Part shown: in pieces, positions 1 through 64,000 of the stretch
How the letters are laid out: every line of letters begins with the position of its first letter
Position numbering within the stretch: the stretch's first letter is position 1
Virus record (IMG/VR): IMGVR_UViG_3300023109_000014
Location: 1-64,000 of that record
Direction: 5' to 3' (one strand)
DNA from: a virus
Length of the DNA: 64,000 bases
Made by a program: the position numbers and the translations under genes
Notes under the pieces: generated by a model
What the model was told of the DNA's origin: nothing
What the model saw: the letters and a program-made list of their open reading frames with translations, nothing else
The model's database searches: none

Positions 1-219
1 GTAAACATATAACAAATAAATAAGAAGCAAATAAAGAACAAATAAATATGACTTAAATAAATAATAATTCAAATACAATTATCGGCGAAATAAACATATA
101 GTGTAAGTCACTGAAGGGCAACGCTTTGTGCAAATCGCCAGGCGAATTTAAAAAGTCAAGCATAAAGTTTATCAAAATTAAGGGTTGACAAGCAGAGTTG
201 ATTATACTATATTATAGTT

Positions 220-444
220 ATGACAGATTTTATTGCAGACATGAAAGCATCTCTCGAAAGATGGAAAAGCCCAAAAGATTCTCAACCTCGCAAAGGTATG
301 ATGGTATACTTAGACAAAAGCACACCAATTCTCGTGCAGTACGCCAACGAAGATAGTTTCAACCACGCCAAGACGATTACTTCTCGCAAGGGTCAGCAAT
401 CTTGTCTTAGAAATGTAACACCAAACGGAGGAAAACTACAATGA
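220..444 (+). CDS. hypothetical early protein
   Basis: 74 aa ORF; TTGACA(185)-17-TATATT promoter ends 6 nt before ATG. Confidence 0.6.
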   Translation: MTDFIADMKASLERWKSPKDSQPRKGMMVYLDKSTPILVQYANEDSFNHAKTITSRKGQQSCLRNVTPNGGKLQ

Positions 445-632
445 TACTAACACAACCTAATCAAATCGCACAATTCAGAGCAAAAACCTTACTAAGAGGC
501 TTAAAGTTAGAAACTTTAGGAATGACCAAAAGAGGGCAGTCTTGCTATAGCATTATTAAGTCAGAATATGGTCTTAAAGGTAGCAAACAAAAAGTTTACG
601 ATCAATTCAAGAAAATCCTTGACATGGGTTAA
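441..632 (+). CDS. hypothetical phage protein
   Basis: 63 aa ORF with ATGA overlap to previous gene, GGAGG-like SD. Confidence 0.65.
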   Translation: MILTQPNQIAQFRAKTLLRGLKLETLGMTKRGQSCYSIIKSEYGLKGSKQKVYDQFKKILDMG

Positions 633-654
633 AACAAGAACTAGAATGACTACT

Positions 655-1869
655 ATGCAAAAACTTGATAAACTATACAAAATTGACTCCCTCGGTAAAT
701 TAAGAGAGTGGACAATGGTAATCGATGGAAACGCTTTCTACGCTGAGAAAGGTTTAGTCGGAGGTAAAATTCGATGCGATAAACCAACAACTACAACTAG
801 CAAGAACGAAGGCAAGAAAAATGCCACAACTGATATCGAACAAGCATTGGTTGAAGCAAAAGCTAGGTGGATAAAGAAACTTAAAGAGGGTTATGCCAAA
901 ACCCCCAAAGAAGCAGAGACAACTGCATTTTATGAACCCATGCTTGCACAAAAGTTTGAAGATAGGCAAAAAGAAATCAACAAATCTTTTTCAGATAACA
1001 TTGCCGTATGGAGTCAACCAAAACTAGATGGTATTCGTTGCATCATTCGTTCAGAAAATTGGGAAGTTGTTGCTCGAACACGCAAAGGTACAAGAATTGA
1101 TATGATTCCCCATGTATGCAAAGCATTGATGGAATTCTTCAACGAGTACCCCAATGCTATTTTGGATGGAGAGTTGTACAATCACGATTTGAAGCACGAC
1201 TTCAACAAGATTGTATCTCTTGTGCGTAAGCAAGCCCCCAAAAGAGGAAAAAATGACTCAGAAAAAGCGTGGGAAAAAAAGCTTAGAGCATATGCAGATA
1301 GACTTGACGAGGCAGAGAAATTGGTTCAGTATTGGATATATGATATTCCACGATTTAGCGAAGATTGGCACAATGAGTCAACCCCATTTGCTTCAAGAAT
1401 GTTTAACTTTCAAAGTTGCTATATGAGTATGGACGATTCAACACAAGATTACATAAAGTTAGTACATCCTACTTCTTGCAAGAATCACGATGACTTAGAT
1501 TTGTTTTACGGAAGTTATACAGATGAAGGGTACGAAGGGCAAATGGTAAGACTGAATTGTCCTTACGAAAGCAAAAGAAGTAAAAGTTTGCTCAAACGCA
1601 AAGAATTTCAAGATGCAGAATATAAAGTTATGGACATTGAAGAAGGTAATGGAAACAGAGGGGGAACTGCAAAACATTTGGTGTGTTATTGCCCCGAAGT
1701 AGATAAAACTTTTCACTCTAACATAAAAGGGTCATTTGATTATCTTGCAGAGATTTTGCAAAACAAAGATAATTACATTGGCAAACTCGCAACAATCAAA
1801 TTCTTTGAACTAACTCCTGATGGAGTGCCAAGATTCCCATATGCCATTGCATTTAGGGATTACGAATAA
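655..1869 (+). CDS. lig: ATP-dependent DNA ligase (N-terminal WGR-like extension)
   Basis: PMLA, motif I QPKLDGIRC, LDGELY, EGQMVR, LLKRK, C-terminal GVPRFP; start moved from 568 to ATG 655 because TTGACA(619)-17-TAGAAT lies just upstream. Confidence 0.93.
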   Translation: MQKLDKLYKIDSLGKLREWTMVIDGNAFYAEKGLVGGKIRCDKPTTTTSKNEGKKNATTDIEQALVEAKARWIKKLKEGYAKTPKEAETTAFYEPMLAQKFEDRQKEINKSFSDNIAVWSQPKLDGIRCIIRSENWEVVARTRKGTRIDMIPHVCKALMEFFNEYPNAILDGELYNHDLKHDFNKIVSLVRKQAPKRGKNDSEKAWEKKLRAYADRLDEAEKLVQYWIYDIPRFSEDWHNESTPFASRMFNFQSCYMSMDDSTQDYIKLVHPTSCKNHDDLDLFYGSYTDEGYEGQMVRLNCPYESKRSKSLLKRKEFQDAEYKVMDIEEGNGNRGGTAKHLVCYCPEVDKTFHSNIKGSFDYLAEILQNKDNYIGKLATIKFFELTPDGVPRFPYAIAFRDYE

Positions 1870-1890
1870 AAACAACCAACCCATGCTAAA

Positions 1891-2478
1891 ATGATTGATC
1901 CAAAAAAAGTAACTAATTATAAAAGAACTAAATCCGAACTGCAAGAATTCCTTTTGTTCTGTATTTGTGTCGCGGGCAAAAAAAGTACTATTGAAGCACC
2001 TAAGCTTGATAGATTTTTGAATTCACTTAAAAAAAGGTTTAAGTTAGAGGAACCTTTTGCTTTGATTGAATCCGCGAAAGAAGACGGAAGTCTTTGGGAT
2101 GAAATGCAAGAACATAGAATTGCTCCGTATGGACAAAGGTACAATAGTTTTGTGGATGTTATTTCAAAGCTTGATGCGTACAATCTAGAAGAATCTACTC
2201 TTGATCAATTACAATCGATTAGAGGTATTAGTACAAAGACTAGTAGGTTCTTTCTTACTCATTCTGTTGAGAAGTTTGATGATCCCGTTCTAGATACGCA
2301 TATCCTTAAATTTCTAACTGATTTCGGTTACAAAGATGTGCCAAAGTCAACCCCTCAAAACCCAAAGGTGTACGAAAGATTTTCTAAACTATTTCGTAGT
2401 ATCGCTAGATTTGAGGGAAAAAGTGTTGCAGATTTTGACTTAGAGATATGGACAAAATATTCCTACGGAAACGCTTGA
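1891..2478 (+). CDS. HhH-GPD family DNA glycosylase/AP lyase (OGG/EndoIII-like)
   Basis: HhH LQSIRGISTKTSRFFL followed by VLDTHI (catalytic Lys and Asp positions); ends DLEIW. Confidence 0.75.
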   Translation: MIDPKKVTNYKRTKSELQEFLLFCICVAGKKSTIEAPKLDRFLNSLKKRFKLEEPFALIESAKEDGSLWDEMQEHRIAPYGQRYNSFVDVISKLDAYNLEESTLDQLQSIRGISTKTSRFFLTHSVEKFDDPVLDTHILKFLTDFGYKDVPKSTPQNPKVYERFSKLFRSIARFEGKSVADFDLEIWTKYSYGNA

Positions 2479-2510
2479 CAAATTAAGATAACTTATATAA
2501 CATTATTATT

Positions 2511-3305
2511 ATGAAAATTGCTAAACAATCCGTCCTTGGTTTTATGGAAGATGTCTACCCTTTAGGGATAGATACGAGTTATTTTACAAATTGGCTCGAT
2601 TCTATTGATGAAGATAGAATGAAAACATATCAAAGTTATTGGGAGTCTCTTCGACCCAAAACAGAAGCTGACTTTATTAGAGTGTGGTTATTCGCCTTTA
2701 TGAGTATACATACCACATGGGAGAGTAATGTTAGAGGTTACGAAGCATTGAAAGACTTAAAGTGGATGAACGATAAAAAACTCTTACGAGAAAAGCTTGT
2801 AGAATGTAGAGCAGGTTTGTACAACATGAGAACAGATAGGTTGTGGAAATTTCGCAATCAATGGCTAAAGGATTCTAGCCAATTTTACAAAAAAACCAAT
2901 GAAGCTTGGCAAGATTACAGAGATCGTTTGACTGATAATGTGTATGGCATTGGTCTTGCGAAAACATCATTCGTAATTGAGATGGCATATCCAAATGCAG
3001 ATATCTGTTGTCTAGATGTTCATATCTTGCGTTACCTTGGTAGAGAACAAGAAAATGGATCTCTCAACAAGAAGACTTACCGAATCCGAGAAAATTATTG
3101 GATTGACGAATGCAGAAAAAGAAACTATGATCCAGCGATGGTAAGGCATTATTATTGGGATGATATGAAGGGATATAATGATACTCGTTATTGGTCATAT
3201 GTTCTAGAAGGTCAAAAACGATTCGACTTATCTTTATTTACTCAAAAACTTAAACATAAAATTACATCATGGACACCAAAGAAGACAGAATTACAAGCAG
3301 TTTAG
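2511..3305 (+). CDS. second HhH-GPD family DNA glycosylase-like protein
   Basis: HhH VYGIGLAKTSF followed by CLDVHILRYL. Confidence 0.7.
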   Translation: MKIAKQSVLGFMEDVYPLGIDTSYFTNWLDSIDEDRMKTYQSYWESLRPKTEADFIRVWLFAFMSIHTTWESNVRGYEALKDLKWMNDKKLLREKLVECRAGLYNMRTDRLWKFRNQWLKDSSQFYKKTNEAWQDYRDRLTDNVYGIGLAKTSFVIEMAYPNADICCLDVHILRYLGREQENGSLNKKTYRIRENYWIDECRKRNYDPAMVRHYYWDDMKGYNDTRYWSYVLEGQKRFDLSLFTQKLKHKITSWTPKKTELQAV

Positions 3306-3514
3306 ACGAGGAGGCGATAGTGTATACAGAATATGCAGACGCACTAATTGGGGTTGACTCGAAAGGTCGAGCAACCTACAATCTTGAAAAATGTATTAAC
3401 ATACTTATTGAAAGAGATGGTATGGATTACGAAGAGGCGACAGAATATTTTTGGTTCAATACTGAGGGGGCTTACTTTGGAGAACTAACTCCTTTGTTTG
3501 TTGAAGTATACTAA
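3269..3514 (+). CDS. conserved phage hypothetical protein
   Basis: 81 aa, DALIG...DGMDYEEATEYFWFN..GAY pattern recalled from uncultured phages. Confidence 0.6.
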   Translation: MDTKEDRITSSLDEEAIVYTEYADALIGVDSKGRATYNLEKCINILIERDGMDYEEATEYFWFNTEGAYFGELTPLFVEVY

Positions 3515-3777
3515 GTGGATGCGGTTACGCTTTTTATAATCATCTCTGCTTACTTTTTTTACCTCAAACTGAAATGAATATATCTGAAATCGAGTCTTAT
3601 TTTGATGCAATAGATTTTTTCGATAAAGTGTTTGACAAGGGCAAAATGAGCGCGGAAGAAACAGTAAAGAAAATGTATAAACATTGGCCAAATACCACTC
3701 TAAGGTTAACCGCTCAAGGTTTTTTTATGGCAATAGTAGAAAGAAATTAGTTTAGTTCAAATAGCATGGTAGCAATA

Positions 3778-3804
3778 GCCTTAGGGGCGTAAACCCCTGA
3801 GGCT
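3778..3804 (+). terminator. GC hairpin preceding palindrome copy
   Basis: gccttaggggcgtaaacccctgaggc followed by ttagctgttt. Confidence 0.5.
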
Positions 3805-3907
3805 TAGCTGTTTATAAAATCGCCCGCCGATTTCATGCCAACTTTTAAAATATTTTTTTCTCAGAAAAAAGCTTGACTTTATACGATAAAGTGTCAAACT
3901 AACATAT

Positions 3908-4309
3908 ATGATACCACTAGCTAAGAAGTTGCAAACTAGATACAAACTAAACCTTAACAAACCCGTCTTTGTTTATAAAAACCTTCATCGAGATTGTTGG
4001 AGCGTCAAGCAAGATGGCTTAGTCAAGACTCACGCCCAAAACATAACCATGCATAGTTGCACTTTTAAGGTTAATAAAAATGGTAGGGAAAAAGTATTAA
4101 CAGAGAAAAGAAAGAATGTCCATGCGGGAGTACTTGGTTATATAGAAAAATGGATAGATTTAGATTGGGAGAAGAATCATTCTACCGCCCGACCCGTAAC
4201 ATATAATCCATATAAGTATAAGAATTTTGTTGACAAAGACACGGAACAAATGGTAGATTACTCTATTGCAGTTAAACTAGAAGGAAACCATGTATTGGCA
4301 GTATTATGA
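3908..4309 (+). CDS. conserved phage hypothetical protein
   Basis: VYKNLH...WSVK...GREKVL.EKRKNVHA...VTYNPYK pattern. Confidence 0.7.
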   Translation: MIPLAKKLQTRYKLNLNKPVFVYKNLHRDCWSVKQDGLVKTHAQNITMHSCTFKVNKNGREKVLTEKRKNVHAGVLGYIEKWIDLDWEKNHSTARPVTYNPYKYKNFVDKDTEQMVDYSIAVKLEGNHVLAVL

Positions 4310-4616
4310 ATGAAACACAAATGACAAAAACAAAATTGAAAAAAGAAATCTTAGATGAATTTGATTATTTATCACCAAAAGAGTTAATTCAAATTTTCGA
4401 GATGATTTTCGGAAATGGCGAAGTAAAGCTTAACGAAGTAGATTGGAGCAAGTAATTATGACCCTTATTGACCACATTATTCTTTTACCATCAGCTATAG
4501 CAGTTTTTGGTTTTATTTGGCACATGACATATGAGACATTCTTTGCAGAAGATAAAAGCGAAGATCTTTTCAAATTAGTTGTTGACAACAACAACAAACA
4601 AGGTTAGATTATTATT

Positions 4617-4844
4617 ATGAAAAACATTGCAGAAAAACTCGCAGAAATCAAACAATGCTTTTTGGGTAACTTGCGTTACGCTGACCCAAGCGACCCAATC
4701 AATTTGGAACGAGCTAAACAGGTAGGTGTTAAAGGTTTTGCGATTCAGTCGCTTGATGAAGCACTAGCAGATGCCATTGCTGATTGCCAAGATGCTCATT
4801 ATGAGTATTTATTAGAAGAATCTAGAGAAGGAGCTTCTTTATAA
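4617..4844 (+). CDS. hypothetical protein
   Basis: ORF with TTGACA(4582)-17-TAGATT 6 nt before ATG. Confidence 0.65.
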   Translation: MKNIAEKLAEIKQCFLGNLRYADPSDPINLERAKQVGVKGFAIQSLDEALADAIADCQDAHYEYLLEESREGASL

Positions 4845-5251
4845 TGGGTTTAGATCAATACGCTTACGCTCGTCCTCCACGCAAACGCAATGGAGATGAC
4901 GATGAACAGATTGCCGAATGGCGAAAGCATAATCGCTTGCAAGGTTGGATGGAGCAGTTGTGGAACGATAAAGGATGCCCTAATGCAGATGAGAGTGACA
5001 ATTTCAACTGCGTTGCACTTCAAATCACAGAAGAGGACTTAATCAATCTAGAAGATGCAATCGACAACTTTGAACTGCCCGAATCCAATGGTTTCTTTTG
5101 GGGAAGTGATTCTTATTTTTGGACAGATGAAAATGACGAGCCATTTCCCGAAAACGAATATTGGTATAAAGAATCAGATCTTAATTTTGTAAAAGATGCA
5201 AAAAAGATGCTTGACAAAGGTTATCGAATTTATTATAGTAGTTGGTATTGA
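4844..5251 (+). CDS. conserved phage protein (MGLD...WRKHN family)
   Basis: MGLDQY, WRKHNRLQGWM, GFFWG, terminal YYSSW. Confidence 0.75.
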   Translation: MGLDQYAYARPPRKRNGDDDEQIAEWRKHNRLQGWMEQLWNDKGCPNADESDNFNCVALQITEEDLINLEDAIDNFELPESNGFFWGSDSYFWTDENDEPFPENEYWYKESDLNFVKDAKKMLDKGYRIYYSSWY

Positions 5252-5259
5252 TAAAAACT

Positions 5260-5511
5260 ATGAAAACACTAAAAGATATAATTTCCCAAATGGGCTTCGT
5301 AAACTCTCTACAATGCGATGAACTTGCAGAACATTTCCCTCATACTAGAGTTGTTATTCAATGGGGCGGAATGCCTCGTGAGCGAGTGTCTGCTTTTGAG
5401 GTTGCAAAAAGAATTAAGTATGTAGAAGATAATGACATTGATTATGTAAGGCAATGCTTTATATGTTCTAAAGAATATAATATGTTGAAAGAAGTATTTG
5501 GGGTTGCATAA
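5260..5511 (+). CDS. hypothetical protein
   Basis: ORF track 5242..5511; ATG 5260 preferred. Confidence 0.6.
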   Translation: MKTLKDIISQMGFVNSLQCDELAEHFPHTRVVIQWGGMPRERVSAFEVAKRIKYVEDNDIDYVRQCFICSKEYNMLKEVFGVA

Positions 5512-5657
5512 TGAACTTAGAGGAAGCAATAGAACTGATTCAAGAGCAACTTAAGCTCGGCGAAAGAATGGTCATTACTAAAACCACATTTTCTTTAGAG
5601 GAGAATGATGATGATATTGATCTTGACATGATTAACCAAATGTACAATAATTAAGAT

Positions 5658-5906
5658 ATGAAGCAAAAAGAATATATAGATGCAGTATGCGACCACGACC
5701 AATTTGGTATAAAGCCACCTATTTCTGACGAGGTAGAACATGACCAAGATGCAGATATGTGGAGGTTATGGTTTGAATTTAGGAACGAATTTACGGGCGA
5801 AGAGGATATAATTCCTGTTCATTTTGAAACAAAGGAGGATGCAGATGAAGCAATACAAGAAATCAACAATACTAGAATTTTTCAAGAAGAGCGTAAAAGT
5901 GCTTGA
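5658..5906 (+). CDS. acidic hypothetical protein
   Basis: ORF preceded by TTGACA(5623) promoter. Confidence 0.6.
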   Translation: MKQKEYIDAVCDHDQFGIKPPISDEVEHDQDADMWRLWFEFRNEFTGEEDIIPVHFETKEDADEAIQEINNTRIFQEERKSA

Positions 5907-5940
5907 CTTTATACATCGTATATGCGATAATACTAACATA

Positions 5941-6231
5941 ATGAAGAAAATGAAAATGAAGAAACTAACTACTACTATAACTAATTTGCTTGGTCGAGGA
6001 ACTGCCATTGCAAGCTTTGACTACAACGGAACAACTCGAAATGTTGTTATTGGTGCTAACGCATCTTCTCAAGGAGAGAGGGTTTGGGGAGCAATGACCA
6101 ATCGAGCCATTATCGAGCATAAAGGTAACGCTTACTTATCCGCAAGGGTAAACAATGATCCTGCGGGTTATGTTAAAGCTTTTCGACTCGATAAGATCAG
6201 CAATTTTAAGGTAGACGGATCAGTCGTCTAG
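5941..6231 (+). CDS. WYL/Sm-like domain protein
   Basis: SFDYNGTTRNV...VKAFRLDKISNFKV resembles the WYL RxFRLDRI signature; followed by terminator. Confidence 0.55.
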   Translation: MKKMKMKKLTTTITNLLGRGTAIASFDYNGTTRNVVIGANASSQGERVWGAMTNRAIIEHKGNAYLSARVNNDPAGYVKAFRLDKISNFKVDGSVV

Positions 6232-6255
6232 TCTAGCAAGTTAGTAGCGGTGTTA

Positions 6256-6287
6256 AGCGGGGTCTGCGTAGCGGACCCCGTTTTTTT
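6256..6287 (+). terminator. rho-independent terminator
   Basis: gcggggtctgc-gta-gcggaccccg followed by a T-run. Confidence 0.85.
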
Positions 6288-6638
6288 ATACCCACTTAAA
6301 TAGGTTGCCTTAAATAGTATAATGTTTGGCACAAAAATCGCCAGCCGATTTAATGCCACAAATTGCATGGTATATCAAGCATAATGACGGCTAAACACAG
6401 AAAGGCTAAGGGTTTAGGCTTAAAACTTAACTTATGCATCTTATATCATGCATTCCTCATTGTTTCAAAAAAACTTATCAAATTAAGTATTTTTTGCTTG
6501 CGTTTAACATAAAAAAGTTTATTATTGTATATATAGAATGAAAAAGATCAAAGTAAGAAAACCAATTTTATTTACTAAGTCTCGACCACATAAGGTCAAG
6601 AAGGTAATCCATCGCAAACTAAAACATAAAGAACAATT

Positions 6639-6869
6639 ATGAATATTAACGAAAATTATATAGAACAAGATATGCCAAGTGCAGTTCAGATCACAAACCT
6701 TGTCATGGATTCATTATTTGATATTGCTATCAAGCCTATGGAATCGAAACTTAACGAACAGCAAACAGCTTTAGTTGTCGAAGCGGGCATAGCGTTAAAG
6801 ATTATCGCTAAAGAGGCAGACGCTTATAGAAAACTAAAATTACACGGAAACGAATATTATAAAAATTAA
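6639..6869 (+). CDS. hypothetical protein
   Basis: 76 aa ORF in co-oriented run. Confidence 0.55.
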   Translation: MNINENYIEQDMPSAVQITNLVMDSLFDIAIKPMESKLNEQQTALVVEAGIALKIIAKEADAYRKLKLHGNEYYKN

Positions 6870-6937
6870 GTGTTGACAATTGCACGAAAATTTAAGATAA
6901 TTATAAACATAACCTAATCAAACGAAAGAAAAAAATT

Positions 6938-7690
6938 ATGAATAGACTAAACCTAAACATCTGCGGTGGCGAACATACTAAAGTAGGCTTTGATGAAGTC
7001 TGTGCGGTGGAAACACCTCAAGCTACCGATACTTGGAGACCAATTAGCCATAGCTACCTCATTGATAGAGTTCGCTCTCACCTTGACGATAATGGATACG
7101 ATATCGTTGCAGAGAATCATAACCTCGCTCGCTTCGGTCAACGCTATTTTGGGTTATTCCAAGTAAACGATAAGAATAGAGAAGATGAAGATCGGGGTAC
7201 TATTCTTGGTCTTCGTAATGCTCATGACAAATGCTTTCCTGCAGGACTTTGTGCAGGTGACGCCCCTTTCGTGTGTGACAACCTTGTTTTTCACAATGAG
7301 ATTGTGCTTGCTCGTAGGCATACTAAAAACATCATGACCGACCTTCCTCAAGTCATTGCTCGTACCATTGGCAAGTTGTCGGGAATGTGGAATACTCAAG
7401 ACAAGAGGATAGACGCTTATAAAGATTTCGAGGTTACAAACGCTCAAGCTAATGATCTTGTCATTCGTGCTTATCAGTCGGGTGCAATCAGCAAGGCTAA
7501 AATTGCAGATGTTGTTACTCAATGGCAAACGCCCGAACACCCCGAATTTAAGGATCGCAACATGAATTCCTTATACAATGGTTTTACTGCGGTATTGCGT
7601 GGTGGAGTCATGCAATTACCAAAGCGTTCTGATGCTTTGCATTCTGTGCTTGACTCAGAAGTCGGTCTAACTCTCTCAACTAAATCTTAA
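6938..7690 (+). CDS. DUF932/DUF945 family protein
   Basis: TDTWRPISH, LGLRNAHDK, FVCDNL, RRHT, LYNGFT motifs. Confidence 0.8.
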   Translation: MNRLNLNICGGEHTKVGFDEVCAVETPQATDTWRPISHSYLIDRVRSHLDDNGYDIVAENHNLARFGQRYFGLFQVNDKNREDEDRGTILGLRNAHDKCFPAGLCAGDAPFVCDNLVFHNEIVLARRHTKNIMTDLPQVIARTIGKLSGMWNTQDKRIDAYKDFEVTNAQANDLVIRAYQSGAISKAKIADVVTQWQTPEHPEFKDRNMNSLYNGFTAVLRGGVMQLPKRSDALHSVLDSEVGLTLSTKS

Positions 7691-7709
7691 TTCTAAGAAA
7701 GGATATACT

Positions 7710-7952
7710 ATGAAACATCATAATCTCTCAAGCGTACTCAATAACCTTCAAGGACGATTTGTTTCGGTTCTTGTAAAGAATGGGCAGACCCGTCAAGCCT
7801 ATTCAGCAAAGCTAGTTGGGCATTCTCCTTCAACTGTAACTTTTGTAGACACAAACGAAAACAAAGGGCGGAATTACCGCAAGGTAGATCGTAAATCTAT
7901 TATTGGCCTTAAAAGCGGATCAAATAGTTTTCGAAGAACAAAACAGCTTTAG
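7710..7952 (+). CDS. hypothetical basic protein (Sm/SH3-like)
   Basis: 80 aa ORF with AAGGA SD. Confidence 0.6.
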   Translation: MKHHNLSSVLNNLQGRFVSVLVKNGQTRQAYSAKLVGHSPSTVTFVDTNENKGRNYRKVDRKSIIGLKSGSNSFRRTKQL

Positions 7953-7976
7953 GTTAATAGGTAGTAGTCAAATAGT

Positions 7977-7999
7977 CCCAAGGGCGCAAGCCCTTGGGG
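7977..7999 (+). terminator. GC hairpin with GCAA loop preceding palindrome copy
   Basis: cccaagggc-gcaa-gcccttggg followed by gcttaactgttt. Confidence 0.55.
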
Positions 8000-8127
8000 C
8001 TTAACTGTTTGTGAAATCGCCTGCCGATTTCGTGCCAATTTTAAAAAGTTAATTTTAGAAAAAAAAGGGTTGACTTTAAGTTAATTTACTTCATAATTGT
8101 ATACATAACACTAAAGAAAGGATTGCT

Positions 8128-8328
8128 ATGAAAAGAATTGTAAAAATACTAATGGAAAGAGACCAACTAAGCAAAGAAGATGCTATTCGCCAAACGGCCA
8201 CATTTTTTCGTGAAATGTCCGAAGATATTGCAACGGGCGGAGATCCGTCTGAATGGGAAGACAACTTTATGTCCGAGTTCGGATTAGAGCCAGATTTTTT
8301 CGAAGATTTGCTTTTTAGGCTTGCATAA
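8128..8328 (+). CDS. conserved phage hypothetical protein
   Basis: ILMERD...FGLEPD pattern; SD AAGGA. Confidence 0.65.
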   Translation: MKRIVKILMERDQLSKEDAIRQTATFFREMSEDIATGGDPSEWEDNFMSEFGLEPDFFEDLLFRLA

Positions 8329-8355
8329 ACCACTTAACTAGACTATATTCTATAT

Positions 8356-9084
8356 ATGATTACAACAACATTGCTTACTCAAGGAAACTCCAAAATTGTA
8401 AAGGGAGAAAAACTAGGATACATAACAAAGGGAATTCATTTTGCCCCCGCAAATCTTTCAGGGTTTGAAGTTTGCCAATGGCGGTCAAAAGGTTGTACAA
8501 TGTCTTGTCTTAACACGGCAGGTCGTGGGCAAATGAATTCTATTCAAAATTCACGCATTGCAAAGACAAAGTTATTTTTCAATCAACAATTAGATTTCCT
8601 TGCCAAGCTATCGAAAGAAATTTCTAATTCAATTAAGAGTGCAACAAAGAAAGGGATGAAGTCAGCTTTTAGACTCAATCTCACAAGCGACATTGCTTGG
8701 GAATCCGTTTTCTTGAATGAAGATCAGCCAAAATCAATTTTTGACAAGTTTTCATCAACTCAATTTTACGATTACACAAAGTCGTTCAAAAGAATGGCTC
8801 AGTATCTTGGCAAGGATAAAGAATTTCCTAGCAACTATCATTTGACTTTTTCGCTTTCCGAAACTAATCAAAAGCTTGGGGAAATGATTCTTGAAATGGG
8901 CGGTAATGTTGCCGTTGTATTTCGCAATCAATTACCTAAGACATGGAAAGGTTACGAAGTTGTCAATGGCGATGACAATGACCTTCGCTTTCTTGACAAG
9001 AAAGGTGTTGTTGTAGGGCTTATCGAGAAAGGTATGGCAAAGAAAGATTCAACGGGATTTGTAAAAGAAGGGATTGATTCTTAA
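8356..9084 (+). CDS. GP88-like phage protein (Cys-rich, possible Fe-S)
   Basis: C..RS.GC...CL..AGRG, FRLNLTSDI, QFYDYTK, NYHLTFS.SE, GD..DLRFLD. Confidence 0.75.
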   Translation: MITTTLLTQGNSKIVKGEKLGYITKGIHFAPANLSGFEVCQWRSKGCTMSCLNTAGRGQMNSIQNSRIAKTKLFFNQQLDFLAKLSKEISNSIKSATKKGMKSAFRLNLTSDIAWESVFLNEDQPKSIFDKFSSTQFYDYTKSFKRMAQYLGKDKEFPSNYHLTFSLSETNQKLGEMILEMGGNVAVVFRNQLPKTWKGYEVVNGDDNDLRFLDKKGVVVGLIEKGMAKKDSTGFVKEGIDS

Positions 9085-9128
9085 ATTAGTTATTGACAAA
9101 AGGCTTTTATTTATTCATTATTAGCATT

Positions 9129-9332
9129 ATGACAGATTACAACTTATTATTCGAATCAGGCGACACTTATTATGACTCAGCTTATGCAATGGACATTTCA
9201 CAGGATAGAGCGTTACAAGAATTGGCTAACCATGGAGTTACTACTAATGAGGGCATTGTAGAGTTTTATGAAGACATGGGAGACAAAGAGTCTTATCCTG
9301 CTCAAAAAGTGCTTGAATGGCTTGGCTATTGA
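9129..9332 (+). CDS. hypothetical protein
   Basis: ATG 9129 follows TTGACA(9093)-17-CATTAT; ends VLEWLGY. Confidence 0.6.
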   Translation: MTDYNLLFESGDTYYDSAYAMDISQDRALQELANHGVTTNEGIVEFYEDMGDKESYPAQKVLEWLGY

Positions 9333-9484
9333 ACCCTAAATAGGTCAAATAGAAATAGTTAACTTTTTAGGCGTATTGTAAATCGCCAGGCGATTTTTTT
9401 TGATTTAAATTCGATTTTATTTGACAAACTATCTTTTTTAGCTTAGTTTATATATATTAACGCTAATACTAACACATAATCAAA

Positions 9485-9718
9485 ATGACAGATACTACAT
9501 ATAACGGATGGACAAATCGCACAACATGGCTTATTAATGTATGGTACAACCCTACTACCGCAGACCTTGATTGGATCAGGGAGGACTTAGAAGATAAGGT
9601 TAACAAGCTAGCTGATTCAGAGCAGGTATCTGATAAAGTGCTTGCAGATATGATAAACCTTGAAGAGGTAAACTGGTCCGAATTGGAAGAAAGCTTAGAA
9701 GACCCCGAGGACGAGTAG
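9485..9718 (+). CDS. conserved phage protein (YNGWTN family)
   Basis: YNGWTNRTTWLINVW...EVNW.E. Confidence 0.7.
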   Translation: MTDTTYNGWTNRTTWLINVWYNPTTADLDWIREDLEDKVNKLADSEQVSDKVLADMINLEEVNWSELEESLEDPEDE

Positions 9719-9920
9719 GGGTCAAATCGCCAGCCGATTCCGTGCCAATTACTTAGCAGGAATCAATCTATATCGAAGCCGTTTTGCTCCCGTGTTTTGC
9801 ATTAGCCGTACTTTAAGCAAGGCATCTGCTTGCTTCTTATACATAGGGATAGATTCTGTTATCCATCCTGTTTTTTTTGTTAATGGAATTGATTGGAGAA
9901 TTAACATATTAGCCTTTTGT

Positions 9921-10196
9921 TTAGGATTCTATTTCGTGCCAAAATGAACTTACCGAGTTCATGTCGACTAGGTTTTCGTCAGAGTCAAAATCTTCCTCTT
10001 CTTCTTCTTTATGCTCAAGAGAATCAAATTCTTCTTGAATGTCTTCTTTCTTTGCTTCGATTAAGCCATGCTCTACAACTAGCTTTTCTGCTAATTGCTC
10101 TGCCTTCAATTCGTCTAAAAGATTTTTGAATTTAGAGGTAACTTTGTTACTTTCTGCGTTATCTACTGCTTGTTTTATTAGGTCAATGTTATTCAT
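9921..10196 (-). CDS. acidic hypothetical protein
   Basis: start ATG 10196 after TTGACT-17-TAGATT on minus strand; E/D-rich C-terminus. Confidence 0.6.
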   Translation of the reverse strand: MNNIDLIKQAVDNAESNKVTSKFKNLLDELKAEQLAEKLVVEHGLIEAKKEDIQEEFDSLEHKEEEEEDFDSDENLVDMNSVSSFWHEIES

Positions 10197-10708
10197 ATTT
10201 ATATACAATCTAATGGTTAAAGGTGTTAAAGTCAAGCCCAAAAAGGATGTTTTTTTACAGATGACATAGGTACTGCAACCCTTTTGTTTGTGTTATATAT
10301 GCGAGCTAAAACAAAAGTTTCTGCTCCATCTTGTTGAATTCCCTCTACATGAAGGATGCGTTTTTGGTAATCTATTACAACATCGTTTTTGTTAATCATA
10401 CCTTAATCTAATCAATTTTTTTGTTAATTGCAAGCTAAATCGTCTTTTTTTTAGCATTTTTATTTTATTTTTTTTGGCACGAAAATCGCGGGGCGATTTG
10501 CCCTTATTCGCTTAGCTCTGTTTGGGCAATTCTGTCAAGATCGGCTTGTGCGGCTATGACTTGCATCTGTGCTGATGCAGAGCCGTTATTTGCCGCCTCG
10601 ATATTCTCATCGATGATTTTAGATAGTCTTCTTTTTTCTTGTAGTAGTGTGTTTGTCATATGTATATAAGTTAAACGATTTTTTAGATTAAGTCAAATTT
10701 ATTTTCAA

Positions 10709-10936
10709 TTACATTTCAAATTGATCATGGTAGCCGTAATCAAAGTCTTCGTAATGATCCCTACATTCTGGCTCTTCATGATTTCTATGCACTTCTGACA
10801 TAGGAGAATGCTTGCGAGAGTTATTTGCCTTATTGAAGGCATCAACTTCATCATTCATCTTCTGCATGAGTTCTTCTTGTTTTTTGAGAATCTCGGCGTT
10901 AACAGGTCGGTCAATGTGTGAGTATTTACTAATCAT
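10709..10936 (-). CDS. hypothetical protein
   Basis: ORF track 10709..11023; ATG 10936 follows a minus-strand promoter. Confidence 0.55.
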   Translation of the reverse strand: MISKYSHIDRPVNAEILKKQEELMQKMNDEVDAFNKANNSRKHSPMSEVHRNHEEPECRDHYEDFDYGYHDQFEM

Positions 10937-11023
10937 AACTAAGTATAATCTAAGGGATAAAGAAGTTAATTGCAAGCAAAAACGTATTTTTCTTAAAAAA
11001 ATCGGCAGCCGATTTTGTGCCAA

Positions 11024-11257
11024 TCAGCTTTCCTCTAGCAAGCCATCCCTCAAGAGATTGAGTTCTTGCAAGACTTTATTATATTCTTTTCTAGCTTGTT
11101 GTATCGCATGAAGTGCATCAAGAACGGCAGTGCCTTGAGTAATTGAAGCTGACTTTGATTCAGCAAGAAATTTAAGATTACCCTCGGCTTTAGACATTGA
11201 TAAAGCACATTGCAATGTAGGGTATTTTTTAAGAAGATCTTTTGTTGAGTTATTCAT
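11024..11257 (-). CDS. hypothetical protein
   Basis: 77 aa ORF co-oriented with neighbours. Confidence 0.6.
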   Translation of the reverse strand: MNNSTKDLLKKYPTLQCALSMSKAEGNLKFLAESKSASITQGTAVLDALHAIQQARKEYNKVLQELNLLRDGLLEES

Positions 11258-11260
11258 GTA

Positions 11261-11734
11261 TTATTTCGTTTGGTTTTCAAGTTCCCACAATTCGGGATGC
11301 GATGCGTAGTGAAAAAAGAATCTGCCTTGATTTTGTTTGGCAGTTTTGATTTCAAATTCAGATGGCTCAACACCATAGGTTAAGCGAAAGTTTGCCTCAG
11401 AAGCAGAAATTCCAAGTTCTTTTTTGAGTTCAACTACTTGTCCCATGCGTGGGCGAGTTAATTTATTTTTGAACACTTTGACTTGAGTTACCTTTGGGGC
11501 GAAACGGTCTTCGTTAATTTTATATCGCTTAGGGGCATAAAAATTCCAAAGAATGGATACTTCTTTTGGTGTTGCTTGTTTAGTTTTCACAAGTGTTAAA
11601 GCGACATTTTCAAGCTGTTTTCGTGCGTTAAAACCTTTTTTCCATACGGAATGGTCATCCGAGAAGTCGTAAAACCAATCGTGATATTCTAGGTCGTTAG
11701 AGAATTCTGTTTTCAAGTCTTTTATCATAATCAT
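11261..11734 (-). CDS. hypothetical protein (HDWFY..SDD..VW..G motif)
   Basis: N-terminal HDWFYDFSDDHSVWKKG motif recalled from phage proteins. Confidence 0.65.
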   Translation of the reverse strand: MIMIKDLKTEFSNDLEYHDWFYDFSDDHSVWKKGFNARKQLENVALTLVKTKQATPKEVSILWNFYAPKRYKINEDRFAPKVTQVKVFKNKLTRPRMGQVVELKKELGISASEANFRLTYGVEPSEFEIKTAKQNQGRFFFHYASHPELWELENQTK

Positions 11735-11801
11735 TTATCTTTCTATATATATAAGGTAGTCTAGTTTTTAACTAAAGTCAAATTTATTTGCAATTATTTT
11801 A

Positions 11802-12077
11802 CTATTTTTTTTCTCTTATTTCTTGGATGTAGTATTGAGCATTATCACCATCTTTGCGTTGAATGCTTGTTTGGAATTGCAACTTTGGTTGAAGTGTGCG
11901 AATCATGCGAGCAACTTTGCGTCTGACTTCATGCTTATCTTCAGCTTGTATAGTGATTGCGTGGTGCGTCTTGTCAATGTCAATGTATGACTTAGTATTA
12001 CTATTCCATAAGGAAATTGCTTCACCATCGAGGGAAGAGACATGAACGCTTGCAATGAATGTTTTATTCTTAATCAT
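11802..12077 (-). CDS. hypothetical protein
   Basis: 91 aa ORF with upstream TTGACT promoter. Confidence 0.6.
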   Translation of the reverse strand: MIKNKTFIASVHVSSLDGEAISLWNSNTKSYIDIDKTHHAITIQAEDKHEVRRKVARMIRTLQPKLQFQTSIQRKDGDNAQYYIQEIREKK

Positions 12078-12337
12078 ATATACAATATGACATACAAATT
12101 AACAAAAGTCAAATTTTTTTTCAATTACCTTTCAACTATGTTTTTGCACAATCCTACTGAATCGCCTGCCGATTTCATGCCAATTTATTTTTAAAAAAAG
12201 CTCTTGACATTTAAAACATTTCTCTTTAGTGTGTTGTTATGGACATTATTATTATACTTATCATATTTGCGATTATGACTTGCCGAGAAGTGGTAAATTG
12301 TAGTTGACATTATTATTAAAACTATCATACTTGTATT

Positions 12338-12970
12338 ATGAACCTTGCGAAAAACATAGACCACAATTTACTTAACAATTCCCTAAACAAAATTGCTTCT
12401 GATGGCTCAACCCATCATGGATATAGCTTTGAAGATTTTGTAACTCTTGCTTTAGGATTTACCGAAGCTGACGGCACACCCTATCGAGACAGAAAACAAG
12501 GAGGCACAAAAAATCATCGGCAGAGCTTTGACATCCCTCAAGAAGTTGCCGAACGCAACCCAATTTTACCCGAAGCATACAAGCTCCCATGGTCAATCAA
12601 AGCAGTAAAAATTGGAAGTCCTATTGGTCTAGGAACTGCACGACTTCAGTATGATGCGTGGTCAGCTTCGGGGCTTGTGCAGGTATCGGGCTTTTACTCC
12701 AAGAAAGGTGGAGAGAAAAGGCTTGAGCATTTTTCGATTGAAGTTGTTCCTCCTGATGTTGAATATTGGGGAAACATAACAAAAGAATTAGTTTATCGGC
12801 TTGATCCCAAAGGCGTTTCTAGAGAATGTTATTCTAGAAAAGAATTCGAGGCAGAAACAGGTCGAGTTAACAAAAGCAGAACAGGTGTTATCGGTTTGCG
12901 AGCATTAGGCAGACAGAGAAACTTGCAAGCGTATATGAATTTTTCTGACTATAACACTCTTGTTGCTTGA
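12338..12970 (+). CDS. putative restriction-endonuclease-fold (PD-(D/E)xK-like) nuclease
   Basis: HGYSFE...SFDIP...WSIK arrangement (E, D, S-x-K). Confidence 0.5.
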   Translation: MNLAKNIDHNLLNNSLNKIASDGSTHHGYSFEDFVTLALGFTEADGTPYRDRKQGGTKNHRQSFDIPQEVAERNPILPEAYKLPWSIKAVKIGSPIGLGTARLQYDAWSASGLVQVSGFYSKKGGEKRLEHFSIEVVPPDVEYWGNITKELVYRLDPKGVSRECYSRKEFEAETGRVNKSRTGVIGLRALGRQRNLQAYMNFSDYNTLVA

Positions 12971-13001
12971 CATTTTGACAAAAAACATTACTATAAAACT
13001 T

Positions 13002-13187
13002 ATGATTAAAACAAAGATAGATAACCTCACAGAAATGCTTAAGAAGTTAAGTGCCCAAAAAAATGCAGAATTAAGGGTTGGCAACATTATTTCTGCTAAC
13101 GCTTTAGAGTCAGTGCAAATGGATATCGAAGCAAAGATTCTTGAGCTTTCAGCAAAAACAGAAAAAGGTTTAGTCGTTAAGGCTTGA
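13002..13187 (+). CDS. small coiled-coil protein
   Basis: ATG 13002 follows TTGACA promoter. Confidence 0.55.
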   Translation: MIKTKIDNLTEMLKKLSAQKNAELRVGNIISANALESVQMDIEAKILELSAKTEKGLVVKA

Positions 13188-13322
13188 CTTTCTTCTTAAA
13201 CTCTTATAGATTATTATTATGCGAAAATTATTTGATATGTTTACTATTGCGTTCATTCCATTTATTATTGGTGCAGTCCTACTTTTTGGATGTGCCTTAA
13301 TTGCTAACCTCATAAACCCATC

Positions 13323-13514
13323 ATGATTAAGATAAAAACACACCCTAATTTCGGTAATTGGTTTAACATATTTGCATTCAACAAATTAGTTGAACAAGTT
13401 CATACAAAATCCCAAGCACTAAAAAAGGCTAAAGAACTCGCTCGAAACAACGAGCAATCTTTTTATTTGCATGACGGAGTAAGAAAGGCGGTAGTTGTAA
13501 ATGAACCAAGCTGA
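13323..13514 (+). CDS. small protein, paralog of 13824..14006
   Basis: MIKIKTHPNFGNWFNI...ALKKAK. Confidence 0.65.
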   Translation: MIKIKTHPNFGNWFNIFAFNKLVEQVHTKSQALKKAKELARNNEQSFYLHDGVRKAVVVNEPS

Positions 13515-13695
13515 ACTTGAATCAAAAAATCCTTTTGTAATTACCGCTATAGAGAGAAGAACGATTATTCTCAGAAAAGATAGCCCGTACTACAAGCCAA
13601 AGCTGAATGACAGGGTTTTATCAATTGACTGCGTACTTGCAAATTCAGATCGACTGATAGAAATCCAGAAAGGAATCTTTGAGTTGACAGACTAA
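13501..13695 (+). CDS. hypothetical protein
   Basis: 64 aa ORF overlapping previous stop. Confidence 0.5.
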   Translation: MNQAELESKNPFVITAIERRTIILRKDSPYYKPKLNDRVLSIDCVLANSDRLIEIQKGIFELTD

Positions 13696-13823
13696 AGTTG
13701 GCACGAAAATCGCGGGGCGATTCTACATAAACCATTGGTTATTAGTAGTTTAAGTATGTAAAAAAATCAATTATTTTTTCATTTGGGCTTGACTTTTGGA
13801 GCTAGCTATACTATATTCTATAT

Positions 13824-14006
13824 ATGATTAAGATTGAAACACACCCAAACTTTTCCGAATGGCTTAACATTTCATTATGGGGAAAGTTGATTGATAACGC
13901 TAAGTCTGAAGTTCAGGCATTAAAAATTGCTAAAACTATTCAGAAAGAACGCCAAGCTCAAGGCGAAAGAATAATGATTATTAACCATGTAGAGGAAAAC
14001 AACTAA
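13824..14006 (+). CDS. small protein, paralog of 13323..13514
   Basis: MIKIETHPNFSEWLNI...ALKIAK. Confidence 0.65.
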   Translation: MIKIETHPNFSEWLNISLWGKLIDNAKSEVQALKIAKTIQKERQAQGERIMIINHVEENN

Positions 14007-14007
14007 A

Positions 14008-14313
14008 ATGACTAAAATTTCACAACAGATTAAAGAGGCATTTCTTGCAGGCGTTCACGCTAAACATTCAAACACTACGACAGACGGAAACAATGTTTGG
14101 CTTTATGGTCACAAAATTATTAAGCGTACCGCAGATGGACTCATTCAAGCAAGTTGGGCGGGTTACCCAACAGCGACTACAGCAGAACGACTAAGAAACA
14201 TTACTGATGCCGACTTCAGAAGAAAGGGCGGCAATGTACTACTCAACAACGAAGTTGTTAACCCGCATGATTGGTACGCTATCAGGTTTGATTCTAATTG
14301 TCAAGATTTTTAG
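14008..14313 (+). CDS. conserved phage hypothetical protein
   Basis: LYGHKI...GYPTATTAERL pattern. Confidence 0.65.
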   Translation: MTKISQQIKEAFLAGVHAKHSNTTTDGNNVWLYGHKIIKRTADGLIQASWAGYPTATTAERLRNITDADFRRKGGNVLLNNEVVNPHDWYAIRFDSNCQDF

Positions 14314-14461
14314 CCAAACAACCCCCCCCATTTTTTGGAATTTTACCTAACCCTTTCTCTGAGGAAAGGGCGGGGGTGGTAGTTTTCAGTATAAAAACGA
14401 AAACATATTTATTTAGAATAATTGCTCGACCAAAAAAAAATCGGACCTTAACCAAAAATAG

Positions 14462-14848
14462 TTAAGTAATCTCTATGGTTTTTTTGCGTTGTTCGCTTTT
14501 TTCTTCTTTTAATTGAATCTCTAGAATTCCATTTTTAATGGATGCGTTAGATTTTGCGAGGTCAACTTTTATTTTCGTGGCAAACTCTCGATTTATTTTA
14601 GATGTCATGGTTTCGCTGATTTTCTTGTTGCCAGTAATTCTGACTGATCTACCATCAATATTAATTTTAAGGTCCTCCTTGGTCATCCCAGGGGCCGCCA
14701 AACGAATGATACAACCATCTTTAGTCTCTTCAATATCTGTGCCAGCATTAAAACTGCAGACTCTATCTTTTAAAGAGTTTTCGTTACTATTAAAAAAATC
14801 AGACAACCATGAGGTGTCGAAACCAGAATTTATAAGTGAATATTTCAT
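14462..14848 (-). CDS. Hsp20/alpha-crystallin small heat shock protein
   Basis: DIEET...AAPGMTKEDLKI...ITG...ASIKNGILEIQL. Confidence 0.9.
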   Translation of the reverse strand: MKYSLINSGFDTSWLSDFFNSNENSLKDRVCSFNAGTDIEETKDGCIIRLAAPGMTKEDLKINIDGRSVRITGNKKISETMTSKINREFATKIKVDLAKSNASIKNGILEIQLKEEKSEQRKKTIEIT

Positions 14849-14859
14849 ACAATATATAT

Positions 14860-14876
14860 TGCATAAGTCATGCCAA
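14860..14876 (-). promoter_or_regulatory. sigma54 (-24/-12) promoter of hsp20
   Basis: minus strand TTGGCATGACTTATGCA = GG-N10-GC, about 12 nt before the ATG. Confidence 0.65.
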
Positions 14877-14909
14877 CTAAAAACGCGGTAAAATCGCGGT
14901 AAAATCTAG

Positions 14910-15197
14910 TTAGTTGCGACTTTCTGACCCAAACGGAGTTTTCTGTTGGCATGCGCATGAGTCATCGTGGCGCAAGTTATATTTTTGGCATTTATTTTTA
15001 TATCGTTCCCACATATAGTAGGGCCAAAAGAAGTGGAAAGCTAAATCGTCTTGGTTTTTTAAGGCTGCAGCTAGCTCAAGGGCGTAAACCTTCTCCCAAT
15101 TCTTTTCTTCTTCAGAAAATTTAGTATCTTCTGGTTTTAATTTAGGTTCTTTTAGCGAACAAGTACAAAAAAATAATACAATTAATAAAAACCTCAT
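14910..15197 (-). CDS. putative lipoprotein/secreted protein
   Basis: hydrophobic N-terminus ending FFCTC; GTGTA-N9-ATG upstream. Confidence 0.55.
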   Translation of the reverse strand: MRFLLIVLFFCTCSLKEPKLKPEDTKFSEEEKNWEKVYALELAAALKNQDDLAFHFFWPYYMWERYKNKCQKYNLRHDDSCACQQKTPFGSESRN

Positions 15198-15296
15198 AAT
15201 ATGAGGTACACAATTATTAACTAATAAATTACCACTTGTATTTTTCCCAAGAGCAATATAAGTATAGTAGAGCTAGCACTCCAATAATAGCTAATG

Positions 15297-15803
15297 TCAT
15301 TTAACAATCCTTTCTTTAATAATTTGTTGGGCATATTCTTTACCATGCCAGCCTGAAAGTTCTACTCGGTTCCCAGAAGAAGATAAATCTTTATAATGTG
15401 CAAAAAAGTTTGTACAGATTTCAATAAAATGTTTATCTATACAAGACAGGTCTGAATATTTATCTTTGTAGAAATTCGGTACAGCAATTATTTTATAATC
15501 TTTTTCTCCATTGTCGTCCATGTCCAACACTCCCAAAACCTTAGCTTCAACGATTGTTCCCCTTTGAATAGGTTCTTTGTTAATAATTAATATATCTATT
15601 GGGTCTCCGTCTTCGCACATGGTCTGAGGGATGAATCCATAGTTAGCAGGATAAACCATTGAAGAGATTAAAGACCTGTCGAATATGAAACCCTGGAGGT
15701 CGGGGTCGTATTCATATTTATTTCGGTGACCTTCTTGTATTTCAATTATTGAATTAACTACAGATGGGCAGTGTTTATTTTGCGGGACATTATACAAATT
15801 CAT
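15297..15803 (-). CDS. ppa: family I inorganic pyrophosphatase
   Basis: NKYEYD, YPANYGFIPQT, DGDPIDIL, D.GEKDYKIIAVP, FFAHYK. Confidence 0.95.
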   Translation of the reverse strand: MNLYNVPQNKHCPSVVNSIIEIQEGHRNKYEYDPDLQGFIFDRSLISSMVYPANYGFIPQTMCEDGDPIDILIINKEPIQRGTIVEAKVLGVLDMDDNGEKDYKIIAVPNFYKDKYSDLSCIDKHFIEICTNFFAHYKDLSSSGNRVELSGWHGKEYAQQIIKERIVK

Positions 15804-15887
15804 TTTCTTAGCAAGTTCAACTATAATTACACGAGAATATTTTTTTTTGATTGACTTTTATTGAGAAAAACAGTAATATTACTACCA

Positions 15888-16715
15888 ATGAATATGTTTC
15901 AAGAAGAACAATCGAAAGAAGATAAAATAAAGTTAGAAGCAAAAGCTAAATATGGAGTTCATTTCAATTTTTTCGAACAAGCTGGCAAAGAGTTGAATTG
16001 GTTGGAGGAAAATAATCCAACATTCGCAAAAAAAAATAAAGTTTGTATCATTGGTAATGGTTTATCTTTGTTAAGCAAAAAAGCTGGAGAGGCTATAGAT
16101 AAGTTTGACTACGTTTGTAGGGTTGATGATTTTGTAACTCCTGTTGAAAAAACAAAGTTTATCTTAGGTAGTAAGACTACTCATGTTGTGCACGGCGCAA
16201 GCCCTCTAGCTTCTGCGTGGTCAAAAGGCAGGGTTCTTCCTCGCGTAAGCAACATCTTGTTAATTCCTGCGGATCAATTCACCAGTATGCAGGCATGGCT
16301 TTATTATTTCTGCGGTAAGAATGGTTCGCTATTTGATTCTACCCCATTAATAAAATTACTTCTTTTAGAAAGATTAGGTATAGAGAATATAGAACAACAA
16401 GATATATGGAAAAATATAAATAGCCATGATCTATATGATACAAATCAAAACTGGAATTTTGTGTCATTAGCTTTGTGTAGAGAAATCGCGAATAAAACAG
16501 TTGAATACCCATCGGTGGGTATTTCAACAATATTCTATTTTAGATATATTTTAAATTGGGACGTATCTGTTATTGGTTTTGATTTTGAAGACAAGCATAT
16601 TTGCGAAGAGCTGACCAAAGACATTAAGGCGCCCATGCATGAAAAAATCGACTACACAGAAGAATCTGTAGTATTTGACGAATGGGTAGGTAACAAAATC
16701 ATTAAACTTCTTTGA
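15888..16715 (+). CDS. glycosyltransferase family 29 (sialyltransferase-like)
   Basis: L-like motif VCIIGNG.SL...G.AIDKFD.V.R...GSKTT; S-like PSVG...IGFDF. Confidence 0.7.
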   Translation: MNMFQEEQSKEDKIKLEAKAKYGVHFNFFEQAGKELNWLEENNPTFAKKNKVCIIGNGLSLLSKKAGEAIDKFDYVCRVDDFVTPVEKTKFILGSKTTHVVHGASPLASAWSKGRVLPRVSNILLIPADQFTSMQAWLYYFCGKNGSLFDSTPLIKLLLLERLGIENIEQQDIWKNINSHDLYDTNQNWNFVSLALCREIANKTVEYPSVGISTIFYFRYILNWDVSVIGFDFEDKHICEELTKDIKAPMHEKIDYTEESVVFDEWVGNKIIKLL

Positions 16716-16742
16716 TCTTAAATCAAGTAGTTGTATTGTTTG

Positions 16743-16928
16743 TTATTTTATTTTTTTAATTGCTTCTTCTAGAAGATTAATTTGTGATAAGTTTAATTTT
16801 ACTTCTCCATTGTAATCATCTTTAATAATATATTCGTTATTTTTCGTTTTTATTATTTCGGGGCAACACTTGCCCCTACCACAACTTAATATAATTTTAT
16901 TTAAAATATGTGATTTTTCTTCTTTCAT
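16743..16928 (-). CDS. small Cys-containing hypothetical protein
   Basis: CGRGKCCPE...IKDDYNGEV. Confidence 0.55.
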   Translation of the reverse strand: MKEEKSHILNKIILSCGRGKCCPEIIKTKNNEYIIKDDYNGEVKLNLSQINLLEEAIKKIK

Positions 16929-16951
16929 AAAGTAACACAAGGAGCTGTTTG

Positions 16952-17170
16952 TCAGCTCCTTTTTTTCTTTTTAAGTTTTATTATTTTGATGTCCGCATTA
17001 AGTAGGGAAAATACCCTAGCTACATTTGTCCTCTTCATCATTTCATAAGGAGTCTTATTGTCAAGCTCTTGCCTGGGCATCCCTAGCCATGTAACTGACT
17101 CGTAGGAGTTCATGTGCTTTGCGAGCAGCTCCATTATTTGAATATGCGCTCGGTTAATTTTCAATTTCAT
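16952..17170 (-). CDS. Xre/MbcA/ParS C-terminal (DUF2384) antitoxin-like domain protein
   Basis: WL..P..EL...TP.EM pattern (WLGMPRQELDNKTPYEMM). Confidence 0.6.
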   Translation of the reverse strand: MKLKINRAHIQIMELLAKHMNSYESVTWLGMPRQELDNKTPYEMMKRTNVARVFSLLNADIKIIKLKKKKRS

Positions 17171-17226
17171 TGAAGTATAATATAAGATCTATCAAAAAAA
17201 ACTATTTTAATGTGTATATATTTTAT

Positions 17227-17658
17227 ATGGGACCAGTACTAAATACAATCATAGGAGCAGGAATAAAAGTTTTCGCAAACCTGCTTAATTACTGGATCGA
17301 ACAAAAAAGGCAGGATCAAATGGTGCTTGCAGCAAGAGACAATGCAATGTTAACTGCGTTAATAGATAATCATTCAAAGCAGGCCTCCGACCCATTTGTT
17401 AAAGTTACAAGAAGAATGCTTTTTCTAACTATAACATTTACAATGTGTTTTTTAATGATTTATTATGCAATGAATCCAAATATTCAATATGATGTAATAA
17501 TTGACAAACCTTCGAGTGGAGGCTTGTTTTCTTTTTTGTTTGGCGGGAATAAATCTTGGGAAAAGGTGCAATTAACAGGAGGATTACTATTGACATCTTT
17601 TATGGATTTATGTTTTATGGTAGTTGGTTTTTACGCAATCCCTAGTAGGTCCAAATGA
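17227..17658 (+). CDS. holin-like membrane protein
   Basis: 2-3 hydrophobic segments, F...TRR before a TM segment, terminal VVGFY; start reassigned to ATG 17227 after GTGTA motif. Confidence 0.55.
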   Translation: MGPVLNTIIGAGIKVFANLLNYWIEQKRQDQMVLAARDNAMLTALIDNHSKQASDPFVKVTRRMLFLTITFTMCFLMIYYAMNPNIQYDVIIDKPSSGGLFSFLFGGNKSWEKVQLTGGLLLTSFMDLCFMVVGFYAIPSRSK

Positions 17659-17936
17659 GAGTAATATATATCACATTTTGCTTACTCCTAATTAGTTGTT
17701 CTACTAGCATACTGAGGAATACTACAGAGCCAAAAGCGGTAAATTTTAATAGCAACACGAACGAATTCCAGAATATTGACCAAAATAACGACGGAGTTGT
17801 ATCAAAGAAAGAATTTGAAAAAGTTAAAACAAACCAACATAATTATGCTTATGATGAACCAATCACAATTACCCTTATTATATGCGGCATCACTCTTCTT
17901 TCGTGCGCCTTTAGTGGGGCTTTTAAAAAAAAATAA
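17655..17936 (+). CDS. lipoprotein with EF-hand and C-terminal TM helix
   Basis: lipobox LLISC; DQNNDGVVSKKE EF loop; hydrophobic C-terminal segment. Confidence 0.6.
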   Translation: MRVIYITFCLLLISCSTSILRNTTEPKAVNFNSNTNEFQNIDQNNDGVVSKKEFEKVKTNQHNYAYDEPITITLIICGITLLSCAFSGAFKKK

Positions 17937-18569
17937 ATGAATATTCTTGAATACGAAACTTTACTAGCGTCAATCATAACACTAGGATCCACCCTTGGAG
18001 GTTTATGGTTGAGGACGTATCTTCAGAAGAAGAACTCAAACCAAAGTTTGCACCCAAATAAAAAGGCTCAGCAAAAAATGGAGGCAATAGGCAAAATCAA
18101 TCAGGAGGTATATAATTTTCTATCACATACTAGAAAAGAGCTTAATGCAGATAGATCATATATTTTTGAATTTAGTAATGGAAGCTATTTTTCTTCAGGC
18201 TTACCCATATCAAAATTCACATGCACCTATGAAACCGTAGGAGAGGGTATAACCTCTGAAAGCCATAATCCTGGAGAGTATAGAGTATCTAATTTTAATG
18301 AATATATTAAAATATTAATAGATGGAGAAAATTTCATTCTAGAGGATATAAGGTCTTGCGAGAAAACATTGCTAAAAGAGCTTTTAATTAAAAAAGGAGT
18401 TTCCAGTCTATATAACTTTCCGATTAAAGATATTCATGGTAGAGTAATTGGTTTTTTGGGTTTAGACTTTGTTAAAACTCCCCAGAAGTTAACATCTGGT
18501 CAAATTAACCATTGCAATAAAGCTGCTGATAAGTTGAGTGGTTATTTAAATGCAGATGATATCTGTTAA
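17937..18569 (+). CDS. single-TM GAF-domain protein (possible T4 T-like holin)
   Basis: N-terminal TM; LNADRSYIFEF...GVSSLYNFPI...GRVIGFLGLDF GAF pattern. Confidence 0.65.
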   Translation: MNILEYETLLASIITLGSTLGGLWLRTYLQKKNSNQSLHPNKKAQQKMEAIGKINQEVYNFLSHTRKELNADRSYIFEFSNGSYFSSGLPISKFTCTYETVGEGITSESHNPGEYRVSNFNEYIKILIDGENFILEDIRSCEKTLLKELLIKKGVSSLYNFPIKDIHGRVIGFLGLDFVKTPQKLTSGQINHCNKAADKLSGYLNADDIC

Positions 18570-18611
18570 AAACAAAAGCTAGAATTTTAATATTTAAATA
18601 TTATCATAGGT

Positions 18612-18968
18612 ATGGCTTTTACCTACTGTCAACACTGCGGAACTAAACACGAATACTCTTCATCTATACCCAACTTTTGCACGAATTGCGGCACCTCCTT
18701 TGGCGCAGCAAGAGCACCTTCAGGCAATTTAAAAAATGAAGAAGAAGAAATTACTAAAAAACCCTCATCAATTCCAGAGATCAACAAGTTAGATTATGAG
18801 ATAAAACATAATGATTATCAAGAATCTACAATTGGTTCAGTAATGAAGGAAGAAAAATTAAATATCTCTACTCCTCGAAGGTCCCGAAAAAGTTTAACTG
18901 GAGATTCAGTAAAAGACTGTATTGAAGAATGTAAGCCTGCCAGGGAAGCGAAAGAGATTGACGGATAA
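18612..18968 (+). CDS. zinc-ribbon protein
   Basis: YCQHCG...PNFCTNCG. Confidence 0.75.
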   Translation: MAFTYCQHCGTKHEYSSSIPNFCTNCGTSFGAARAPSGNLKNEEEEITKKPSSIPEINKLDYEIKHNDYQESTIGSVMKEEKLNISTPRRSRKSLTGDSVKDCIEECKPAREAKEIDG

Positions 18969-19665
18969 AAATAAAAAATTAACCTACGAAGAATGCCACG
19001 ATATTGTGGTTGAAGAGATTTTAAAACGTAGGCATAAATGGTTCTTAACTTCTGTTTCGTGGATGGATTTTGACGACGTTACTCAAATTATTTCTTCGCA
19101 TATATACGTTAAGTGGGATAAGTTTGACCAGTCCAAACCACTAAAGCCATGGTTGAATAAAACAATCTCGAATCAATTGAAGAATATTCTTCGAAATAAT
19201 TATTCTAACTTTGTTCGCCCATGCATGAGCTGCCCTTTTAACCTTTCTGGTTCTGGGGGTGATGATGGAGCTTGTTCATTTACCCCTTCAGGCGCACAAG
19301 ATTCATCATGCCCGCTGTTTGCAAAATGGGAAAAAACAAAAAAAAGCGCTTATGACATAAAATTACCTTTATCAATTCACGCAGAAGAAACTGACTATAT
19401 AGAAATAAAAGACTCTCATGCAGAAATTCAAAACCCAGAGCAAAGACTGCACCTAGAAATGAAAAAAGTACTTGCTCCTAGACAATACATAATCTATGAT
19501 ATGTTATATATACAACACAAGTCAGAAGAAGATGTTGCATTAAGAATGGGTTATAAAACTTCAGAAACTGGAAGGAAGGCTGGATACAAGCAAATAAAAA
19601 ACCTAAAAAAACAATTTAAAGAAAAAGCAAAAATGTTAATTGCAACCAAGGATATTTTCATTTAA
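18922..19665 (+). CDS. phage sigma70-family factor with Cys insert (candidate late sigma)
   Basis: region 2 FDDVTQ...KPWLNKTISNQLKNILR; CxxC...C...C insert; region 4 LAPRQ...SEEDVALRMGY; true start may be TTG 18958. Confidence 0.7.
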   Translation: MKNVSLPGKRKRLTDKNKKLTYEECHDIVVEEILKRRHKWFLTSVSWMDFDDVTQIISSHIYVKWDKFDQSKPLKPWLNKTISNQLKNILRNNYSNFVRPCMSCPFNLSGSGGDDGACSFTPSGAQDSSCPLFAKWEKTKKSAYDIKLPLSIHAEETDYIEIKDSHAEIQNPEQRLHLEMKKVLAPRQYIIYDMLYIQHKSEEDVALRMGYKTSETGRKAGYKQIKNLKKQFKEKAKMLIATKDIFI

Positions 19666-20723
19666 TGAATAAAGTTAATTTAACAGAAGACCAAAAACAG
19701 TTTATTCAAAAAAACAAAGATAAACTTACCGACCTTGGAGAAATGACTCGGTCTGTATTTATGGACGAAAGCCTTGATGGAAGAACTACTGAAGGTAGAT
19801 CTGTGAGAGAATATTTGATTGAGATAGGTCAAAAGTTCGACACGACAAAAGCTGTACCCGCTAAAAATATTACTTTATCAGAAGAGCAAAAAAGTTTCAT
19901 ATCTGGCTATGCGAAAGACGGAATGAACGCTTTTCAGATTTCTAAAATTATTTTTGCAGATGGAGGCGTAACCCCTTTGAGTAAAGAAACTATCGTTATA
20001 GCCGACTTTATTAGAGAGAGTATGCCTGAGGGCTTAGCAGATCAAGATTCTGCAAGAGGGGTTGAGTACAACCCTCCTTGTTCTGTACTTGCTGCAGTTA
20101 AAAAAATTAACTCCGTATCTGGAACAAAATTAAATCAAGAAAAACTCACGAGGCACGAAAAGCTTTGCGCAGAAAATTTAACTAACCTACTATCTTCTCC
20201 AAGGTTCACTTCTCAGATTAATAGTTATACCAGTCAGGGAGATAGGCTTTTATTTGAAGCTGAGTTTACGAGAGCTTGTTGGGATAAGCCAGACCTTACT
20301 CCTGATGAAATAAATATGTATATTAACGTATGTATGGACTATATTAATTTAAAACAGATTGAGATTCAAAAATTAAAATTGAATGATATGTTTAATGCTG
20401 CTGAAGAAGAGACTGATCTTACTATGCGACTTACTGAAATATTAAAAACAAAGAGCGAAGAATATAATCAATGCATAAACAGAATTGATAGAGCAATAAC
20501 CAAGCTGCAGGGAGATAGATCGAAAAGATTACAATCTAGACAGCAAAGTACAGCAAGTATGCTATCATTAGTTAAACTATTTCAAGAAGAAGAAGAAAGA
20601 AATATAATGATTAAAATGGCTGAAATGCAGAAGAAAATAATTAGTGAAGAAGCGGAAAGAATGGAGGCCATGCCAGAATGGAAAGCTAGAGTACTTGGAA
20701 TATCCAGAGATGAAGCAATATGA
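19665..20723 (+). CDS. hypothetical protein, possible terminase small subunit
   Basis: helical/coiled-coil; located two genes upstream of terL. Confidence 0.45.
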   Translation: MNKVNLTEDQKQFIQKNKDKLTDLGEMTRSVFMDESLDGRTTEGRSVREYLIEIGQKFDTTKAVPAKNITLSEEQKSFISGYAKDGMNAFQISKIIFADGGVTPLSKETIVIADFIRESMPEGLADQDSARGVEYNPPCSVLAAVKKINSVSGTKLNQEKLTRHEKLCAENLTNLLSSPRFTSQINSYTSQGDRLLFEAEFTRACWDKPDLTPDEINMYINVCMDYINLKQIEIQKLKLNDMFNAAEEETDLTMRLTEILKTKSEEYNQCINRIDRAITKLQGDRSKRLQSRQQSTASMLSLVKLFQEEEERNIMIKMAEMQKKIISEEAERMEAMPEWKARVLGISRDEAI

Positions 20724-21685
20724 TTAATGAAGATAAAATGTATGTATGTAAAGTTTGCGGCGAATCCTTTAATACTGAACGTAGCCTACACGCGCATTTA
20801 AAAAAACATAATTTGACTGTTGCGGAATATTATACCACGCATTTTCCTAAAAAAGATTTATTGACAGGAGACCCTTTACCTTTTAAGAATAAAAAAGATT
20901 ACTTTAATAGAGATTTTTTATCTAGAAACAGATTGATAAAATGGTTAAGCATGCAGTCTAGGGAGGATGCTGAGGTAAGAAAATATATAATTAATAAACT
21001 TGAAAAAAGAATCAAGTCTAAAAATCTACCTCATGCTCCTTGCCATATAGAATTGCAATTATGTCAATTACCGCCTATAGAATATTACAAAAAGATATTT
21101 GGGAGTTATAGCGAAGCCTGCAAGGAATTGCAGGGCAGCAATATGGAACCTATCTATTCCCAGAATATTGTATCTGATTTTTTTGAATCCAATAAGCGTT
21201 ATGACGATGTTGAAGTATTGATAGACACTCGAGAGCAACAACCGTTACAGTTTAACAAATCAAGAATTTTAAAATTAGACTTTGGCGATTATACTACTGG
21301 TGGAGATCAATACTCTTACACTTACGTGGACAGAAAAAGCGAGGCAGACTTTAAGTCAACTCTTTCAGTTGGTTTCGAAAGATTTAAGAAAGAAATTTGC
21401 AGGGCTGTTGAGTTTGACAGTTTTTTATATATTGTTGTTGATTCTAGCATTAATCAAATAGAAAAGAATAATGGTTTCTCCGCTCATAAAGCTAACCTTG
21501 CTTTCATATGGCATAACATGCGATTTTTAATAAATGAATATCCTAAAAATTGCCAATTTATATTTTCTAGCAGTCGAGCAGCTTCTGAATTTTTAATTCC
21601 TAGATTACTAATTGAGGGAAAAAACTTATGGGGTTGCGACATGCAGTTTCATATAGACAAAAGAATAAGAGAAAAGAAACAATGA
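20720..21685 (+). CDS. C2H2 zinc finger + ERCC4 (XPF/Mus81-type) nuclease
   Basis: CKVC...HLKKH; IDTREQ, GDY, VDRKS..DF, ERF..E. Confidence 0.8.
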   Translation: MINEDKMYVCKVCGESFNTERSLHAHLKKHNLTVAEYYTTHFPKKDLLTGDPLPFKNKKDYFNRDFLSRNRLIKWLSMQSREDAEVRKYIINKLEKRIKSKNLPHAPCHIELQLCQLPPIEYYKKIFGSYSEACKELQGSNMEPIYSQNIVSDFFESNKRYDDVEVLIDTREQQPLQFNKSRILKLDFGDYTTGGDQYSYTYVDRKSEADFKSTLSVGFERFKKEICRAVEFDSFLYIVVDSSINQIEKNNGFSAHKANLAFIWHNMRFLINEYPKNCQFIFSSSRAASEFLIPRLLIEGKNLWGCDMQFHIDKRIREKKQ

Positions 21686-23547
21686 CCTGGGATACTGGAA
21701 AACAACTTCAAAGAGAATCGTTTAAAGATATTAACGATATCATACTAAATAAAAAAGGTTTTTTAGAAGAAAGGGAGGCGAAGTTACTTTTGTATAAATT
21801 CTTAAGAAACAATATTACTTTTGCTGCCGATTTACTTGCAGGAGTAAAACTTTTTCCTTTTCAGCATATGGGTGTTAAGTCAATGTTTCAGACTGATTAT
21901 TTCTTAGGCGTATGGAGTCGAGGAATGTCAAAATCATGGACTACTGGCGTTTTTGCGTTTCTCGACGCAATATTAAATCAAGGTGTTCAAATTGGTATTA
22001 TCTCTAAGTCCTTTAGGCAATCTAAGATGATATTTAAAAAAATTGAAGATATTGCCAACAAACCAGAAGCAGCTTTGCTTGCGCAATGTATCACTAAAAC
22101 TTCAAAGACTAATGATCAATGGACTATGCATATCGGGGAAAGTCAGATTCATGCTTTGCCATTGGGTGATGGAGAAAAATTGAGAGGTTTTCGATTTCAC
22201 AGAATTATTATCGACGAATTTCTTTTGATGCCAGAAAGAATTTATAACGAAGTTATTATTCCTTTTTTGAGTGTTGTTGAGAATCCCACTCAAAGGGATG
22301 ATCTTTACTCGCTTGAGACCGAACTTATTAATAGGGGAGAAATGGAAGAAAAGGATAGGTATGTTTGGCCAAACAATAAGTTGATTATGCTTTCTTCTGC
22401 AAGTTATAAATTTGAATATATGTATAAAGTGTATTCACAATTTGATGAATTGATAAAGACTGGAAATAAGAAGCCTTCTGAAGCAAATAGGGTTGTTATG
22501 CATTTTAGCTATGACTGCGCCCCTACTCAATTATATGATCAAAATTTAATAGATCAGGCAAGAAGCTCAATGAGTCAATCTCAGTTTGATAGAGAATTTG
22601 GAGCCGTCTTTACTGATGATAGCTCAGGTTATTTCAAGACCTCTAAAATGGCAGAGTGTACGCTTCCTGAAGGCGCTTCTCCTAGCGTTGAGGTCGCTGG
22701 AGAGGTTGGTCAGAAGTATATCCTCTCTTTCGATCCCAGTTGGGCCGAAAGTGAAAGTAGTGATAATTTCGCCATGCAGGTGTTTAAATTAAGTGATGCA
22801 AAAAAACTAGGTACACTTGTTCACAGTTATGCGCTTGCTGGTGCGCCCATGCGGTCACATATATTGTATATGCATTACATTCTAACTCATTTTAATATTG
22901 TGGGAATGGTTGGAGATTACAATGGTGGCGTACAGTTTTTAAGCGCCGCCAATGAAAGTTCGATATTTAAAAAAGATGGAATTAATATAAAAATGATTGA
23001 CGCAGACTTTGATAATATTGAAGAATACAATAAGGCTTTATTGGATGCTAAGTCGCAATACGATTTAAAGAGCAAGAGAATATGTATTTTAAGAAAACCT
23101 ACAAGTGCATGGATTCGAAGAGCTAACGAACTACTTCAGTCAAACTTTGATCATAAGAGGATATTTTTTGCCTCTCCTGCTATTGATGATTTTTACGAAG
23201 AGCAAAGAAAAAAAAGGATTCCAATTAATAAATTAAAATTTTCAAACGTTATCGATAAAGACAATAGTTCTGAGGCGTCGAAAATGATCGACTTTGTTGA
23301 GCATCAGGAATCTATGATTTATGCCACAAAGGGAGAATGTTCACTAATTCAAATTACTACTTCTCCACAAGGAACACAAACTTTTGACTTGCCTCCGTCT
23401 CTTAAAAGACAAACTGGCCCAGAGAAGGCTAGAAAAGACAGTTACTCCGCCTTAATCTTGGGCAACTGGATGATTAAGACATATTATGATTTTTCAAATT
23501 CTAAAGATAATACTATTTATACATTTACCCCAATGTTTATTCGTTAA
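21682..23547 (+). CDS. terL: terminase large subunit
   Basis: LFPFQ, Walker A SRGMSKS, LRGFR, Walker B IIIDE, LSSA, REFGA.F, nuclease SFDP...D...KDSYSAL. Confidence 0.9.
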   Translation: MTWDTGKQLQRESFKDINDIILNKKGFLEEREAKLLLYKFLRNNITFAADLLAGVKLFPFQHMGVKSMFQTDYFLGVWSRGMSKSWTTGVFAFLDAILNQGVQIGIISKSFRQSKMIFKKIEDIANKPEAALLAQCITKTSKTNDQWTMHIGESQIHALPLGDGEKLRGFRFHRIIIDEFLLMPERIYNEVIIPFLSVVENPTQRDDLYSLETELINRGEMEEKDRYVWPNNKLIMLSSASYKFEYMYKVYSQFDELIKTGNKKPSEANRVVMHFSYDCAPTQLYDQNLIDQARSSMSQSQFDREFGAVFTDDSSGYFKTSKMAECTLPEGASPSVEVAGEVGQKYILSFDPSWAESESSDNFAMQVFKLSDAKKLGTLVHSYALAGAPMRSHILYMHYILTHFNIVGMVGDYNGGVQFLSAANESSIFKKDGINIKMIDADFDNIEEYNKALLDAKSQYDLKSKRICILRKPTSAWIRRANELLQSNFDHKRIFFASPAIDDFYEEQRKKRIPINKLKFSNVIDKDNSSEASKMIDFVEHQESMIYATKGECSLIQITTSPQGTQTFDLPPSLKRQTGPEKARKDSYSALILGNWMIKTYYDFSNSKDNTIYTFTPMFIR

Positions 23548-23600
23548 AGTTAAAAGTCGACTTTAACTTTACTTTTAAACTTTTTCGTGTATAATAATTT

Positions 23601-25640
23601 ATGTCTAGAAAATATACCAAACGTTCAGATTATTGGAAAAAATTTGACCAAACAAACAATAACCTTTCCGACCTTACCTCTCAAGATAATCCTGTCGAGC
23701 CTAAGTTTTGCGGCACAAACTATTACAGCAAGTCTTCGCAAATATCCAGAAGCCAACCATCTTCGGGCCGATCTGGCGCAAGCAAAAGCAATTCAACTTT
23801 TAAGAAATCAAAGCAGAATAAATATTCGAATATAAGAGAGGGTATTCTTCCTTTTGAGCCTGGATCATCTGGAGTTTCAATTCAAGATGCTATTGAACTT
23901 TGCCAGAAAGCTTATGCAAATATTGCTATATTTCGTAACGCTGTAGATATAATGTCAGAATTTGCAAACTCTAATATTCACCTTGAGGGAGGAACTGAGC
24001 CCGCTAGGCAGTTTATTGACCGTTGGTTAAATAAAATTAAAATCTGGAATTTAAAAGATCAATACTTTAGAGAATATTACAGATCTGGAAATGTTTTCTT
24101 GTACAGGGTTGATGGCAAATTTGATAAAGAAGACCTTAAGAAGATTTCTACGATTTACGCTTCGTCTTTACCTTTAGGGCAAGTACCCGTTAAGTATATA
24201 TTACTCAACCCCTATGATATTGTAGTAACAAAAACAACCTCTTTTGAAGAAGGAGATTATAAAAAGGTATTATCTGAGTATGAACTAGATCGATTAAGGA
24301 ACCCAAAAACTCAAGAGGATAAAGAGTTCTTTAATGCGCTTCCCGAAAAAACTAAAAAAGAAATTAAAGAAAAAAGATTTTCTCGAGAAGGAATATATGT
24401 TCAACTTGATCCAACAAAATTAAATTATAGCTTTTATAAAAAACAGGATTATGAACCTTTTGCAATTCCTTTTGGCTTTCCCGTATTGGATGATATTAAC
24501 TGGAAGTTAGAATTAAAAAAAGTTGACCAAGCAATTAGTAGAACTGTTGAAAATGTTATTCTTTTAATAACCATGGGTGCAGAGCCTGATAAGGGAGGAA
24601 TTAATCCAACCAATCTAAATGCCATGCAATCTTTATTTATGAATGAAAGTGTTGGTAGAGTGTTGGTTAGCGACCATACCACAAAAGCAAATTTTATTAT
24701 TCCAGAAATAAATAAAATTCTGGGGCCAGAAAAGTATGAAATTGTTAATGCCGACATTCGAGATGCATTACAGAATGTTATCGTCGGACAGGAAAAGTAT
24801 TCTAATACTCAAGTTAAGGCTCAAATATTTTTAGAAAGACTCAAAGAGGCTAGAAACGCTTTTATTCAAGATTTTCTACAGCCTCAAATTAAAATGGTCT
24901 GCCGCAATATGGGGTTTCGACAATTTCCAGAAGCCAAATTTGAAGATATTGATATTAAAGATGAAGTCCAACTGCAAAGAATCGCAACAAGATTAATTGA
25001 ATTAGGAATTTTAACTCCTGAAGATGGATTACGCACAATTCAGTCAGGCGTTTACCCGACGATAGATCAATTAGAGAAAAACCAAAAAGAATATGCAACT
25101 CAAAGAGAACAGGGGATGTATAACCCTCTAGTGGGCGGCGTACCTTCTGTAGAACCTCCTGGAGCAGAAGAAGATCGAAAGATTAACGAAAAACTGTCTA
25201 AGGAAAAGATTAAGCAGGATGCAAAAAATAAAAGCGAACAGGTTAAGCAACAAGGAGAGCAGGCTGGACAAAATCAAAATAAAGTACCTCAAGAAGTTGG
25301 TAGGCCAACAGGAGCAACAGCCAGCTATAGTCAAAAAGCAATCCAGGAAACCGTTTATGCTGTTGAGAGCTTGAGGTCTGAATTAAATAAAACAATGAAA
25401 AAGAAGATTAAAAAAAGAAAACTAAACGAACAGCAAGTTGATTCGATAGATAAACTCGTTCAGTCTGTTGTGGTTTCTTCAAAAATAGAAGATTGGCAAA
25501 ATACTGGAACTCAATGTATTGAAGATTTTAATAAAATCTCTCAACTTAATATTCTTGATGAGGTTAGTGAAATATCATCTGCTCACGAATTAGCAGATTA
25601 TCCTTCAGCGATTCTTTTTCACAGCAAGACAAAAAAATAA
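23601..25640 (+). CDS. portal protein
   Basis: position after terL, 679 aa, helical, GRP motif near C-terminus. Confidence 0.8.
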   Translation: MSRKYTKRSDYWKKFDQTNNNLSDLTSQDNPVEPKFCGTNYYSKSSQISRSQPSSGRSGASKSNSTFKKSKQNKYSNIREGILPFEPGSSGVSIQDAIELCQKAYANIAIFRNAVDIMSEFANSNIHLEGGTEPARQFIDRWLNKIKIWNLKDQYFREYYRSGNVFLYRVDGKFDKEDLKKISTIYASSLPLGQVPVKYILLNPYDIVVTKTTSFEEGDYKKVLSEYELDRLRNPKTQEDKEFFNALPEKTKKEIKEKRFSREGIYVQLDPTKLNYSFYKKQDYEPFAIPFGFPVLDDINWKLELKKVDQAISRTVENVILLITMGAEPDKGGINPTNLNAMQSLFMNESVGRVLVSDHTTKANFIIPEINKILGPEKYEIVNADIRDALQNVIVGQEKYSNTQVKAQIFLERLKEARNAFIQDFLQPQIKMVCRNMGFRQFPEAKFEDIDIKDEVQLQRIATRLIELGILTPEDGLRTIQSGVYPTIDQLEKNQKEYATQREQGMYNPLVGGVPSVEPPGAEEDRKINEKLSKEKIKQDAKNKSEQVKQQGEQAGQNQNKVPQEVGRPTGATASYSQKAIQETVYAVESLRSELNKTMKKKIKKRKLNEQQVDSIDKLVQSVVVSSKIEDWQNTGTQCIEDFNKISQLNILDEVSEISSAHELADYPSAILFHSKTKK

Positions 25641-25659
25641 AATACGTGTATCTATCCTT

Positions 25660-25854
25660 ATGATTCAATTTTACAACGTTAGAAAAAAAGAAAAAGTGCA
25701 GATTGATCCATCTAAAGTAGAAAAAAAAGTTTATACTAGAACTACTAAAAATGGAAAGATTAGTGAACGTTATGCATTCGCAGCGGTGGATGAAGATGGA
25801 ACAAAAATGACTAAATTCTGCAGTAAAGCAGATTACGATAAATTAGAAAACTAA
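25660..25854 (+). CDS. small basic protein (DUF5679-like)
   Basis: FYNVRKKEKV...NG...TKMTKF. Confidence 0.55.
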   Translation: MIQFYNVRKKEKVQIDPSKVEKKVYTRTTKNGKISERYAFAAVDEDGTKMTKFCSKADYDKLEN

Positions 25855-27401
25855 TGAGTAAGTTTAAATATTCTACGACATTTAATTTTGAAGCAGTCGC
25901 TTCAGCTTCTCCAATTTCTAAAACAGAAATATCTAAGGCATCGATTACGAATCTAGAAGGCTTAATTCCTAAAAATATTGATCTCGAGAGAAATATTGAT
26001 TTGTTAGGAGTTGCATTTAATGCAGCTGTTGTAAATAAATTCAATAAAAATGGCGACGGTATTGATTCTAATACCGCTTTAGCTATAAAAGATTACTTTG
26101 TTCACAAACCTACAAACATAGAACATAATAGGGATCAGGTTGTTGGGCATATAGTTTCTTCTGGTTTTTCTTCTTATGAAGATAGCGTCATAATGTCTGA
26201 CGAACAAGTAAAATCTCAAGAAGAACCTTTTAATATTTCTTTGGCTGCAGTAGTTTATAAAAACTCGAGTCCGCAATTTTCAGATCTTTTAGAATCATCT
26301 GCAGATGAAAATGGAGATTTTTCCACGATAATATCTACAAGTTGGGAATTGGGGTTTAATGAGTTTGCTGTATCAATTGGATCTGAAGAGTTAAAAGATA
26401 ATGAGGTTGTTTACGGCGAAGATATAGAAAAATATAAAGAACATCTTGTGGCATTCGGCGGTAGTGGAAAATTAGAAGACGGAAGAACTGTTCATCGACT
26501 AGTTACTGGCGAAGTTTATCCTCTTGGAGTAGCGTTTACAACAAAGCCTGCTGCGGATGTTAATGGTGTTTTGCTTGCCGATCGGGAAGAAAATAATCAA
26601 GACGCTCCAAGCACTAATGATGCTTTTTTAAATAAAATTCAAGAAAAAAGTTCTCATCTGAATAAAAACAATGTAATTCTACCAAAGGAAACAAATTTAG
26701 ATAATACTATGGAAACAGAAAAAATAATTAATAGCTTAGAAGCTCTTCTTGATGAGAAGCGTCGTGCAAACGATTTCTCTGATGAAGCCGTGGCTAGCAT
26801 TTCTAAACTCGTCAATGATGTGATTATAGAAAAGTCCTCAGAATGGAAGTCTCAAGTAGAAGAAGCTCAAAGTAAAGCTGAGCAACTTGAAAACTCCCAA
26901 GCTGAAATGGCTGAAAAATATGATTTACTTCAGAAGGATTTTGAAGATGCTAATAAAAATTTAGAACAACTGAAAATAGATAATGCCGAAAGAGATGCTC
27001 AGGAATCTTTCAATTCTAGAATGGAATCCCTTTCAAGCGATTACGATTTAAGCGAAGAAGATCTTAAGATCGTCGCTTCGGAATTACAATCTATTCCTGT
27101 TGGTATAGAGGCTTTTGCAGGATACAAAGAAAAATTCATGCAAATTTGGTCTCATAAAAATAAAGAAGTTATCGCAACTAAAGAAGCTGAAATTGAGTCT
27201 AGAATTCTTGCCGAAGTCGAAAAAAGAACTTCAGGCGAAGAAAAGCAAGACTCAGCAGAAGTTGTTGATGCTGCGCTCGAAAACGTAGAAGAGTCTGAAG
27301 AATTGATTCCAAATAACAATTCCGAATCCTTGGAAGAAGAATCTTTATCAGATCGATTTGAGAAAGCATTTTCTCAAGAAAACATTTCAATCAAATACTA
27401 A
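25854..27401 (+). CDS. prohead protease / scaffold fusion
   Basis: NKNGD, KPTNIEH...VVGHI, SWE, TTKPAA followed by long acidic coiled coil; possible internal start at 26709. Confidence 0.75.
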   Translation: MSKFKYSTTFNFEAVASASPISKTEISKASITNLEGLIPKNIDLERNIDLLGVAFNAAVVNKFNKNGDGIDSNTALAIKDYFVHKPTNIEHNRDQVVGHIVSSGFSSYEDSVIMSDEQVKSQEEPFNISLAAVVYKNSSPQFSDLLESSADENGDFSTIISTSWELGFNEFAVSIGSEELKDNEVVYGEDIEKYKEHLVAFGGSGKLEDGRTVHRLVTGEVYPLGVAFTTKPAADVNGVLLADREENNQDAPSTNDAFLNKIQEKSSHLNKNNVILPKETNLDNTMETEKIINSLEALLDEKRRANDFSDEAVASISKLVNDVIIEKSSEWKSQVEEAQSKAEQLENSQAEMAEKYDLLQKDFEDANKNLEQLKIDNAERDAQESFNSRMESLSSDYDLSEEDLKIVASELQSIPVGIEAFAGYKEKFMQIWSHKNKEVIATKEAEIESRILAEVEKRTSGEEKQDSAEVVDAALENVEESEELIPNNNSESLEEESLSDRFEKAFSQENISIKY

Positions 27402-27418
27402 TTTAACAAAGATAAAAT

Positions 27419-28033
27419 ATGGCTATTCGAATACTACCATTCCGACAGTACGACGAAAATGACGTTGTCAATATGTTCTCTATGGACGTTGCTAACAGCA
27501 ATCCTAGTGATACAGTTGCCGACGCTGGACTACTCGTCTCCGTGAGTGCGAAAGACATGGACAAAGATCCTATCGAGCTTAACGCCGCTGACGGCGGACT
27601 GCTCGGAAAGAGAGATTATCCTCATGTTGCTCGCAACTATTACCCTTCAGTTCCACTCAAGATTACAGCTTGCGATGGAGGAGTTCCTTTTGGAATTACT
27701 TTGGCTCAAACTTTAACTCACGACGAAAACGGCGAAAATCTTCTTCGTTATCCTCAAAAGAAAGCTGAATTATATGCAGTAACTTCTGGAGAAGCAGTTC
27801 CCGTTGCAACCAAAGGAATTTTTACCTTGGCTGAAAGCGCGTTTACAGCCGCTCCATTAGTCACCGATACATACGTTACAGCTGCTACTGGCAACAATAA
27901 AGGAAAATTAACCGCAGGAACCAATGCTTCTGGTGCTGTAGGAAAAATTCTTGGAGTTGGAAGCAGAACTTCTCAGAATGGAAATGCCGATCAGTTTGAG
28001 GGTAAATACGTAGTCGTAAAACTTGACCTTTAA
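27419..28033 (+). CDS. head decoration/cement protein
   Basis: Gly/Ala-rich beta protein directly upstream of MCP. Confidence 0.6.
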   Translation: MAIRILPFRQYDENDVVNMFSMDVANSNPSDTVADAGLLVSVSAKDMDKDPIELNAADGGLLGKRDYPHVARNYYPSVPLKITACDGGVPFGITLAQTLTHDENGENLLRYPQKKAELYAVTSGEAVPVATKGIFTLAESAFTAAPLVTDTYVTAATGNNKGKLTAGTNASGAVGKILGVGSRTSQNGNADQFEGKYVVVKLDL

Positions 28034-28056
28034 TATAGGAGATAAATTATATAATT

Positions 28057-29196
28057 ATGGAAATTACACTTAAACATACTGACGAACAGGTAGAACTTGT
28101 AAAAGCTATGGCCTCAAACGATAGAGATATCGCTTATGAAGCTCAAGCAGCTTTAGCAAAATTTATCGCTCCCGTCCTCGCAGAAGTTGTTAATCAAGCT
28201 CCTACGCTTGCTAATAAATTTCAAAGCTTTTCTTTTAATTCTGAAGATAACCCCAGTTTTCCTCTTGACTTGTACTATGATGTAACTGACGAAGATTACA
28301 TTCATACTTGGAGTCAAACTCTTGCTGGTGGACTACCAACCAATCAGGTTCAGCCCACTCATAGCGAAATGAAGTTTACCACTTATCGTCTTGATAGTGC
28401 TATTAGCTTCGAAAAACGTTATGCAGCTAAATCTCGCATGGATGTTATCGGAAAGAGCATGACTCGCATTGCCCAAGAAATCATGATCAAGCAGGAAACT
28501 ACTTCTGCTAATTTGATTCTTGGAGCTCTTGCAGAAGCTAAAACCGATAGCATATCTCATATCCACGAATCTACTCATGGCAAGCTCATGTTGGAAGATT
28601 TTAATAAGCTTATCACTCTCTCCAAGAGAATTCATAAGTCCTGGTATGGCGGAACTCCTGACAGCAGTGCTCGTCGTGGAGTAACTGACTTGTTGGTATC
28701 CCCTGAAGTTATCGAAAACCTTCGCTCGCTCGCTTACAACCCTGTTAACACCTCTGCTGGCGTTAAGGTTGATGGTACTGGTACTGGAGTAGCTGATTCT
28801 TCAATCGCTGCTACTGACTCTATGCGTGAAGGTCTCTGGCGTAACTCTGGCATTCCTGAATTTTTTGGAATTCGACTTCAAGAGTTCTCTGAGCTTGGTA
28901 GAGGTGAGCGTTTCAATAATGTTTTCGCAAGCATGATTACTGCTGCTGGCAACAATAAGTCTGTATCTTCTTTCACTAGTGCTAGTGGAGCAGGAGATGA
29001 GATTGTTATTGGTCTTGACGCGTCTGTAAGTTCTCTTTGGAGAGCTGTTGCAACAGATTCAGAAACTGGTTCTGAATTCTCGTTGGCCGTGGACGATCAA
29101 TACAGCGTTCGCCAAGGAAAGATTGGTTACTATGGAAGCCTTGAAGAAGGTCGAGTTATTCTTGACAATCGGGCTTTATATGGTATAAAGATCTAA
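28057..29196 (+). CDS. major capsid protein (HK97-type)
   Basis: size, synteny, strong codon bias, DLLVSPE segment, strong SD, terminator downstream. Confidence 0.8.
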   Translation: MEITLKHTDEQVELVKAMASNDRDIAYEAQAALAKFIAPVLAEVVNQAPTLANKFQSFSFNSEDNPSFPLDLYYDVTDEDYIHTWSQTLAGGLPTNQVQPTHSEMKFTTYRLDSAISFEKRYAAKSRMDVIGKSMTRIAQEIMIKQETTSANLILGALAEAKTDSISHIHESTHGKLMLEDFNKLITLSKRIHKSWYGGTPDSSARRGVTDLLVSPEVIENLRSLAYNPVNTSAGVKVDGTGTGVADSSIAATDSMREGLWRNSGIPEFFGIRLQEFSELGRGERFNNVFASMITAAGNNKSVSSFTSASGAGDEIVIGLDASVSSLWRAVATDSETGSEFSLAVDDQYSVRQGKIGYYGSLEEGRVILDNRALYGIKI

Positions 29197-29222
29197 GTTT
29201 CTTTGTTCCCCCCACTCCTCAA

Positions 29223-29260
29223 AAGGGTCTGTGCCAAGTGCGCAGGCCCTTTTGTTTTTT
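29223..29260 (+). terminator. rho-independent terminator
   Basis: aagggtctgtgc-caagt-gcgcaggccctt followed by T-run. Confidence 0.8.
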
Positions 29261-29313
29261 CACAAGAAATGGACTTTTGTGTATGATATATATATAATAT
29301 ATAAAGGATAACT

Positions 29314-29712
29314 ATGGCAAAATCAAAAAATACAAATAAAAAAATCACCGATCAAGTTCATGGAAAAGACGAAAGTCCTAGAGACGAGGTCCAGGCAAGA
29401 ATTAAATTACAAAAAGATTTAAATGAAATAATGGGAATAAAGAAGAGCAATCCTTACAAGGTAAACTCTGAGAAAGAGTTGAGCGAAGCTTTATCTTCAA
29501 TGAATTTATCTGACATGCGGGAGATGGCTGTTTCTGCAGGTATTTTTCCTAGTGGAAATCGAACTGTTTTAAAGAAAAAGTTAGAAAAAGGATTTTCTGA
29601 ATATTCCCGAGGAGGTTCTCAAGATGTCAAGACAATACCTATGAATAATTCTGCTCGAGCTCCTGACTCGAAACTTCAAAAAGAAATTGATGAAATTTGG
29701 TCAAGAAAGTAA
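29314..29712 (+). CDS. hypothetical head-associated protein
   Basis: ORF after MCP with AAGGA SD. Confidence 0.6.
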   Translation: MAKSKNTNKKITDQVHGKDESPRDEVQARIKLQKDLNEIMGIKKSNPYKVNSEKELSEALSSMNLSDMREMAVSAGIFPSGNRTVLKKKLEKGFSEYSRGGSQDVKTIPMNNSARAPDSKLQKEIDEIWSRK

Positions 29713-29724
29713 TGCTTAAAAATA

Positions 29725-30306
29725 ATGTACAAATTAGATGCTACCTATAATGTCGGCGATTTGGCTGATGAAATTTTTGAAAATGAATTTGATGGTGATT
29801 TAACACTTTCCAATACAACAAGGATTTCTGGCTGGCTGTCTGCAAATATAGGCAAGCTAAACAATAGGATTTACACAGAATTCGTTGATGTTAGCGGGCA
29901 TTTTGCTGCACCCGAAGAACTTGGATATTCTTTCGGTTATGAAGAAGCATCTATTTTTACTCAGATGTACATGGCAAATTATTACCAAAAATCTTCAAGA
30001 AAAACTTTAATGGGTCAAACCATTGAAATTCCGACTGGGGTTAGCGGAGGAACAAGTACAGGTGGAAGTAGCCAGGTTTATTTGGGAATGAGTGAGTGGA
30101 CCAAAATACAAGAGGGAGATACAACTATTGAGCGGCAGCCATTATACACGACCTCTTCGGGAGCCACAGTTACTTCTGCTTCTTCTACCGTAGATATTGA
30201 CGCTCTAGCTAAAGAATATCGAGGGTTAATGAATGATGCAAAAAGCCATATGGAGCAGTTAATTATTGCTTACAATCTTCACGGCGCTAAGCCAAGGCAG
30301 ACATAA
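29725..30306 (+). CDS. head-tail adaptor-like protein
   Basis: synteny; IQEGDTTIER beta segment. Confidence 0.5.
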   Translation: MYKLDATYNVGDLADEIFENEFDGDLTLSNTTRISGWLSANIGKLNNRIYTEFVDVSGHFAAPEELGYSFGYEEASIFTQMYMANYYQKSSRKTLMGQTIEIPTGVSGGTSTGGSSQVYLGMSEWTKIQEGDTTIERQPLYTTSSGATVTSASSTVDIDALAKEYRGLMNDAKSHMEQLIIAYNLHGAKPRQT

Positions 30307-30758
30307 TGGCAAAAAACCTTATTGATTCAGAAATGAGGTCTCAAATAGAAGAGGCTCTTGACGACGTGCATGAAACATTCGCAAAGGAAATTAAAATCTT
30401 TCAAAGGAAAACAGAAACATTTGTAGCAACATCTACAAGCACATATAATGCCCTGTACAACCGTTTGAAAAACGAGCAAAAAACTTTAGGGAAGGTTACA
30501 GAAACTTCTGCTCAAGCTAGAGTTGAGTATATTAACACTACGGAAGATTCTCGGTTATCTGGAACAAGCGCTCAAACAAATTTAATTTTGCCTGACGGAT
30601 CTGTTAGACTAAAAATAGATTCGGACGGATATCAAAAAATCAAAAGAGCTTCTAAAGTTGAAATTGATGAAAAGCTGTACGAGTTAGTTAGCGATTCTGG
30701 ATTTACTGGACCATTCGAGACAAAGTATCACGTATTGTACCTAAAAAGGAAAGATTAA
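30306..30758 (+). CDS. head closure/stopper-like protein
   Basis: synteny, 150 aa beta-rich. Confidence 0.5.
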   Translation: MAKNLIDSEMRSQIEEALDDVHETFAKEIKIFQRKTETFVATSTSTYNALYNRLKNEQKTLGKVTETSAQARVEYINTTEDSRLSGTSAQTNLILPDGSVRLKIDSDGYQKIKRASKVEIDEKLYELVSDSGFTGPFETKYHVLYLKRKD

Positions 30759-30760
30759 TT

Positions 30761-31345
30761 GTGGCCTGGATTAACATGAAAGGTTTGCAGAGAGAGATAT
30801 CTAAACAATACTCAATGGGATTCAGAAAAAGGGTTGAGAGAAAAATAAGACAAGATGTTAAAAAAGCTCAATTAAGAATGATTCTGGCATTTGAATCTCA
30901 TGAAGTTACCCGAGATCTAGATAAAGGCGCTTCTGGTTCATCTTTTCCTGGGGGAGGAAGTTTATTTTCCTTTATAGGTTTTAATTCTGGGGATCAACCA
31001 ACAAACGCATTGAGGCTTTTATTAACTAAAAATATTAAAGTTAAATTTATTAAGTCTGCAAAGAGCGAAATCGAAGCGACTTTCCAAATTGACTTACCCT
31101 CTCGAGAACAAATCGAAATGCTTACTCCAATGCCTTGGGCTTCAGGCAGAAGTTGGGCTAGGGAAGTTGAGTTTGGTATTCCTGGGCTTGGGCAATATTT
31201 AGTAAAAGATTCTCAAGCTAGTCGTTCTGGAAAAGCTATACAGGTAAAAAGTGTAATACGTACCGCTCAGTTCGGAGCAAAACCATATATGACAAAAATC
31301 CTTTCAACTTTTATTTTGGACTTAACCAAAACATTATCCAAATGA
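30761..31345 (+). CDS. neck/tail-completion protein
   Basis: WAREVEFG...KPYMTKI pattern, synteny. Confidence 0.5.
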   Translation: MAWINMKGLQREISKQYSMGFRKRVERKIRQDVKKAQLRMILAFESHEVTRDLDKGASGSSFPGGGSLFSFIGFNSGDQPTNALRLLLTKNIKVKFIKSAKSEIEATFQIDLPSREQIEMLTPMPWASGRSWAREVEFGIPGLGQYLVKDSQASRSGKAIQVKSVIRTAQFGAKPYMTKILSTFILDLTKTLSK

Positions 31346-32253
31346 AAGAACAATTTGATCATTTATTACAATCTAGTTTTTACTTATGGTTTGACGACCG
31401 ACTAACTAGGGCTGGCCAGGCTTATACTCAGCCAGTTAATGGGCAGTCGTTTGACGTTGTTGTGAGGGGAGAAAATGGAGGTGGATTAGATTTACCCACA
31501 AATTATGATGCATATTACTGCGCTGATAGACAGCTTGTTGCAAACGGCTCCTCTGAGCCTAGTGGAATTTATATTAATGGATCGTTTGTAGAACAAGGAG
31601 ACTTAACGCATAATTTAATCATCGATCACAACGAGGGCAGAATACTAACCAAAGCTGCGTCGCAAGGCGGTCAAGATTTATCAAGCTCAACAATTAGTGG
31701 GTATTTTAAAAAGAAAGAAATTAATGTTTATATTACAAACGAAACAGAAGAACAATTACTTCTTCAAAATGATTTTATATTAAGTGATATTGCTGGAGAA
31801 CCAACATATCTTCAGCAACAATCAGACCTTGGCGATAAGAAATATTCTTTGCCAGCCGCTTTTATCAGTTTAAATTCTTCGTCTAATGAACCATGGGCAA
31901 TGGGAGGTGTTGATGATACAAGAACAGTTATTAGAGTGGTTGTTATTGCTGATAGTAATTATAGCCTTGACGCAACCTTGTCTTTGTTTAGGGACGCGCA
32001 AAAAACAAAATTTGACCTCGTTGAGTTTGAAGACTTTCCATTTGGAGAGTTTTTTAGAGTAAAAGAATTTCCTTATAGTTATCCAGATTTCATAAAAAAT
32101 AAAAGCCAAAATAGATTTCCAGCGTTTATCGAGAGGGTTTTGGTCTCAAAATTATTTGATCGTTCAGGAACTCAGATTCCGCAAGGGTTAAGGATTGGAT
32201 TTATGGACTTTGAGATATCCTCTATTCGAAAACCTAGAAGTGATAGTTATTAA
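31342..32253 (+). CDS. tail terminator-like protein
   Basis: LPAAFI...PWAMGG, located just before tube gene. Confidence 0.5.
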   Translation: MKEQFDHLLQSSFYLWFDDRLTRAGQAYTQPVNGQSFDVVVRGENGGGLDLPTNYDAYYCADRQLVANGSSEPSGIYINGSFVEQGDLTHNLIIDHNEGRILTKAASQGGQDLSSSTISGYFKKKEINVYITNETEEQLLLQNDFILSDIAGEPTYLQQQSDLGDKKYSLPAAFISLNSSSNEPWAMGGVDDTRTVIRVVVIADSNYSLDATLSLFRDAQKTKFDLVEFEDFPFGEFFRVKEFPYSYPDFIKNKSQNRFPAFIERVLVSKLFDRSGTQIPQGLRIGFMDFEISSIRKPRSDSY

Positions 32254-32338
32254 TTTTTTTTAAAAAAAAAGTTCTCATTTTAGTTTTGCCTATGTAATAT
32301 AGGGTAACCCCTAATCTTACAATCAAAATTTAATAATT

Positions 32339-33610
32339 ATGGCTAGAAACAGAGTAATATATCAATCAGAAGCTTTATTCGTAAAAGAGAAAGATCAACA
32401 TCATCAGTTGTCTTCCGCTGACCAGCTTCTTCGTGTACAAGACATCTCTCATGGTGTTGAAATTAATCGTACAGACATCAATGAATTTGGTCAATTGACC
32501 GCAATCGAAAGAAAAGTTGTTGAGCCTCCTGTAGTGAACCTTGACTTTAGTTACTATGCTCATGGTGGACACAACGAGAAAAATGTCGGTTTTCAATTTA
32601 CTACCGATCGTGCTGTTGACTCCGCAGATGGCTTAAAGCAAGCACTGTCTGGTTTTATGACCGCCGCTTCTGACGACAAAAACTATTACATTAGTGTTGC
32701 TTCTTATGGAGACGACAATAATGAGTTGGTAGATGGAGCTCAAGAAGGTGTTATTGGTATCGGAAATGGTTCTGTTACTAGTTACAGTCTTGAAGCTGCA
32801 GTTGGAGATATCGCTACATGTTCCGTAAGTGTTGAAGCAAGTAATATCCTTTTCCAGTCTTCTGGAACAAACATTGCTAATCCTGCCCTTAATGCTGGAA
32901 CTGGTGCAACGCTTTATCCTCAAGACGCAGGTGGCGCAGGAAATCTTACGGCTTTCCCTGCTGGTGCACTTGCTGGATCAAAAGCTGACGACTATGACGT
33001 TGCTTGTGTACGTCCTGGTGATATCATCATCAACTTCAATGACGCTGGTAATGCTGGAGCAAAAGACTCAAGTACTCTTACTGGAAACGCTGCCGCAATG
33101 GGTGGTGCATTCATGGAGAGTGATAGTTCCTGCCACATTCAAAGCTTTACTTTGGACGTGCCAATGTCTCGTACCGCTCTTAATCGTATTGGAAGTGTAT
33201 TTCCTTATGGTCGTGAGCTTGACACCCCAATGACTCTTACCTTGAGTGTAAGTGCATTGATGTCTGATATGGCTGACGGCGCACTTGCCGACTTGCTTTG
33301 TTCTGACGCAGAACAGCGTAACGTTCGTATCACACTTCGTGAGCCATGTTCCGCTGATGCAGCCGATGGTGAAAATGCAGCAAACTCTGAAATTGTTCAA
33401 GAATATCTTATCAAGGGATTATCCTTGGATAGTCAAAACTTCTCCGCTTCAATTGGAGATAACAAGACTGTCGACTTGGTATTCAGCACACAACAAGGTG
33501 GCGCTAATGGTACTGGAAATGGTCTTTACATGTGGAAGACTAGCACCCTAGACTATGCAATCGGAGATAATCCGAAGGTTTATGGTCAGGATAAATCAAA
33601 CCCTAACTGA
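32339..33610 (+). CDS. major tail tube protein
   Basis: MARNRVIYQSEAL, RTDINEFGQL, strong codon bias, terminator downstream. Confidence 0.75.
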   Translation: MARNRVIYQSEALFVKEKDQHHQLSSADQLLRVQDISHGVEINRTDINEFGQLTAIERKVVEPPVVNLDFSYYAHGGHNEKNVGFQFTTDRAVDSADGLKQALSGFMTAASDDKNYYISVASYGDDNNELVDGAQEGVIGIGNGSVTSYSLEAAVGDIATCSVSVEASNILFQSSGTNIANPALNAGTGATLYPQDAGGAGNLTAFPAGALAGSKADDYDVACVRPGDIIINFNDAGNAGAKDSSTLTGNAAAMGGAFMESDSSCHIQSFTLDVPMSRTALNRIGSVFPYGRELDTPMTLTLSVSALMSDMADGALADLLCSDAEQRNVRITLREPCSADAADGENAANSEIVQEYLIKGLSLDSQNFSASIGDNKTVDLVFSTQQGGANGTGNGLYMWKTSTLDYAIGDNPKVYGQDKSNPN

Positions 33611-33635
33611 TAAGTTAGATAAATCTTAAAATAAA

Positions 33636-33665
33636 AAACCTCCGTCAATTGGCGGGGGTTTTTTT
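33636..33665 (+). terminator. rho-independent terminator
   Basis: aacctccgtc-aatt-ggcggggtt followed by T-run. Confidence 0.8.
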
Positions 33666-33679
33666 GTGTATATATTACA

Positions 33680-34531
33680 ATGAGAGGGCATAAACACGAT
33701 ACTCAAAATTTATATATCAATCGAGAAAGAATACGAGGGGTTCAATCATGTGCAGTAGGATGGTCCGCCGAAGAAACATATGTTAATGCCATCGGAAGAG
33801 ATGCGGGTTTTTTAGGAGGTGTAGTTGAACAACCCTTAACATCTACGTGTGATATCGAAAGATTCATGGTTTCTCCAACAGATCCTATTATTGATTTATT
33901 TAATAGCGTGGAAATTTATGGAGAAACAAAATATACAAATGGACAAAATTATATTTTTTCAAGAGCTCAAATAACAAATTATTCATGCGAATGCGCTGTT
34001 GGATCTATACCTACGCTAAATTTCTCCTTGTTGTGTTATGGAAATTCTGGAGGAGATACAGATATATTTCTTAATCAATCCCCAGAACGTGATCCTACCA
34101 TTATGATCGCTAGCCCAGGAAGCGTGTCTTTAAATGTTAAAGGTCATTCCTCTAATAGAATTCAATCTTTTAATTTTCAAATTAATGTTGACAGAGATCC
34201 AATTTTTAAATTAGGCTCACTAGAGCCTTTAGATTTTCGGGTAGAATTTCCGATACAAGTGGATTGTCAGTTTGTTCTACATGTAGATGATTATGAATCT
34301 AAAAATTTATTTGATTTTATTTGTTCCCCCGAGATTCAAGATTTAACACTTGGTTTTAAAGATTGTGAGTCAGGAGAAAATATTAGAAGTTTTTTCATGA
34401 AAGATGCTAAATTAATGGATTACAATCAGTCTGGTTCGATTCATGAATTTTTAGAGGCCACATTCTCTTATAAGTCATACATTACAAACATTCAAGACTT
34501 AAGAAAAATATTAAATGGTCTTTCTTATTGA
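33680..34531 (+). CDS. tail tube-like minor tail protein
   Basis: shares SYS...VG.I.T and IQSF...R..I..LGS segments with the tube protein. Confidence 0.55.
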   Translation: MRGHKHDTQNLYINRERIRGVQSCAVGWSAEETYVNAIGRDAGFLGGVVEQPLTSTCDIERFMVSPTDPIIDLFNSVEIYGETKYTNGQNYIFSRAQITNYSCECAVGSIPTLNFSLLCYGNSGGDTDIFLNQSPERDPTIMIASPGSVSLNVKGHSSNRIQSFNFQINVDRDPIFKLGSLEPLDFRVEFPIQVDCQFVLHVDDYESKNLFDFICSPEIQDLTLGFKDCESGENIRSFFMKDAKLMDYNQSGSIHEFLEATFSYKSYITNIQDLRKILNGLSY

Positions 34532-34551
34532 TTTTTAGTGTATTAATAGTT

Positions 34552-35325
34552 ATGGCGATATTTTATTCAGATGTGTTAGTTAAGATTGGTGAGCATGAAT
34601 TTTTTGCTTCGAGCGCAAGCATGAATGCTCAGAAAGGGTACGAAGGAATTCGTAGTGTAGGTTATAAAGGTACGGTTGGCGTTGTTCCATCTGGCCCATC
34701 AGGAGGAGATGCTAATTTTGAAATGGTTGGTTCTGCTCTAGATCCTGAATATTTTGAAATGCTTAATCCAGAAGTGAATGGAGAAAACATACAGGTCGGA
34801 GGAAGTGCTGGCCAGGACGGTTTACTAACAGATCTATCTGTAGATGTTGAACCCAATCAAGTTGTTACTTCATCCGCTAGTTTTCAATTTTTTGCACCAC
34901 CTTCTCTAGATCCAAATACCACCCCGAGGGGCGGAGGCATTGAGGTTGCAAATAAAGCGGTAGTCGGTGGAGATTTGCTTCACGGCGCAGGAGATGGAAC
35001 TACTGTTGGTTTAGATTCTTTTCGAGCGTCATATAGTTTATCTCAAGGATTCGACTCGATCTATGGATTGGGAGGTTTTTGTCCAATTTTTAAATATCGT
35101 ACAGACGGAACAGAAGAGTTAACTATGGAGGGAGATAATTTGAGTGGAGCTATTGGAGATTGCGGTTATAAATGCCCAGAAATGCAATCTCTTGTTCTAA
35201 ATCTTGGAGGTCTTTGTGGAGGACAGTGGAAGCGTCAGGTCGATGGATTTATAACTTCTCAAGGAGTTACAGTGAGTGAAGGTGGCGTTTTAACTGGAAC
35301 AATGACTGTAACTGATTTTAGTTAA
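34552..35325 (+). CDS. tail tube-like minor tail protein
   Basis: beta/Gly-rich; start reassigned to ATG 34552 (GTGTA-N9-ATG). Confidence 0.5.
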   Translation: MAIFYSDVLVKIGEHEFFASSASMNAQKGYEGIRSVGYKGTVGVVPSGPSGGDANFEMVGSALDPEYFEMLNPEVNGENIQVGGSAGQDGLLTDLSVDVEPNQVVTSSASFQFFAPPSLDPNTTPRGGGIEVANKAVVGGDLLHGAGDGTTVGLDSFRASYSLSQGFDSIYGLGGFCPIFKYRTDGTEELTMEGDNLSGAIGDCGYKCPEMQSLVLNLGGLCGGQWKRQVDGFITSQGVTVSEGGVLTGTMTVTDFS

Positions 35326-35382
35326 AAATAAATTTAAATTTTTAAATAACTAGATATAATAGTCTAGTTAAAACTATTTATT

Positions 35383-36252
35383 ATGGCCGTTACTGCAATT
35401 AACAAAGAATTATATTCCTTCTCCGTGTCTCTTGAGGTAAACTCTCAAAAAGAAGTTGAAGTCGAGAAAGAGGTTGAAATTGAAAAAGAAGTTGAAGTCG
35501 AAAGAAAAAGAAAAAACAAAGAAACTAAAAAAATGGAAACGGTTCTTGTTACAGAAACAAGAAAAGTTAAAGAGAAAAAAATCGTCAAAGAAATGCGAGA
35601 TGTTGTTGAAGAGCAGCCCGTCAGAATTATTTTAAGGAAACCTACTCGTACTCAATTAGAGGATGGAGATATGTTTTATAGTATTTGGCTAAACAAGTAC
35701 ATTAAGATGGGTTTGCTTACTAGAGCAATGCTAGCCAAGCAACATTTAGATGTTGGTGGGTCCTTGACGGAAGAAGAAAAACAAAGATATTCTCAGCTTT
35801 ACGTAAGACTTTACGAAAAGCAACAAGCTGTTCAAAGGTTTAGCTTAAAAACAGAAGAAGAAAGAACTAACGACGAATCAGAAAGATTAAAGGTCGCTGT
35901 AGAAGAATTAGGGATCATCAGGAAAGAATTGACCGATTTTGAAGCTGTGCAGGCCAGTATGTTTGATCATACCGCAGATATTAAAGCAAGAAATAAAACT
36001 ATTACTTGGTACCTATTAAGTCTTGCAAATGTTTCTTATGGAGATCAAGATAATTCAGAAGTTATTCCTTTGTTTCCTGGAGAAACTTACGATGATAAGT
36101 ATCAATCTTACCTAGAGCTTGACGAACAAAACGATGAAGTTTATTTGAGATCAATTGATAAAATTAGTTCTCTCGTCACAATTTGGTACATGAGTGGAGT
36201 CTCCAATCAAGAAGATTTTGATAGACTGTTAGAAGAGATTGACTCCGAATAA
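35383..36252 (+). CDS. tail assembly chaperone (putative)
   Basis: synteny upstream of TMP; ILRKPTR; E/V/K low-complexity insert. Confidence 0.55.
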   Translation: MAVTAINKELYSFSVSLEVNSQKEVEVEKEVEIEKEVEVERKRKNKETKKMETVLVTETRKVKEKKIVKEMRDVVEEQPVRIILRKPTRTQLEDGDMFYSIWLNKYIKMGLLTRAMLAKQHLDVGGSLTEEEKQRYSQLYVRLYEKQQAVQRFSLKTEEERTNDESERLKVAVEELGIIRKELTDFEAVQASMFDHTADIKARNKTITWYLLSLANVSYGDQDNSEVIPLFPGETYDDKYQSYLELDEQNDEVYLRSIDKISSLVTIWYMSGVSNQEDFDRLLEEIDSE

Positions 36253-36265
36253 CATGCCATGAAGC

Positions 36266-37342
36266 ATGGTCGAGAAACCTTCTAAAGAAAAAGAGCTTAG
36301 TCCAGACAAAATTGAAGAGCTGAATGAAATTCGGCTCCGAAAAGTACTTAGTGCCCTAATTCAAGGATCTTCTTTGATTAAAATATCTCCCAGTAAAGAT
36401 AGCGTTATGCATGACATTAGCAGGACAGAGATAAAGTGTTACGCTAAGCATTTCTCGCTTGCCGATCAAATTCATCTAGATCAGAAATATGAAGAGTTTT
36501 TTTCCAAAGCTCAGGCAGGAGAAATTCCTACTAAGCAAGAAGCCTTGCAAAGAATGTACGATAATGGGCTATGGACAGAGGAAAATGAAAAATGGGTCGC
36601 CGCTCAAAAAGAATTTATTAAAAATCTAGAACAAACAAAGTTAAAATTGACTATGTCTGCGCAGATTGCTAGCGTCCAAAAAAGCATTGATGGGGTTGAA
36701 GGTAAACTTAAAAAGCAGCAAGAAAAACGAGCAAAGCATATAGGAACTACTTGCGAGAGTTACGCAAACGTACAAATGAATTCTTATACAATGATTTATT
36801 GTTTGTTTTCAGATGCAGAATGTAGCGAGCCCTTATTCTCTAAAGAAGATCAGGATTATTTATCTCACGAAGATATTGGTTTGATAGTCATGTCTTACAA
36901 TCAAGGCATGAAAAATCTTGATATTAGCGCAGTTAAAGAGTTATCTGTTAGCCCTTTTTTTACTTCTTATTTTTCTTTAATTGAGGAGTCTCCCGCAGAT
37001 TTTTTCGGAAGGCCTGTGCATCAGTTGAGTTTTTACCAGTTAAATTTATTAAGCTACGCAAGAGTTTTGAGATCAATAATTAAAAATACAGCTCCTCCAA
37101 AACAATATCACAGAGACCCAGACAAACTATTTGAGTGGGCAGAAAAAGGAGATAAGGCTAGAAAGCTAATGGAAAAAGCTGGTAACGAAGACAAGGCCTT
37201 TTCAATGGTTGGCGCAAAAAAAGAAGATTATGAACAAGCGGGTGTCGAAAGGCAAGGTAAAGATATTTTTGATTTAGCTAAAAGCAAAAAAGGTAAAAAG
37301 TCAGGAACTTTATCAATTATGGATTTCTTGGATGAATCTTAG
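36266..37342 (+). CDS. second tail assembly chaperone (putative)
   Basis: directly upstream of TMP; FFG.P...L..YQ..L..Y...DPDKLFEW. Confidence 0.55.
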   Translation: MVEKPSKEKELSPDKIEELNEIRLRKVLSALIQGSSLIKISPSKDSVMHDISRTEIKCYAKHFSLADQIHLDQKYEEFFSKAQAGEIPTKQEALQRMYDNGLWTEENEKWVAAQKEFIKNLEQTKLKLTMSAQIASVQKSIDGVEGKLKKQQEKRAKHIGTTCESYANVQMNSYTMIYCLFSDAECSEPLFSKEDQDYLSHEDIGLIVMSYNQGMKNLDISAVKELSVSPFFTSYFSLIEESPADFFGRPVHQLSFYQLNLLSYARVLRSIIKNTAPPKQYHRDPDKLFEWAEKGDKARKLMEKAGNEDKAFSMVGAKKEDYEQAGVERQGKDIFDLAKSKKGKKSGTLSIMDFLDES

Positions 37343-37377
37343 ATAAATAGATTAGTTTAGTGTAAATACTATTTGAA

Positions 37378-40300
37378 ATGGCGCAAGAAAATATTAGAGT
37401 AAGAGTTAAGGCGATTGGGTTAGATCAAGACATCGCCAACCAAGCAAAAATAGGCGAAAAGAAAATAAAACCTATTAAGCTTTCTTTGAATGAAAAAGGG
37501 CTTGTGCAACCTCTCGGTAGAATTACTGGGCAAATGGGAGAATTCGAGAAATCGATGGATGCTGCGGTTGCTCGTGTATTCGCTTTTGGAGCTGCTGTTT
37601 CTGTTATAAATGGAGTATCTAGCGCATTAAAAGCTATGGCGCAATCTGCAATGGAAGTTCAAAAAGCTTTGAAGGATATCAATGTTATTATGAATATGTC
37701 AGAATCTGCTTTGCAAAATTTTGGCGGAGCTTTATTTGATGTTGCTAGAGATACTGCTTCATCATTTGATGATATTTCTGCAGCAGCAACTGAATTTGCC
37801 AGACAAGGCTTAAGCGCTGACGAAACACTGCAGAGAATTGCTGACGCTATGACCTTAACGAGATTGTCTGGCATGGACTCTGTAGAAGCTGTAAATGCTT
37901 TAACCGCTGCAATTAATGGTTTTAATGACGCAGCAATCAATTCCTCTGATATTGTGAATAGGCTAGCTAATGTTGATGCCGCATTCGCTGTATCTTCAAA
38001 AGATTTAGCTGATGGATTGGCGCGAGCAGGGGCAACTGCCCAAGCTGCAAAAGTAGAATTTAACGAGCTGCTTGCTGCAGTTACAAGCGTTCAACAGCAA
38101 ACCGCTAGAGGTGGCGCAGTGATTGGAAACTCTTTTAAAAGTATATTTACTAGGCTTCAGAGATCGAGCGTAAAAGAAGCTATGGAGGCTATAGGTGTCG
38201 CGACCCAGGATGCTTCTGGTTCATTTAGGTCTGGAATGGCAATCTTGCAAGATTATGCTAGAGGTTATGATAATTTATCTGACTCGCAAAAAGCTGCCAC
38301 TGACGAATTAGTTGCTGGGGTTTTTCAGGTTAATAATTTAAAAGCTTTGATTAAAGATTTAAATAGTGAGTTTAGTATATACGATCAAGCTTTAAAAACT
38401 GCAAACAGTAGTACAAACGAAGCCACTCAAAGAAATCAAGAATTGAACAAGACTATGTCGGCTTTGATGACTCAAACTGGTCTATCTATTAAAGAGCTTG
38501 CTGCAGGCCTTGGAGAAATGACCCTTGGGCCTGGGATCGAGAAAGTTCTCGAAACAGTAAAATCTTTATCTGACGGTTTAAATAACTTAATAGGTGAAGA
38601 TACTGGCTCAAGCATAGGTAAAACTCTTTTAAAAGGCATTGGTAGTTTTATTAGTGGTCCTGGGATGGTTTTAATTGGGGGTGCGTTTATTAAATTATTT
38701 GCGTTTGTCGCACAACAAGGTTCGAGTGCACTAAAATCAATCTTTTCCATCAATAGCGAAACTAAAAGACAAGAAGGTTTGCAGGCAGCAATTCTGCAAA
38801 TATTAATGAATGAAGAAAGTATTCGACAGAAAATCCTGGGTGGCGCCGCAAGTCAAGCGGCGAAAGAGCAAACGATTTTAAGCGTTTTAAAAAAGCAAAC
38901 CATGGAAAGGCAGGCGCAAGATGCGCTTTTAAAAAAAATCGCTGCGTCGTCTACATTAGCAAATGTCGCAATAAGTAATCAAGGAACCATTGTTCCGCAT
39001 GGTAGGGGTTCTAGAGCTGCCGCAGGCAGAAAAGATCTTGGAATGTCTAAGGGTTATGTTCCTCCAGCCACTAAAGATTCTAAATTTATTCCATCTTTCG
39101 AGGCTGAACAAAAAGATATAGAGAGAAGGGTTGGAGGCGCAACTAAATCAGCTTCTCCAGTTTTAATAAAAGGTTTTCAAAAAACTAAAACGCAAAAACA
39201 AGATGTCGTCGCTAATACGGACGAGGTTGTTGTTGAAAATTATATGGGTTCGGGCGCTTCCGCCATTTTAAACAAAAACATGGCTCAAAGGTTTAGTTTT
39301 GATAATGGGGTAGAGAAATATTACTCTGCTGCAGAATATGGTTCAAAAAATTTCTATTCGTCTGGCTATGTTCCTAATTTCAAAGCAACAAATAAGCAGG
39401 TAATTAAATTAAATGCAGCTGGACAAGGAATTATAACTGCAGAAGCTGGAAAGTCAGAAGTTGGTAAAAATCATACAGTTACTGCTTCTTCAGTTTTTGA
39501 TGGCCCAGTTCCTCCAGCATTTAAAGGTTCAAAATTTGAAGCAAGAAATTTTACAGTTGGAAGATTAGAACAATCTAAAGGAGGCTTTCATAGTATTGTA
39601 GATAAGCATATGACTACTGCATTAAGAGACGTTGCCCAAGATGTTGTTCCAGGTGGAAAGGTTAAAGGTTCTGGACCCCTGAGTGATTATTTAGATAAAT
39701 CTGCAGGACCTCAATTTACTGGAAGAATTTTTGAGGCAACCTTAAATTATATTAAAAATTCAGTAGTTAAAAATGATCCTGGAACAGCTGGCTGGGATTT
39801 TCCTGGAGGACAGTTTCAAAAAAATCTAACTACTGCATTTAATCTTGATTCAAGAAAAGGAAAAAATGTCGATGCAAAAGTGTCATCCAGCAAAAAAAAC
39901 ATAGGAAGCGGCATTAAGAAAATTATTGACTCTAGGGGTGGTTATAAAAATTTAAAGCAGTACAAAGATTTTGAAAAACAAAATAAAACTAAAAAAGCTT
40001 CTGCAGTTGGAAAACCAAGAGCTTCAAAAGGAATGATTCCATCAAATACCGCAAGTGTTCCGAATTTTGTATCCACTTGGGGTAAACCAGAATTGCTTAA
40101 AAAGATTAGAGAAAAGAATTTATCAAGAGCTCAAAAAGATATTAAAGGTTTTGACGGCATGAAGGCAACTAATGAATGGAGCGGTCAATTACCTATTATA
40201 CAAGTCGCCGATAAAAAAACTGGAACAACAACTAGATTTACTTATGGTAAGGGAGAGTATGATAACGAAAATAAGACTGACATTTTATATTCAGAAAGAG

Positions 40301-43300
40301 CTAAAGGGGTAGACGTAAACGATCCTTCTATGAAAGGTGGAGCTAATAGAAATTTTGATAAAATCGCAGAGTTTACAGGAAAAAGAAGTTGGAAAAATAA
40401 AGAGATTCATAGCACCTTTGACCAAATTCGAGCTTCTTCAGGCAAGACTCCTTGGGAAACCATAATCAATTCATTCCCGCAATTAAAACAAAGAGTTAAG
40501 CCAGGAATGTCAACCTCGGGAACTTTTCAAATTGGTACTGATGAAATCGAATATAGAAATATTAAATCTTTAAAAACTAAAGTTAATAAATGGGTTAAAG
40601 AAAATGGTATAGAGTCATTTAATAATTGGTCAGAAGCAAATTTAGGCTTTAATACAAAAAACTCAATTTTAAGCGGAACTGCATCTGGCGAATATTTTGC
40701 TATGGATGCATATACAAAAATATTAAAAAAAGGAGACAAGCATTTTAATCGAGATGAAAAAGCTGGCTTTTATTCTCAGGGAACTGTCCCTAATTTTATT
40801 ATTGATAAGAATACTGAAAGATCTATATTGCTTAAACAATGGCAGGGAAAACTTGATCAAGCCAGAACTCTCGCTAAATCAGGAAAACCCAGAGCTCAAA
40901 CAGACCCTCAAATTAGCCAACTGAATGGCGAAGCAAATGGAATATGGAGCCAGATTGTTAAAATGCAATCCCCTCAAAAGCCAAAAACCAAAAACGAAAA
41001 AAGCCACTCTGAAGGTTTGATCCCTAACTTCTCTAGTTATTTAGATGCTGGCAGCAATGTTGATAAAAGTTTTGGAGGAGGGATTGTTCCTAATTTTGTC
41101 AAGGTTGGCGAAACAAATCTAGAGAGAGACCGCCTTTTAAAGCAATGGCAAGGCAAACTTGCACAAGCAAAAACCTTATCTCAATCGGGTAAACCCAGAG
41201 CTCAAATAGATCCTCAAATTAGCCAGCTTAACGCAGAGGCAAATGGGGTATGGAGCCAAATCCAAAGTTTAAAAACTTCAAAAAAAGAAAAAACAGGAAA
41301 ATTAGGAAAAGGTTCTACGCTTAGAAGATCTGAGGGTCTTGTTCCCGCTTTGGCAAAAGGTGGAATACCAAACTTTAGCGAAGATAAGATGCGTGAAGAA
41401 ACGTTAAGTAGGACAATATCGAAAATGTCTGAAGGTTTAGTTCCCAACTTTGCTCTCAAAAGAAATGCTGGACTAAGAAAGTTTTACGATTTTGACGAAA
41501 CTTTAGGAACGTATTCTAAAAACGTTAAATCTAAGGATTTATTTCAAGCGGAGTCAGCAGGGCTTGCGAAACCAACCCCTCTCGCAAAAGAACTTGAGGG
41601 GCAAGCCGTAACTATTTTAACCGCAAGAGCAAAGCAGTCAACTCCATTTATTGAAGAAAAATTAAAGAAGTGGGGTATTAATCCTGAAAAGATTATGACT
41701 ACTGCGGATATGTTTAATAATCTTAAAATTGCTAATGACGGGTCTGGAAAAATTATTAAGGCTCAAGGAGGAAGAATCTCTGGTTATAGAAATTTAAAAC
41801 CTGCCGAGAAAAAAGCTATTCTTCTTGAAAGAATATGGAAAAAACAAGGAGGTCAATACGATTTAATTGATGATGCGATTGAAAACATCGAAGCAATTAA
41901 AAACTTAAGGAATGAAAATATAACTGGCACTCATTATCAATTTAGTGGTCAGCATTCTGGAAGAGGTAGTGGGAATGCCGAAGGTTTAGTTCCCAACTTT
42001 GTTCAATCAGAAAATACTCAAAAAGATCTTGTCCCCAATTTTGCTGCAAAAAGCATGCCTGTTCCTGGTTATTTAGAAAAAGTTTCCAGAGAAATTCAGT
42101 CTGCAGGGGGTAGTGCTCAAATTGTTGGTGGGGCTCCTAGAGATTTTTTAATGGGAAAATTTCCTAAAGATTGGGATGTAGAGGTTTTTGGTTTAGAACA
42201 AGAAAAGTTGCAAAAAATATTGTCTCCATCTTTAACTAAAGAAGGTTTAGTTGGTAAAGATTTTGGAGTATTCAAAGCTAAAAGTGGAGGTCAAGATTTT
42301 GAGTTCTCGATGCCAAGAAGAGAAAAGAAAGTGGGTGTTGGGCATAGAGGTTTTGAGGTTGAAGTAGATCCTAACATGGGGCGTAAAGAAGCTGCACAAA
42401 GAAGAGATTTAACAATCAATTCTATTTCTTACGACCCCCTTACAAAGAAATTTATTGACCCCTTGGGGGGGAGGAAGGATTTACAAGACGGCATCATGAA
42501 GCCTACGTCTCCCAGATTTAAAGAAGACCCTTTGAGAGTGTTAAGATCTATGCAGATGGCTGGAAGGTTTAATCTTTCTGCAGATAAAGAATTGGTCAAC
42601 TATTCTCGAGAAATGACTGGACAATTTAAAGACCTTCCGAAAGAAAGAGTGAGAGAAGAATGGATGAAATGGGCATCTAAATCTACCAATCCAGAAAAAG
42701 GTTTACAATTTTTAAAAGAGTCTGGGTGGATAAAACATTTTCCTGAAATTGATCAATTGCAGGGAGTTCCCCAGTCTCCCAAGCATCACCCTGAAGGAGA
42801 TGTGTTTAATCACACAAAGCTTGTGACGAATGCAATGGCGAATAATAAAAACTGGCAAATGCTTCCAGAGAAAGAGAGGGGTAAATTAATGTTTTCTGCT
42901 TTGACTCATGATTTTGGAAAAGTTACAAATACACAAATAAGTAAAGATGGCGCTATAACTTCTTATGGGCACGAGAAAGCTGGAGTAGCACCAATGAAAA
43001 GTTTCTTGGGTAGGATTATGTCTCAAGGAGAAGCGAGTAAATTATCTAAAGACTTAACGCCTTTTGTTGAAAGACATATGTTTCACTCAAATTTTCCTCA
43101 GAATTTGACGCAGAAATCTATTAATAGGTTGACTAAGGACGTAGGGGACCTAAGCAAGTTTCAAATATTGCTTGAATCTGACATGGGTAAAAATTTATCG
43201 GATGATGTAACTGCCAGAAAATTTACTCAGGTTGACGAAAAAAATATTAATAAGATGAGTTCAATCGCAAAAGAAAGTGGAATATATAAAGAGCCGCCTA

Positions 43301-46300
43301 AGCCGATTGTACAAGGTAGGGATTTGATGCAAGAAAAATTAATAGAACCTGGCCCTCAAATGGGTTCTGTATTAAAACATCTAGAAGAAGCTCAAATAAG
43401 TGGAGAGTTTAAAACTAAAAAAGGGGGAATTGAATATTTTAAAAATAACAAAGAAGATATATTAAAACGTATTAATAAATTTACCCCAAAAGGTAGAATG
43501 TTGAGAGGGAGAGCTAGCGGAGAAGTTCCAGAAAAAATAAATTATTCTCAAGGCTTGGTGCCTAATTTTGCTAGAATACCTTCTATGTTTAACGTTAAGC
43601 AAACTAAAACTGGCAAGGATTACGTAATGCAAAAAGATTTGGAACTTGCTAAGACGCAGTTTCCTGACGCAACTTTTAAACAATGGGGCAAGAATCCAAA
43701 GATGCATTTCATTTCTGGACATAAACCTCAAAATAAAATAACGAAGGACAAGGTATCCTTCGCGTCTAACGTAGACTTGCAGGAGTTCGGTAGCTTTGCC
43801 GCCCAAAAAGGATATCCAGAAGTAATGGGAGCGATTGTTAAGTCAACTCAAGTTAAACAGAATTCTTCAGGTAATAGAAATTATGATCGATTGACATCTT
43901 GGAAAAACAAAAAAGAAGAAGTTCCTAATCAAATAAATATTAAAGATGCCCAATCTCTCTCTACTGAAGACTACAAATCTTTTCCAATGGGTAAAGCTGG
44001 AGCAGATTTAAAAAGATTATATAATCCTGACAGTTTTGATAATGTATCTAATACAATTTTTACTTCTTCAGCACCTCAAAAAGCTCTTGCAAAATCCGCA
44101 GAGAAATTCACTACAAATAAGATAGAAAATTCTGAGGATATATTAAATTTTGTTAAGAAATCTCGTGGGTCAGAATCAATTTCAACCGAACAAATAAATA
44201 AATTATATCAAGAGTTTGCTGAAATGAAAGGTCTTGCAGTTATGTCTGATGGACATGTGCCTAATTTTGCTTCTCCTGCTTTTAATAAATTCATAAAAGA
44301 TAATATACATAATAAAAATTATAAAAATATTTCTGATAAAGTAACTAAATTGAATCTATCTGTTGGCAATGCGTATGGAGTTGGTGGTGATATTCCTCAA
44401 GATGTTAAAATTTTAAATCGTTTAACTTCTCAATTATCTAAAGTAACAAACCCGCTCATGGGTCCAACAGGCAAAGGTTCAAGGGATAGAGTATACGAAT
44501 CAAAAGAATTTGCGCAGAAATTTAACAAAACTGAGTATGACAAAATCTCAAAAGAAATTACAACATTGCAAAAAGAAAAGTTTCAATTAAGTCGCCCATC
44601 AAATCCAGACAAAAATCCAGACAGAGTTAAAAAAATTGAGTCTCAAATTTTAAAGAAAAAAGAGCAGGCAACTAATACGCAATTTTATAAAGCTAAATCT
44701 GAAGCGGTGAAGAAAGAAGATCAAGGAATAGAAAGGTTGTTTCAAGAAAAATTTACCGTCCAAAAAGATCAAATTGTTTCGCCTACAGGTAAAACTGTAT
44801 CAACTAAAGATTTAAATTCTATTGAAGAAGAGTTTAATGAATATATGTTTGCCAAGCAACAAAAAAGAACTAATACAAACGAAGAATTAGTCTTGCCCAA
44901 TTTTTCTGTTACTGCCCCAGAAACAGTCCCAAACTTTGTCAACGTAAAAGCAATGAGAGAGCTTGCAAAAAGAGGTGCAACTGAAGGAGAGAGAGCTGCC
45001 GCTCAAAACATGTTAGCAAAGCATGGGTTTAAGAGTAAAACAATCACATCTAGAAGTTGGCACGATAAAATATTTTTAGAAAATTATATTAAAAATAACG
45101 GTCCTAAGTCTGACCTTGAGATGTTAATTAAGAAAGGTTATGCTGAGAAAGAATTAGTTTCCCTAAAAAAACAATATCAAAATGACCCTCAATCTGTTAA
45201 AATTGCAAATCACGGTATTGTTCCAAGCTTCTCAAAACAAAAAGACCGAATAAGTGAAGCGGATTACGAAACCCAATTGTATAAAGAAAACTTTAAAGAC
45301 TCATCTCAAAAACAAAACGTCAACAATTTTAGCTTTGTCGATGACAGAACAACCTCTTCTTCAGGCTCTCAAAGTTTTGCAGAGGGTATGGTTTCTAAAG
45401 ACGTAAGCTCTAGCAGTTCTTCTGTAGACTCCAAAAGTTTTGCAAGTGGAACTGTTTCCAATATTTCTTCGCAAGAAACTGAAACTTTAGCAACTGGGTT
45501 TATTCCAAACTTTGGTATTCAATCTGACCGAATCAAGGAAGCGAGTCAAGCCTCTCAACTTTACGGACAAAATGTTGGGTATAAAGATACTCAAGTTAAA
45601 AAATTAGAAATTAACGGAAAGAAAGAGAGAGTTGTAGTAAACAATAAAGAAAAATTTTACTCTACTGGTTCAGAAGTTCAAAAAGCTTTTAGCCTCCCTT
45701 TTAAACCTAATGGAGGAATGGTTTTGCCTCCAAAAAATACTAAAGTCGGAAAAGAAAGAAGTAGAGAGTTTAGTAGTTTGGTTAATTCTTTTTCTAGCGG
45801 CGTAACTCCTACTGCCGATTCTTCTCCTCCTACTTTGGCTTATGGAGCTATGCCAAATTTCGCGGTATTCAGAAAATATTCTCCAAACACCTTAAGGAAA
45901 TCCAAGATTAAGGATTATTCTAACGAAGAGTTTTCTTCGATAAGTAGAGCTTTATCGGAATTTAACCTTATGTCTATGGGGTCTAGAGGAGGTTTGATGG
46001 GTCAAAAATTAAAGTCTGAGTCTCGAGCAGAAGGTTTATTTAAGACTAAGACGCAAGAGCAAAAAGATGATTTTAGACAATTTTTTAATTCAAGAGAGTT
46101 TAGAAGCTTAACAAAGAATGTTCAGGAAAAACTTAAAGTTGATTTTCCCGATTTATCCAGGGGTTACGGTTATAACGTTGACCCTTTTGCTGTGAGGCAA
46201 CTCGAGAATGTAAGCGCTGGAACAGTTCCAAATTATGCAAATTTAAGTTTATATAGAGGGCAAAAAAAATCAACTATAGATAAACCCAGCGTTGGTAAAA

Positions 46301-49300
46301 ATATGCCAAGCTTTGGCGGCGCACAAACTCCTCGAGACATTATTAATATAATTCAAAATTTTGTTAAGTCTCACGTCAGCGGCCCTCTCTCTGGAAGAAG
46401 AGATATTGGAGAGTTAGATAATGTTGCTCCGTCTGGCGCTACCTCATTTAGCACTTCAGAAACTGTCGCTAAGAAATTTGCTGGAGGAGGTTTAAATAAG
46501 CCTGCAAAAGATAATATACTTTCCACTCAGGTTCCAGAAAAAAATGTATTTAATAAAAAGAAAATTCTTAAATTATTAAATCGAGGAGCTAATCCAAAAA
46601 AAGGCCAATACCCAGAAGTAGAAAAATTTAAAAAAGCGATGGCTTCTGGACAAATTCAAAAATGGGCAGAGCAAGCTGGGGGACTTTTCTTGAATGTTTC
46701 TGGCAGAAGAAATGATAAGTCTCTTCAGAAATTTAATAAAACGGAATACGGTCGAAAAGAGTATGATTTTTATGATAGACCTATGAGTTCAATTGTGCCT
46801 GAGTCTGATATTGGTTGGAATCCTAGTGGAACTAAACAAATCAGTCCCCACGAGAATGAGGTTATGCAAATTTTTGACGAAGGAATTGTACCTAATTTTT
46901 CTGGAGCAGCTGGTTCTGCAGGCAGGCAAAAAAATAAAGCCTATCAGGACGACCCCGACAATATTATAGATTTAAGGCCGTTTACTACATTTGATTATTC
47001 TTTATTATTTCCCCAAAGAGGTGCTGGAAAATCTAAAGATGAAACATTAAGAGGGAGTGGGCCATATGCAAAAAAATATCAAAGTCAATTTCTTGTTGGT
47101 TGGAATGCAAAAGGAATAAATCCAAAAATCCCTAAAGAAGCTGATAAGATCGCAAAAATAGGAGACGCTGTAGAAAGAGATGTTAAAACTATAGTTAAAG
47201 CTCATTCTGAAAATTTCGTTAGAGCTTTTGGCGAAGAAAAGATTAGAATACAGGATTCGTCTGCAATTGATGGAGTTGTTCAAAAACATTTTAACGAAGG
47301 AACTTTAACGGCGATGGCTGGGAACGCTTTTGAGGCCGCTGCAAATACAGCTTTTAGCAACGTACCTGTAAACGCGGGAGGAGGAGATTTTGATGTTAGA
47401 GGCCCAACCGATCAGTTAAGGAGGTTTTTTAATTGGCCTTCTGCTCACGGATCCGTAGGAGATTTTAAGGCCAACTCTCAGTCGGGAGATATTAAAGCTA
47501 GCATGGCGGACAAGATATTAAAGGAGCTTGATTATAGAGGTTTATTATCTGGACAAGTTGCAAAAGAAAAAGCTGACTTTGATCAGTATGATAAAGATAA
47601 GGCGGCAAAAAACAAAGCAGCTACCATCTCTCGATTTAAAAATGTTCCTGGGTCAAATTCTTTAAGAGGAGGGATTACCCAAAAAGCTCCAAAAGGTTCA
47701 GCACCTTCGGAATCAAACCAGCAACATTCTAAAATCGTCGGCTCTAGTCGATCGGGTCAGGAACAAGAGGATTTCTACTTTTCTCAAGATAAAAACTTAT
47801 CTCTCGGTTGGGTTCCAAACTTTAAAATAAATCAAAATCTTGCGGGAGATTCTGTTCCAAGTTTTATTGATAAACCTAAGGAGCAGTTAAATAATTCGCT
47901 AAAAGTTAAAAGCGAAAAAGTTGACTTGCAAAAATCCCTTAAAGCAAAAAAAGGTACTTCTGTAGATTCTCAGAACGAGCTCAGAAGTCAAAATGTATCT
48001 AACGCTTCGGCGAAAAAGTTTGAGTCAATCATTAATAATCGATTTATTGATTCGCAGGAAAACAAAAAGTTTTCTTCTAGCTCTTTCGCAGATTCCGCTC
48101 AGTCTAAAAGTTTACAATTTTCTCGATCATCCAGCAACCTTTCTTCAGATTTTCTTAATACTCGATCTGAAAATAAAGTTTCGAAAGACGCTTCTGTGGA
48201 TTCGCAAACTTACTCGCAGGGCATGGTGTCGAAAGACGCTTCTGTGGATTCGCAAACTTACTCGCAGGGCATGGTGTCGAAAGATAACCAAGTGCCTTCT
48301 AAATCTTTAGAAGCCTCTAAATTTGATTTGACTACCATACATAGGCTGAGAGATAAATTTTTGTCAAGAGAGGAAGCTGTACAGAAAAATATTTCGCCTA
48401 GTGAGCGTAAGCTTGCGTTGCCTAAAGGTAAAAAGCAAGAAGGCAACTCTGAGTTAATCAATTCAATTTATTCTCACGGCAAAGATTTCTCTGCGGATAG
48501 GTTATCTAATGGTTACATTCCTAACTTTGCAATTAATGCAAATAATTATTCAAAGACTAATGATGCTTTAGGTTCCGCAATTAAAAGAGAAAATCAGGCG
48601 GGAATTCCAATGAATAAAATTAGAGTGGGTCAAAGCAATCGATTGAAAAATGAAAAAAATCCTGGAGGAGTTGGAGTGTTTAATACAATTGATGAACCAA
48701 GAGGTTTAAATCAAGGTATTAGTAGGTCTATATCTCAAGGAATCAATCCTCATAAACATGGCCTTGTTTCTTCTGGTTATGTCCCCCAACAAACAATTAA
48801 CGTTCCTAATTTTGTTGGAAGGTTTATTCCTAAAATGTTTAAAGGCGGAAGTAAGGGGGGTAAAGGTGTTGACGCTCCAATTCCAACTTCGGGTGGAGGT
48901 GGAGGCGGAATGTTAGGGGGTGGCGGAGGCTTAATGAATACTATATTTATGGGGCAAATGATGTTTGGAGGCATAGAAGGTAAAACTGGTACTGCAGGAG
49001 GATATGCGGCAGATGCTACTGGAGACGCTTTGCAGATTGCAGGAATAACATCAATGATCACAGATAAAAAGAAGTGGGTTGCTTTAGCTGCAACAGTTGG
49101 AGCTTTGAATGGAATGCTTGACCAATATTCAAAAAGCTTAAAAATGCAGGGAGAGCAAATCCAGAAGAATATTCAAATTAATGGAAAAGCTATTGAGAGC
49201 GCAACTCAAGTTGTTTCTGCCCAAACAAGACTTAATTCTGCAATAGAATCTGGCAACACAGACAATATATCTAAAGCTATTGAATCCCTCCAAAAAGAAA

Positions 49301-52300
49301 TAGAAAGGTTTCCAACAAATGGAAGCGACGCTATAATTAAACTTCGCAGCGACCTTGTTGGCGCTGGTGGAGATGTAGAGATTATGTCGAAAGCTTTAGA
49401 ATCATTTTCTCAATCTGCTCTTAAGGTTTCTAAATTAGGAGAACTAACAGTTAAAACTCAAGCTGTTAACGAAAATAGAGAAGGTTTAATTTTTGGAATG
49501 GGGCCTTCTCAACTGCCTGAATGGATGGGTGGAGCTAAAGGAGATTTAAAAGAAGAGGGTTCAAATGAAATTAGGCAAATAGGTAGAGAATCTGTGACTA
49601 ACTTAGCGCTTGCAGAAGATCAGGTTTCAGCATTTTCTTCTAAAATTTCAAAAATTGATTTTACAAAAATGTCTCCCGATGATATTAAGTCTACGATTAA
49701 AGAGTTTTCTAGAACTTTAGACGAAGAAACTAGAGTTTTGTTCGATCAGATTGTTGATAATGTTCCTGATGATGCTGTTGTCGATTTTACCATGGGTATT
49801 GGCGAGCAATTAAAGCTAAGAAAATCTTCCATAGAGGCTGGCAAGGCTGTTGGAAAAACATCTCAAGCTCTTGGTAATTTAAAAAGTACAATTGTAAATT
49901 TATCTACAGCTGTCAGCAGAAGTATATCAGAATTAAATTCTAATATTTCTAAAGCTTTTGATATTGCTGAAAACCAATTAAATTCTGAATTGAGTATTAT
50001 GACAGGGATGAATTATATTAGCCCTAAGGAAGCGAATGAAACTAAGGAACAGTTTGAGGTTACAAGAATCGAAAGTGAAGCTGCTGCAGGCACTGAATTT
50101 GAGGTATCTAAATTCGTATCTCAATTAATTAAAGATACGAAACTTGACGATGTAGAGGGTAAGGATGCATCTATTTTTTCTGGAAAACTTGGAAATATTC
50201 TTTCAAAAATGGGAGAGCGAGCAAATCCATTGCAAGACGAAGATCCGAGGTTTATGGCAAATGAAATAGTTTCTGCTATAAGTCAAATGGATCCAGCAGA
50301 CCGAACTCAAGGCGAACAAGAATTATTAGATGCAGTCAAGCAGATTGGGGACAAGGCCGCTTCTCAAATTACTTTATTAAAACAGGCTAACGAATTGGCT
50401 TCTAGACAGCAAACAATGCAGAGCAGAATGAACCTGCAAAATGCTCAAATCGATATGGAGAGAGACGGCGATACGCTATCTCAATTTTCATGGTCTCAAG
50501 GCTTAGAACCTAGAACTCAGCTAGATAAAGATATGCAGACTCGCTCTAGTATGGATATGATTGGTTTACTTGAGCCTTTATTTGGACCTAGTGAAGATCT
50601 GACTAAAATGAAGCAAGACGTAGGCGTTCAAAATGCAATTGGCAATGTACAAAGAATACTTCTTGGAATGGGTATTGAAAACGATGCTGGTTTTGATGCT
50701 GGCGCTAATGAAGATATTAGTATGCAAACAATGATTTCTGAAATGCAAAAAGTTTTAGCTCAAGGAGATTTAAATAAAGGGCAAGAAAAAATCGTAAACT
50801 ACATGGTTGGCCAATTAAAAAAGCAGGAGGCCGCTATTTCTGCAACCCCGCAAAATACAGAAGATCTAAAGAGACAGACTGTTCAGTCTACATCTGATGT
50901 TCTCGGTGTTGATTTAAGCGAAGTTGGTATTGATTTAGAGTCTTTGGATTTTAGTTCCCTCAATGCTATTGCTGATCAACTCGCAGAAGATGGCGTTGAG
51001 ATAAAATATTTATCAAGCATCGAAGAAAATACGAAAGTTATGGCTGCAAAATTAAATGATGCCCAAGGAATTACCAAGGAAGATATAATAAGCGCTATAC
51101 AGAACATACAAATTAAAGATGCTGAAAAAGTAGAGAAAAGAAAGGAAGCTGTTAAGCAAAAAGAAGACACTCGTAGTAAAATACAAGATATTGCTATATC
51201 TGGCGCCGATGTGAAAGTTGAAGGGGGTGCAGATATAAATGTAGGCGGTAGCACTACTATTAACGCTAACCCTCAAAGTTCTCAACCTCCTCAACCGCAA
51301 TTTAATCCATTTGTACCTAACTTTGCAAAAGATGAGTCCAGCAATAATAAACAATCTCCAATGCGAGGTTTTGTGAAATCCCTTAAAAGAGATAACAATA
51401 CTGAAAACAGGGGTTTTGAAAAGTTTGATGGAAAAACTTTTACTGGCGGTAAGGCATTGCAAGTGGCAAATTATTATCCTGGAGCTATCGACTCAATCTA
51501 TAGAGAAGTTGACGTTTTGGAAAATAGAGGTGTGCAGAATGCTATTAGCAAAATACAGTTAACTGTTCCATCTACATCTAACTCGACCACAAAATATCAA
51601 GGCCCAGTAGTTACAAATATGATGGACGAAGGAAGCGTTTCTGCCCAAAGCTATTTGAATAAAATTAACAACGTACATAATTTAAAACATTCTGATTCAA
51701 ATTTTAGTATTGCTGGCGCAGTTCCTAATTTTGCATCCTCTTCTCAGTCTCGCGGTTCAGTTAATGCTTCTGTGAGAAATGTTAATGCTAAATCAATTGC
51801 AAATAATATTTCAAGAATAAATCAAAAAAGTGATTGGAAGATGGCAAGAGGGGAAGAGAGCGCTGGAAAAACTTATTCTTCTGGAGCTGCATTAAGGGTT
51901 GCGAATTATTACCCAGAAACAAAAGAAATGTTAGACCAGGAAATTTCAATTCTTAAAAGTAGGGGTATAGATAGCCCATTAAGCCAAGTTCAGTTAACTG
52001 TTCCAGACGAAAACACTACAACTTTTCAAAATAAGAATACATTAGATCCTACAATATCGAATCGATTTGATGATGGTTCTGTATCAATATCAAATTATAC
52101 AAAAAAAATTAGGAACGCTCACAAGGTAGGGTTGCTGACTCCCCAGAAACCAGCAAGCGTCGGAGAGCATGCTCGTGAAAGGGCAAAAAATTTAGTTAAT
52201 AACGAACAAGCTTTAAGGAATCAGCTGCACGAAAACATTCTTAAGAAAAGAAAATCCGTTGTTCTCTCCGAGGAGTTAAAATCCAGAAATGAAAGTATAG

Positions 52301-55300
52301 ATGAGCCTGAGGCAAAAAAAATAAATATTACTGAGAAAGAGGGTTTGAAGTATGAAGGAGGAACATTTTCTGCGGGAGCTGCTTTGAGGGTTGCAAAATA
52401 TTATCCTGGAGCAACAGAATCTATATTTAGGGAAATTCGATCTTTGGAAGAAAAAGGCGTTTCAAGCCCTCTTGATCAAGTCCAGCTTACTATTCCAGAA
52501 AAAGGTTCGAAAGAATTTTCTTCTTATAACGGACCAGTGGTTACGAACAAAATTGATGAAGGAGGAGTAAGTTCTAAAAATTATCTTAATAAAATTAGAA
52601 GCGTTCATAAGGTAACTCCTAATGAAGGGCAATTTGCTTCTGTAGGAATGCCTAATATTGATGCGAAAAGTCAATATACTAGAGGGGCAATAAATAGCTT
52701 TTCTCAATTCGATTATGTTCCTAATTTTAGCAAAACAGAGGGTCGAGCAAAGGGAATTATTCGTTCTGCTAGAGAGCTAAGTATTGCTATGGAAAAAATG
52801 AATGAGCTTCCTGAAAATATTACCCCTTCTCAAATTGCGGAATTTAATCAAAAGGGGTCTGCCGTATTAGAAAATATTAATAGCTTAGGCAACCCAAACC
52901 AGCAAACTCTCACAAAAACACAAAAAGCTCTTGTTTCAAAAATGCAGGATCCAGAAGTTGTTAAAACTTTTCAGTCCATTGGGATAGATAACTTTAATTC
53001 TGATCTTGCTCAATTTGTTAACCCTGACAGTCTTGGAGAACCTCCTCAACCAGCTAGATTTAACCCTTTAGTTATTCAAAGTGCCGAAACAGGGCGGGCG
53101 GTTGAAAGCGGCACAAAGGTACTTCCGAGAGATATTAAGAGCGGTAAGTTTAACGTTGCGCAAGTTATGCTTAATGATGAAAATTTAGATGAATTTATTG
53201 AACCTTCAGAATCTAAAAATATTCAAGCAGTCGTTCAGTCTTCTCAAGACAGCGGGCAAAAGTTTAACGAAAATAAGAAAAAGTTACAAGAAAAGCGGCC
53301 AAATTATGCTAGTGGTAAGGGTACTCGCTATACTGATGAACCTACCGCTCCAAAAGCTGGAACACTAACTACCGCAAAGAAAGAAGGTTTTGTTGGTATA
53401 GAGTCTCACGGCCCTTCAAAAGCGCTCGCAACCCAAGTGAGAAACGAGGAAAACGCTTTAAAGAACACTACAAAAGAATTAGTTAAGGATGGTGAAGGAG
53501 GATTCATGAGAAATGCTTCCTCTTGGATTCGCAAAAAATTACAAACTATAAGGTTTCTTGATGGCAGCTCCAACGAGCAGAAACAAGGGATGTCTATAGA
53601 AAAAGAAAATGCTGTATTAAAGCAAATAGAAGATGATGGAATTGTTCGATACCCATCAGATGATAGCGCTTCCCCTTTAGAGAAATCGCCAGAATTTAAA
53701 CAACAAATTTCTGAAGTTTTAGACAATCAAGATTTGTCTTCTCAGGAAAGGGGTACGTCCCAAATTGAACAGCAAACAGAAACTTGGAGAAAAAGAGAGC
53801 ACTCTCTTACAGAAAAAATTCAGAGAGCTACAAAAGCAAGACAACTCAAAAGACAAAGAAGCAGGGCTCAAGAGCTAGGTTCTGCCGAACGACAAAGAAA
53901 AACAAATTTAGATGCCAAAAATAAAAGACAAGAAGCTAAAGAAAGAGAGAAGCGGAAGGTTCGAGAAATCCAAGAAAGGCAAATTGATGAAGGTTTAGGT
54001 CGACAGAAAATTGGCACCAATTCAGAAACTGGAAAAAGTATTTATCATTACGATAACCCTCAACTTAGAGAATTAAGCTCTTGGGATAAGTTGAAGCATC
54101 ACATGCTAAAATTTGTTGGGTTAGACGAGGGTTCGTATTACGAAGAGGTTGAACGTCAAAATAAGATCGTAAGAAACAAACAAATGCAGGATATTGCTAC
54201 TGGCGGAATTAATACTCAGCAATCTAAGTCTATGTCAACTCTTGAGAAGCTTAAATTAATGTCTGAACGCGATGTTCTAATTGAGTCTAGCGAGTTTGCA
54301 AAAGAAACAGACGGACAAAAAATATTAAGAGGAACTCCAGGCGAGCGAAGAAAATCTTCTTTGTTTGACATTCAACAAAAAGCAGGGGTCGGCGGAAAGC
54401 CTGCGGTTATTAATCTTGCGGGAGATATTTCTAGCCAAACGAATATCGCTGGCAGTTCATCTAAGTCTAGTAGTTTGACTCAATTATCTCAATCTAGAGC
54501 TGCCGAAGCTCAGCCCACGTTAATGGATAAGATAAGGAACGTTAAAAAACAACTGTCTGAAAAATTTGGAAAAGTAACATTAAGTCCAACAAGCTCGGCC
54601 TCTGTTCTGCAAGAGTATGATATTCTTGATTCTAGTGGAAGGGTCGTAGCTAAAATGGGTTCCAATGGTGAGGTGCTACCTTTTGAAGTTGATAATTCAC
54701 CTGTTATATATAACGCTCAGGGTCAAAAAATAGGAGCGGATAAAGTAATTCAAGTTCAGGAGAAACAGTTTGCGTTGCAAAGCTCTCCCATGAATGATGG
54801 CCAGTTATCTACAAGCGTTAATCAATCTGACGTGTTAGAACAAAAAGCTTTATTTGATATTGGTGAAAAAATTAAAAGCGGAGCGCCTATTTCTTCAGCG
54901 GAAACTAATTTAGTTCAAAATTGGGCAAATAAAAATTCAGAACTTGTCGGCTCGATTAATGCAGACGATGTAGATAACGCTCTTTTGTTAGAAAATAACG
55001 TTGTCGATAATAAGCAAATTAGAATTGGTAGGATGGGCGAGGAACTTTCAAATTTAACATCTGTTACGAATGCAGCAAATGCAGAAGCTCAGGTAGAGTC
55101 TTTAATTAAAGACCCTCAGTTCGTTGATAGCGCAACTAGGACAATGCCTGGAGATAACTTGCATTTGCAAAGAGTTTTTGATTCTATAGATGATAAAAAT
55201 AGGAAAACGAAAAGTACCCCAATCAAAACAGAGACTGCGTTGGATAGGGTTAAGAGCAATGCTAATATAAATCAAAGAGCAAATGCTTTAAGCAAAGAAA

Positions 55301-58300
55301 TGGTATCTAGAGATATAAGAAAAAATTCATCCCTAGAACTTCAGAAAAGATTAAGACTAAACAAAGGTTTTGATACAACCGAATTAAATACAAAGTTTTC
55401 CAACGAAAAATCCAGGCTTGAGGAGTTATTGAAAAATCCAAGTATTCCTTCTGATAAGAAAGTTGGCCTAAACGAAGATTTAAAAATATTGACAAGAAAT
55501 CGGAATGAGCATTTAAATACTCTTAGACCTGGTTTTATGGAGAGAAAGGAAATATTAATAAACGAACAGTTTAAAAATATTATGAGAGACACTGGTTTAA
55601 TGTCGTTGACTGGAGGTGGCGCAGACGGAGTTTCTTCTAACGATCCAGTTAATCAGTTTATGAAAGATAAGCTTGGGCCGAAAGTTTGGAACATGGATGG
55701 AAATTTTGTTAAAACTAAACAGCATTTGGCCAGCGCAATTTTTGGCGAAGAGCATAAATTTAATAAAGAGTTGACTGAGTCATTAGTTGATAGGCAGTTA
55801 AGATCGACAATATTAAATACAAAAAGTGAAACTTTTGGGTTGAGTGATCATATGCGTTCTAACCTTATAGACATGGATAAATTTGTAGGTATGGGTTTAG
55901 GCGATGAATTTTTGAACAGTGCAAAAAAACAAGGATTACATCAATCAGATATAGGCGTTTCTAAAATGGTGGACTTTATGGATCTTATGGATCCTGCTGG
56001 CAATAAAATTGACGGAGAGGGTAAACAAAAATTAAAAAAACAAGGCATTCAAAAGATATTTCAAAAAATCCAGAACGGAGAATTATTTTCTCAAACTGCG
56101 ATTAGAGGAAGAACAGTTCCTATAATACCTAAAGATGCAGAAACTGTCTTAAAGAACCTTTCTGGAGAAAGTACATCCGCACAAATAAACGCTGCGAGAT
56201 TAATTGAAAATGAACAGAAGATATCTTCTTTAGCTGCAGAAAAAGGAAGTGGCGTAATTAGCCAGTCAAATTTAAAAATCGCTGCAAGTGAATTAGAGGC
56301 GGGAGATATTAACGAAAATGGTATAGACTTTGACAAAGTTAGGATGAGCTCTGAAGAAATTTCAAACGTTCAATCTATGATGGATTCTATTGACGCAGAC
56401 CCCGATCAAAAAACAGATCAAAGAGTTTCTCAATTGTCTGAAGCTCTTGATCCACAATCAAGCAACGAATCTGTGCGAAGTTTATCTCAATTAAAATCTC
56501 TTGAATTAGAGGCTGACAGAGCTGCAGAAAAAGCAGAATTTAAAAAGTTATTAAGTTTGGGTAGCGGGGCTACTCCTGAAGATGTAGGTAGAATGTCTGA
56601 CCTGCTTCAGTTACATGACCAAAAAATAGAATTAGGTAGATCTTCTAATTTTGATTTAGAAGACGTAAATCAAGCGAGAACAACTATTAAAAATACCGCC
56701 AAGGAAAAAGTTGCAACAGCTAGCTCCACTATTGGTAAAGAACTTTCTCAAAAGAGTGAGCCTGGACAAGCACAAAAAAGAGCTATAGAGGAATTAGAAA
56801 AAATTGATCAAGCTGATCCTGTTGAGCAGGCTGAAGCTATACGTTCAACAAATCAAGAGGCAGAGGCAAAGGTTCGGTCAGCGAGTTTGGATCAGGGAGA
56901 AGATATAGTTCAACAAACAGTTGATCAGGTCGAAGATGTTGATGAAACATGGAAGGAAACTAAGGAGTCTCACATGTCTGATCCAGATAGAGCTGCTTCT
57001 GCTGGAAGACTGGAAGAATTGGGTGAAAAGTATCGAGCAATAATCCAATCCGCTACAGATAGTAAAGCATGGAGAACGACAAGGTCATTAACTAAAAATG
57101 TTCTAGGTGCTGGAATGGGACTTGTTCATCTTCCAGGAAAAGCTAAAGATTTAACAACTGAAGCTTATGGAAGCGTTAAGGAAAGAATTGATGCATTTAA
57201 AAAGGCTCAGGCAGAGAAATTTAATAAAAGAAAAGCAGAACAAATAAAGCATCCAGACGGAAAATCTTCAGGAAATTTTGAACAGCAAGAGAAAAGCAGA
57301 GTAATTGACGCTAAACTAGCTCAGCTGCCAAACACGAAAACAAGCAGAGGGGATTCAAGCTTGGACGATAGCCTTCAGAAAACAAAAAGATTTCATATTG
57401 ATGGAGAAAATATGACACCCTTTGAGCAAGATCTTCATGATAGAATGACTGGCAAAGTTAGAGTCAAGGATTCTGCAGGCAAAACAGTAGAAACTTTTTA
57501 CGATAAAAAAATTGCATCAGTGATTACAAACTCAGATGTTGGTAGAATTTCCAGGGTTGAGGATTCTATTACTGGTAGCTCTTATACTAATCGAGGTTTA
57601 AAGTTGAGAAATCTTCTTCCTGGAACTGCAAGTAGAAACATTGAGGGTCGATCTTTTATTCCTCCAGCTTTGCAGGAGATCGCATCGCTAGGTGGTCTTG
57701 ATGGTCAAGGTAGCAAATTAAAGCTTGATAAAGAAGGCCTTGCTCAAAGAGCTAAAAATATTGGCTCAGAAATATTTACTGGAAAACTTAGCTCTCCCGT
57801 TCAGAGCCTTTTTTCTACTAAAGAATTTCAGACTCAACTTGCGGAAACTAAATCTAGCGGAGCTCATGTAGCAATTCCTGAAGAATTTTCAAAAACCGTA
57901 AAATACGGAAAAAAGGGAGAAGCTAGTGTTTTAGATATAGATGGTGCTGCAGATGAACTTATAAAAGAAACAAGATTGATTGATCATGTTGGAGATGATG
58001 GCAAGCTAACTAGTTTTTCTTCAGATGAATTTCAAGCTTTCAGGGAATCAGAATTTCAAAAAATAGAACAAAGATTTGCGGGCGTTGATAATCCTGCAGA
58101 TCCAGTTCAGAACGAACAAAGAATAACTCAAATTAACGAACAAAAAGAAATGTTCGATAATAAAATTCTTGCCAATAATGCAGTTGATGAATCTGGCCAA
58201 GTTGTTGGTAGAAACACATTAACCTCAGAAGCCGCTCGAAAAAGAATTGCAAACATCCAAAAAATGTCGGTATCTGATGGTATGATTAGAAAGCAAAAGG

Positions 58301-61300
58301 CTATTAGTGATGCAGCCAATTTTGGTGGAGGGTCTGCCCGAGGAATGACTGTATCGAGCTTGATTAATATAGGAGCAATTGGTTTGGCTCAAACCGAAAC
58401 TGGAATGTCTACTATTGATTCTCTCGCAGGGTCGTTTGATTTTAGCAGAAAAGATAAATTTGGCGTAAGGCTAGCTGGCGGCGAACTTGCGACTTCTTCT
58501 GGGGTAAGTGTTAAAAGTCAGCAACACTTACTTAACGAAGAAAAAATGAGTCAATTAAAATCTATGGCCGAGAGCAAGCGAGATGGAGATCGAGCTGCTA
58601 CGGAAAAATATAGAACACAAGGCAAAGACTTTTTAGAATCTACTGGCCTTGCAGAAGCTGGTTCCGCTAAACCAATTCTTTTTGACACAAAAGAAGAGGC
58701 AGAACAATGGTCTAAGACTATGACAGACAAACATGGTACTCAATTCGCTGGCACTCAAAATTTATCAGCCTCCAAAGACGGACAGAAAATATTGAGAGAA
58801 ATGGGGGTAAGTTTTTCTCAAGAAGAATTAATTGCTGGTCAGTCGGGCGCAACTGTAGTTGGCGCTACAGGAGGTTTACTTGCTGAAAGTGGCGCAATGG
58901 CTCTAAAGGCTAGAATAGGAATTAATGGAACAAGAATGACTACGGGAGCAGCTTTACGAATAGGCGCTACACAGGCTTTCTTGCCTGGTTTAGCTATTGA
59001 GGCTGGTATTGCTACAGGAGAACATTTTAGAGATAGTCATTCTGGCCACCTGTTTAGTGTTGCGGGAATTGATGTCGATGAGGGCGAAGCTTTAGGTCTA
59101 GCTGGTTATATGGCAGGAGGCGCTGTTGCAGGAACTTTCTTGGGGGGCCCTATGGGTGCTGTGGTCGGTGGCCTTGCTGGAGCAGGGGCGTATGGGGCAA
59201 GAGTCGCAATTGGTGAGCATGTAAATTTTGACCCAGATGAAATAAATTCTGGAACGTTTAGAATGAGTCCCGATGAGCTTAAGGCTAGACAACAAGAAAT
59301 TATAGAACTTGCAAGAAGTAAATCCAACGAAATTAGGAAAATTATGGATACTGCTGCAATGTCTAATTATACCTCTCGCAATAAAAAAATTAAAAGCGAT
59401 TTTGTTTCAGAGGAGGGGTTTGAGACGTTTTATGAGAGATCTGAAATGCAAAAACAACAAAGACTATTGACTGAAAAAGCTTCAATAATAAGAGAGAGTT
59501 TTTTACTCGCAGAGAAAATGGACGCAAAAATATTAGCGAACAGAGAATTAAAGCAGAAAGGGGAGGTTAATGATAATTGGTTTGCTGAAGACGATCCAGT
59601 ATTTAAGCAGAATTATACTGCTGACGCTATTTCTAAAATTTTAAGTGATACAACCTCTCTTTATGACCCTAATATGTTTACAGATATTAAGACTATGAGA
59701 AAGATGGCTAAAGAAGGAAAAACTCAAAATGAAATTCATGCAGAGATGCAGTCTGCAGATTTTAAGTTTGAAAGAATAAATCCAGACACTGGACAGATGG
59801 AAACTATTATGCCTAACACAGAAGAAGCTTTAGCGCAGAGAGGTATTAAGTCTCAGAAGTATTTAAGTGGCTTAGGTAGAATAAATGACTTCAATGCCAA
59901 ACAAGGCTTAATGAGATCTAGTACTGATTTTGCCTCTGCAAGTTCTGTAGAGGAAGCTATAGAAATTGGTTCTATGTCTCAAGGCCAGTTTGAGGAAGAA
60001 AAGCTTCGCTGGAATCCCAAGTCTGAAGGAAAATTTGCAAAGCTAAAAGACAGAAGACATAAATTATTTTATTCAGAAGGTAAAAAAATTACCAATCATG
60101 ATCAGTGGTTAGAAGCTATTCAAAGAGGGCAATTGGATTACGGTCGAATTAACTATCCGATGGAAATGGCTCAAGTAATGGGAGTACCTACAATGGAGGG
60201 GGAGAGAGTCGTGAAGAATGCTGATATCACTTCTGATGTCAAAAATGCATTTAATTATTTTCAAGATAAGGGTACTTTGTATAGAAAACCTATTCAGGCT
60301 ACAGATAGAATTATAGAATCTATGGGAATGAAGAGTAAGGGTTCAGATGATCAGGGAGAGTCTAAAATTGATGAATGGATGTTAGGAAAGCAAGATGATG
60401 GATGGAATGTTCAGTATCATCCTGAATCAAAATCTGTTATGATGCAGCACGAAAAGCACGGCCTCATTTCTTTTCCAAGAGGAGCTGATCCTAGTGATCC
60501 TAGAAGTCTTGAAAGCTTGTATGAGAAATATATGTTTGATATTACAAAGAGTAAGTATGAGGATGGAATTATTCATAATAATAAGAGTGGGTATGACCCT
60601 GCTAATACTGCTGGAATGTCAGATTCTGACCCGCTTAGGGATATTAACTCTTCTGATCAAGTGGGTTTTTCAAAAAGTAAATTTAAAACATTTGAAGAAT
60701 TTGATAAAACTATTCCCGAAGAACAGAGAGTTATGCTTTCTGCGATGTCCGCTTTGTTTAAAAGAGGCGAAGGCTTAAATGATGTTCGAAAAAATAGAGT
60801 AAGTACTGGCAATAAAGTTGACGAGTACGCTCAAGCTTTTGAGGATTTGAAAAATGATCACAGTATGTATGGAGAATTCCAGAAAGCAATCACAGAAAGA
60901 AATATTGGAATAAACACTTCTAAAACAATGATTGGGCAAGCTGGTTTTGATATGCAAAAAGGTTTGGGTAATACAAGTCAGTTGGAAAATATTAATTCAG
61001 AACTTGGTATTAAAGATAAAGCTTATAATTTTAACCTTGGAAACTTAAGCGAAGAAGATCTTCAATCTTATACAAGTAGGTTTAGCGGAGCTATTGCAAA
61101 AAAACAACAAGATTATCAAGTAGTAAAAGAAAAGGTTTCAAGCAGGCAGGCAGAAATATCTCTCATAAATAAAAAAATAAATAGCGGAGTTAATCAAGAC
61201 GAGAAAAATAAACTTATAACAAAAAGAACAAAAATTGAAGAAGCTCTAAAACAAACAAAAATTAAAAAAGGCAACTTAGAATCTTTTATTACTGCTCCAG

Positions 61301-64000
61301 AAAAAATTAAACAAGCTAACCAATTAAAGAGAGGTTCTCAATTTAAGTTTCAAGAGAGTATAAATAGGTTATCTAAGAAATTTAATATTGATGAGGGCGC
61401 TTCTCTGGGAAGTAAGGTCGCAAGATTGCAGGGTCACTTTGATCGCAATCCTGCACTCCAATCAAAAAGTAGTTGGATGGATAGAGAAAAAGCTATTCAA
61501 ATGAACGTTCTTAAGAACAGAAGACTCGCTAAACAAAAAAGAGATGGCAAGAAACTTTTAACAGATCAAGATTTAACGGATGCAAATGGTAACTCTGTAG
61601 ATAGCCTTGTCGCTCAAAGAGCAAAACGTTTAAAAGAGGGTGGAGCTAAAATGTTAGATAGTAATCTTTTTGCGTCAGATGTTGGTCGACAAAAACAATT
61701 AAAGCAAAATGTTGATGATTGGGCAAATAAAAGAGGCGATTACCACTTAGGCACAGTTGGTAATGTGAGTTATAGCCCAGAAACACTAAATTTGGAGAAA
61801 AAGATGAAGCTTTCTCAAAAACAGAAAGGTATGGTTATCGCTGATTTTGATAAAGAAAATATTCATGGAGAAAGAAGAGAAACTGCAATCAAATTGTATG
61901 ACAAAGAAATTCAAGATTACATGGTTAAATTTGAGGAAAGTAAAGCGAAAGATGTTCTTAATTATAAATTAATTAATCCAACTGTAACGAAAAGCGCTGT
62001 AGAAGATCAGAAAAAATTCCAAGACCTCCAAAGCAAACATAGTCACTGGGATGAAGTTATATCTAGCAACGAGTCTACAGATGATTTCGAATCTCTATAT
62101 AAACAAAAACAGGAAGCTTTTCAAGATTGGGATTTGGTTCGAGGCTTACCTAATATGATGAAGCATACCGCTACCATGCAGGCTGCTGGAAGGAAGCAAG
62201 CTGGATTTTTCTTAGAGCCAGATGTAGCTGTTGGAGCAATTCCTTACAAAGAGATTAAAAGCGAAAAAGCTTCCTTAAATAAACATTTAAGTACTGCAGG
62301 GCTATCGATGGATTGGTGGCGACAAAAAGATGTTGGCTCCAGACCCGCAGAATTTAATAAATTATTAATGCGTAACGCTAGAACTCAATCTAAACTTGTT
62401 GGAAAAGATCAAATTTCAGAAGTTGGAGGGGCTAGAATTTCTGGAAATTTAGGTCAAGGCGTTATAGATGGAGATAGGGCAAAACAAGACTTTACTAATA
62501 TAGTCGATCCTGATGGAAACCTTGCTCGTTCTGGGCATGATAGGGCTAAGGGAGCCCTCATGAAAGTAATCAAGAATGACTGGGACTTATTTGACCTCAA
62601 TAAAGATGGAAAGTTAACTTCTGAAGAAATATCAATTATGGGTGGAACGTTTGATCCTACTAAGTTTACTTCTTCCGCTATTACTGGAAAGAATAATGAT
62701 CCCTATAGCGAGCTGCAAAGAAATATGTTTGGCGCTAGAGCGGGCACAATTACGCCTGAAGTTTTTCAAGATTTACTTTCTTTTGATAAGGCAGTTAGCG
62801 GGGGAAATGAAGACGGCGTACTCGATCGAAATGAAATTTTTGCAAACGATCCAGAGAAGGGTAATGAAATTATACAAACTAGAGTCAAAGACTTTTTGAC
62901 AAAAAAATATGTCAAGGAAGTTTCACCTTATGGAGAAACTTTAAAGCACGGGCTTGAGTCATATTTCACTGGTTCGGACGAAGGCGGACTTTCCTCAATT
63001 AATACGTGGAAAGAATTATCTAATCTTGAGAAATCTAATTTGCCAGAAAATATTAGAGAAGAGTATTCTTCTGCCAAGACAGAAGCGGAAGCTTTGATTA
63101 CTTCCGTTCCTTACCATAAAACAATTATTAATAAAGGTTCAAAATTAGAAGAAGACTCTCAATCGAAGTTTGGGAAATTGTTTGACATGAAAGAAAGGAT
63201 AAAGCTTTCTCCTTCAGAAATTGAAGCGGGTGGACAGCTAAACCTTCAGTTAAAAAGTATGAAGGGAAAAGAGGCTACTCCCGCTTACAAACAAAAGAAA
63301 GCTCAGTTTGATTCCTTAATGCAAAGAAAGCAAGATTATAAAAATATAGAAAAAGAACTTAATTCATCTTTTACAGAAGATGGAATGATTAAGGGTCGAC
63401 CATTTAGCTTGCCTCATTTTTTAACTAAAAAAGGTTTGCTTAATTCTGGAGATATTAAACAAAATCCAAACTGGGCTCCTGCTAGCATAGATGACAATTG
63501 GAAAAATTATGATGAAAAATATTTTGGAAATGTTCAGGGTGTTGCCAGACAGATAGATGCTGTGCAGGCAGCTACCGTAGATTCAAATATTGGTGTATCT
63601 GTCGGTGGTGGCGTTGCCGATGCAGAGGAAAATAAATTCTTTAATGAAACCATAAGAAAGGCGAAGGAAGAAAAAGTTACCAAAGAAAGAGAAAAGTTTC
63701 TTAAAGAAAATACCAACGAAAGAGCAAGAAAAATATTTGAACAAGAAATGATTGGAGCAGACCCTTCTTCTAGAAACTTGTTTGATCCTTCTGCGAATAT
63801 TAAGCTTCAGGCGCAAGGTTTTAGAAGTGGAGAAAAGCAGGCGCAGGAAAAGCGTGACGAAGGCTTAAAACGTATGGTTGATAATGCAAAACAAAGAAAT
63901 GCGCAGCGTCAAGCTTTTACAGATGTTAGAGATCCGTTGCAGTTTATACAAAATTACAGCAGCGATTACAACGAAAGAAAAGGTCAGCTCTGGAGAAATG
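37378..64000 (+). CDS. giant tape measure protein fused to a multi-effector array (>8,870 aa, 3'-incomplete)
   Basis: ATG 37378 MAQENIRVRVK; TP901-type TMP core (EFARQG...LTRLSG...NRLANVDAAFAVSSKDLADGLARAG...TARGGAVIGNSFKSIFTRL); no in-frame stop in the lines translated, and no ORF in this frame in the track, consistent with running off the window. Confidence 0.92.
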   Translation, partial: MAQENIRVRVKAIGLDQDIANQAKIGEKKIKPIKLSLNEKGLVQPLGRITGQMGEFEKSMDAAVARVFAFGAAVSVINGVSSALKAMAQSAMEVQKALKDINVIMNMSESALQNFGGALFDVARDTASSFDDISAAATEFARQGLSADETLQRIADAMTLTRLSGMDSVEAVNALTAAINGFNDAAINSSDIVNRLANVDAAFAVSSKDLADGLARAGATAQAAKVEFNELLAAVTSVQQQTARGGAVIGNSFKSIFTRLQRSSVKEAMEAIGVATQDASGSFRSGMAILQDYARGYDNLSDSQKAATDELVAGVFQVNNLKALIKDLNSEFSIYDQALKTANSSTNEATQRNQELNKTMSALMTQTGLSIKELAAGLGEMTLGPGIEKVLETVKSLSDGLNNLIGEDTGSSIGKTLLKGIGSFISGPGMVLIGGAFIKLFAFVAQQGSSALKSIFSINSETKRQEGLQAAILQILMNEESIRQKILGGAASQAAKEQTILSVLKKQTMERQAQDALLKKIAASSTLANVAISNQGTIVPHGRGSRAAAGRKDLGMSKGYVPPATKDSKFIPSFEAEQKDIERRVGGATKSASPVLIKGFQKTKTQKQDVVANTDEVVVENYMGSGASAILNKNMAQRFSFDNGVEKYYSAAEYGSKNFYSSGYVPNFKATNKQVIKLNAAGQGIITAEAGKSEVGKNHTVTASSVFDGPVPPAFKGSKFEARNFTVGRLEQSKGGFHSIVDKHMTTALRDVAQDVVPGGKVKGSGPLSDYLDKSAGPQFTGRIFEATLNYIKNSVVKNDPGTAGWDFPGGQFQKNLTTAFNLDSRKGKNVDAKVSSSKKNIGSGIKKIIDSRGGYKNLKQYKDFEKQNKTKKASAVGKPRASKGMIPSNTASVPNFVSTWGKPELLKKIREKNLSRAQKDIKGFDGMKATNEWSGQLPIIQVADKKTGTTTRFTYGKGEYDNENKTDILYSERAKGVDVNDPSMKGGANRNFDKIAEFTGKRSWKNKEIHSTFDQIRASSGKTPWETIINSFPQLKQRVKPGMSTSGTFQIGTDEIEYRNIKSLKTKVNKWVKENGIESFNNWSEANLGFNTKNSILSGTASGEYFAMDAYTKILKKGDKHFNRDEKAGFYSQGTVPNFIIDKNTERSILLKQWQGKLDQARTLAKSGKPRAQTDPQISQLNGEANGIWSQIVKMQSPQKPKTKNEKSHSEGLIPNFSSYLDAGSNVDKSFGGGIVPNFVKVGETNLERDRLLKQWQGKLAQAKTLSQSGKPRAQIDPQISQLNAEANGVWSQIQSLKTSKKEKTGKLGKGSTLRRSEGLVPALAKGGIPNFSEDKMREETLSRTISKMSEGLVPNFALKRNAGLRKFYDFDETLGTYSKNVKSKDLFQAESAGLAKPTPLAKELEGQAVTILTARAKQSTPFIEEKLKKWGINPEKIMTTADMFNNLKIANDGSGKIIKAQGGRISGYRNLKPAEKKAILLERIWKKQGGQYDLIDDAIENIEAIKNLRNENITGTHYQFSGQHSGRGSGNAEGLVPNFVQSENTQKDLVPNFAAKSMPVPGYLEKVSREIQSAGGSAQIVGGAPRDFLMGKFPKDWDVEVFGLEQEKLQKILSPSLTKEGLVGKDFGVFKAKSGGQDFEFSMPRREKKVGVGHRGFEVEVDPNMGRKEAAQRRDLTINSISYDPLTKKFIDPLGGRKDLQDGIMKPTSPRFKEDPLRVLRSMQMAGRFNLSADKELVNYSREMTGQFKDLPKERVREEWMKWASKSTNPEKGLQFLKESGWIKHFPEIDQLQGVPQSPKHHPEGDVFNHTKLVTNAMANNKNWQMLPEKERGKLMFSALTHDFGKVTNTQISKDGAITSYGHEKAGVAPMKSFLGRIMSQGEASKLSKDLTPFVERHMFHSNFPQNLTQKSINRLTKDVGDLSKFQILLESDMGKNLSDDVTARKFTQVDEKNINKMSSIAKESGIYKEPPKPIVQGRDLMQEKLIEPGPQMGSVLKHLEEAQISGEFKTKKGGIEYFKNNKEDILKRINKFTPKGRMLRGRASGEVPEKINYSQGLVPNFARIPSMFNVKQTKTGKDYVMQKDLELAKTQFPDATFKQWGKNPKMHFISGHKPQNKITKDKVSFASNVDLQEFGSFAAQKGYPEVMGAIVKSTQVKQNSSGNRNYDRLTSWKNKKEEVPNQINIKDAQSLSTEDYKSFPMGKAGADLKRLYNPDSFDNVSNTIFTSSAPQKALAKSAEKFTTNKIENSEDILNFVKKSRGSESISTEQINKLYQEFAEMKGLAVMSDGHVPNFASPAFNKFIKDNIHNKNYKNISDKVTKLNLSVGNAYGVGGDIPQDVKILNRLTSQLSKVTNPLMGPTGKGSRDRVYESKEFAQKFNKTEYDKISKEITTLQKEKFQLSRPSNPDKNPDRVKKIESQILKKKEQATNTQFYKAKSEAVKKEDQGIERLFQEKFTVQKDQIVSPTGKTVSTKDLNSIEEEFNEYMFAKQQKRTNTNEELVLPNFSVTAPETVPNFVNVKAMRELAKRGATEGERAAAQNMLAKHGFKSKTITSRSWHDKIFLENYIKNNGPKSDLEMLIKKGYAEKELVSLKKQYQNDPQSVKIANHGIVPSFSKQKDRISEADYETQLYKENFKDSSQKQNVNNFSFVDDRTTSSSGSQSFAEGMVSKDVSSSSSSVDSKSFASGTVSNISSQETETLATGFIPNFGIQSDRIKEASQASQLYGQNVGYKDTQVKKLEINGKKERVVVNNKEKFYSTGSEVQKAFSLPFKPNGGMVLPPKNTKVGKERSREFSSLVNSFSSGVTPTADSSPPTLAYGAMPNFAVFRKYSPNTLRKSKIKDYSNEEFSSISRALSEFNLMSMGSRGGLMGQKLKSESRAEGLFKTKTQEQKDDFRQFFNSREFRSLTKNVQEKLKVDFPDLSRGYGYNVDPFAVRQLENVSAGTVPNYANLSLYRGQKKSTIDKPSVGKNMPSFGGAQTPRDIINIIQNFVKSHVSGPLSGRRDIGELDNVAPSGATSFSTSETVAKKFAGGGLNKPAKDNILSTQVPEKNVFNKKKILKLLNRGANPKKGQYPEVEKFKKAMASGQIQKWAEQAGGLFLNVSGRRNDKSLQKFNKTEYGRKEYDFYDRPMSSIVPESDIGWNPSGTKQISPHENEVMQIFDEGIVPNFSGAAGSAGRQKNKAYQDDPDNIIDLRPFTTFDYSLLFPQRGAGKSKDETLRGSGPYAKKYQSQFLVGWNAKGINPKIPKEADKIAKIGDAVERDVKTIVKAHSENFVRAFGEEKIRIQDSSAIDGVVQKHFNEGTLTAMAGNAFEAAANTAFSNVPVNAGGGDFDVRGPTDQLRRFFNWPSAHGSVGDFKANSQSGDIKASMADKILKELDYRGLLSGQVAKEKADFDQYDKDKAAKNKAATISRFKNVPGSNSLRGGITQKAPKGSAPSESNQQHSKIVGSSRSGQEQEDFYFSQDKNLSLGWVPNFKINQNLAGDSVPSFIDKPKEQLNNSLKVKSEKVDLQKSLKAKKGTSVDSQNELRSQNVSNASAKKFESIINNRFIDSQENKKFSSSSFADSAQSKSLQFSRSSSNLSSDFLNTRSENKVSKDASVDSQTYSQGMVSKDASVDSQTYSQGMVSKDNQVPSKSLEASKFDLTTIHRLRDKFLSREEAVQKNISPSERKLALPKGKKQEGNSELINSIYSHGKDFSADRLSNGYIPNFAINANNYSKTNDALGSAIKRENQAGIPMNKIRVGQSNRLKNEKNPGGVGVFNTIDEPRGLNQGISRSISQGINPHKHGLVSSGYVPQQTINVPNFVGRFIPKMFKGGSKGGKGVDAPIPTSGGGGGGMLGGGGGLMNTIFMGQMMFGGIEGKTGTAGGYAADATGDALQIAGITSMITDKKKWVALAATVGALNGMLDQYSKSLKMQGEQIQKNIQINGKAIESATQVVSAQTRLNSAIESGNTDNISKAIESLQKEIERFPTNGSDAIIKLRSDLVGAGGDVEIMSKALESFSQSALKVSKLGELTVKTQAVNENREGLIFGMGPSQLPEWMGGAKGDLKEEGSNEIRQIGRESVTNLALAEDQVSAFSSKISKIDFTKMSPDDIKSTIKEFSRTLDEETRVLFDQIVDNVPDDAVVDFTMGIGEQLKLRKSSIEAGKAVGKTSQALGNLKSTIVNLSTAVSRSISELNSNISKAFDIAENQLNSELSIMTGMNYISPKEANETKEQFEVTRIESEAAAGTEFEVSKFVSQLIKDTKLDDVEGKDASIFSGKLGNILSKMGERANPLQDEDPRFMANEIVSAISQMDPADRTQGEQELLDAVKQIGDKAASQITLLKQANELASRQQTMQSRMNLQNAQIDMERDGDTLSQFSWSQGLEPRTQLDKDMQTRSSMDMIGLLEPLFGPSEDLTKMKQDVGVQNAIGNVQRILLGMGIENDAGFDAGANEDISMQTMISEMQKVLAQGDLNKGQEKIVNYMVGQLKKQEAAISATPQNTEDLKRQTVQSTSDVLGVDLSEVGIDLESLDFSSLNAIADQLAEDGVEIKYLSSIEENTKVMAAKLNDAQGITKEDIISAIQNIQIKDAEKVEKRKEAVKQKEDTRSKIQDIAISGADVKVEGGADINVGGSTTINANPQSSQPPQPQFNPFVPNFAKDESSNNKQSPMRGFVKSLKRDNNTENRGFEKFDGKTFTGGKALQVANYYPGAIDSIYREVDVLENRGVQNAISKIQLTVPSTSNSTTKYQGPVVTNMMDEGSVSAQSYLNKINNVHNLKHSDSNFSIAGAVPNFASSSQSRGSVNASVRNVNAKSIANNISRINQKSDWKMARGEESAGKTYSSGAALRVANYYPETKEMLDQEISILKSRGIDSPLSQVQLTVPDENTTTFQNKNTLDPTISNRFDDGSVSISNYTKKIRNAHKVGLLTPQKPASVGEHARERAKNLVNNEQALRNQLHENILKKRKSVVLSEELKSRNESIDEPEAKKINITEKEGLKYEGGTFSAGAALRVAKYYPGATESIFREIRSLEEKGVSSPLDQVQLTIPEKGSKEFSSYNGPVVTNKIDEGGVSSKNYLNKIRSVHKVTPNEGQFASVGMPNIDAKSQYTRGAINSFSQFDYVPNFSKTEGRAKGIIRSARELSIAMEKMNELPENITPSQIAEFNQKGSAVLENINSLGNPNQQTLTKTQKALVSKMQDPEVVKTFQSIGIDNFNSDLAQFVNPDSLGEPPQPARFNPLVIQSAETGRAVESGTKVLPRDIKSGKFNVAQVMLNDENLDEFIEPSESKNIQAVVQSSQDSGQKFNENKKKLQEKRPNYASGKGTRYTDEPTAPKAGTLTTAKKEGFVGIESHGPSKALATQVRNEENALKNTTKELVKDGEGGFMRNASSWIRKKLQTIRFLDGSSNEQKQGMSIEKENAVLKQIEDDGIVRYPSDDSASPLEKSPEFKQQISEVLDNQDLSSQERGTSQIEQQTETWRKREHSLTEKIQRATKARQLKRQRSRAQELGSAERQRKTNLDAKNKRQEAKEREKRKVREIQERQIDEGLGRQKIGTNSETGKSIYHYDNPQLRELSSWDKLKHHMLKFVGLDEGSYYEEVERQNKIVRNKQMQDIATGGINTQQSKSMSTLEKLKLMSERDVLIESSEFAKETDGQKILRGTPGERRKSSLFDIQQKAGVGGKPAVINLAGDISSQTNIAGSSSKSSSLTQLSQSRAAEAQPTLMDKIRNVKKQLSEKFGKVTLSPTSSASVLQEYDILDSSGRVVAKMGSNGEVLPFEVDNSPVIYNAQGQKIGADKVIQVQEKQFALQSSPMNDGQLSTSVNQSDVLEQKALFDIGEKIKSGAPISSAETNLVQNWANKNSELVGSINADDVDNALLLENNVVDNKQIRIGRMGEELSNLTSVTNAANAEAQVESLIKDPQFVDSATRTMPGDNLHLQRVFDSIDDKNRKTKSTPIKTETALDRVKSNANINQRANALSKEMVSRDIRKNSSLELQKRLRLNKGFDTTELNTKFSNEKSRLEELLKNPSIPSDKKVGLNEDLKILTRNRNEHLNTLRPGFMERKEILINEQFKNIMRDTGLMSLTGGGADGVSSNDPVNQFMKDKLGPKVWNMDGNFVKTKQHLASAIFGEEHKFNKELTESLVDRQLRSTILNTKSETFGLSDHMRSNLIDMDKFVGMGLGDEFLNSAKKQGLHQSDIGVSKMVDFMDLMDPAGNKIDGEGKQKLKKQGIQKIFQKIQNGELFSQTAIRGRTVPIIPKDAETVLKNLSGESTSAQINAARLIENEQKISSLAAEKGSGVISQSNLKIAASELEAGDINENGIDFDKVRMSSEEISNVQSMMDSIDADPDQKTDQRVSQLSEALDPQSSNESVRSLSQLKSLELEADRAAEKAEFKKLLSLGSGATPEDVGRMSDLLQLHDQKIELGRSSNFDLEDVNQARTTIKNTAKEKVATASSTIGKELSQKSEPGQAQKRAIEELEKIDQADPVEQAEAIRSTNQEAEAKVRSASLDQGEDIVQQTVDQVEDVDETWKETKESHMSDPDRAASAGRLEELGEKYRAIIQSATDSKAWRTTRSLTKNVLGAGMGLVHLPGKAKDLTTEAYGSVKERIDAFKKAQAEKFNKRKAEQIKHPDGKSSGNFEQQEKSRVIDAKLAQLPNTKTSRGDSSLDDSLQKTKRFHIDGENMTPFEQDLHDRMTGKVRVKDSAGKTVETFYDKKIASVITNSDVGRISRVEDSITGSSYTNRGLKLRNLLPGTASRNIEGRSFIPPALQEIASLGGLDGQGSKLKLDKEGLAQRAKNIGSEIFTGKLSSPVQSLFSTKEFQTQLAETKSSGAHVAIPEEFSKTVKYGKKGEASVLDIDGAADELIKETRLIDHVGDDGKLTSFSSDEFQAFRESEFQKIEQRFAGVDNPADPVQNEQRITQINEQKEMFDNKILANNAVDESGQVVGRNTLTSEAARKRIANIQKMSVSDGMIRKQKAISDAANFGGGSARGMTVSSLINIGAIGLAQTETGMSTIDSLAGSFDFSRKDKFGVRLAGGELATSSGVSVKSQQHLLNEEKMSQLKSMAESKRDGDRAATEKYRTQGKDFLESTGLAEAGSAKPILFDTKEEAEQWSKTMTDKHGTQFAGTQNLSASKDGQKILREMGVSFSQEELIAGQSGATVVGATGGLLAESGAMALKARIGINGTRMTTGAALRIGATQAFLPGLAIEAGIATGEHFRDSHSGHLFSVAGIDVDEGEALGLAGYMAGGAVAGTFLGGPMGAVVGGLAGAGAYGARVAIGEHVNFDPDEINSGTFRMSPDELKARQQEIIELARSKSNEIRKIMDTAAMSNYTSRNKKIKSDFVSEEGFETFYERSEMQKQQRLLTEKASIIRESFLLAEKMDAKILANRELKQKGEVNDNWFAEDDPVFKQNYTADAISKILSDTTSLYDPNMFTDIKTMRKMAKEGKTQNEIHAEMQSADFKFERINPDTGQMETIMPNTEEALAQRGIKSQKYLSGLGRINDFNAKQGLMRSSTDFASASSVEEAIEIGSMSQGQFEEEKLRWNPKSEGKFAKLKDRRHKLFYSEGKKITNHDQWLEAIQRGQLDYGRINYPMEMAQVMGVPTMEGERVVKNADITSDVKNAFNYFQDKGTLYRKPIQATDRIIESMGMKSKGSDDQGESKIDEWMLGKQDDGWNVQYHPESKSVMMQHEKHGLISFPRGADPSDPRSLESLYEKYMFDITKSKYEDGIIHNNKSGYDPANTAGMSDSDPLRDINSSDQVGFSKSKFKTFEEFDKTIPEEQRVMLSAMSALFKRGEGLNDVRKNRVSTGNKVDEYAQAFEDLKNDHSMYGEFQKAITERNIGINTSKTMIGQAGFDMQKGLGNTSQLENINSELGIKDKAYNFNLGNLSEEDLQSYTSRFSGAIAKKQQDYQVVKEKVSSRQAEISLINKKINSGVNQDEKNKLITKRTKIEEALKQTKIKKGNLESFITAPEKIKQANQLKRGSQFKFQESINRLSKKFNIDEGASLGSKVARLQGHFDRNPALQSKSSWMDREKAIQMNVLKNRRLAKQKRDGKKLLTDQDLTDANGNSVDSLVAQRAKRLKEGGAKMLDSNLFASDVGRQKQLKQNVDDWANKRGDYHLGTVGNVSYSPETLNLEKKMKLSQKQKGMVIADFDKENIHGERRETAIKLYDKEIQDYMVKFEESKAKDVLNYKLINPTVTKSAVEDQKKFQDLQSKHSHWDEVISSNESTDDFESLYKQKQEAFQDWDLVRGLPNMMKHTATMQAAGRKQAGFFLEPDVAVGAIPYKEIKSEKASLNKHLSTAGLSMDWWRQKDVGSRPAEFNKLLMRNARTQSKLVGKDQISEVGGARISGNLGQGVIDGDRAKQDFTNIVDPDGNLARSGHDRAKGALMKVIKNDWDLFDLNKDGKLTSEEISIMGGTFDPTKFTSSAITGKNNDPYSELQRNMFGARAGTITPEVFQDLLSFDKAVSGGNEDGVLDRNEIFANDPEKGNEIIQTRVKDFLTKKYVKEVSPYGETLKHGLESYFTGSDEGGLSSINTWKELSNLEKSNLPENIREEYSSAKTEAEALITSVPYHKTIINKGSKLEEDSQSKFGKLFDMKERIKLSPSEIEAGGQLNLQLKSMKGKEATPAYKQKKAQFDSLMQRKQDYKNIEKELNSSFTEDGMIKGRPFSLPHFLTKKGLLNSGDIKQNPNWAPASIDDNWKNYDEKYFGNVQGVARQIDAVQAATVDSNIGVSVGGGVADAEENKFFNETIRKAKEEKVTKEREKFLKENTNERARKIFEQEMIGADPSSRNLFDPSANIKLQAQGFRSGEKQAQEKRDEGLKRMVDNAKQRNAQRQAFTDVRDPLQFIQNYSSDYNERKGQLWRN
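39382..40056 (+). other. PD-(D/E)xK nuclease-like module 1 in giant protein
   Basis: GRIFEA...WDF...VDAK between VPNF motifs. Confidence 0.5.
41452..41988 (+). other. HAD-superfamily phosphatase module in giant protein
   Basis: motif I FYDFDETL (41488), II ILTAR (41614), III EKK, IV LIDDAIEN (41869). Confidence 0.85.
42043..43557 (+). other. cca: complete class II CCA-adding tRNA nucleotidyltransferase with HD domain in giant protein
   Basis: VGGAPRD..PKDWD, RRDLTIN, DPLGG..DL, EDPLRVLR, ERVREEW.K, HHPEGDVFNHT, HDFGK, GHE, GRDL..PGP..G. Confidence 0.93.
44938..45219 (+). other. DUF2786-like module in giant protein
   Basis: ELAKRGATEGERAAAQNMLAKHG. Confidence 0.5.
46237..46887 (+). other. 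R-S-E class ADP-ribosyltransferase module in giant protein
   Basis: LYRG (46249), TSFSTS.TVAKKFA (46441), ENEV (46852). Confidence 0.75.
46900..47811 (+). other. PD-(D/E)xK nuclease-like module 2 in giant protein
   Basis: GNAFEA...DFDV...GDFK. Confidence 0.5.
48181..48284 (+). repeat. perfect 48-bp tandem repeat (x2 plus partial), in frame
   Basis: tcgaaagacgcttctgtggattcgcaaacttactcgcagggcatggtg twice; encodes SKDASVDSQTYSQGMV. Confidence 0.95.
51420..52620 (+). repeat. three copies of a ~85 aa domain in giant protein
   Basis: AL.VA.YYP...E...L...G....QLT.P...V.N..D[ED]G.VS..Y..KI...H at ~51430, ~51865, ~52355. Confidence 0.85.
62593..62628 (+). other. EF-hand Ca-binding loop in giant protein
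   Basis: FDLNKDGKLTSEE. Confidence 0.6.

Follow-up and report, generated by a model that had tools for sequence, protein, structure and literature searches.

Palindromes overlapping sigma54-type −24/−12 elements at operon borders of a seawater phage lineage: candidate docking sites for host polymerase at cassette joints

Palindrome copies between operons

The window analysed, a stretch of 64,000 nucleotides from an 82,461-bp phage record, contains ten copies of the palindrome AAATCG-N5-CGATTT, starting at positions 132, 3817, 6335, 8014, 9380, 9724, 10483, 10999, 12159 and 13707. Six copies are exact and four carry one mismatch. A sequence-only reading of this DNA had listed these ten sites and described them as intergenic and missing after 14 kb. 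All ten copies were found at the same positions, the ORF map made in this analysis placed every one of them between operons, and a search of the whole record with at most one mismatch revealed none of the intergenic kind past 14 kb. The search yielded 11 sites in comparison to one for the reversed control pattern; the eleventh match, at 23050, was set aside as unrelated (it lies within the terminase ORF and has an AT centre). When up to two mismatches were allowed, the window gave 12 matches against 5.2 expected, a number reached in 1 of 100 shuffles.

Eight of the ten palindromes are accompanied by TGGCA in a GG-N10-GC register resembling the −24/−12 promoters of sigma54, and the 6335 copy carries it on both strands, which gives nine elements in the window. 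Copy 1 (132–148, AAATCG-N5-CGAATT) is located upstream of a ligase operon and has no TGGCA flank; TGGCA-less copies occupy the equivalent position in the sources L010 (1499), L013 (1944) and L011 (18031). At copy 2 (palindrome 3817–3833, whole feature 3817–3841) the minus-strand element TTGGCATG..GC (3826–3841) faces back to a strong hairpin at about 3778–3803. Copy 3 (palindrome 6335–6351, whole feature 6326–6359) has a plus-strand element at 6326–6341 and a minus-strand one at 6344–6359. Copy 4 (8014–8038, minus-strand element 8023–8038) is preceded by a terminator-like hairpin at 7988–8002 and followed by a TTGACT promoter at 8070. The other TGGCA-less copy of the window, copy 5 (9380–9396), is the sole one with a terminator-like T-run on the plus strand. 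Copy 6 (9724–9748, minus-strand element 9733–9748) lies between convergent gene ends, and copy 7 (10474–10499; palindrome 10483–10499, plus-strand element 10474–10489 with TGGCA 3 nt from the palindrome) marks the left edge of a cassette absent from the related contig G004. Copies 8 (10999–11023, element 11008–11023) and 9 (12159–12183, element 12168–12183) both have the element on the minus strand, the latter in a region of divergent promoters to the left of gene F7. Copy 10 (13698–13723; palindrome 13707–13723, plus-strand element 13698–13713) is followed by a hairpin and then by a TTGACT promoter at 13789. The order hairpin, palindrome, TTGAC(A/T)-N17-TAnnnT-N6-ATG recurs at 3817, 8014 and 13707 and in relatives. 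The convergent setting of the 9724 copy and the separate sigma70-type promoters of the downstream genes had both been recognized in the sequence-only reading.

The RNA hairpins formed by the palindromes were weak, from −2.9 to −7.1 kcal/mol, and in 5 of the 10 copies the z-score was weaker than −2. The terminator scan called the palindrome's own hairpin in one copy only (9380, plus strand); at 10999 a T-run is present on the minus strand, but a different, longer stem was called there. The palindrome was therefore rejected as an intrinsic terminator. Variants of its arms are single and uncompensated. Since the hairpin is too weak for a terminator and the arms are fixed in sequence, the palindrome is probably a protein-binding site and most likely the operator of a dimeric protein, which lends weight to the operator proposed among other candidates in the sequence-only reading. 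Searches of the phage genes identified no DNA-binding protein for it.

Register of the TGGCA flank and the hsp20 promoter

The count of eight TGGCA-bearing copies, with the 6335 copy on both strands, had been given correctly before, but TGGCA is not exactly placed, as had been stated, because two registers exist. It lies 2 nt from the palindrome if the palindrome centre starts with GC and 3 nt if the centre starts with C. A TTGGCAYR flank on one or both sides was present in 37 of the 51 palindromes from five sources, to a total of 41 elements, of which 22 were outside the window and not picked by the search pattern. GC occupied palindrome positions 7–8 in 25 of 25 elements of the 2-nt register and C occupied position 7 in 16 of 16 elements of the 3-nt register. 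GG-N10-GC is thus kept in 41/41 elements by covariation of the register with the palindrome centre, although the copies are kin by descent and duplication and this figure overstates the count of independent events. Among palindrome-like matches in unrelated IMG/VR contigs (n = 82), any GGCA flank was found three times and TTGGCAY never.

The logo of the 41 elements showed T at −27 in 33 and at −26 in 40, GGCA in all, Y at −21, R at −20, A at −19 in 36, and G at −13 and C at −12 in all. The sigma54 consensus appears in the available text of PMC2831329 as TGGcacg-N4-5-tGCtat. The −24 block of the palindrome-linked elements fits it at all sites over 9 positions, but their −12 block reads GGC or CGC instead of TGC, and their binding of sigma54 may therefore be poor. 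The palindrome spans about −19 to −3 of the element. The remaining 14 of the 51 palindromes lack TGGCA altogether, which suggests that the palindrome works without it.

A canonical promoter of the same type was found next to the array, in front of hsp20 (14462–14848, minus strand), which encodes a small heat-shock protein according to a match to family PF00011. It reads TTGGCATG-N4-ATGCA at 14860–14876 on the minus strand, 12 nt before the hsp20 ATG, and has no palindrome. This promoter had not been reported in the sequence-only reading and is new in this analysis. In 7 of 7 genomes TGGCAY-N5-nTGCA is located 12–13 nt before the ATG, counted from the −12 C, with a variable spacer sequence and with GG-N10-GC at every site. 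The promoter blocks and the ATG are the only invariant parts of the region, the proteins being 37–67 % identical among the seven genomes, and no palindrome is conserved upstream. The reversed promoter pattern, used as a control, had 0 matches in all five records searched. In comparison to the hsp20 sites, which read TGC(A), the palindrome-linked sites replace the T at −14 by G or C and have a G/C-rich stretch between −11 and −7, a composition expected to make them hard to melt.

Retention of this promoter in 7/7 genomes indicates that the clade uses −24/−12 promoters and, together with the register covariation, strengthens the earlier −24/−12 interpretation of the array. If hsp20 is driven from it, the host must supply sigma54; from this one promoter we infer that the host would carry rpoN. 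Another small heat-shock gene, ibpB of E. coli, is likewise listed as sigma54-dependent in the available text of PMC2831329. TerL relatives were found in MAGs of five different phyla, a spread that points to mis-binning.

Conservation, breakpoints and orientation of the array

The sequence-only reading had made conservation in related phages a point on which it could fail. The same element was present in six related IMG/VR contigs, with 12, 10, 7 and 12 copies in G002 to G005, in each case within one region of 8–18 kb, and 2–3 copies in G001 and G011, which are short fragments. In more distant relatives the borders are built in the same way, with different core palindromes and without TGGCA.

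Breakpoints in gene content between relatives, which the sequence-only reading had proposed to compare with the motif, do coincide with it. Homology switches partner inside the copies at 8014 (to L013) and 10999, and cassettes are reordered or inverted between relatives. HSP ends fell within 25 bp of a palindrome centre in 15 of 100 cases, in comparison to about 3 expected, and in G004 two truncated palindrome copies are cut off at an identical base, directly following CGA. In two RNA runs the homology to contigs of relatives stops at 11007, the centre of the 10999 copy, and breaks of RNA-run contigs at 11007 and 12155 provide a weak hint of joints.

Relative to the next gene, a script scored 15 of the 41 elements as sense and 26 as antisense (scoring by hand gave 18 and 23), which bears out the earlier view that they are of mixed orientation and not simple promoters. 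Their direction follows position instead: 33/41 elements face away from gene F7 (12338–12970, plus strand, 210 aa, no family match), a figure inflated by the same kinship of copies, and in L010 this is true of 8/8. F7 was found in each of the five sources examined, whereas five MAGs holding distant relatives gave no match to its profile; about a dozen other gene families share this distribution. F7 had no family or PDB-sequence match, and its ESM-Atlas neighbours include clusters with restriction-enzyme families in 11–19 % of members, a weak lead to a restriction-enzyme-like protein. As a clade-specific gene product, F7 is one candidate for the palindrome-binding protein. The polarity, the 14 TGGCA-less copies among the 51 palindromes and the other core palindromes of distant relatives had not been mentioned in the sequence-only reading.

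Possible function and alternative explanations

From the anatomy, conservation, register covariation, hsp20 promoter footprint, polarity and breakpoints described above, we infer the binder and the effect of binding as follows, and assign about even odds (roughly 0.5) to the proposal that the sites are docking sites for host sigma54 polymerase overlapped by an operator and placed at cassette joints. Operon borders of the accessory-gene region would carry two overlapping signals, the 17-bp palindrome, a putative operator bound by a dimeric protein, and, in roughly three of every four copies, the −24/−12 element (TTGGCAYR with GC after exactly 10 nt), at which sigma54 RNA polymerase of the host would dock. 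The missing T at −14, the G/C-rich −11 to −7 region and an orientation that depends on position rather than on local gene direction suggest that the sites are poised or gated rather than ordinary promoters. Such sites may act as antisense or secondary promoters whose firing depends on an activator; alternatively, the bound polymerase may form a directional barrier. The palindrome-binding protein would control access to the sites. Recurrence of the same 25–40 bp at every border suggests that the element doubles as a crossover point for exchange, inversion and loss of cassettes.

The strongest alternative, possible but clearly less favoured, is that the whole 25–34 bp element is recognized by DNA-binding proteins of the phage or the host that are not sigma54, for instance by a stoperator-like repressor that shuts off or insulates early operons, and that its likeness to −24/−12 promoters is a coincidence. 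The palindrome is fully conserved in the 14 copies without TGGCA, a third CGATT half-site lies just 5' of GGCA at seven sites, and the −12 element is non-canonical. The sigma54 DNA-binding domain PF04552 was not found in five phage records (39–76 % complete), the sole match to the AAA+ activator family PF00158 (Sigma54_activat) in phage records of that completeness was a ClpB-like 818-aa chaperone in G005, and no activator site is visible near the palindrome-linked elements; the activator may possibly be supplied by the host instead. Reading by other proteins leaves unexplained why TGGCA shifts by one base with the GC of the centre in every element, why the flank agrees fully with the −24 consensus, and why hsp20 has a canonical −24/−12 promoter.

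The polarity invites two further proposals, both of which we regard as unlikely. One is a stronger form of sigma54 docking, in which a polar array of 7–12 poised sites, gated by a palindrome-binding protein (possibly F7), runs outward from one gene as a directional switch or barrier and also supplies the crossover points. The palindrome centre would then coincide with the start of sigma54 melting (−12/−11), left-arm operons would be shut off by antisense transcription and the right arm would be driven in sense; alternatively, bound polymerase might give a Ter-like block, and the array could also soak up scarce host sigma54. The other is a DNA-level polar process centred on F7, with F7 acting as a nuclease or nickase on the palindrome or with Chi- or Ter-like recombination or replication signals, regulation being secondary. 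The elements facing away from F7, its co-occurrence with the palindrome, the truncated G004 copies, the homology switches within copies and, as a lead only, the ESM-Atlas clusters would all be consistent with such a process. Against it, F7 had no match among families or PDB sequences and shares its distribution with the dozen other families, breakpoints in a shared 25-bp repeat are an outcome of ordinary homologous recombination, and the hsp20 promoter is left unexplained.

That the palindromes are RNA hairpins, serving as intrinsic terminators or processing sites between operons, is very improbable. They do stand at operon ends, their stems are flanked by A and T tracts, and T-runs follow the copies at 9380 (plus) and 10999 (minus). 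Besides being weak, however, these hairpins lie just downstream of stronger terminator-like ones at 3817, 6335 and 8014, their arms are invariant without compensated changes, the centre is often not self-complementary, and the strand relative to transcription is not fixed. Least credible of all is a promoter for a phage-encoded polymerase or for the phage sigma70-family protein (gene at 18922–19665, conserved in all five relatives): a giant tape measure protein with cargo modules does recall the virion RNA polymerase of P23-45 (available text of PMC10770324), but the D.DGD motif occurs in no long ORF of the 82-kb record (a search for T7-like polymerase, without a match, was equally silent in its control genomes and so uninformative), the 13–14 nt from TTGGCA to CGATTT are too short for the −35/−10 spacing of the sigma70 family and no conserved −10 follows, and the sigma gene adjoins structural genes, where the element is absent.

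Several known systems resemble docking sites of this kind in part. As in bacterial sigma54 (RpoN) promoters, exactly 10 nt separate GG from GC, the −24 block TTGGCAYRA is identical to the consensus and the hsp20 site is fully canonical; here, in contrast, the element overlaps a palindrome, no activator site or gene is visible, 7–12 copies occur per genome, and orientation goes by position. Sites not in front of genes are also known from enterobacteria, where, according to the available text of PMC2831329, 18 % of E. coli sigma54 promoters lie inside coding regions or between convergent genes, but those silent sites are scattered, single and chromosomal, whereas a conserved, palindrome-fused polar array is found in this phage. 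The published precedent for phage use of sigma54 is Pseudomonas phage YuA, whose development is described as requiring host sigma54 in the available portions of PMC5053324 and bioRxiv 10.1101/2023.10.13.562163; the former calls such use rare and gives YuA as the example.

PeSLs (promoter-early stem-loops) of T4-like phages, as described in the available text of PMC4122927, are composite terminator/promoter motifs between small variable genes and exchange points between unrelated sequences. The array shares with them a repeated hairpin and promoter composite at borders and breakpoints of relatives within the motif. The phage studied here, by contrast, does not belong to the T4-like group: it encodes a tape measure protein and had no close match in the phage collection. 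Its border adds a sequence-specific palindrome and a −24/−12 element, neither of them a sigma70 promoter or a terminator, and no polarity is reported for PeSLs in that text. Stoperators of Cluster A mycobacteriophages, the L5 repressor sites, are likewise many copies (>20) of one protein-binding site, here putative, in short intergenic spaces throughout the genome and have been proposed to halt initiation and elongation (available text of PMC9283540). The same source describes them as asymmetric 13-mers bound by a monomer and oriented along transcription, whereas the core here is palindromic and its flank is not aligned with transcription.

A common seawater phage lineage keeps one canonical sigma54-type promoter alongside a whole array of non-canonical ones that are joined to an operator-like palindrome. 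If sigma54 polymerase docks at these sites, phages can tie accessory-gene expression or shut-off to host signalling, sigma54 sites that are silent can serve an architectural function, and sites of regulation can also be points of recombination. A clean, testable prediction for sigma54 binding comes from the register covariation. At least part of the stretch was found in 16 studies, and at least half of its words in five runs.

Palindromes between the operons of the accessory region

All ten AAATCG-N5-CGATTT palindromes reported by the sequence-only reading were recovered, at 132, 3817, 6335, 8014, 9380, 9724, 10483, 10999, 12159 and 13707. A search of the whole 82,461-bp record with at most one mismatch gave 11 sites in comparison to one for a reversed control pattern; the eleventh is an AT-centred match within the terminase gene and is unrelated. 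As had been claimed, every copy is placed by the ORF map between two operons and the downstream operons have their own sigma70-type promoters, TTGAC(A/T)-N17-TAnnnT-N6-ATG, with a variable distance of 36 to 117 nt from the palindrome centre to the -35 box in our own reading of that map. At the operon starts of this type between 185 and 13830 the message would begin at or beside the start codon (leaderless placement). A second promoter type, TTTTT(C/G)CTTGCAAT, was noticed at 10999 and in relatives.

The element was also found to be conserved in related phages, since motif scans of IMG/VR gave five related contigs and then a sixth. G002 to G005 carry 12, 10, 7 and 12 copies, respectively, clustered in one 8-18 kb region, with 2 and 3 on the short fragments G001 and G011. 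A scan of IMG/VR with the palindrome only was too unspecific, the matches listed being mostly single chance ones, and was used as a negative control only. The set analysed comprised 51 copies from five sources (the window and four loci of relatives, L010-L013). Over these 51 copies the twelve positions of the arms hardly vary, and the variants are single and uncompensated. In four of the seven related contigs (G000, G001, G004, G011) a palindrome copy lies no more than about 0.1-1.4 kb from a contig end, which suggests either assembly breaks in a repeat-rich region or that the region is a terminal repeat.

The overlapping -24/-12 element and the hsp20 promoter

GGCA adjoins the palindrome at 41 half-sites on 37 of the 51 copies. 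A 2-nt gap between them goes with GC at palindrome positions 7-8 (25/25), a 3-nt gap with C at position 7 (16/16). TGGCA had been described as exactly placed to form GG-N10-GC, the spacing of the sigma54 promoter consensus. The spacing is present in all 41 elements but the single exact placement did not hold, as the palindrome slides by one base between two registers. Since GG-N10-GC stays intact while the palindrome slides against it, two separate overlapping constraints are indicated. Regarding selection, the search pattern itself picked 10 of the 25, and 9 of the 41 come from the window, which leaves 22 that were not selected. When the elements are aligned on GG, their flank is T T G G C A Y R A A A (33, 40, 41, 41, 41 and 41 of 41 at the first six positions), which is the -24 consensus as printed in an excerpt of PMC2831329. 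Among the 82 palindrome-like matches listed from unrelated contigs, any GGCA flank occurred three times and TTGGCAY never. TTGGCA has no conserved -10 after it and so was not accepted as a sigma70 -35 box, and a fixed order TGGCA-palindrome-hairpin was dropped, the downstream side being more structured in just 19 of 33 one-sided sites.

Of the 58 TGGCAY sites on the entire record, 12 have GC in register, about 2.3 being expected by chance; nine are at palindromes, two in coding sequence and the twelfth precedes hsp20, encoding a small heat-shock protein (14462-14848, - strand). This canonical -24/-12 site, TTGGCATGACTTATGCA at 14860-14876 (-), 12 nt before the hsp20 ATG, is the key new result. 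The same arrangement (TGGCAY-N5-nTGCA, 12-13 nt, ATG) precedes hsp20 in G001-G005 and G011, with differing spacers (ACTTA, GCTTA, ACTAA, AATAC, GTATA, GAAGC); the proteins are 37-67% identical and the DNA upstream is otherwise diverged. Pattern searches gave 1-3 boxes of this type per record and none for a control pattern. Such conservation is the footprint that would be expected of a working -24/-12 promoter, and E. coli ibpB, a small heat-shock gene, is described as sigma54-dependent in the excerpt of PMC2831329. On these two grounds we take it that sigma54 is probably present in the host and used by the phage, which would improve the odds that the palindrome-linked TTGGCAYR..GC docks the same enzyme. 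Use of sigma54 by a phage has a precedent, although it is called rare: YuA depends on host sigma54 (PMC5053324; bioRxiv 10.1101/2023.10.13.562163). YuA was also the only precedent that searches of a literature collection gave for arrays of sigma54 promoters in phages.

The hsp20 promoter is immediately preceded, at about 14880-14912 (-), by a tandem 11-bp repeat, GATTTTACCGC twice, with the palindrome half-site CGATTT in it; G001 and G004 keep this repeat only in part, and G002, G003 and G005 lack it. A canonical box at L010 8065 was set aside as it lies within a gene. More canonical TGGCAY-N5-TTGCW boxes occur outside the accessory region of relatives, at G005:32240-32255 (-), G003:17164-17179 (+) and position 1539 (+) of locus L017. 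With the query used, hsp20 was not found in the MAGs holding more distant relatives.

Possible readers of the element and polarity of the array

The observation is thus confirmed and extended, and the reading to which we give a probability of about one half is that sigma54 polymerase docks at these sites, that an operator overlaps them and that they form a polar array at cassette joints. The palindrome would fit a dimeric DNA-binding protein, having fixed arms, an 11-bp spacing of half-site centres and 14 copies without TGGCA. Pfam and PHROG scans detected no DNA-binding domain in the 29 proteins encoded at 1-16 kb nor, apart from the sigma factor, in five more at 15.9-20.7 kb, and the sigma54 DNA-binding domain was not found in the phage records. 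The palindrome-linked elements have G or C, not T, at -14, and G/C at -11 to -7 in 30 to 41 of 41. That the whole element is read by a protein other than sigma54 could accommodate the bases at -14 and is, next to the two separate constraints and the hsp20 site, unlikely.

Orientation was mixed, as previously noticed: in relation to the next gene 15 elements are sense and 26 antisense by script, a count affected by spurious small ORFs, or 18 and 23 by hand. It is ordered by position, since 33 of the 41 (8/8 in L010) are directed away from gene F7 (12338-12970, +; 210 aa), four of the eight others form the second arm of a copy with elements on both sides, and in each source the direction clearly switches at F7. 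As the copies are not independent, the naive p of 1e-4 overstates the significance. Together with the G/C-rich melting region, this position-based orientation suggests, as we infer, poised, gated or barrier sites rather than gene promoters. A polar process that acts on the DNA itself and involves F7 might also give such a switch and is a distinctly doubtful alternative. Neither a protein family nor a PDB sequence matched F7, and its profile was absent from five MAGs holding distant relatives. Some clusters among its ESM-Atlas neighbours have 11-19% of members carrying restriction-enzyme families, which is a lead only.

It is very improbable that the palindromes act as RNA hairpins: 9380 was called terminator-like as its own hairpin, but it was the sole copy, and the folding energies of the ten are weak (-2.9 to -7.1 kcal/mol). 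At 10999 a T-run follows on the - strand, where the stem called by the scan is another one, and copies 3817, 6335 and 8014 each have a stronger hairpin immediately upstream. A promoter for a phage polymerase or phage sigma is scarcely credible, even with a sigma70-family factor encoded.

That factor (18922-19665, +; region 2 at 25 bits) is encoded just upstream of the structural genes. It contains an insert rich in Cys, resembles a helix-turn-helix at its C-terminal end, is conserved in each of the five relatives and probably serves the late genes. The idea of a virion RNA polymerase was rejected, the D.DGD motif being absent from the long ORFs of the record; a search for the T7-like polymerase family matched nothing, control genomes included, and is uninformative. 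The sole AAA+ match in the phage records, in G005, was ruled out as a sigma54 activator because it is a Clp-type chaperone. This 818-aa ClpB/ClpC-like protein with two AAA+ domains adjoins a DNA polymerase III alpha fragment (G005:34500-40000).

Cassette joints, gene setting and distant relatives

Gene-content breakpoints in the relatives coincide with the motif, as its proposed role in joining gene cassettes had implied: 15 of 100 HSP ends fall within 25 bp of a palindrome centre, about 3 being expected. Gene families between palindromes stay together and their order and direction vary among relatives; F23-F6-F24, for instance, runs leftward in the window and rightward in L010. The left flank of copy 8014 matches L013 beside its copy 10093 and the right flank beside its copy 13749. 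A similar partner switch occurs at 10999, and copy 10483 starts a cassette absent from G004. In G004, two truncated copies keep the -24/-12 part and are both broken in the right arm, following its CGA. A weak hint comes from two RNA runs of a single study, in which the homology of relatives' contigs stops at 11007, in the middle of copy 10999; contigs from four RNA runs covered 25, 15, 12 and 19 of 30 bins at low depth, so that gaps are uninformative. This behaviour matches that of the PeSLs of T4-like phages, as described in an excerpt of PMC4122927.

The record, of which the window forms the first 64 kb, is estimated to be 60% complete, and near-identity searches of a phage collection gave no near match among deposited phages. 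The window encodes terminase, a giant tape-measure protein and, adjoining the structural genes, the sigma70-family factor; relatives of its TerL lie in MAGs of five phyla, which gave no host assignment and none of which contains the palindrome. The first 16 kb hold small accessory genes (ATP-dependent ligase, two Ogg-like glycosylases, L5 gp82-like, DUF932, GP88, hsp20, pyrophosphatase). A repair and metabolism set at 568-3305 and 15297-16715 comprises the ATP-dependent DNA ligase, then two Ogg-HhH glycosylase paralogs, and continues with the inorganic pyrophosphatase and a family-29 (sialyltransferase-like) glycosyltransferase. The DUF932 gene, extremely conserved (94-95% identity), is flanked by genes for two small, very basic proteins (7710-7952 and 5824-6231, both +) of 70-80% identity across relatives. 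They have N-L-x-G-R in common, along with a beta-rich pattern of Sm/Hfq-like look by eye, and gave no family match.

More distant relatives, reached via the DUF932 gene, have the same kind of border with other cores. In locus L022, GACCCC-(GAA or TTC)-GGGGTC, the loop being GAA or its complement only, occurs in 12 copies about 1 kb apart (8625-19683); the L020 core is GCCGC-N5-GCGGC. No association with TGGCA was found for these cores, which assigns the TGGCA element to the AAATCG subgroup. A 27-nt palindrome, GTAAGTCGTTGA-N3-TCAACGACTTAC, flanks each G+C-rich core on both sides, and the border repeats in L020, L021 and L022 are about 80 bp long. Variants of the 27-mer contain G-T pairs, and by eye it resembles an IHF site.

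Follow-up and report, generated by a model that had tools for sequence, protein, structure and literature searches.

An enzyme fused to a tape measure protein (TMP) has been described before. The gp96 protein of Thermus phage P23-45 (also in P74-26, G20c and TSP4) is likewise a giant TMP, of 5,002 aa and from an extremely long tail, that holds a cytoplasm-acting enzyme in the same polypeptide; at 5 min post infection, the RNA polymerase fused to this TMP sits on the phage DNA (PMC10770324). Many unrelated conflict-type domains are joined, in mosaic fashion, in the huge polypeptides called polyvalent proteins, and the relevant sections of Iyer et al. (2017, PMC5512222) suggest that these enter together with the DNA and come apart once deployed. 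In T5 pb2 and lambda gpH, the TMP is a trimer and a defined cut frees an enzymatic domain; the passages on T5 locate the cut next to a hydrophobic stretch and retain both pieces in the tail (PMC10038345). Sle1-type effectors of actinobacterial contractile injection systems are portrayed, in the passages on them, as exchangeable domains on a TMP-derived scaffold that is packed in a tail-like tube (PMC13277306).

Enzymes within TMPs are also known from SPbeta YomI, which has the same PF10145-type core as the protein described here (30% identity) and contains a cell-wall hydrolase region, and, going by a partial account, from the TMP of mycobacteriophage TM4, in which a cell-wall hydrolase region is embedded. 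In polymorphic toxins (VENN in CdiA, the core end in Rhs), variable modules are swapped at a junction marked by a short invariant peptide. The protein analysed below is a genuine TMP of an uncultured marine long-tailed phage and an extreme representative of a large, uncultured family of TMPs.

Extent and identity of the giant tape measure gene

The window (the whole stretch of 64,000 nt that was analysed) contains a frame that had not been called as a gene. As the initial annotation had noticed, this frame stays open from ATG 37378 to the window end, over 8,874 codons without a stop. Extension into the complete record (82,461 bases, no N) located the stop codon at TAA 68689-68691 and gave a protein of 10,437 aa, longer than first claimed. 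In our judgement, a chance origin of such a long ORF at about 37% G+C is ruled out. The gene, its core and the genes upstream are as follows (for the X domain, see below).

33680..34531 (+), probable tail tube protein, sub-threshold match
35383..37342 (+), two conserved genes, 35383-36252 (289 aa) and 36266-37342 (358 aa), at the place of the chaperones and in synteny with TMPs that carry the X domain
37378..64000 (+), giant TMP gene within the window, aa 1-8874, running on to the TAA of the record
37378..39087 (+), TP901-type TMP core, aa 1-570, by PF10145, PHROGs and hydropathy

A chimeric contig, in which a TMP core had been joined to unrelated coding sequence, was considered. The unitigs of run X1, the probable source, are indeed interrupted twice, at 38350-38382 and at 48181-48258, where a short repeat has double depth. 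However, three unitigs at a depth of about 29 tile 37000-56999, and the junction of core and cargo lies inside one of them, a unitig of 9,858 bases and even depth that covers 38353-48210. Contigs of the independent marine runs X2-X4, from other samples, gave depth in 30/30 bins, with no differences in the pieces listed. Orthologues from two separate metagenome assemblies, G003 (10,562 aa, 59% identity over q1-9675) and G002 (8,166 aa), are moreover collinear with the giant TMP for thousands of residues, both break points included, so that an artefact is scarcely conceivable. Small apparent joints (skips of 4313, 4369 and 539 bases) were rejected as variants and taken as cross-matches, because one side comprised only 21-23 letters within motif-coding sequence.

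PF10145 (PhageMin_Tail) matches aa 122-307 with 98.9 bits (cutoff 33.2), and the TMP PHROGs 4211, 14917, 28 and 9696, which together cover aa 26-470, match as well. The TP901-type core that had been proposed for the first ~550 aa is thus well founded and comprises about 570 aa. Hydropathy analysis placed hydrophobic segments at aa 59-85, 420-448, 7249-7267 and 9709-9730, the second of which (nt 38635-38721) is the one anticipated near 38620-38710. The core is 37-90% identical to those of all long relatives, and the TMPs of SPbeta (YomI) and Tsamsa share 25-30% identity with the giant TMP.

The set of relatives comprised 15 giant and 16 shorter proteins, with PF10145 on record in all except 5. 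One scan of IMG/VR returned 434 matching stretches of the family, and a tblastn search of 50,697 phage records with two X-domain copies gave no match in cultured phages. The complete, non-redundant members (n=82) range from 1.9k to 10.6k aa, the giant TMP being among the two largest. The family has a fixed frame: the TP901-type core is followed by a small X domain, and after this come the variable array, another X domain, a hydrophobic stretch rich in Gly and, last, a long C-terminal part. Three MAG contigs from Cellvibrionales, Thermodesulfobacteriota and Flavobacteriaceae bins carry the X domain, a distribution too weak to name a host. The 64,000-nt window contains no tRNA genes.

The earlier statement that the gene follows tail tube and chaperone genes is only partly borne out: ORF 33680-34531 matches Phage_tube_2 below threshold with 24.2 bits (cutoff 27) and a minor-tail PHROG with 6e-6. 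The three ORFs between the tube-like ORF and the TMP matched nothing in PHROGs or profile searches (nor did the downstream ORFs), and no G/GT frameshift joins the upstream genes, the second frame opening 3 nt before its own ATG. For the two upstream proteins, P0033 and P0034, PDB profile searches returned nothing or coiled-coil noise, and PHROGs nothing meaningful. Both are unusually large and co-occur with X-domain TMPs at 49 and 47 of 99 loci, in about 40 syntenic pairs.

An array of cassettes fenced by a conserved motif

Downstream of the core, the protein is organised as follows.

39088..48813 (+), main cargo array, aa 571-3812, about 20 modules, with the fence motif at the end of each
39370..39381 (+), first exact VPNF, aa 665-668, the first exact one among 27 motif copies in aa 571-5117, the last of which ends at nt 52728
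48529..48813 (+), X domain (M19), aa 3718-3812, closing the array
48814..51324 (+), Gly-rich hydrophobic stretch, then a TMP-like segment, aa 3813-4649, from the sequence and from relatives
51325..52728 (+), three X-like repeats, aa 4650-5117, two of them matched by the X profile, with motifs at aa 4782 and 5114
52729..64000 (+), post-array part, aa 5118-8874 in the window and to aa 10437 in the record, 36-50% identical to G003 and of similar length

The string of unrelated modules that had been noticed between the TMP core and a Gly-rich segment is present. Its proposed span of residues ~665-3810 agrees with the outermost VPNF copies of the main array (aa 665 and 3809), and the hydrophobic Gly-rich stretch does resume beyond it, from aa 3813. 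The further suggestion that much of the protein is probably cargo was an overstatement, since the array makes up about 33% of the giant TMP and 63% lies after it.

The fence motif reads [AS]-x-G-hydrophobic-[VI]-P-N-[FY]. Exact VPNF occurs 16 times in the giant TMP (0.046 expected) and in 2-23 copies in each of 15 relatives (0.06-0.29 expected). In a logo of 230 copies, P and N reach 100% and G 87%. The motif is absent from the other genes of the phage, and its codons vary synonymously. At orthologous sites, 25/27 copies are kept, the two lost in G003 leaving the frame intact, and the core residues of the motif are 85% identical as against 63% in the flanks. Each copy forms a hydrophobic island in Gly/Ser/Lys/Pro-rich linkers and, at the end of such a linker, abuts the N-terminus of the following module. 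The distance from motif to motif in the main array is irregular and ranges from 11 to 509 aa.

Comparison of homologous TMPs, which had been expected to differ in cargo, confirmed that relatives carry different modules; 659 modules of the family were sorted into 169 clusters. The ends of HSPs fell within 20 aa of a motif in 108/141 cases, and of the distinct breakpoints, 18/32 did so (19.8% expected, P = 5.7e-6). The CCA module described below occupies a different position in P0003, and module M16 is 64-77% identical between proteins whose cores are only 39-45% identical. The array consists of cassettes, each ending in a motif conserved at the peptide level, where lineages insert, delete and move them. 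The cargo is also under selection: its modules are 80-94% identical to those of G003, as compared with 36-50% for the post-array part. Two apparent natural gene fissions at the motif (L091 and L058) were discarded, since each proved to be a frameshift within an X domain, with Ns present in L091.

The modules and the X domain

The modules considered individually are listed here.

39382..40068 (+), M2, aa 669-897, weak profile link to M17
40069..40797 (+), M3, aa 898-1140, 93% identical in G003, its cluster present in 15/112 family proteins
41452..42000 (+), M8, aa 1359-1541, HAD-like motif pattern only (DxDxT, T, K, DD)
42043..43569 (+), M9, aa 1556-2064, probable class II CCA-adding/repair nucleotidyltransferase with HD region, by PF01743, PHROG 2244, PDB and NF008137
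46237..46899 (+), M16, aa 2954-3174, R / S-T-S / E-x-E pattern, the commonest recognisable cargo in the sample
46900..47823 (+), M17, aa 3175-3482, 64-77% identical in G003, G002 and P0002

M9 belongs to the CCA/poly(A) polymerase superfamily. It matches PF01743 (PolyA_pol head) with 69.2 bits (cutoff 23), PHROG 2244 with 2.8e-66, and CCA/poly(A) polymerases in the PDB with profile E-values of 5e-20 to 1e-4. Its translation contains, in this order, GG..RD..DxD, RRD, EDPLR and HD; GG..RD, DxD, RRD and EDxxR are what we take to be the catalytic motifs of class II CCA enzymes. The best NCBIfam match is NF008137 (CCA addition/repair; 173 bits, 8.5e-51), with PcnB models scoring lower. CCA specificity is only likely, because these 173 bits are below the cutoff of 451 and PcnB models match too. 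The module is 94% identical in G003.

The description of the region as an array of enzymes therefore holds for M9 only. No other module has a significant family match; the same was true of 20/20 sampled module clusters of relatives. A function was thus identified for one of about 20 modules. In M8, the four HAD motifs are in order and invariant in 5 sequences, which is a pattern only: the best Pfam match was DUF2608 (E 0.11), and a PDB profile search gave no HAD match. In M16, R7, S70-S74 and E206/E208 are invariant in 8 sequences, an ART-like pattern only, in which the gap ahead of E-x-E is unusually long. This module matched nothing in Pfam at E <= 5, the best PDB profile hit (E 0.29) was unrelated, an AF2 model from the 8-sequence alignment was unusable (pLDDT 45.8), and an HMMER search of 1.84 billion proteins gave 17 matches, none leading to a known family. 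A relation between M2 and M17 as nucleases was weak in hhalign (E 0.011, probability 3.7%). The ART (M16), HAD (M8) and nuclease (M2/M17) readings thus gained no support from these tests. The module homologues that were found lie within TMP-core proteins or in unclassified pieces and include no known free-standing family. Scans of the TMP and of the scanned parts of the phage with Pfam, PHROGs and NCBIfam revealed no peptidase or protease.

The X domain, present in 33/34 family proteins, is a new family-wide unit of about 85 aa that ends in the motif. It is small and has no conserved Ser or Cys. Among 57 members, 0 Pfam families matched significantly, and the PDB profile search returned only a 20-residue peptide (E 0.12). 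In an AF2 model, the core reached a pLDDT of 75-84 and the motif tail stayed below 50, so the tail is read as a free linear motif on the strength of this prediction. The predicted fold had a best E of 1.0 in Foldseek against the PDB and a best Z of 2.5 in VIA-align against 48,161 chains, which does not make the fold new.

Possible roles of the array and comparison with known systems

Taking the evidence as a whole, the best explanation, and on balance a probable one, is that the TMP serves as a vehicle bringing the cassettes into the host. By analogy with other TMPs, the protein would become part of the tail and be ejected into the host when infection occurs; ejected with it, the cassettes would reach the cell before the expression of any phage gene. 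There, the CCA enzyme would maintain usable tRNA 3' ends in the face of nucleases from the host or from competitors, and the motif would be the signal for handling each cassette as a unit. Folded modules of 200-500 aa in three copies would be too big for the tail lumen, and an unfolded or staggered state must therefore be assumed. Quite possibly, the motif is a cleavage site, and a cut after Asn or after Phe/Tyr releases the cassettes. It is more doubtful that it serves as a strand on which a partner in assembly docks, e.g. the two upstream proteins or the tube lumen, with some other function taking up the remaining likelihood. Being universal and always beside the motif, the X domain is the foremost candidate for a part acting on the motif or together with it.

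Tetravirus capsids mature at Asn|Phe by asparagine-driven self-cleavage. A bolder version of delivery, in our view unlikely, takes the tail lumen to carry an injectable polyprotein: after ejection, the X domain would cut every Pro-Asn-Phe, by Asn-driven self-cleavage or as a new peptidase activity, and release about 20 free proteins, and the 169 clusters, of which nearly all lack known relatives, would be a large, untapped library of first-minute anti-host or anti-defence effectors that are exchanged as cassettes. Cutting might also occur in the producer cell. There, a late-expressed polyprotein would be cut at the motifs, the modules would act in the infected cell, and only the TMP-like parts would enter the tail, so that the ruler alone is delivered. 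Folded enzymes need not fit the tail lumen in that case, the position of the motif, after a linker and directly before the next module, resembles that of sites in viral polyproteins, and the sections on maturation in PMC10038345 describe cutting of the lambda and T5 TMPs during tail morphogenesis. Against it, the same source keeps both T5 pieces in the tail, a late CCA enzyme needs no TMP (free-standing phage tRNA nucleotidyltransferases exist, PHROG 2244), and the homologues of the modules gave no known free-standing family. In every member, moreover, the array sits between two conserved TMP parts, so that its excision would part core from ruler. We regard this alternative as distinctly unlikely. 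Somewhat unlikely, too, is an intact chain in which the motif strand binds again and again during assembly, be it to the upstream proteins, to the lumen of the tube or to the X domain, and keeps the modules unfolded or ordered. As binding motifs commonly do, this one forms a hydrophobic island in Gly/Ser/Lys/Pro-rich linkers and is unstructured in the AF2 model; the TMPs are accompanied by two proteins of unusual size at the place of the chaperones, and no protease was found. The spacing of 11-509 aa is, however, ill-suited to a periodic tube, and the motif lies directly against the N-terminus of the following module, not in mid-linker.

The post-array part matched no family, PDB entry or repeat except the X-like units, and its reading as a coiled coil was dropped, since the composition is not distinctive and no further repeats were seen. 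Its length may nevertheless matter. Across the 82 members, total length correlates more strongly with the post-array part (r = 0.92) than with the array (r = 0.77), and the giant TMP and G003 have post-array parts of 5,320 aa and 5,360 aa despite their low identity. TMP rulers measure about 0.15 nm per residue, at which the non-array part alone would correspond to about 0.8-1.0 micrometre, a value that bears on the maximal length of tails and proteins in phages. The initial annotation had argued against a role as ruler only, on the grounds that it implies a tail of >1.3 um; a very long tail is not absurd. In such a role, all 10,437 residues would set a tail of about 1.5 micrometres, the modules would be captured spacer and the motif a recombination scar. 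The correlation of total length with the non-array part and the matching post-array lengths speak for this, as does the extraordinarily long tail that, in the part of PMC10770324 devoted to it, is defined by the 5,002-aa TMP of P23-45. Nevertheless, we consider it very improbable. The motif is kept as a peptide while its codons vary, and is therefore no DNA scar; the modules are far better conserved than the putative ruler, and the CCA module retains all catalytic motifs at 94% identity in G003.

If the cassettes are delivered, as we favour, they would represent a general, modular tail route for many ready-made proteins, going further than P23-45 with its one fused polymerase. A virion-borne CCA enzyme, if true, would suggest that marine phages must cope with attack on tRNA 3' ends as a defence during the first minutes. 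In practical terms, the fence motif and the X domain provide a sequence handle to find such arrays, as in the 434 IMG/VR stretches, and to split them into units; the resulting catalogue, hundreds of module families in all, offers strong candidates for early host-takeover or counter-defence factors.

The literature covered (open-licence PMC papers and bioRxiv, supplements aside) contained no description of a motif-fenced TMP array. The main text of PMC5512222 has 0 occurrences of tape measure proteins, supplementary architectures aside, and its relevant sections propose packaging in the head and separation by embedded metallopeptidases, whereas no peptidase was detected in the giant TMP. Hallmark polyvalent domains were likewise not found in it, PF02195 being on record in one relative, and where polyvalent proteins are defined by several recognisable effectors, the giant TMP has many unrelated modules and one recognisable. 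T5 pb2 is cut at one site, after R1127, in contrast to about 27 motifs here, and its enzyme is muralytic and not cytoplasmic, according to the passages on this protein (PMC10038345). In YomI and the TM4 TMP, one or two domains degrade the wall, acting outside the cytoplasm, and there is no cassette array. CdiA and Rhs proteins have one junction each, carry toxins and use a different delivery machine, whereas the giant TMP is multi-module. Sle1-type effectors belong to a cellular injection system and have one C-terminal functional domain, with no fence motif in the passages describing them (PMC13277306). For gp96, the pertinent part of PMC10770324 describes one N-terminal enzyme and mentions no array, fence motif or X domain. 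The giant TMP is twice as long as gp96 and has its core first and about 20 cassettes after it, so that the resemblance is one of architecture. A TMP-fused enzyme is already known from P23-45 gp96, and the motif-fenced cassette array is a new variation on it, for which we infer cleavage and delivery.

Extent, core and surroundings of the giant gene

The initial annotation described an uncalled frame running open from the ATG at 37378 to the end of the window, and this frame is indeed uninterrupted over 8,874 codons. When the contig was extended to find the stop, a TAA was located at 68689-68691 of the full 82,461-base record (no N), yielding a protein of 10,437 residues. The record, whose first 64 kb form the window, is about 60% complete according to CheckV.

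A chimeric assembly, raised as a possibility in the initial annotation, was addressed with assembly data: unitigs of four metagenome runs (X1-X4) and two independent orthologues support one continuous gene. Twenty marine/seawater metagenome runs from 11 studies contain a 10-kb stretch of the gene. Run X1, in which 0.99 of the sampled words matched, is probably the source of the record; X2 and X3 (0.78 and 0.77) belong to other studies. Over 37000-56999, X1 yields three unitigs of even depth (about 29), and the junction between the core (approximately the first 570 residues) and the module array (aa 571-3812) lies inside one 9,858-base unitig spanning 38353-48210. The only unitig breaks are at 38350-38382 and 48181-48258. 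At the second (aa ~3600-3630), a short piece of the Ser-rich module M18 is tandemly duplicated and represented by a unitig of double depth, and the orthologue G003 is collinear across it. X2-X4 have depth in 30/30 bins over the same interval, and their listed pieces show no differences. Both orthologues are IMG/VR contigs from different metagenomes. G003 encodes an uninterrupted protein of 10,562 aa, aligned in a single HSP with 59% identity over residues 1-9675 of the query, and G002 one of 8,166 aa, also uninterrupted, which lacks residues 1071-2517 and keeps 2697-3489 at 71%. The giant ORF is no assembly artefact.

The predicted TP901-type tape measure protein (TMP) core was borne out by PF10145 (PhageMin_Tail) at aa 122-307 (98.9 bits, cutoff 33.2) and TMP PHROGs at aa 26-470. 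A hydrophobic segment, also predicted, was found at aa 420-448 (nt 38635-38721), and the claimed module region is bounded by the first VPNF at aa 665 and a VPNF at aa 3809. The nearest cultured relatives of the core are the TMPs of the Bacillus phages SPbeta (YomI) and Tsamsa, with 25-30% identity; no closer cultured relative was found. Cysteine is nearly absent from the giant protein (its frequency rounds to 0.000), with a Cys-Cys pair near the C-terminus.

The gene had also been said to follow tail tube and chaperone genes. This is borne out in part: one ORF has a sub-threshold tube match, and the three ORFs between this tube-like ORF and the TMP gene match no family. No G/GT-type overlap was found upstream of the TMP gene. 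The relevant upstream ORFs are:

33680-34531, tube-like ORF; sub-threshold tube match (24.2 bits, cutoff 27), PHROG 290 at 6e-6
35383-36252, conserved gene just upstream of the TMP gene (289 aa); no family match, acidic C-terminus
36266-37342, conserved gene just upstream of the TMP gene (358 aa); no family match, acidic C-terminus

The two conserved genes co-occur with TMPs carrying the X domain described below in 49/99 and 47/99 loci, with about 40 syntenic pairs. Their products occupy the chaperone position, are 2-3 times the usual chaperone size and have no frameshift link. Homologues of the tube-like ORF (22-30% identity) lie downstream of the TMP gene in distant members (L073, L081, L096, L100 and others), and these may be distal tail proteins sharing the tube fold. 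Elsewhere, an ERCC4-type nuclease match (PHROG 3490, 5e-9) at 20720-21685 directly precedes the large terminase at 21628-23547 (PHROG 2, 8e-21). Most other ORFs of the phage have no PHROG or Pfam family.

Motif-bounded modules and their variation

Each module ends in a motif of general formula [AS]-x-G-hydrophobic-[VI]-P-N-[FY]. The exact form VPNF occurs 16 times, against 0.046 copies expected from composition, always within aa 665-5117; the looser [VIL]PN[FY] occurs 23 times. Each of 15 giant relatives contains 2-23 copies (0.06-0.29 expected). In a logo of 230 copies from 18 proteins, P and N are invariant (100% each), preceded by V (57%) or I (38%) and followed by F (82%) or Y (18%) and then A (43%). 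Further upstream, the positions are hydrophobic (-5), A/S (-4, 70%), G (-2, 87%) and F/L/Y/H/M/I (-1). The surrounding linkers are rich in Gly, Lys, Ser and Pro. The copies differ in their synonymous codons, and no other gene of the phage contains the full motif, so selection acts on the peptide rather than on a DNA repeat. Between the giant protein and G003, the motif is retained at 25/27 orthologous sites, with 85% identity in its four core residues, compared to 63% for the flanks and 74% for the whole region. The two losses in G003 (at aa ~4787-4883 and opposite aa 3493 of the giant protein) leave frame and neighbouring modules intact, indicating that not all copies are essential.

Comparison of homologous TMPs agreed with the expected variability of the cargo: relatives differ by whole blocks, and modules change position. 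The giant protein is collinear with its closest long relative, P0002, apart from blocks that only the giant protein has (about aa 1145-1347, 1549-2517, 2829-3161 and 3486-3709). Among all relatives except G003, 108/141 HSP ends fall within 20 aa of a motif end. For distinct breakpoints the count is 18/32, against 19.8% expected (binomial P = 5.7e-6), and those away from motifs mostly lie after aa 3813, where similarity fades gradually. The CCA module is relocated to aa 4840-5203 in P0003, and M16 to aa 1507-1740 in P0004. M16 was detected in 14/33 relatives at 46-84% identity, with one further partial match at 27%. In the relatives P0017-P0024 it is 64-77% identical although the cores are only 39-45% identical to the giant core, which points either to exchange between lineages or to far tighter constraint on the module. 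When 112 family proteins were cut at the motifs, 659 internal modules in 169 clusters resulted, including 98 singletons. Array length rises with the number of motifs (r = 0.79, 82 complete members).

The modules had been described as an enzyme cargo array. This holds for one enzyme; the other readings proposed gained no firm support.

aa 1556-2064, CCA-type module M9; class II nucleotidyltransferase of the CCA-adding type, with HD region

M9 matches PF01743 (69.2 bits), PHROG 2244 (2.8e-66) and solved CCA/poly(A) enzymes (down to 5e-20), as well as the NCBIfam model "multifunctional CCA addition/repair protein" at 8.5e-51, which is under the equivalog cutoff. The catalytic motifs are visible in the translation, and the G003 counterpart shares 94% identity. 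Membership of this enzyme superfamily is beyond doubt, with CCA addition the likely specificity. No tRNA or tmRNA genes were found in window positions 1-64000, despite the probable tRNA-end repair enzyme in the tail protein.

M16 was considered as an ADP-ribosyltransferase (ART), as R, S-T-S and E-x-E are invariant in 8 sequences, but homology support was lacking: Pfam (E <= 5) and a PDB profile search returned nothing, the AF2 model was unusable, and none of 17 matches among 1.84 billion representative proteins was linked to a known family. M8 keeps four HAD-type motifs, yet reached no HAD family or structure. Evidence that M2 and M17 are related is weak (hhalign E 0.011, probability 3.7%). 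None of the 20 module clusters common in relatives had a Pfam match above the gathering score; further Pfam accessions on record in relatives are PF02195, PF01476, PF10902, PF16581 and PF07022.

The X domain, the family and the source of length

Four iterations of a profile seeded with the last array module, M19 (aa 3718-3812), defined a small domain, X. It measures about 85 aa and occurs in 33 of the 34 proteins scanned, the one without it being a 101-aa fragment. Strongly conserved residues are Arg-Glu, Asn-Pro-x-Gly, Val-x-Asn-x-x-Asp-Glu-Pro, Gln-Gly-Ile and His-Gly, with the motif at the end. Typical sites are right after the core and the array end just before a Gly-rich hydrophobic stretch; in the giant protein, the profile also matches two of three tandem X-like repeats (aa 4650-5117). 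In eight loci (L027, L031, L034, L037, L048, L052, L066, L072) His-Gly is fused directly to V/I-P-N-F, so the A/S-x-G-hydrophobic spacer, missing there, is dispensable. An AF2 model from 57 sequences predicts a small alpha/beta core (pLDDT 75-84); the motif tail, with pLDDT below 50, is not packed on the domain. None of 57 members had a Pfam family, and neither sequence relatives in the PDB, fold matches for the model nor matches in cultured phages were found.

Fifteen relatives of 4,887-7,751 aa were obtained in a search limited to proteins of 4,880-15,530 aa, 14 of them with PF10145 on record. A further 16, none of them a named free-standing enzyme, came from two cargo-region searches of shorter proteins. 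PF10145 is on record for 13, including P0026 (734 aa), and not for P0019 (1,495 aa), P0025 (3,187 aa) and P0032 (101 aa). Scanning IMG/VR once with the X-domain alignment yielded 434 stretches that match, and 80 loci were retained from these. The ORF holding the X domain was located in 78, and wherever its 5' end is present it also encodes the TMP core, except in the frameshifted L058. L058 and L091 were rejected as split TMP genes; their frameshifts lie inside an X domain (L091 also has 5 N) and are probably sequence errors. Among 185,579 species genomes, X-domain matches were confined to three MAG contigs (L102, L103, L104). L102 (210,818 bases), from a Cellvibrionales MAG, could represent a phage genome swept into the bin rather than a prophage.

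The 82 complete non-redundant members range from about 1,900 to 10,562 aa, the giant protein and G003 being the two largest. If the array is taken to end where the first strong X domain ends, the giant protein consists of a core (by profile, to about aa 420), an array of 3,402 aa (33%) and a post-array part of 6,615 aa (63%). For the whole set of 82, total length correlates with the post-array part at r = 0.92 and with the array at r = 0.77. After the X-like repeats, the giant protein and G003 continue for 5,320 and 5,360 aa with an identity of only 36-50%; such similar lengths despite divergence would suit a length-determining role. The composition here is unlike an obvious uninterrupted coiled coil, and the post-array part had no match in Pfam, PHROGs, NCBIfam or the PDB.

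A putative role of the motif and comparison with known systems

The T5 TMP is a trimer filling the tube lumen and is cut after R1127, adjoining a hydrophobic stretch; this splits off an enzymatic domain, with both parts remaining in the tail (PMC10038345). For P23-45, a 5,002-aa TMP that defines an extraordinarily long tail has been described, together with a TMP-fused RNA polymerase that is present on the phage DNA 5 min post-infection (PMC10770324). By analogy, the giant TMP would be incorporated in the tail and expelled at infection, and the cassettes (modules with their motifs) would enter the cell ahead of phage gene expression. The motif may be the site where each cassette is processed or held. 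This proposal builds on its character as a hydrophobic island in the linkers, the invariant Pro-Asn, the small residue after Phe/Tyr, its place directly before the next module start, its universal association with the X domain and the copy beside a hydrophobic stretch.

That copy adjoins the hydrophobic stretch as the T5 cut site does. Cleavage at the motif is the role we consider likeliest, at slightly under even odds. Docking of an assembly partner, for which the two proteins encoded just upstream would be the obvious candidates, comes second with a clearly lower probability, and the rest of the probability goes to roles other than cleavage or docking.

Enzymes fused to TMPs, maturation cleavage of TMPs and polyvalent proteins are already known. 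No TMP with a multi-cassette array inside it, bounded by a single conserved peptide and associated with a universal small domain, was found in our literature search. Polyvalent proteins follow a similar logic, and TMPs are not mentioned in the main text of Iyer et al. 2017 (PMC5512222). In 2026, a contractile injection system was reported to have a TMP-derived effector that swaps domains (PMC13277306). P23-45 gp96 is the closest known system.

What the first reader, a model, noticed from the sequence alone, without database searches (positions are those of the whole stretch)
39370..52728. About 25 copies of a [SA]xGx[VI]PNF motif delimit each cargo module: candidate polyprotein cleavage or insertion signal
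Seen: VPNF/IPNF/LPNF/MPNF/VPNY/VPSF start at 39370, 40057, 40786, 41020, 41086, 41365, 41440, 41989, 42031, 43558, 44257, 44893, 44926, 45220, 45502, 45850, 46225, 46888, 47812, 47854, 48517, 48802, 51313, 51721 and 52717, usually preceded by S/A-x-G-x (SSGYVPNF, SQGTVPNF, SEGLIPNF, AEGLVPNF, SQGLVPNF, SDGHVPNF, SNGYIPNF). The G-x-preceded copies lie at domain boundaries: the HAD, CCA and ART domains begin within about 5-15 residues after one and end shortly before the next. Codons vary between copies, so conservation is at protein level. Inference: a protease recognition site that releases free enzymes, or a threading/loading signal; it could also serve as the junction for module gain and loss. 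I know of no described system with this architecture.
Basis: partly seen in the sequence, partly recalled or inferred. Interest (0 to 1): 0.93.

Follow-up and report, generated by a model that had tools for sequence, protein, structure and literature searches.

The report
Peptide-fenced enzyme cassettes in tape measure
The tail "ruler" protein of this uncultured phage is over 10,000 residues long and carries about twenty separate protein modules, each fenced by the same six-residue peptide; related phages gain, lose and reorder modules at that peptide, but what the peptide does is not yet shown.

Summary
All 25 listed coordinates carry the motif. PNF occurs 22 times against 0.75 expected. The motifs lie in one ORF, 37378 to genome position 68691, of 10,437 aa. 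It starts with a PF10145 tape-measure domain and contains a CCA-adding enzyme.

The motif is family-wide. A small conserved module flanked by two motifs finds 1,072 cluster representatives. In 155 retrieved relatives there are 795 strict motifs against 8.2 expected.

The motif marks module borders:
- 16 of 22 homology-block ends lie within 15 aa of a motif, against 4.2 at random.
- Module order differs between relatives.
- AlphaFold2 puts both motifs beside the one module folded in low-confidence linkers.
- P-N-F is 94% conserved while the ±10-aa flanks are 65% conserved.

Codon use at the motif matches the ORF average, so selection acts on the peptide.

Function is unproven. I favour a recognition peptide for one cognate factor, most likely a protease. 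Docking is nearly as likely. No protease was found.

This scan already noted the same architecture in at least 39 other genomes. Text searches found the motif in no tape-measure paper.

The parts
37378..64000 (+). Giant tape measure protein ORF. It runs on to genome position 68691 and codes 10,437 aa in all.
   Evidence: PF10145 domain found. Cultured-phage TMPs match only the N-terminal part of relative P0008.
37741..38298 (+). PF10145 PhageMin_Tail domain, residues 122-307
   Evidence: E 5.3e-29
38656..38712 (+). First hydrophobic segment (residues 427-445), upstream of the array. A segment at this position is seen in 12 of the 15 family members examined.
   Evidence: Kyte-Doolittle window 19, score 1.77
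39088..52728 (+). Array of 27 [VILM]P[NS][FY] copies. Family consensus is [AS]-x-G-[FLY]-[VI]-P-N-[FY]-A. Copies start at 39088, 39370, 40057, 40786, 41020, 41086, 41365, 41440, 41989, 42031, 43558, 44257, 44893, 44926, 45220, 45502, 45850, 46225, 46303, 46888, 47812, 47854, 48517, 48802, 51313, 51721 and 52717.
41452..41988 (+). Identity unverified.
   Evidence: Pfam gives nothing at E<=0.01 and no HAD-named family at E<=1. PDB phmmer gives nothing relevant. The module is shared with P0002 at 70% identity.
42043..43557 (+). CCA-adding enzyme module (residues 1556-2060)
   Evidence: PolyA_pol E 2.6e-19, PolyA_pol_RNAbd, tRNA_NucTran2_2. The tblastn hits are annotated tRNA nucleotidyltransferase.
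46237..46887 (+). ART-like module (residues 2954-3170). An R / S-T-S / E-x-E pattern was read by eye. Identity unverified.
   Evidence: Ten family members (cluster 9; printed). No Pfam hit, no PDB hit, no free-standing homolog of 133-426 aa. The AF2 model was unusable.
48529..48801 (+). 'N..DE' core module (residues 3718-3808). It is the one module found in nearly every relative and always has a motif on each side.
   Evidence: AF2 core pLDDT 84-92. No fold match.
48814..49092 (+). Gly/Met-rich hydrophobic segment directly after the last array motif before the long helical part
   Evidence: Read. Comparable hydrophobic peaks lie 110-170 aa after the array in 5 of 15 relatives.
35383..36252 (+). 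Acidic helical protein of 289 aa upstream of the TMP. Likely a tail assembly chaperone, inferred from position.
   Evidence: Homologs sit upstream of the TMP in G001 and G002. None was detected in G003. No family assigned.
36266..37342 (+). Acidic helical protein of 358 aa directly upstream of the TMP. Likely the second chaperone.
   Evidence: In G002 the homologous frame overlaps the end of the preceding gene.
33680..34531 (+). Tail tube protein
   Evidence: PF18906, E 3e-5, below the curated cut-off; phrog_290 minor tail protein.

Best explanation
Shown: the motif G-[FLY]-[VI]-P-N-[FY] is a short linear peptide. Where it could be modelled, it lies in a low-confidence linker. In a large family of TP901-type tape measure proteins it fences every accessory module. 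The modules form an array between the first hydrophobic segment and a universal small 'N..DE' module that is followed by a Gly-rich hydrophobic segment.

Inferred: the array stays covalently joined to the tape measure through tail assembly, so it leaves the tail with the tape measure at infection. The peptide is the common recognition site of one cognate factor that acts on every linker. I take that factor most likely to be a site-specific endoprotease cutting at or next to Asn-Phe. It would free the modules (a CCA-adding enzyme and about 20 others) once the tape measure has been ejected.

Module exchange at the motif would then be a consequence of selection, not a DNA-level mechanism: only junctions that keep an intact fence survive.
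For: Architecture and motif:
- PF10145 and CCA domains lie in one open frame.
- The motif is 30- to 100-fold enriched here and in relatives: 22 PNF against 0.75 expected, and 795 against 8.2 in 155 proteins.
- Six consecutive positions are constrained: G 87%, V/I 95%, P 97.5%, N 94%, F/Y 99%.

Linker location:
- AF2 gives the N..DE core pLDDT 84-92 and both flanking motifs below 50.
- Against an 80%-identical relative, P-N-F is 94% identical, the ±10 flanks 65%, and module interiors 83%.

Cassette borders:
- 16 of 22 block ends lie within 15 aa of a motif, against 4.2 at random; 0 of 10,000 shuffles reach 16.
- Module order is permuted in P0003.
- 666 inter-motif segments form 213 clusters with narrow length ranges.
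- The same pattern holds in G001.

Peptide-level selection: codon use equals the ORF average.

Fusion is kept: only 2 of 155 relatives end or begin at a motif.

Precedent, from passages read:
- T5 pb2 and lambda TMP are cut during tail morphogenesis. The T5 cut, after R1127, separates an enzyme domain (PMC10038345).
- The N-terminal part of the P23-45 TMP is a virion RNA polymerase (PMC10770324, abstract and passages).
- Polyvalent proteins are proposed to be autoprocessed (PMC5512222).
Against: - No cleavage product has been observed.
- No protease family was found in the giant ORF (Pfam), in the proposed prohead protease and eight other head and tail genes before the TMP (Pfam and PHROGs), or in the five genes after it (Pfam). 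The rest of the 82-kb contig was not scanned. The contig may also be incomplete: its sister contig is rated 57% complete.
- The motif is constant in contigs binned with four different bacterial groups. A host protease would therefore have to be very conserved.
- Cutting before tail assembly would lose the cargo, so the timing must be special.
- Folded modules such as a 500-aa CCA enzyme would not fit a tail tube lumen. This is my own knowledge. How they are stored is unexplained under any reading.
- In the AF2 model the flanking motifs did not dock on the N..DE module.
Confidence: 0.4

Rival explanations
1. Docking peptide that is not cut. Each linker binds the same partner during tail assembly or ejection. 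Candidates are a tail assembly chaperone, the tube lumen, another part of the tape measure trimer, or a host envelope or translocation protein. Binding would keep modules unfolded, in register, or handed through one at a time.
For: - The signature is that of a short linear motif in a variable, low-confidence linker.
- Tandem module-less copies 7-36 aa apart would give avidity.
- Copies within one protein share preferences at -1 and 0 more than shuffles do: 0 and 5 of 2,000 shuffles reach the observed variance. GC bias or relatedness could also cause this.
- Two conserved acidic helical genes sit just upstream of the TMP here, in G001 and in G002.
Against: - The motif is missing from the 5,300-aa helical C-terminal half, so it is not a general chaperone-coating signal.
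- G003 has 8 motifs but no detectable homolog of the two upstream genes at E<=1.
- No other protein of the phage carries the motif.
- The flanking motifs do not dock in cis on the N..DE module.
Confidence: 0.3
2. Passive hinge or insulator. The Pro-Asn turn with hydrophobic neighbours only separates modules so that each folds and unfolds independently. No partner is involved.
For: It lies in linkers between autonomous modules. The Pro is invariant.
Against: Six consecutive positions are held at 87-99% across more than 150 diverged proteins, while the surrounding linker drifts. That is far stricter than a spacer needs.
Confidence: 0.1
3. Prolyl switch. The invariant [VI]-Pro bond is isomerised, perhaps by the phage's own cyclophilin, as a timer or folding aid for the giant protein.
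For: A cyclophilin-type isomerase is encoded at genome 80295-81164 on the minus strand (PF00160, E 4.6e-33). It is kept in the close relative G005. I recall, without checking, a prolyl timer in filamentous phage g3p.
Against: No cyclophilin lies on the two overlapping G001 phage contigs, whose tape measure carries 9 motifs. The idea explains the Pro but not the invariant Asn and Phe.
Confidence: 0.05
4. Decoy of a host peptide. The core [VI]-P-x-[FY] resembles the conserved C-terminal peptide of FtsZ. As I recall, the motif also resembles the G-x-x-x-x-F ending of outer-membrane proteins. A multivalent array could sequester that peptide's binding partners.
For: FtsZ C-termini in 3 of the 4 MAGs examined end with [IT]-P-x-[FY]-L-R. 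This is a resemblance only.
Against: The flanks differ: FtsZ has L-D before and L-R after, the motif has G-[FLY] before and A after. The variable x of FtsZ is an invariant Asn here. The idea gives no reason for the peptide to sit at module borders.
Confidence: 0.04
5. DNA-level recombination signal. The motif-coding DNA is itself the crossover site for cassette exchange.
For: Junctions of module gain and loss coincide with the motif.
Against: Codon use at the motif equals the ORF average. Exact DNA shared between copies is mostly 6-9 nt. The two long matches, 22 and 30 nt, probably come from the duplicated module.
Confidence: 0.03

Closest known systems
Thermus phage P23-45 gp96, a 5,002-aa tape measure protein whose N-terminal part is a virion RNA polymerase (PMC10770324; abstract and passages read)
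   Same: A giant tape measure carries a large enzyme in its N-terminal part, and the enzyme is thought to enter the cell with the tape measure. How it is packaged is unknown there too.
   Different: P23-45 has one enzyme rather than about 20 modules, and no fencing peptide is reported. This ORF is twice as long. No sequence relation was tested.
T5 pb2, lambda gpH and mycobacteriophage TM4 tape measures with embedded or cleaved enzyme parts (PMC10038345, passages read; the TM4 paper PMC1796659 seen only in the listing)
   Same: A tape measure with hydrophobic segments and an enzymatic part. T5 pb2 is cut after R1127, between the hydrophobic stretch and its enzyme domain.
   Different: These have a single cut and a single cell-wall enzyme. 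There is no repeated motif, no swappable array and no cytoplasm-type enzyme such as a CCA-adding enzyme.
Polyvalent proteins of phages and conjugative elements (PMC5512222; passages read)
   Same: Many unrelated effector-type domains sit in one virion-associated polypeptide. Domain shuffling is extensive and release by proteolysis is proposed.
   Different: That paper never mentions a tape measure (0 occurrences) or a linker (0 occurrences). Its proposed processing agent, a zincin-like peptidase domain, gave no Pfam hit here. Most modules here match no Pfam family.
Viral polyproteins with a repeated protease site (own knowledge)
   Same: One short conserved site lies at every domain junction.
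   Different: No protease was identified, no products are known, and the carrier is a structural tail protein.

Membership tests
TP901-type phage tape measure protein (PF10145) | PhageMin_Tail domain near the N terminus | tested here: met
   E 5.3e-29, 102 bits against a cut-off of 33.2, residues 122-307
TP901-type phage tape measure protein (PF10145) | Gene lies after the tail tube and chaperone genes and before the distal tail genes | tested here: inconclusive
   A weak tube hit lies at 33680. Two unassigned acidic genes sit just upstream. Large unassigned ORFs lie downstream.
TP901-type phage tape measure protein (PF10145) | Protein length sets tail length | not testable with these tools
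   No virion images exist. At about 0.15 nm per residue (my recollection), 10,437 aa would give about 1.5 um.
Polyvalent proteins (Iyer et al. 2017) | Several unrelated effector domains in one phage polypeptide | tested here: inconclusive
   Only the CCA enzyme is assigned. The other modules are distinct sequence clusters without a family.
Polyvalent proteins (Iyer et al. 2017) | Embedded peptidase, such as the zincin-like MPTase, as processing agent | tested here: inconclusive
   No peptidase family at E<=0.01 anywhere in the ORF. Divergent forms could be missed.
Protease-processed polyprotein | One conserved site at every domain junction | tested here: met
Protease-processed polyprotein | Cognate protease encoded or known | tested here: inconclusive
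   No protease family among the proteins scanned: the giant ORF, 11 genes before it and 7 after it. The early region of the contig was not scanned, and the contig may be about 57% of the genome.
Protease-processed polyprotein | Cleavage products observed | not testable with these tools
   The phage is uncultured. No relative carrying the core module is in the 50,697-record phage collection.
Class II CCA-adding enzyme (module at residues 1556-2060) | Nucleotidyltransferase head plus RNA-binding and C-terminal domains | tested here: met
   PF01743 E 2.6e-19; PF12627 at 21.8 bits, just under its cut-off of 22; PF13735 at 28.4 bits, over its cut-off of 27
R-S-E ADP-ribosyltransferase (module at residues 2954-3170) | ART fold with the R, S-T-S and E-x-E motifs | tested here: inconclusive
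   The pattern was read by eye in 10 members. No Pfam hit and no PDB hit. AF2 mean pLDDT was 33.
HAD phosphatase (module at residues 1359-1537) | HAD fold with four motifs | tested here: inconclusive
   No family called HAD at E<=1. PDB phmmer gave nothing relevant.
FtsZ C-terminal peptide mimic | Acidic residue, then [IV]-P-x-[FY]-[LM]-[RK] | tested here: not met
   Only the [VI]-P-x-[FY] core is shared. The flanks differ.

The most novel reading that the evidence does not exclude
The peptide is the processing code of a tail-borne effector polyprotein. One dedicated site-specific factor, possibly the universal N..DE module whose fold matches nothing solved, cuts or hands off every linker after ejection. 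A single particle would then deliver about twenty free, exchangeable enzymes, each in as many copies as the tail holds tape measure chains, ahead of its DNA. That would be a plug-in injection system built into the tail ruler and spread over more than a thousand protein clusters.
Probability: 0.25. Interest if true: 0.9.

Novelty: new variant of a known kind. Interest (0 to 1): 0.74.

Why it matters
Tape measure proteins are usually seen as rulers and channel formers, with at most one embedded enzyme. Here a widespread, uncultured family uses the ruler as a rack for interchangeable protein cassettes. Each cassette is fenced by one nearly invariant peptide. This example is the largest seen here, at 10,437 aa, about 38% of the 82-kb contig.

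If the cassettes are delivered, phages have a general route for injecting changeable sets of enzymes such as tRNA repair enzymes and nucleases. That bears on phage counter-defence.

The peptide itself is a compact, testable handle. It could define a new protease or docking specificity. It also gives a simple rule for mining hundreds of unknown effector families, since 148 of 213 module clusters are singletons.

Tried and rejected
- Near-identical DNA in 50,697 phage records: none.
- tblastn of the array hit only the CCA part.
- tblastn of the N..DE module: none. Cultured phages match only the PF10145 part of P0008.
- Fold of the N..DE module: Foldseek best E was 3 and VIA-align best Z was 2.9. 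No known fold can be named. A lysozyme-like reading of its helix-hairpin-helix order is only a thought.
- Pfam on 10 single modules at E<=1 and on 9 whole relatives gave almost nothing beyond PF10145.
- The ART-like module had no free-standing homologs of 133-426 aa. AF2 with two sequences failed, with mean pLDDT 33, so no fold search was run.
- The protein atlas returned only viral hypothetical clusters for the two upstream genes.
- Natural split genes at the motif: 1 N-end and 1 C-end case among 155 proteins. No signal.
- Host: the core module was found in 1 of 61 genomes around G001, and that one is G001 itself. The binning with Halobacteriovorax is therefore no host evidence.
- Cyclophilin as a universal partner: rejected, because it is absent from the G001 contigs.
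- Complex prediction for the upstream proteins with the motif-flanked module was not available. Docking is therefore untested. This counts neither for nor against.
- Supplementary files of papers were closed. Those of the P23-45 and T5 papers may hold mass-spectrometry data on tape measure termini.

Full report
**What is there.** The window is the first 64 kb of an 82,461-bp virus record. One frame is open from 37378 to the window end and on to 68691. It codes 10,437 aa, about 38% of the contig. Residues 122-307 are a PF10145 tape measure domain (E 5.3e-29). Residues 1582-2018 carry three CCA-adding-enzyme Pfam families. A large terminase lies upstream, and two acidic helical genes sit directly before the ORF. 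A weak tail-tube hit was also found. Cultured phages match only the N-terminal tape measure part of a relative. No near-identical phage record exists.

**The observation.** All 25 listed coordinates carry the motif.
- The window part of the ORF has 27 copies of [VILM]P[NS][FY] against 0.54 expected, and 22 PNF against 0.75.
- The whole ORF has 29 copies. Gly stands at -2 in 17 of them.
- The copy at 46303 lies inside the ART-like module and is conserved there, so it is probably not a fence.
- Elsewhere in the genome only two Gly-less copies lie in plausible ORFs.
- Codons vary and match the ORF's codon usage. Exact DNA shared between copies is mostly 6-9 nt. Selection is on the peptide.

**Relatives.**
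- Two IMG/VR contigs share the N terminus at 89% identity; over the 4,006 residues of L002 held, identity is 80%. L002 keeps 23 motifs there.
- Two large relatives were found, P0002 (7,181 aa) and P0003 (5,299 aa). Both have PF10145 and the motifs.
- The last module of the array, 'N..DE' at residues 3718-3808, is shared with tape measures of 1,040-1,991 aa. There it is always flanked by two motifs.
- A profile of this module found 1,072 representatives at E<=0.001 among 1.84 billion, and 912 at E<=1e-10.
- In 155 retrieved proteins there are 795 strict motifs against 8.2 expected. 72 proteins have at least 5 and 11 have at least 10. The number rises with length, r = 0.77. One or two motifs per protein are expected from the way these proteins were found; the rest are not.
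- Each core position is held: G 87%, [FLY] at -1 in 524 of 590 copies, V/I 95%, P 97.5%, N 94%, F/Y 99%, and A after it in 52%.
- A pattern scan of species genomes found the family in five MAG contigs. They are binned with Halobacteriovorax (two), Verrucomicrobiales, Cellvibrionales and Flavobacteriaceae.
- None of 60 further genomes near the Halobacteriovorax MAG has it, so the host is unknown.

**The motif marks module borders.**
- Against P0002 and P0003, homology blocks break at motifs. Of 22 block ends inside the array, 16 lie within 15 aa of a motif. Random expectation is 4.2, and 0 of 10,000 shuffles reach 16. Six ends lie farther away, at 17-132 aa.
- BLAST blocks tend to run up to a shared motif. 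That is what a junction at the motif means, but it sharpens the figure.
- P0002 lacks the CCA module and its neighbours, and the join sits at a motif. P0003 has shared modules in another order. G001 shows the same.
- Splitting 156 proteins at the motifs gives 666 segments of at least 40 aa in 213 clusters, of which 148 are singletons. Cluster lengths are narrow, for example 175-177 and 154-157 aa.
- AlphaFold2 on the N..DE module with flanks (37 sequences) gives a confident core, pLDDT 84-92, with a helix-strand-strand-helix-helix order. Both motifs fall below 50.
- Against the 80%-identical relative, P-N-F is 94% identical, the ±10-aa flanks 65%, and module interiors 83%. This is the signature of a short linear motif in a drifting linker.
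- The array follows a hydrophobic segment at about residues 420-450 in 12 of 15 proteins examined. It is followed by a Gly-rich or hydrophobic segment.

**What the modules are.** Only the CCA enzyme is assigned.
- The HAD-like and ART-like modules have no Pfam hit at E<=1 that names those families and no PDB sequence match.
- The ART-like module has an R / S-T-S / E-x-E pattern in ten members, read by eye. It has no free-standing homologs, and my two-sequence model failed.
- Nine whole relatives gave almost no Pfam family beyond PF10145.
- The N..DE fold matches nothing solved.

**How it may work.** The fusion is kept: 2 of 155 relatives end or start at a motif. No other phage protein carries the motif. 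The modules therefore seem to need the tape measure, which fits delivery with it. This matches the proposal for the RNA polymerase part of the P23-45 tape measure (PMC10770324).

A peptide held this strictly in a loose linker points to one cognate factor. I favour cleavage (0.4) for three reasons:
- T5 and lambda tape measures are cut, and the T5 cut frees an enzyme domain (PMC10038345).
- Soluble-substrate enzymes would work better when free. This is inference.
- The site has a small residue after the aromatic one.

Against cleavage: no protease was found among the proteins scanned, and the contig may be incomplete. Docking (0.3) explains the tandem copies and the within-protein uniformity (with caveats). 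The two upstream genes are not detectable in G003.

**Comparison and novelty.** The closest known cases are the P23-45 TMP-fused polymerase, T5 pb2 and lambda gpH, TM4, and polyvalent proteins. The polyvalent-protein paper never mentions tape measures (PMC5512222). Text searches for the motif found no relevant paper. Those searches cover only the held library. This scan has already noted the same architecture in at least 39 other genomes, with like verdicts. I rate it a new variant of a known kind. This ORF is the largest example seen here.

Noticed in passing
genome 80295-81164 (-), outside the window; L017:17295-18164: The phage encodes a cyclophilin-type peptidyl-prolyl isomerase (PF00160, E 4.6e-33). 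This is notable beside a protein with about 27 invariant X-Pro motifs. It is kept in the close relative G005 but not found on the G001 phage contigs.
   Followed up: partly
genome 81160-82461 (-), outside the window: A collagen-like G-T-D/G-T-H triplet-repeat protein (PF01391, E 3.2e-41) runs off the contig end.
   Followed up: no
window 48529-48801: The 'N..DE' module is a widespread small domain, with 1,072 cluster representatives. It has invariant R-E, N-P-x-G, N and E-P-x-G residues. It has no Pfam family and no solved-fold match.
   Followed up: partly
window 35383-37342; L016:10915-12661: Two acidic helical genes before the tape measure are conserved in G001 and G002. In G002 the second frame overlaps the end of the first by 26 nt, which may indicate a chaperone-type frameshift pair.
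   Followed up: partly
window 40798-41364: Two adjacent copies of one ~70-90-aa module (residues 1141-1210 and 1241-1325) fall in the same cluster, so this is an internal duplication. G001 carries the same module.
   Followed up: partly
window 51325-52716: Read by eye in the translation: three copies of a ~130-aa repeat between the last three motifs (residues ~4650-5114).
   Followed up: no
P0002-P0156 and the giant ORF: Cysteine frequency rounds to 0.000 across these tape measures.
   Followed up: no
L008-L011, L014-L015 (G001 contigs C4 and C1): The two MAG contigs overlap within the tape measure gene. Together they look like one phage of roughly 93 kb with a tape measure of about 5,070 aa and 9 motifs.
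   Followed up: partly
G005 (contig of L002): The 79,989-bp sister contig is rated 57% complete, so the window's 82-kb record is probably also a fragment of a larger genome.
   Followed up: no
window 39382-40056 and 46900-47811: Modules with D...(D/E)xK-like residue patterns, read by eye, that may be nucleases. Pfam found nothing.
   Followed up: no

Follow-up and report, generated by a model that had tools for sequence, protein, structure and literature searches.

A CCA-adding-type tRNA nucleotidyltransferase with an HD region embedded in the predicted giant tape measure protein of an uncultured marine phage

Why should an enzyme that resembles the tRNA CCA-adding enzymes lie inside a phage tail protein? 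The question is raised by a window of 64,000 nucleotides (the whole stretch of DNA that was analysed), taken from a metagenome-assembled, linear contig of 82,461 bp (CheckV completeness 60) of an uncultured marine phage. The window carries a giant open reading frame (ORF) of 10,437 aa, which continues beyond its end (Table 1). A PhageMin_Tail domain was detected near the N-terminus (99.4 bits, versus a Pfam cut-off of 33.2), and a large terminase and a minor-tail PHROG match were located upstream of the ORF, while no family match was found for its other neighbours. From its sequence, the giant ORF is predicted to be a tape measure protein that bears an array of cassettes, of which only the tape measure (TMP) domain and the CCA-adding/HD cassette (P0001) were identified with confidence. 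A preliminary description of the locus had placed a full-length CCA-adding-type enzyme with an HD domain within a tail protein. The embedding is borne out by the single ORF with its PhageMin_Tail domain, and the positions given there for the catalytic motifs were all confirmed by translation.

Table 1. Features of the giant ORF, its embedded cassette and its surroundings, in window coordinates
Feature	Coordinates	Strand	Details
Large terminase	21628-23547		upstream of giant ORF
Minor-tail PHROG match	33680-34531		upstream of giant ORF
Giant ORF	37378-64000 in window, on to 68691	+	10,437 aa; ORF list and whole-contig translation
PhageMin_Tail (tape measure) domain	37741-38298	+	aa 122-307 of giant ORF; Pfam PF10145, E 3.2e-28
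HAD-like cassette	41452-41988	+	just upstream of CCA-adding/HD cassette; DxDxT (YDFDETL), ILTAR and DD motifs
VPNF before cassette	42031-42042	+	directly adjoining; second copy at 41989-42000
CCA-adding/HD cassette (P0001)	42043-43557	+	505 aa, stop-free; aa 1556-2060 of giant ORF
Folded enzyme (head, neck, HD body, tail)	42067-43482	+	P0001 residues 9-480; AlphaFold2, Foldseek
Nucleotidyltransferase head	42121-42498	+	motif A, loop RREKKVGVGHRGF and motif B; Pfam PolyA_pol residues 27-152
Motif A	from 42127 (GGAPRD); 42169-42177 (DxD)	+	DxD pair D43/D45
Motif B	42400-42408	+	RRD (R120, R121, D122)
Motif D	42523-42537	+	EDPLR; matches Salmonella Cca
HD phosphohydrolase region	42772-43227	+	HPEGD..H257, H289-D290, H310, H345, D380; HD pair 42907-42912
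C-terminal tail domain	43300-43431	+	GRDL..PGP; Pfam tRNA_NucTran2_2 residues 420-463; C-terminus of PDB 3wfo_A aligns
Disordered linker, enzyme end to next motif	43483-43557	+	P0001 residues 481-505; pLDDT 55-42
VPNF after cassette	43558-43569	+	directly adjoining

At the level of its domains, the cassette combines a CCA-adding-type tRNA nucleotidyltransferase of class II with an HD phosphohydrolase, and the catalytic residues are intact; its activity and its specificity for CCA are presumed. Class II CCA-adding enzymes are recognized by an EDxxR motif (motif D), which serves as the nucleotide-selecting template, and by a flexible loop between motifs A and B. In the cassette, the segment from D45 to R120 comprises 75 residues, compared with 67 in Salmonella Cca and with a median of 75 (range 67-89) among 155 modules, and its core loop segment PRREKKVGVGHRGF (pattern R-x-E-x-K-x-G-x-G-x-x-G-F) aligns with Salmonella Cca without gaps. 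The DxD, the RRD and the motif D arginine (R165) were kept in all 155 aligned modules, and D162 in 154 of them. The Pfam family PolyA_pol (PF01743) matched P0001 with 72 bits (cut-off 23, E 7e-20) and was recovered at 75 bits in a six-frame search of the contig; PolyA_pol_RNAbd (22.7 bits, cut-off 22) and tRNA_NucTran2_2 (30.6 bits, cut-off 27) were also detected. The top NCBIfam family was NF008137, the multifunctional CCA addition/repair protein, with 178 bits, and the actinobacterial CCA model scored about 135 bits.

The reference Salmonella Cca (EHY68798.1) is 35% identical to the module, and motifs A, B, D and E as well as the HD residues are kept. Head, neck and HD body follow one another in the same order as in the enterobacterial multifunctional enzyme (NF008137), and the elements GGAxRD, DxD, RRDLTIN, EDPLRVLR and ERV..E are common to the module and Salmonella Cca. 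In contrast, the C-terminus of the module is longer, contains an insert and ends in a tRNA_NucTran2_2-type tail, and whereas the enterobacterial Cca is a free protein, the module is an internal part of a tail protein. Other full-length cellular relatives (33-42% identity in the best segment) are encoded as single genes in Verrucomicrobiota, Acidobacteriota, Zetaproteobacteria, Planctomycetota and others.

The HD portion proved less clear-cut than the preliminary description had stated. The HD part of Salmonella Cca can be aligned with this region, whose six numbered residues (Table 1) were invariant in 71 of 71 sequences and kept in 153-154 of the 155 modules. However, Pfam HD (PF01966) gave no match in P0001 at E<=0.01, and TIGR00277 (HDIG) reached 17.4 bits, below its cut-off of 27.6. 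The assignment thus draws on residue conservation, on the fold and on the PF01966 matches in relatives (P0003, P0004, P0009, P0016, P0023, P0034, P0036, P0043, P0059 and P0139).

An AlphaFold2 model of P0001 was obtained with a mean pLDDT of 93.2 and a pTM of 0.90. Its top Foldseek matches were class II CCA-adding enzymes (46 matches at E<=0.001), including 9kma, 6qxn, 1miv, 3wfp and 5hc9, all at probability 1.00 and with TM-scores of 0.6-0.72 normalised by target length. The predicted fold is of the seahorse type, with head, neck, body and tail. In a comparison with the relative L004 (95% identity), no block of the giant protein is better conserved than the folded enzyme: 25 non-synonymous and 109 synonymous differences correspond to a dN/dS of 0.042, and identity is 95.6% in the enzyme versus 76% in the linker that follows it. 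These values bear on the proposal that the domain was exapted as a filler or ruler segment and that its catalysis is of no consequence. Tail length is set by the length of the tape measure, and inserted domains could merely add length, but strong purifying selection, a fold predicted with high confidence and two active sites with all catalytic residues in place make such a role highly improbable.

The question of specificity is bound up with another explanation. The scores were far below the NCBIfam equivalog cut-offs (NF008137, 178 versus 451 bits; TIGR02692, 134.6 versus 438.8 bits), and for this reason the sequence does not choose between CCA-, CC- and A-adding enzymes and poly(A) polymerases. 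The module might be an offensive or signal-quenching effector, rather than a repair enzyme: either RNA tailing (of the poly(A) or CCACCA type) would mark host RNAs for decay, or the HD domain would be the working part and would destroy nucleotides that signal in immunity, whether 2',3'-cyclic or of another kind. Poly(A) polymerases belong to the class II nucleotidyltransferases, and two PcnB models indeed matched P0001 (97.8 and 63.5 bits). ADP-ribosyltransferases and GNATs are neighbours of the module in related proteins, and the repertoire of polyvalent proteins has been described as consisting mostly of host-directed effectors and domains that degrade nucleotide signals (PMC5512222). Nevertheless, we regard an effector as quite unlikely. 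The CCA models scored far above PcnB and span the full length including the tail domain, while the higher of the PcnB matches is confined to head and neck; the loop between motifs A and B is not shortened; and the layout of the module is colinear with that of Cca genes present in single copy in cells of many phyla. Moreover, in one relative (P0005) the HD region has been lost while the transferase persists, such that the HD domain does not appear to be indispensable. By the same token, a pairing of end healing with subsequent nucleotide addition is not obligatory.

The arrangement itself recurs in relatives of the giant protein. A search restricted to proteins of 4,880-15,530 aa recovered P0002 (7,702 aa), with a TMP domain and a module of 60% identity, and P0005 (7,487 aa), which also carries the module; P0006 and P0007 are fragments of the same lineage that contain it as well. 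Together with P0001, the modules of these four relatives formed a single clade (support 100 and 99 in two trees). The phylogeny, which the preliminary description had proposed as a route to the donor lineage, gave no hint of a donor or a host. The recurrence also bears on the possibility that an assembly or frameshift artefact created the fusion from a tail gene and a separate cca gene, as might be suspected in a metagenome-assembled linear contig of incomplete length. Positions 41000-44999 are covered unbroken by a contig of 30,341 nt from another study, two additional runs yielded short contigs that span both junctions of the module with 0 differences each, the same in-frame embedding is found in L004, P0002, P0005 and P0007, and an open frame of 31 kb cannot be due to chance. 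The likelihood of an artefact is practically negligible.

The cassettes of the giant protein are fenced by G-x-[VI]-P-N-F motifs, which are its putative cleavage sites. In the giant ORF, 22 instances of the pattern [VILM]PNF were counted, versus 0.16 expected from shuffles, and the VPNF that follows the module holds the same place in P0002 (1306/1795) and P0007 (222/718). Cysteine is nearly absent from the entire protein: the 10,437 residues of the giant ORF include 2 cysteines, and P0002, P0005, P0006 and P0007 have 0, in contrast to 13.2 per 1000 residues across fourteen further ORFs from this phage. The embedded module likewise has 0, whereas its stand-alone homologues have a median of 6 (none in 5 of 96) and Salmonella Cca has 7. 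The loss of cysteine fits a protein that survives outside the cell and crosses an oxidising compartment.

Both observations enter into a further alternative, in which the giant ORF would be an expression polyprotein. Its cassettes would be freed late in the producing cell and act there, for example in keeping tRNAs charged during virion synthesis or in countering late-triggered abortive infection, and only the tape measure core would enter the tail. The enriched motifs lie in disordered linker, as cleavage sites would, and by our own estimate a protein of 1.15 MDa, present in three or six copies, would be hard to accommodate in the lumen of the tail tube, so that incorporation of the full protein would be difficult. 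On the other hand, the near-zero cysteine content of the whole protein and of the embedded enzyme, unlike that of the stand-alone homologues, would be unexpected for a cytoplasmic enzyme; the same family is fused in other phages to the head-internal MuF anchor, which argues for carriage in the virion; and no protease for release of the cassettes was identified by a scan for HExxH. This zincin-like metallopeptidase motif was absent from the giant ORF, P0002 and P0007 and was found in P0003 and P0005, as judged by motif scan only. We consider a polyprotein of this kind unlikely, if by no means negligible.

The cassette immediately upstream of the module has HAD-like motifs (Table 1). It had no Pfam match and no PDB sequence match, its model was of low confidence (pLDDT 54.9), and the weak fold matches were mostly to HAD phosphatases (e.g., Pnkp1 4xru_D, probability 0.94, E 0.18); a phosphatase was thus not confirmed by any of these approaches. 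A homologue precedes the CCA module in P0007, but not in P0002. No tRNA genes were found in the phage contig, and neither an RNA ligase nor a Pnkp was detected among 10 further ORFs scanned.

Enzymes that are made in advance and carried in the virion are known from phage T4, in which Alt, an ADP-ribosyltransferase, is packed in the head by means of a capsid-targeting sequence; Alt and the internal proteins are packaged in the virion, processed by a protease and injected (summarised in PMC5512222). The concept of a pre-made virion enzyme acting at the start of infection would be shared by the present module. In contrast to Alt, however, its predicted substrates are RNA ends and its fusion partner is the tail ruler, and its processing and injection are presumed. 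Stand-alone tRNA nucleotidyltransferases of the same enzyme family, to which the preliminary description had rightly alluded, are present, for example, in jumbo phages and in phages of Vibrio, Escherichia and Sinorhizobium (463 matching phage records). These show at most 34% identity, with 68-90% of the query aligned, and in many of them the C-terminal part is incomplete. Unlike the embedded module, they are separate genes, whose products are made after infection; for the jumbo-phage enzymes, restoration of CCA ends as a form of RNA repair has been proposed (PMC7824862).

A further parallel, in architecture, is provided by the polyvalent proteins of phages and conjugative elements, described as a virion-delivered class by Iyer, Burroughs, Anand, de Souza and Aravind (2017, PMC5512222). 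The giant protein resembles them in its very large size and its position among virion genes, and its multiple domains may likewise represent effectors that act independently. Elsewhere, relatives from the same CCA/HD family occur in fusion with the hallmark domains of the class, Phage_Mu_F and ART-PolyVal, and with GNAT domains, and the same logic, by which ready-made activities are delivered with the DNA, would apply. The anchor differs, since it is a tape measure domain, rather than MuF, portal or ArdC. A zincin-like metallopeptidase for self-processing is described in that study as pervasive, although not universal; in the giant ORF, G-x-[VI]-P-N-F fences are present instead of an HExxH peptidase. 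The Pol-beta nucleotidyltransferases described there are minimal domains of firmicute conjugative elements, and neither 'CCA' nor 'tape measure' occurs in the main text of the article.

Taken as a whole, the earlier interpretation is partly supported, and the observation on which it was built is confirmed. In our preferred reading, to which we assign a probability of about 0.5, a catalytically intact CCA-adding/HD enzyme is a cassette of a tape-measure-anchored polyvalent protein and is delivered for the repair of tRNA ends. Tape measure proteins exit from the virion before the DNA or along with it. The giant protein would be assembled into the tail and would leave in the same manner, and its cassettes would be released, or activated, at the junctions marked by G-x-[VI]-P-N-F. 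Thereafter, the enzyme would rebuild the 3'-CCA ends of host tRNAs, and the HD domain may strip 2',3'-cyclic or 3'-phosphates left by a nuclease. Indirect support for such virion-borne repair in advance of phage translation comes from the arrangement in the four relatives, the recurrent association with MuF and ART-PolyVal, the purifying selection, the loss of cysteine and the published existence of a defence that cleaves tRNA tails. The latter, Cas12a3, is described as an RNA-triggered phage defence that cuts the 3' CCA tails of tRNAs. It is reported to cut 2-4 nt from the tRNA end, whereby the discriminator base, which CCA addition would not replace, can be lost.

These results suggest that the virus carries into the cell a ready-made enzyme that mends tRNA ends cut by host defences. 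If so, the enzyme would be on hand before any phage gene is expressed, and translation would be kept running while the host trims its tRNA tails upon infection.

The 505-residue module embedded in the giant tail protein (P0001) is a complete tRNA nucleotidyltransferase of class II that also contains an HD domain, and its two active sites are intact. Three Pfam models scored above their cut-offs, namely PolyA_pol over the head (72 bits), PolyA_pol_RNAbd and tRNA_NucTran2_2, while the Pfam HD model, which was matched in relatives, was unmatched in this sequence. The top NCBIfam model was NF008137, a multifunctional CCA addition/repair protein (178 bits, residues 27-372), followed by an actinobacterial CCA enzyme (135 bits, residues 11-452) and then by other CCA models; none of the NCBIfam models reached its equivalog cut-off. 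The PcnB poly(A) polymerase models scored 98 and 64 bits, over the head and neck only. Salmonella Cca is 35% identical in alignment, and the module has kept its GGAxRD, DxD pair, R-x-E-x-K-x-G-x-G-x-x-G-F loop, RRDLTIN, EDPLRVLR and ERV..E elements, together with the HD-domain residues HPE.D..HT, HD.GK and GH..AG. When the module was aligned with 70 stand-alone homologues, D43, D45, R120-R121-D122 and R165 were among the invariant columns, as were H257, H289-D290, H310, H345 and D380 in the HD region. DxD, RRD and R165 were found in all of the 155 modules compared, and the HD pair in 154.

The AlphaFold2 model of the module had a mean pLDDT of 93.2 and a pTM of 0.90, with residues 9-480 folded and residues 481-505 disordered. 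A Foldseek search of this model against the PDB returned 46 matches with E<=0.001, the first of which were class II CCA-adding enzymes (9kma, 6qxn, 1miv, 3wfp and 5hc9, probability 1.00). A sequence search of the PDB gave 3wfo_A as the best match to the C-terminal two thirds and 6ibp_A, a CCA-adding enzyme, as a match to the head. A scan of species-representative genomes matched 600 stretches, of which 598 were relatives. The 80 best of them were 33-42% identical over the best segment, nearly all of them over almost the full length, and included 37 sequences from Verrucomicrobiota, 8 from Acidobacteriota and 7 from Pseudomonadota, in addition to other phyla. These relatives look like ordinary cellular cca genes, which lends support to the functional assignment. 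The module most likely adds CCA, rather than CC, A or poly(A), to the extent that specificity can be read from sequence.

The virus record is a single linear contig of 82,461 bp (CheckV completeness 60), whose initial 64 kb form the window. The module lies within a single open frame, which occupies 38% of the contig and carries a tape measure domain near its N-terminus. Apart from the terminase and minor-tail genes, the neighbours of this giant ORF gave no family matches in Pfam or PHROGs, and the phage is therefore very divergent. No other RNA-repair genes were detected among 10 further ORFs scanned, and there were no tRNA genes on the contig. The cyclophilin encoded near the end of the contig is unusual in a phage; it could be relevant to the folding or refolding of the giant protein, whose junction motif has an invariant proline.

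Features of the contig and of the giant ORF (window positions; L006:16292-17128 corresponds to contig 80292-81128)
Feature	Position	Strand	Remarks
ATP-dependent DNA ligase and two neighbouring Ogg-HhH-type DNA glycosylase-like genes	568-3302		early region
Family-29 glycosyltransferase (sialyltransferase-like)	15861-16712		ORF match, E 2e-8
Large terminase	21628-23547		upstream of giant ORF
Minor-tail protein	33680-34531		weak PHROG match
Giant ORF	37378 (ATG) to 68691		10,437 aa
PhageMin_Tail domain	giant ORF residues 122-307		Pfam E 3e-28, 99.4 bits versus cut-off 33.2
HAD-like cassette	41452-41988		DxDxT, ILTAR, DD; just upstream of module
CCA-adding/HD module (P0001)	42043-43557		giant ORF residues 1556-2060
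Two cysteines	L006:3249-3254		giant ORF residues 9958-9959
Cyclophilin-type peptidyl-prolyl isomerase	80292-81128 (L006:16292-17128)	-	Pfam Pro_isomerase E 4e-33
Collagen triple-helix repeat protein	L006:17157-18461	-	end of contig; Pfam Collagen E 3e-41

Misassembly was considered as a source of the fusion. The stretch was contained in 20 listed runs from 13 studies, all of them seawater or marine metagenomes except for one coded as organism; in the RNA run X20, a fraction of 0.09 of its words was present. Contigs of four of the runs were aligned to positions 41000-45000. The upstream junction was bridged with no differences by one short contig each from runs X3 (record 10) and X2 (record 3), and the downstream junction, again with no differences, by short contigs from X4 (record 22) and X3 (record 12). 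In run X7, from a different study, one contig of 30,341 nt covered the whole stretch, with 230 letters differing. The same frame is open over at least 5,387 residues in L004, a related IMG/VR contig (module protein identity 95%). An assembly artefact is excluded, since contigs from other runs bridge the junctions and L004 has the same open frame. The X7 relative, which is 94% identical, has a compensating 1-nt insertion and 1-nt deletion at 44071/44076, by which the giant frame is left intact.

A search restricted to proteins of 4,880-15,530 residues reduced 1,067 candidates to four. Two of these, P0002 (7,702 residues, 60% identical) and P0005 (7,487 residues), contain both PolyA_pol and PhageMin_Tail domains. 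The others, P0003 and P0004 (5,723 and 5,722 residues), have no tape measure domain and carry PolyA_pol, HD and PF25176; with one HExxH, a single cysteine and no PNF motif, they seem to represent a second type of carrier for the CCA/HD module. Their module is located at about residues 3180-3640, and the source name of P0003 is Tara. In P0005 the module (residues 4847-5201) occupies a position much further downstream and has kept every transferase residue, while its HD region is gone (37 residues versus about 150-160). A second hydrophobic glycine-rich segment, resembling that of the tape measure core near residues 424-446, was observed in mid-protein in P0005 (residues 3236-3254) and in the related fragment P0007 (residues 2178-2209); at the threshold applied it was not detected in the giant ORF or in P0002.

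An exhaustive search of 1.84 billion representatives returned 31,751 proteins with E<=0.001. The best 150 of these were combined with the window module, Salmonella Cca, the phage gene L001, P0003 and P0005 in a tree of 155 rows, of which 96 were shorter than 560 residues, 34 measured 560-999 residues and 19 were of 1,000 residues or more. Five rows, including that of the window module, represent the motif-bearing lineage. The five embedded modules form a single clade, with support of 100 in this tree and 99 in a second, 106-row tree containing 80 cellular genes, and this clade is nested among stand-alone enzymes. The preliminary description had looked to phylogeny for the donor lineage and, through it, for a hint of the host. 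This expectation was disappointed: the embedded clade falls beside metagenomic stand-alone proteins with weak support (67 and 88), and since no named phylum is sister to it in either tree, no host is indicated.

Proteins of at least 1,000 residues have at least six separate origins on the 155-row tree. A Pfam scan of nine long family members identified ART-PolyVal in P0016, P0023 and P0139, the last of which also contains Phage_Mu_F; GNAT, Arr-ms and DUF192 in P0034; DUF5662 in P0043; and Peptidase_C39_2 in P0059. A search among proteins of 885-2,525 residues gave 50 with E<=1e-20, for which the precomputed Pfam annotation lists PF04233 (MuF) in three and PF18760 (ART-PolyVal) in two, as well as PF13563, PF03496, PF10263, PF18810 and PF18823. 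In view of these MuF and ART-PolyVal fusions, virion-linked polyvalent proteins have recruited the CCA/HD family more than once, and the tape measure lineage is one of these recruitments.

The giant ORF contains 22 copies of the motif [VILM]PNF, all within residues 665-5114, whereas 500 shuffled sequences averaged 0.16 copies and never had more than 3. The consensus of 51 copies from five proteins is [AL]-[AS]-x-G-[FLY]-[VI]-P-N-F-[AVS]. Five of the 58 examined proteins of at least 560 residues bear G-x-[VILMF]-P-N-F (the giant ORF, P0002, P0005 and the fragments P0007 and P0006, of 3,779 and 1,368 residues), and it is absent from the other 53. The motif stands on both sides of the module in the giant ORF (1552/2061), P0002 (1306/1795) and P0007 (222/718); the P0005 module, whose position in the protein differs, is not bounded by it on both sides. 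According to the AlphaFold2 model, a disordered linker precedes the copy downstream of the enzyme. The motif may serve for cleavage or for chaperone docking, or it may be a recombination joint. As regards a protease that would act on it, a motif scan found no HExxH in the giant ORF, and no neighbouring structural gene is named by Pfam or PHROGs.

The HAD-like cassette was also considered as an RNA 3'-phosphatase and was not accepted as such: it had no Pfam or PDB sequence match, and its model, built from three sequences, had a pLDDT of 54.9. Foldseek returned nothing at E<=0.001, the weak rows being mostly HAD phosphatases, including Pnkp1 and T4 Pnkp, so that this activity is a lead only. The cassette is also present just upstream of the module in L004 (94% identical) and P0007 (42%), and is missing from that position in P0002.

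No block of the giant protein is better conserved relative to L004 than the folded enzyme (95.6% identity), whose dN/dS is 0.042 (25 non-synonymous and 109 synonymous differences). The corresponding identities are 93.9% for the HAD-like cassette, 89.5% for the tape measure core, 79-88% for the other cassettes, 76% for the linker after the enzyme and 57% for residues 3400-5300. Over positions 42043-43482 the dS of the CCA module is 0.52, well under the 0.98-1.85 of the flanking cassettes; recent exchange of the cassette between phage lineages and constraint at the nucleotide level are both possible causes.

The giant ORF contains two cysteines, which are adjacent, in 10,437 residues, and P0002, P0005, P0006 and P0007 contain none, whereas 14 other ORFs of the same phage have 13.2 per 1000 residues. 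Cysteine is likewise lacking from the embedded modules themselves, versus a median of 6 in stand-alone homologues (none in 5 of 96) and 7 in Salmonella Cca. The MuF-type relatives P0139 and P0059 are less depleted, with 2.7 and 8.1 per 1000, respectively. The five embedded modules, being a single clade, represent one event of cysteine loss and not five. Such a loss, by an enzyme entering a cysteine-free carrier, would nevertheless fit a protein that is stored in an extracellular particle and passes through an oxidising compartment, and the cysteine purge of an embedded enzyme could serve as a simple sequence signature for flagging other phage-tail cargo.

We propose that the cassette would be an active CCA-adding/HD enzyme carried on the tape measure protein, that it would be released in the host when infection starts, and that the released enzyme would rebuild tRNA 3' ends there. 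To this chain as a whole we assign even odds (about 0.5). [quoted passage not shown] Cleavage of tRNA 3' tails is a recently established defence against phages: PMC12851939 (see also PMC13594972) describes Cas12a3 nucleases, one of them from a Bacteroidetes bacterium, whose cut in the tRNA 3' tail falls 2-4 nt from its end and blocks phage spread; by that account, viral tRNAs cannot circumvent tail cutting and the means of viral resistance are unknown. By our estimate, the bulk of the giant protein would be a hard fit in the tail lumen, and a discriminator base, once lost, cannot be restored by a CCA/HD enzyme.

In a more far-reaching and distinctly speculative version, which we think doubtful, one lineage of marine siphophages would employ its tape measure protein as a cysteine-free, motif-punctuated conveyor that injects ready-made enzymes by way of the tail, among them a CCA/HD repair enzyme neutralising tRNA 3'-tail-cutting immunity (Cas12a3-type or toxin RNases) before phage expression. 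Delivery of this kind would differ from that of head-packaged MuF or Alt-type effectors, and the neutralisation, if it occurs, would answer the call of the Cas12a3 paper (PMC12851939) for a "yet unknown means of resistance".

The enzyme family, its phage-borne copies and polyvalent proteins are already known; the novelty lies in their combination, in which a tape measure serves as the anchor and an RNA-end repair enzyme as the cargo, with the cassettes fenced by P-N-F and cysteine purged. A literature search found no description of a CCA enzyme within a polyvalent or tape measure protein, or of enzyme cargo on a tape measure. The terms "CCA" and "tape measure" do not occur in the main text of PMC5512222, whose supplementary architectures could list such fusions, and in the paper on ICP1 and PLE the tape measure protein figures as the target of a defence and not as cargo. 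The idea of polyvalent, DNA-accompanying effectors would be extended to a new anchor, the tail tape measure, and to a new class of activity, RNA-end repair rather than attack. A CCA-adding/repair enzyme made beforehand and carried in the virion would be a viral escape route from tRNA 3'-tail cleavage.
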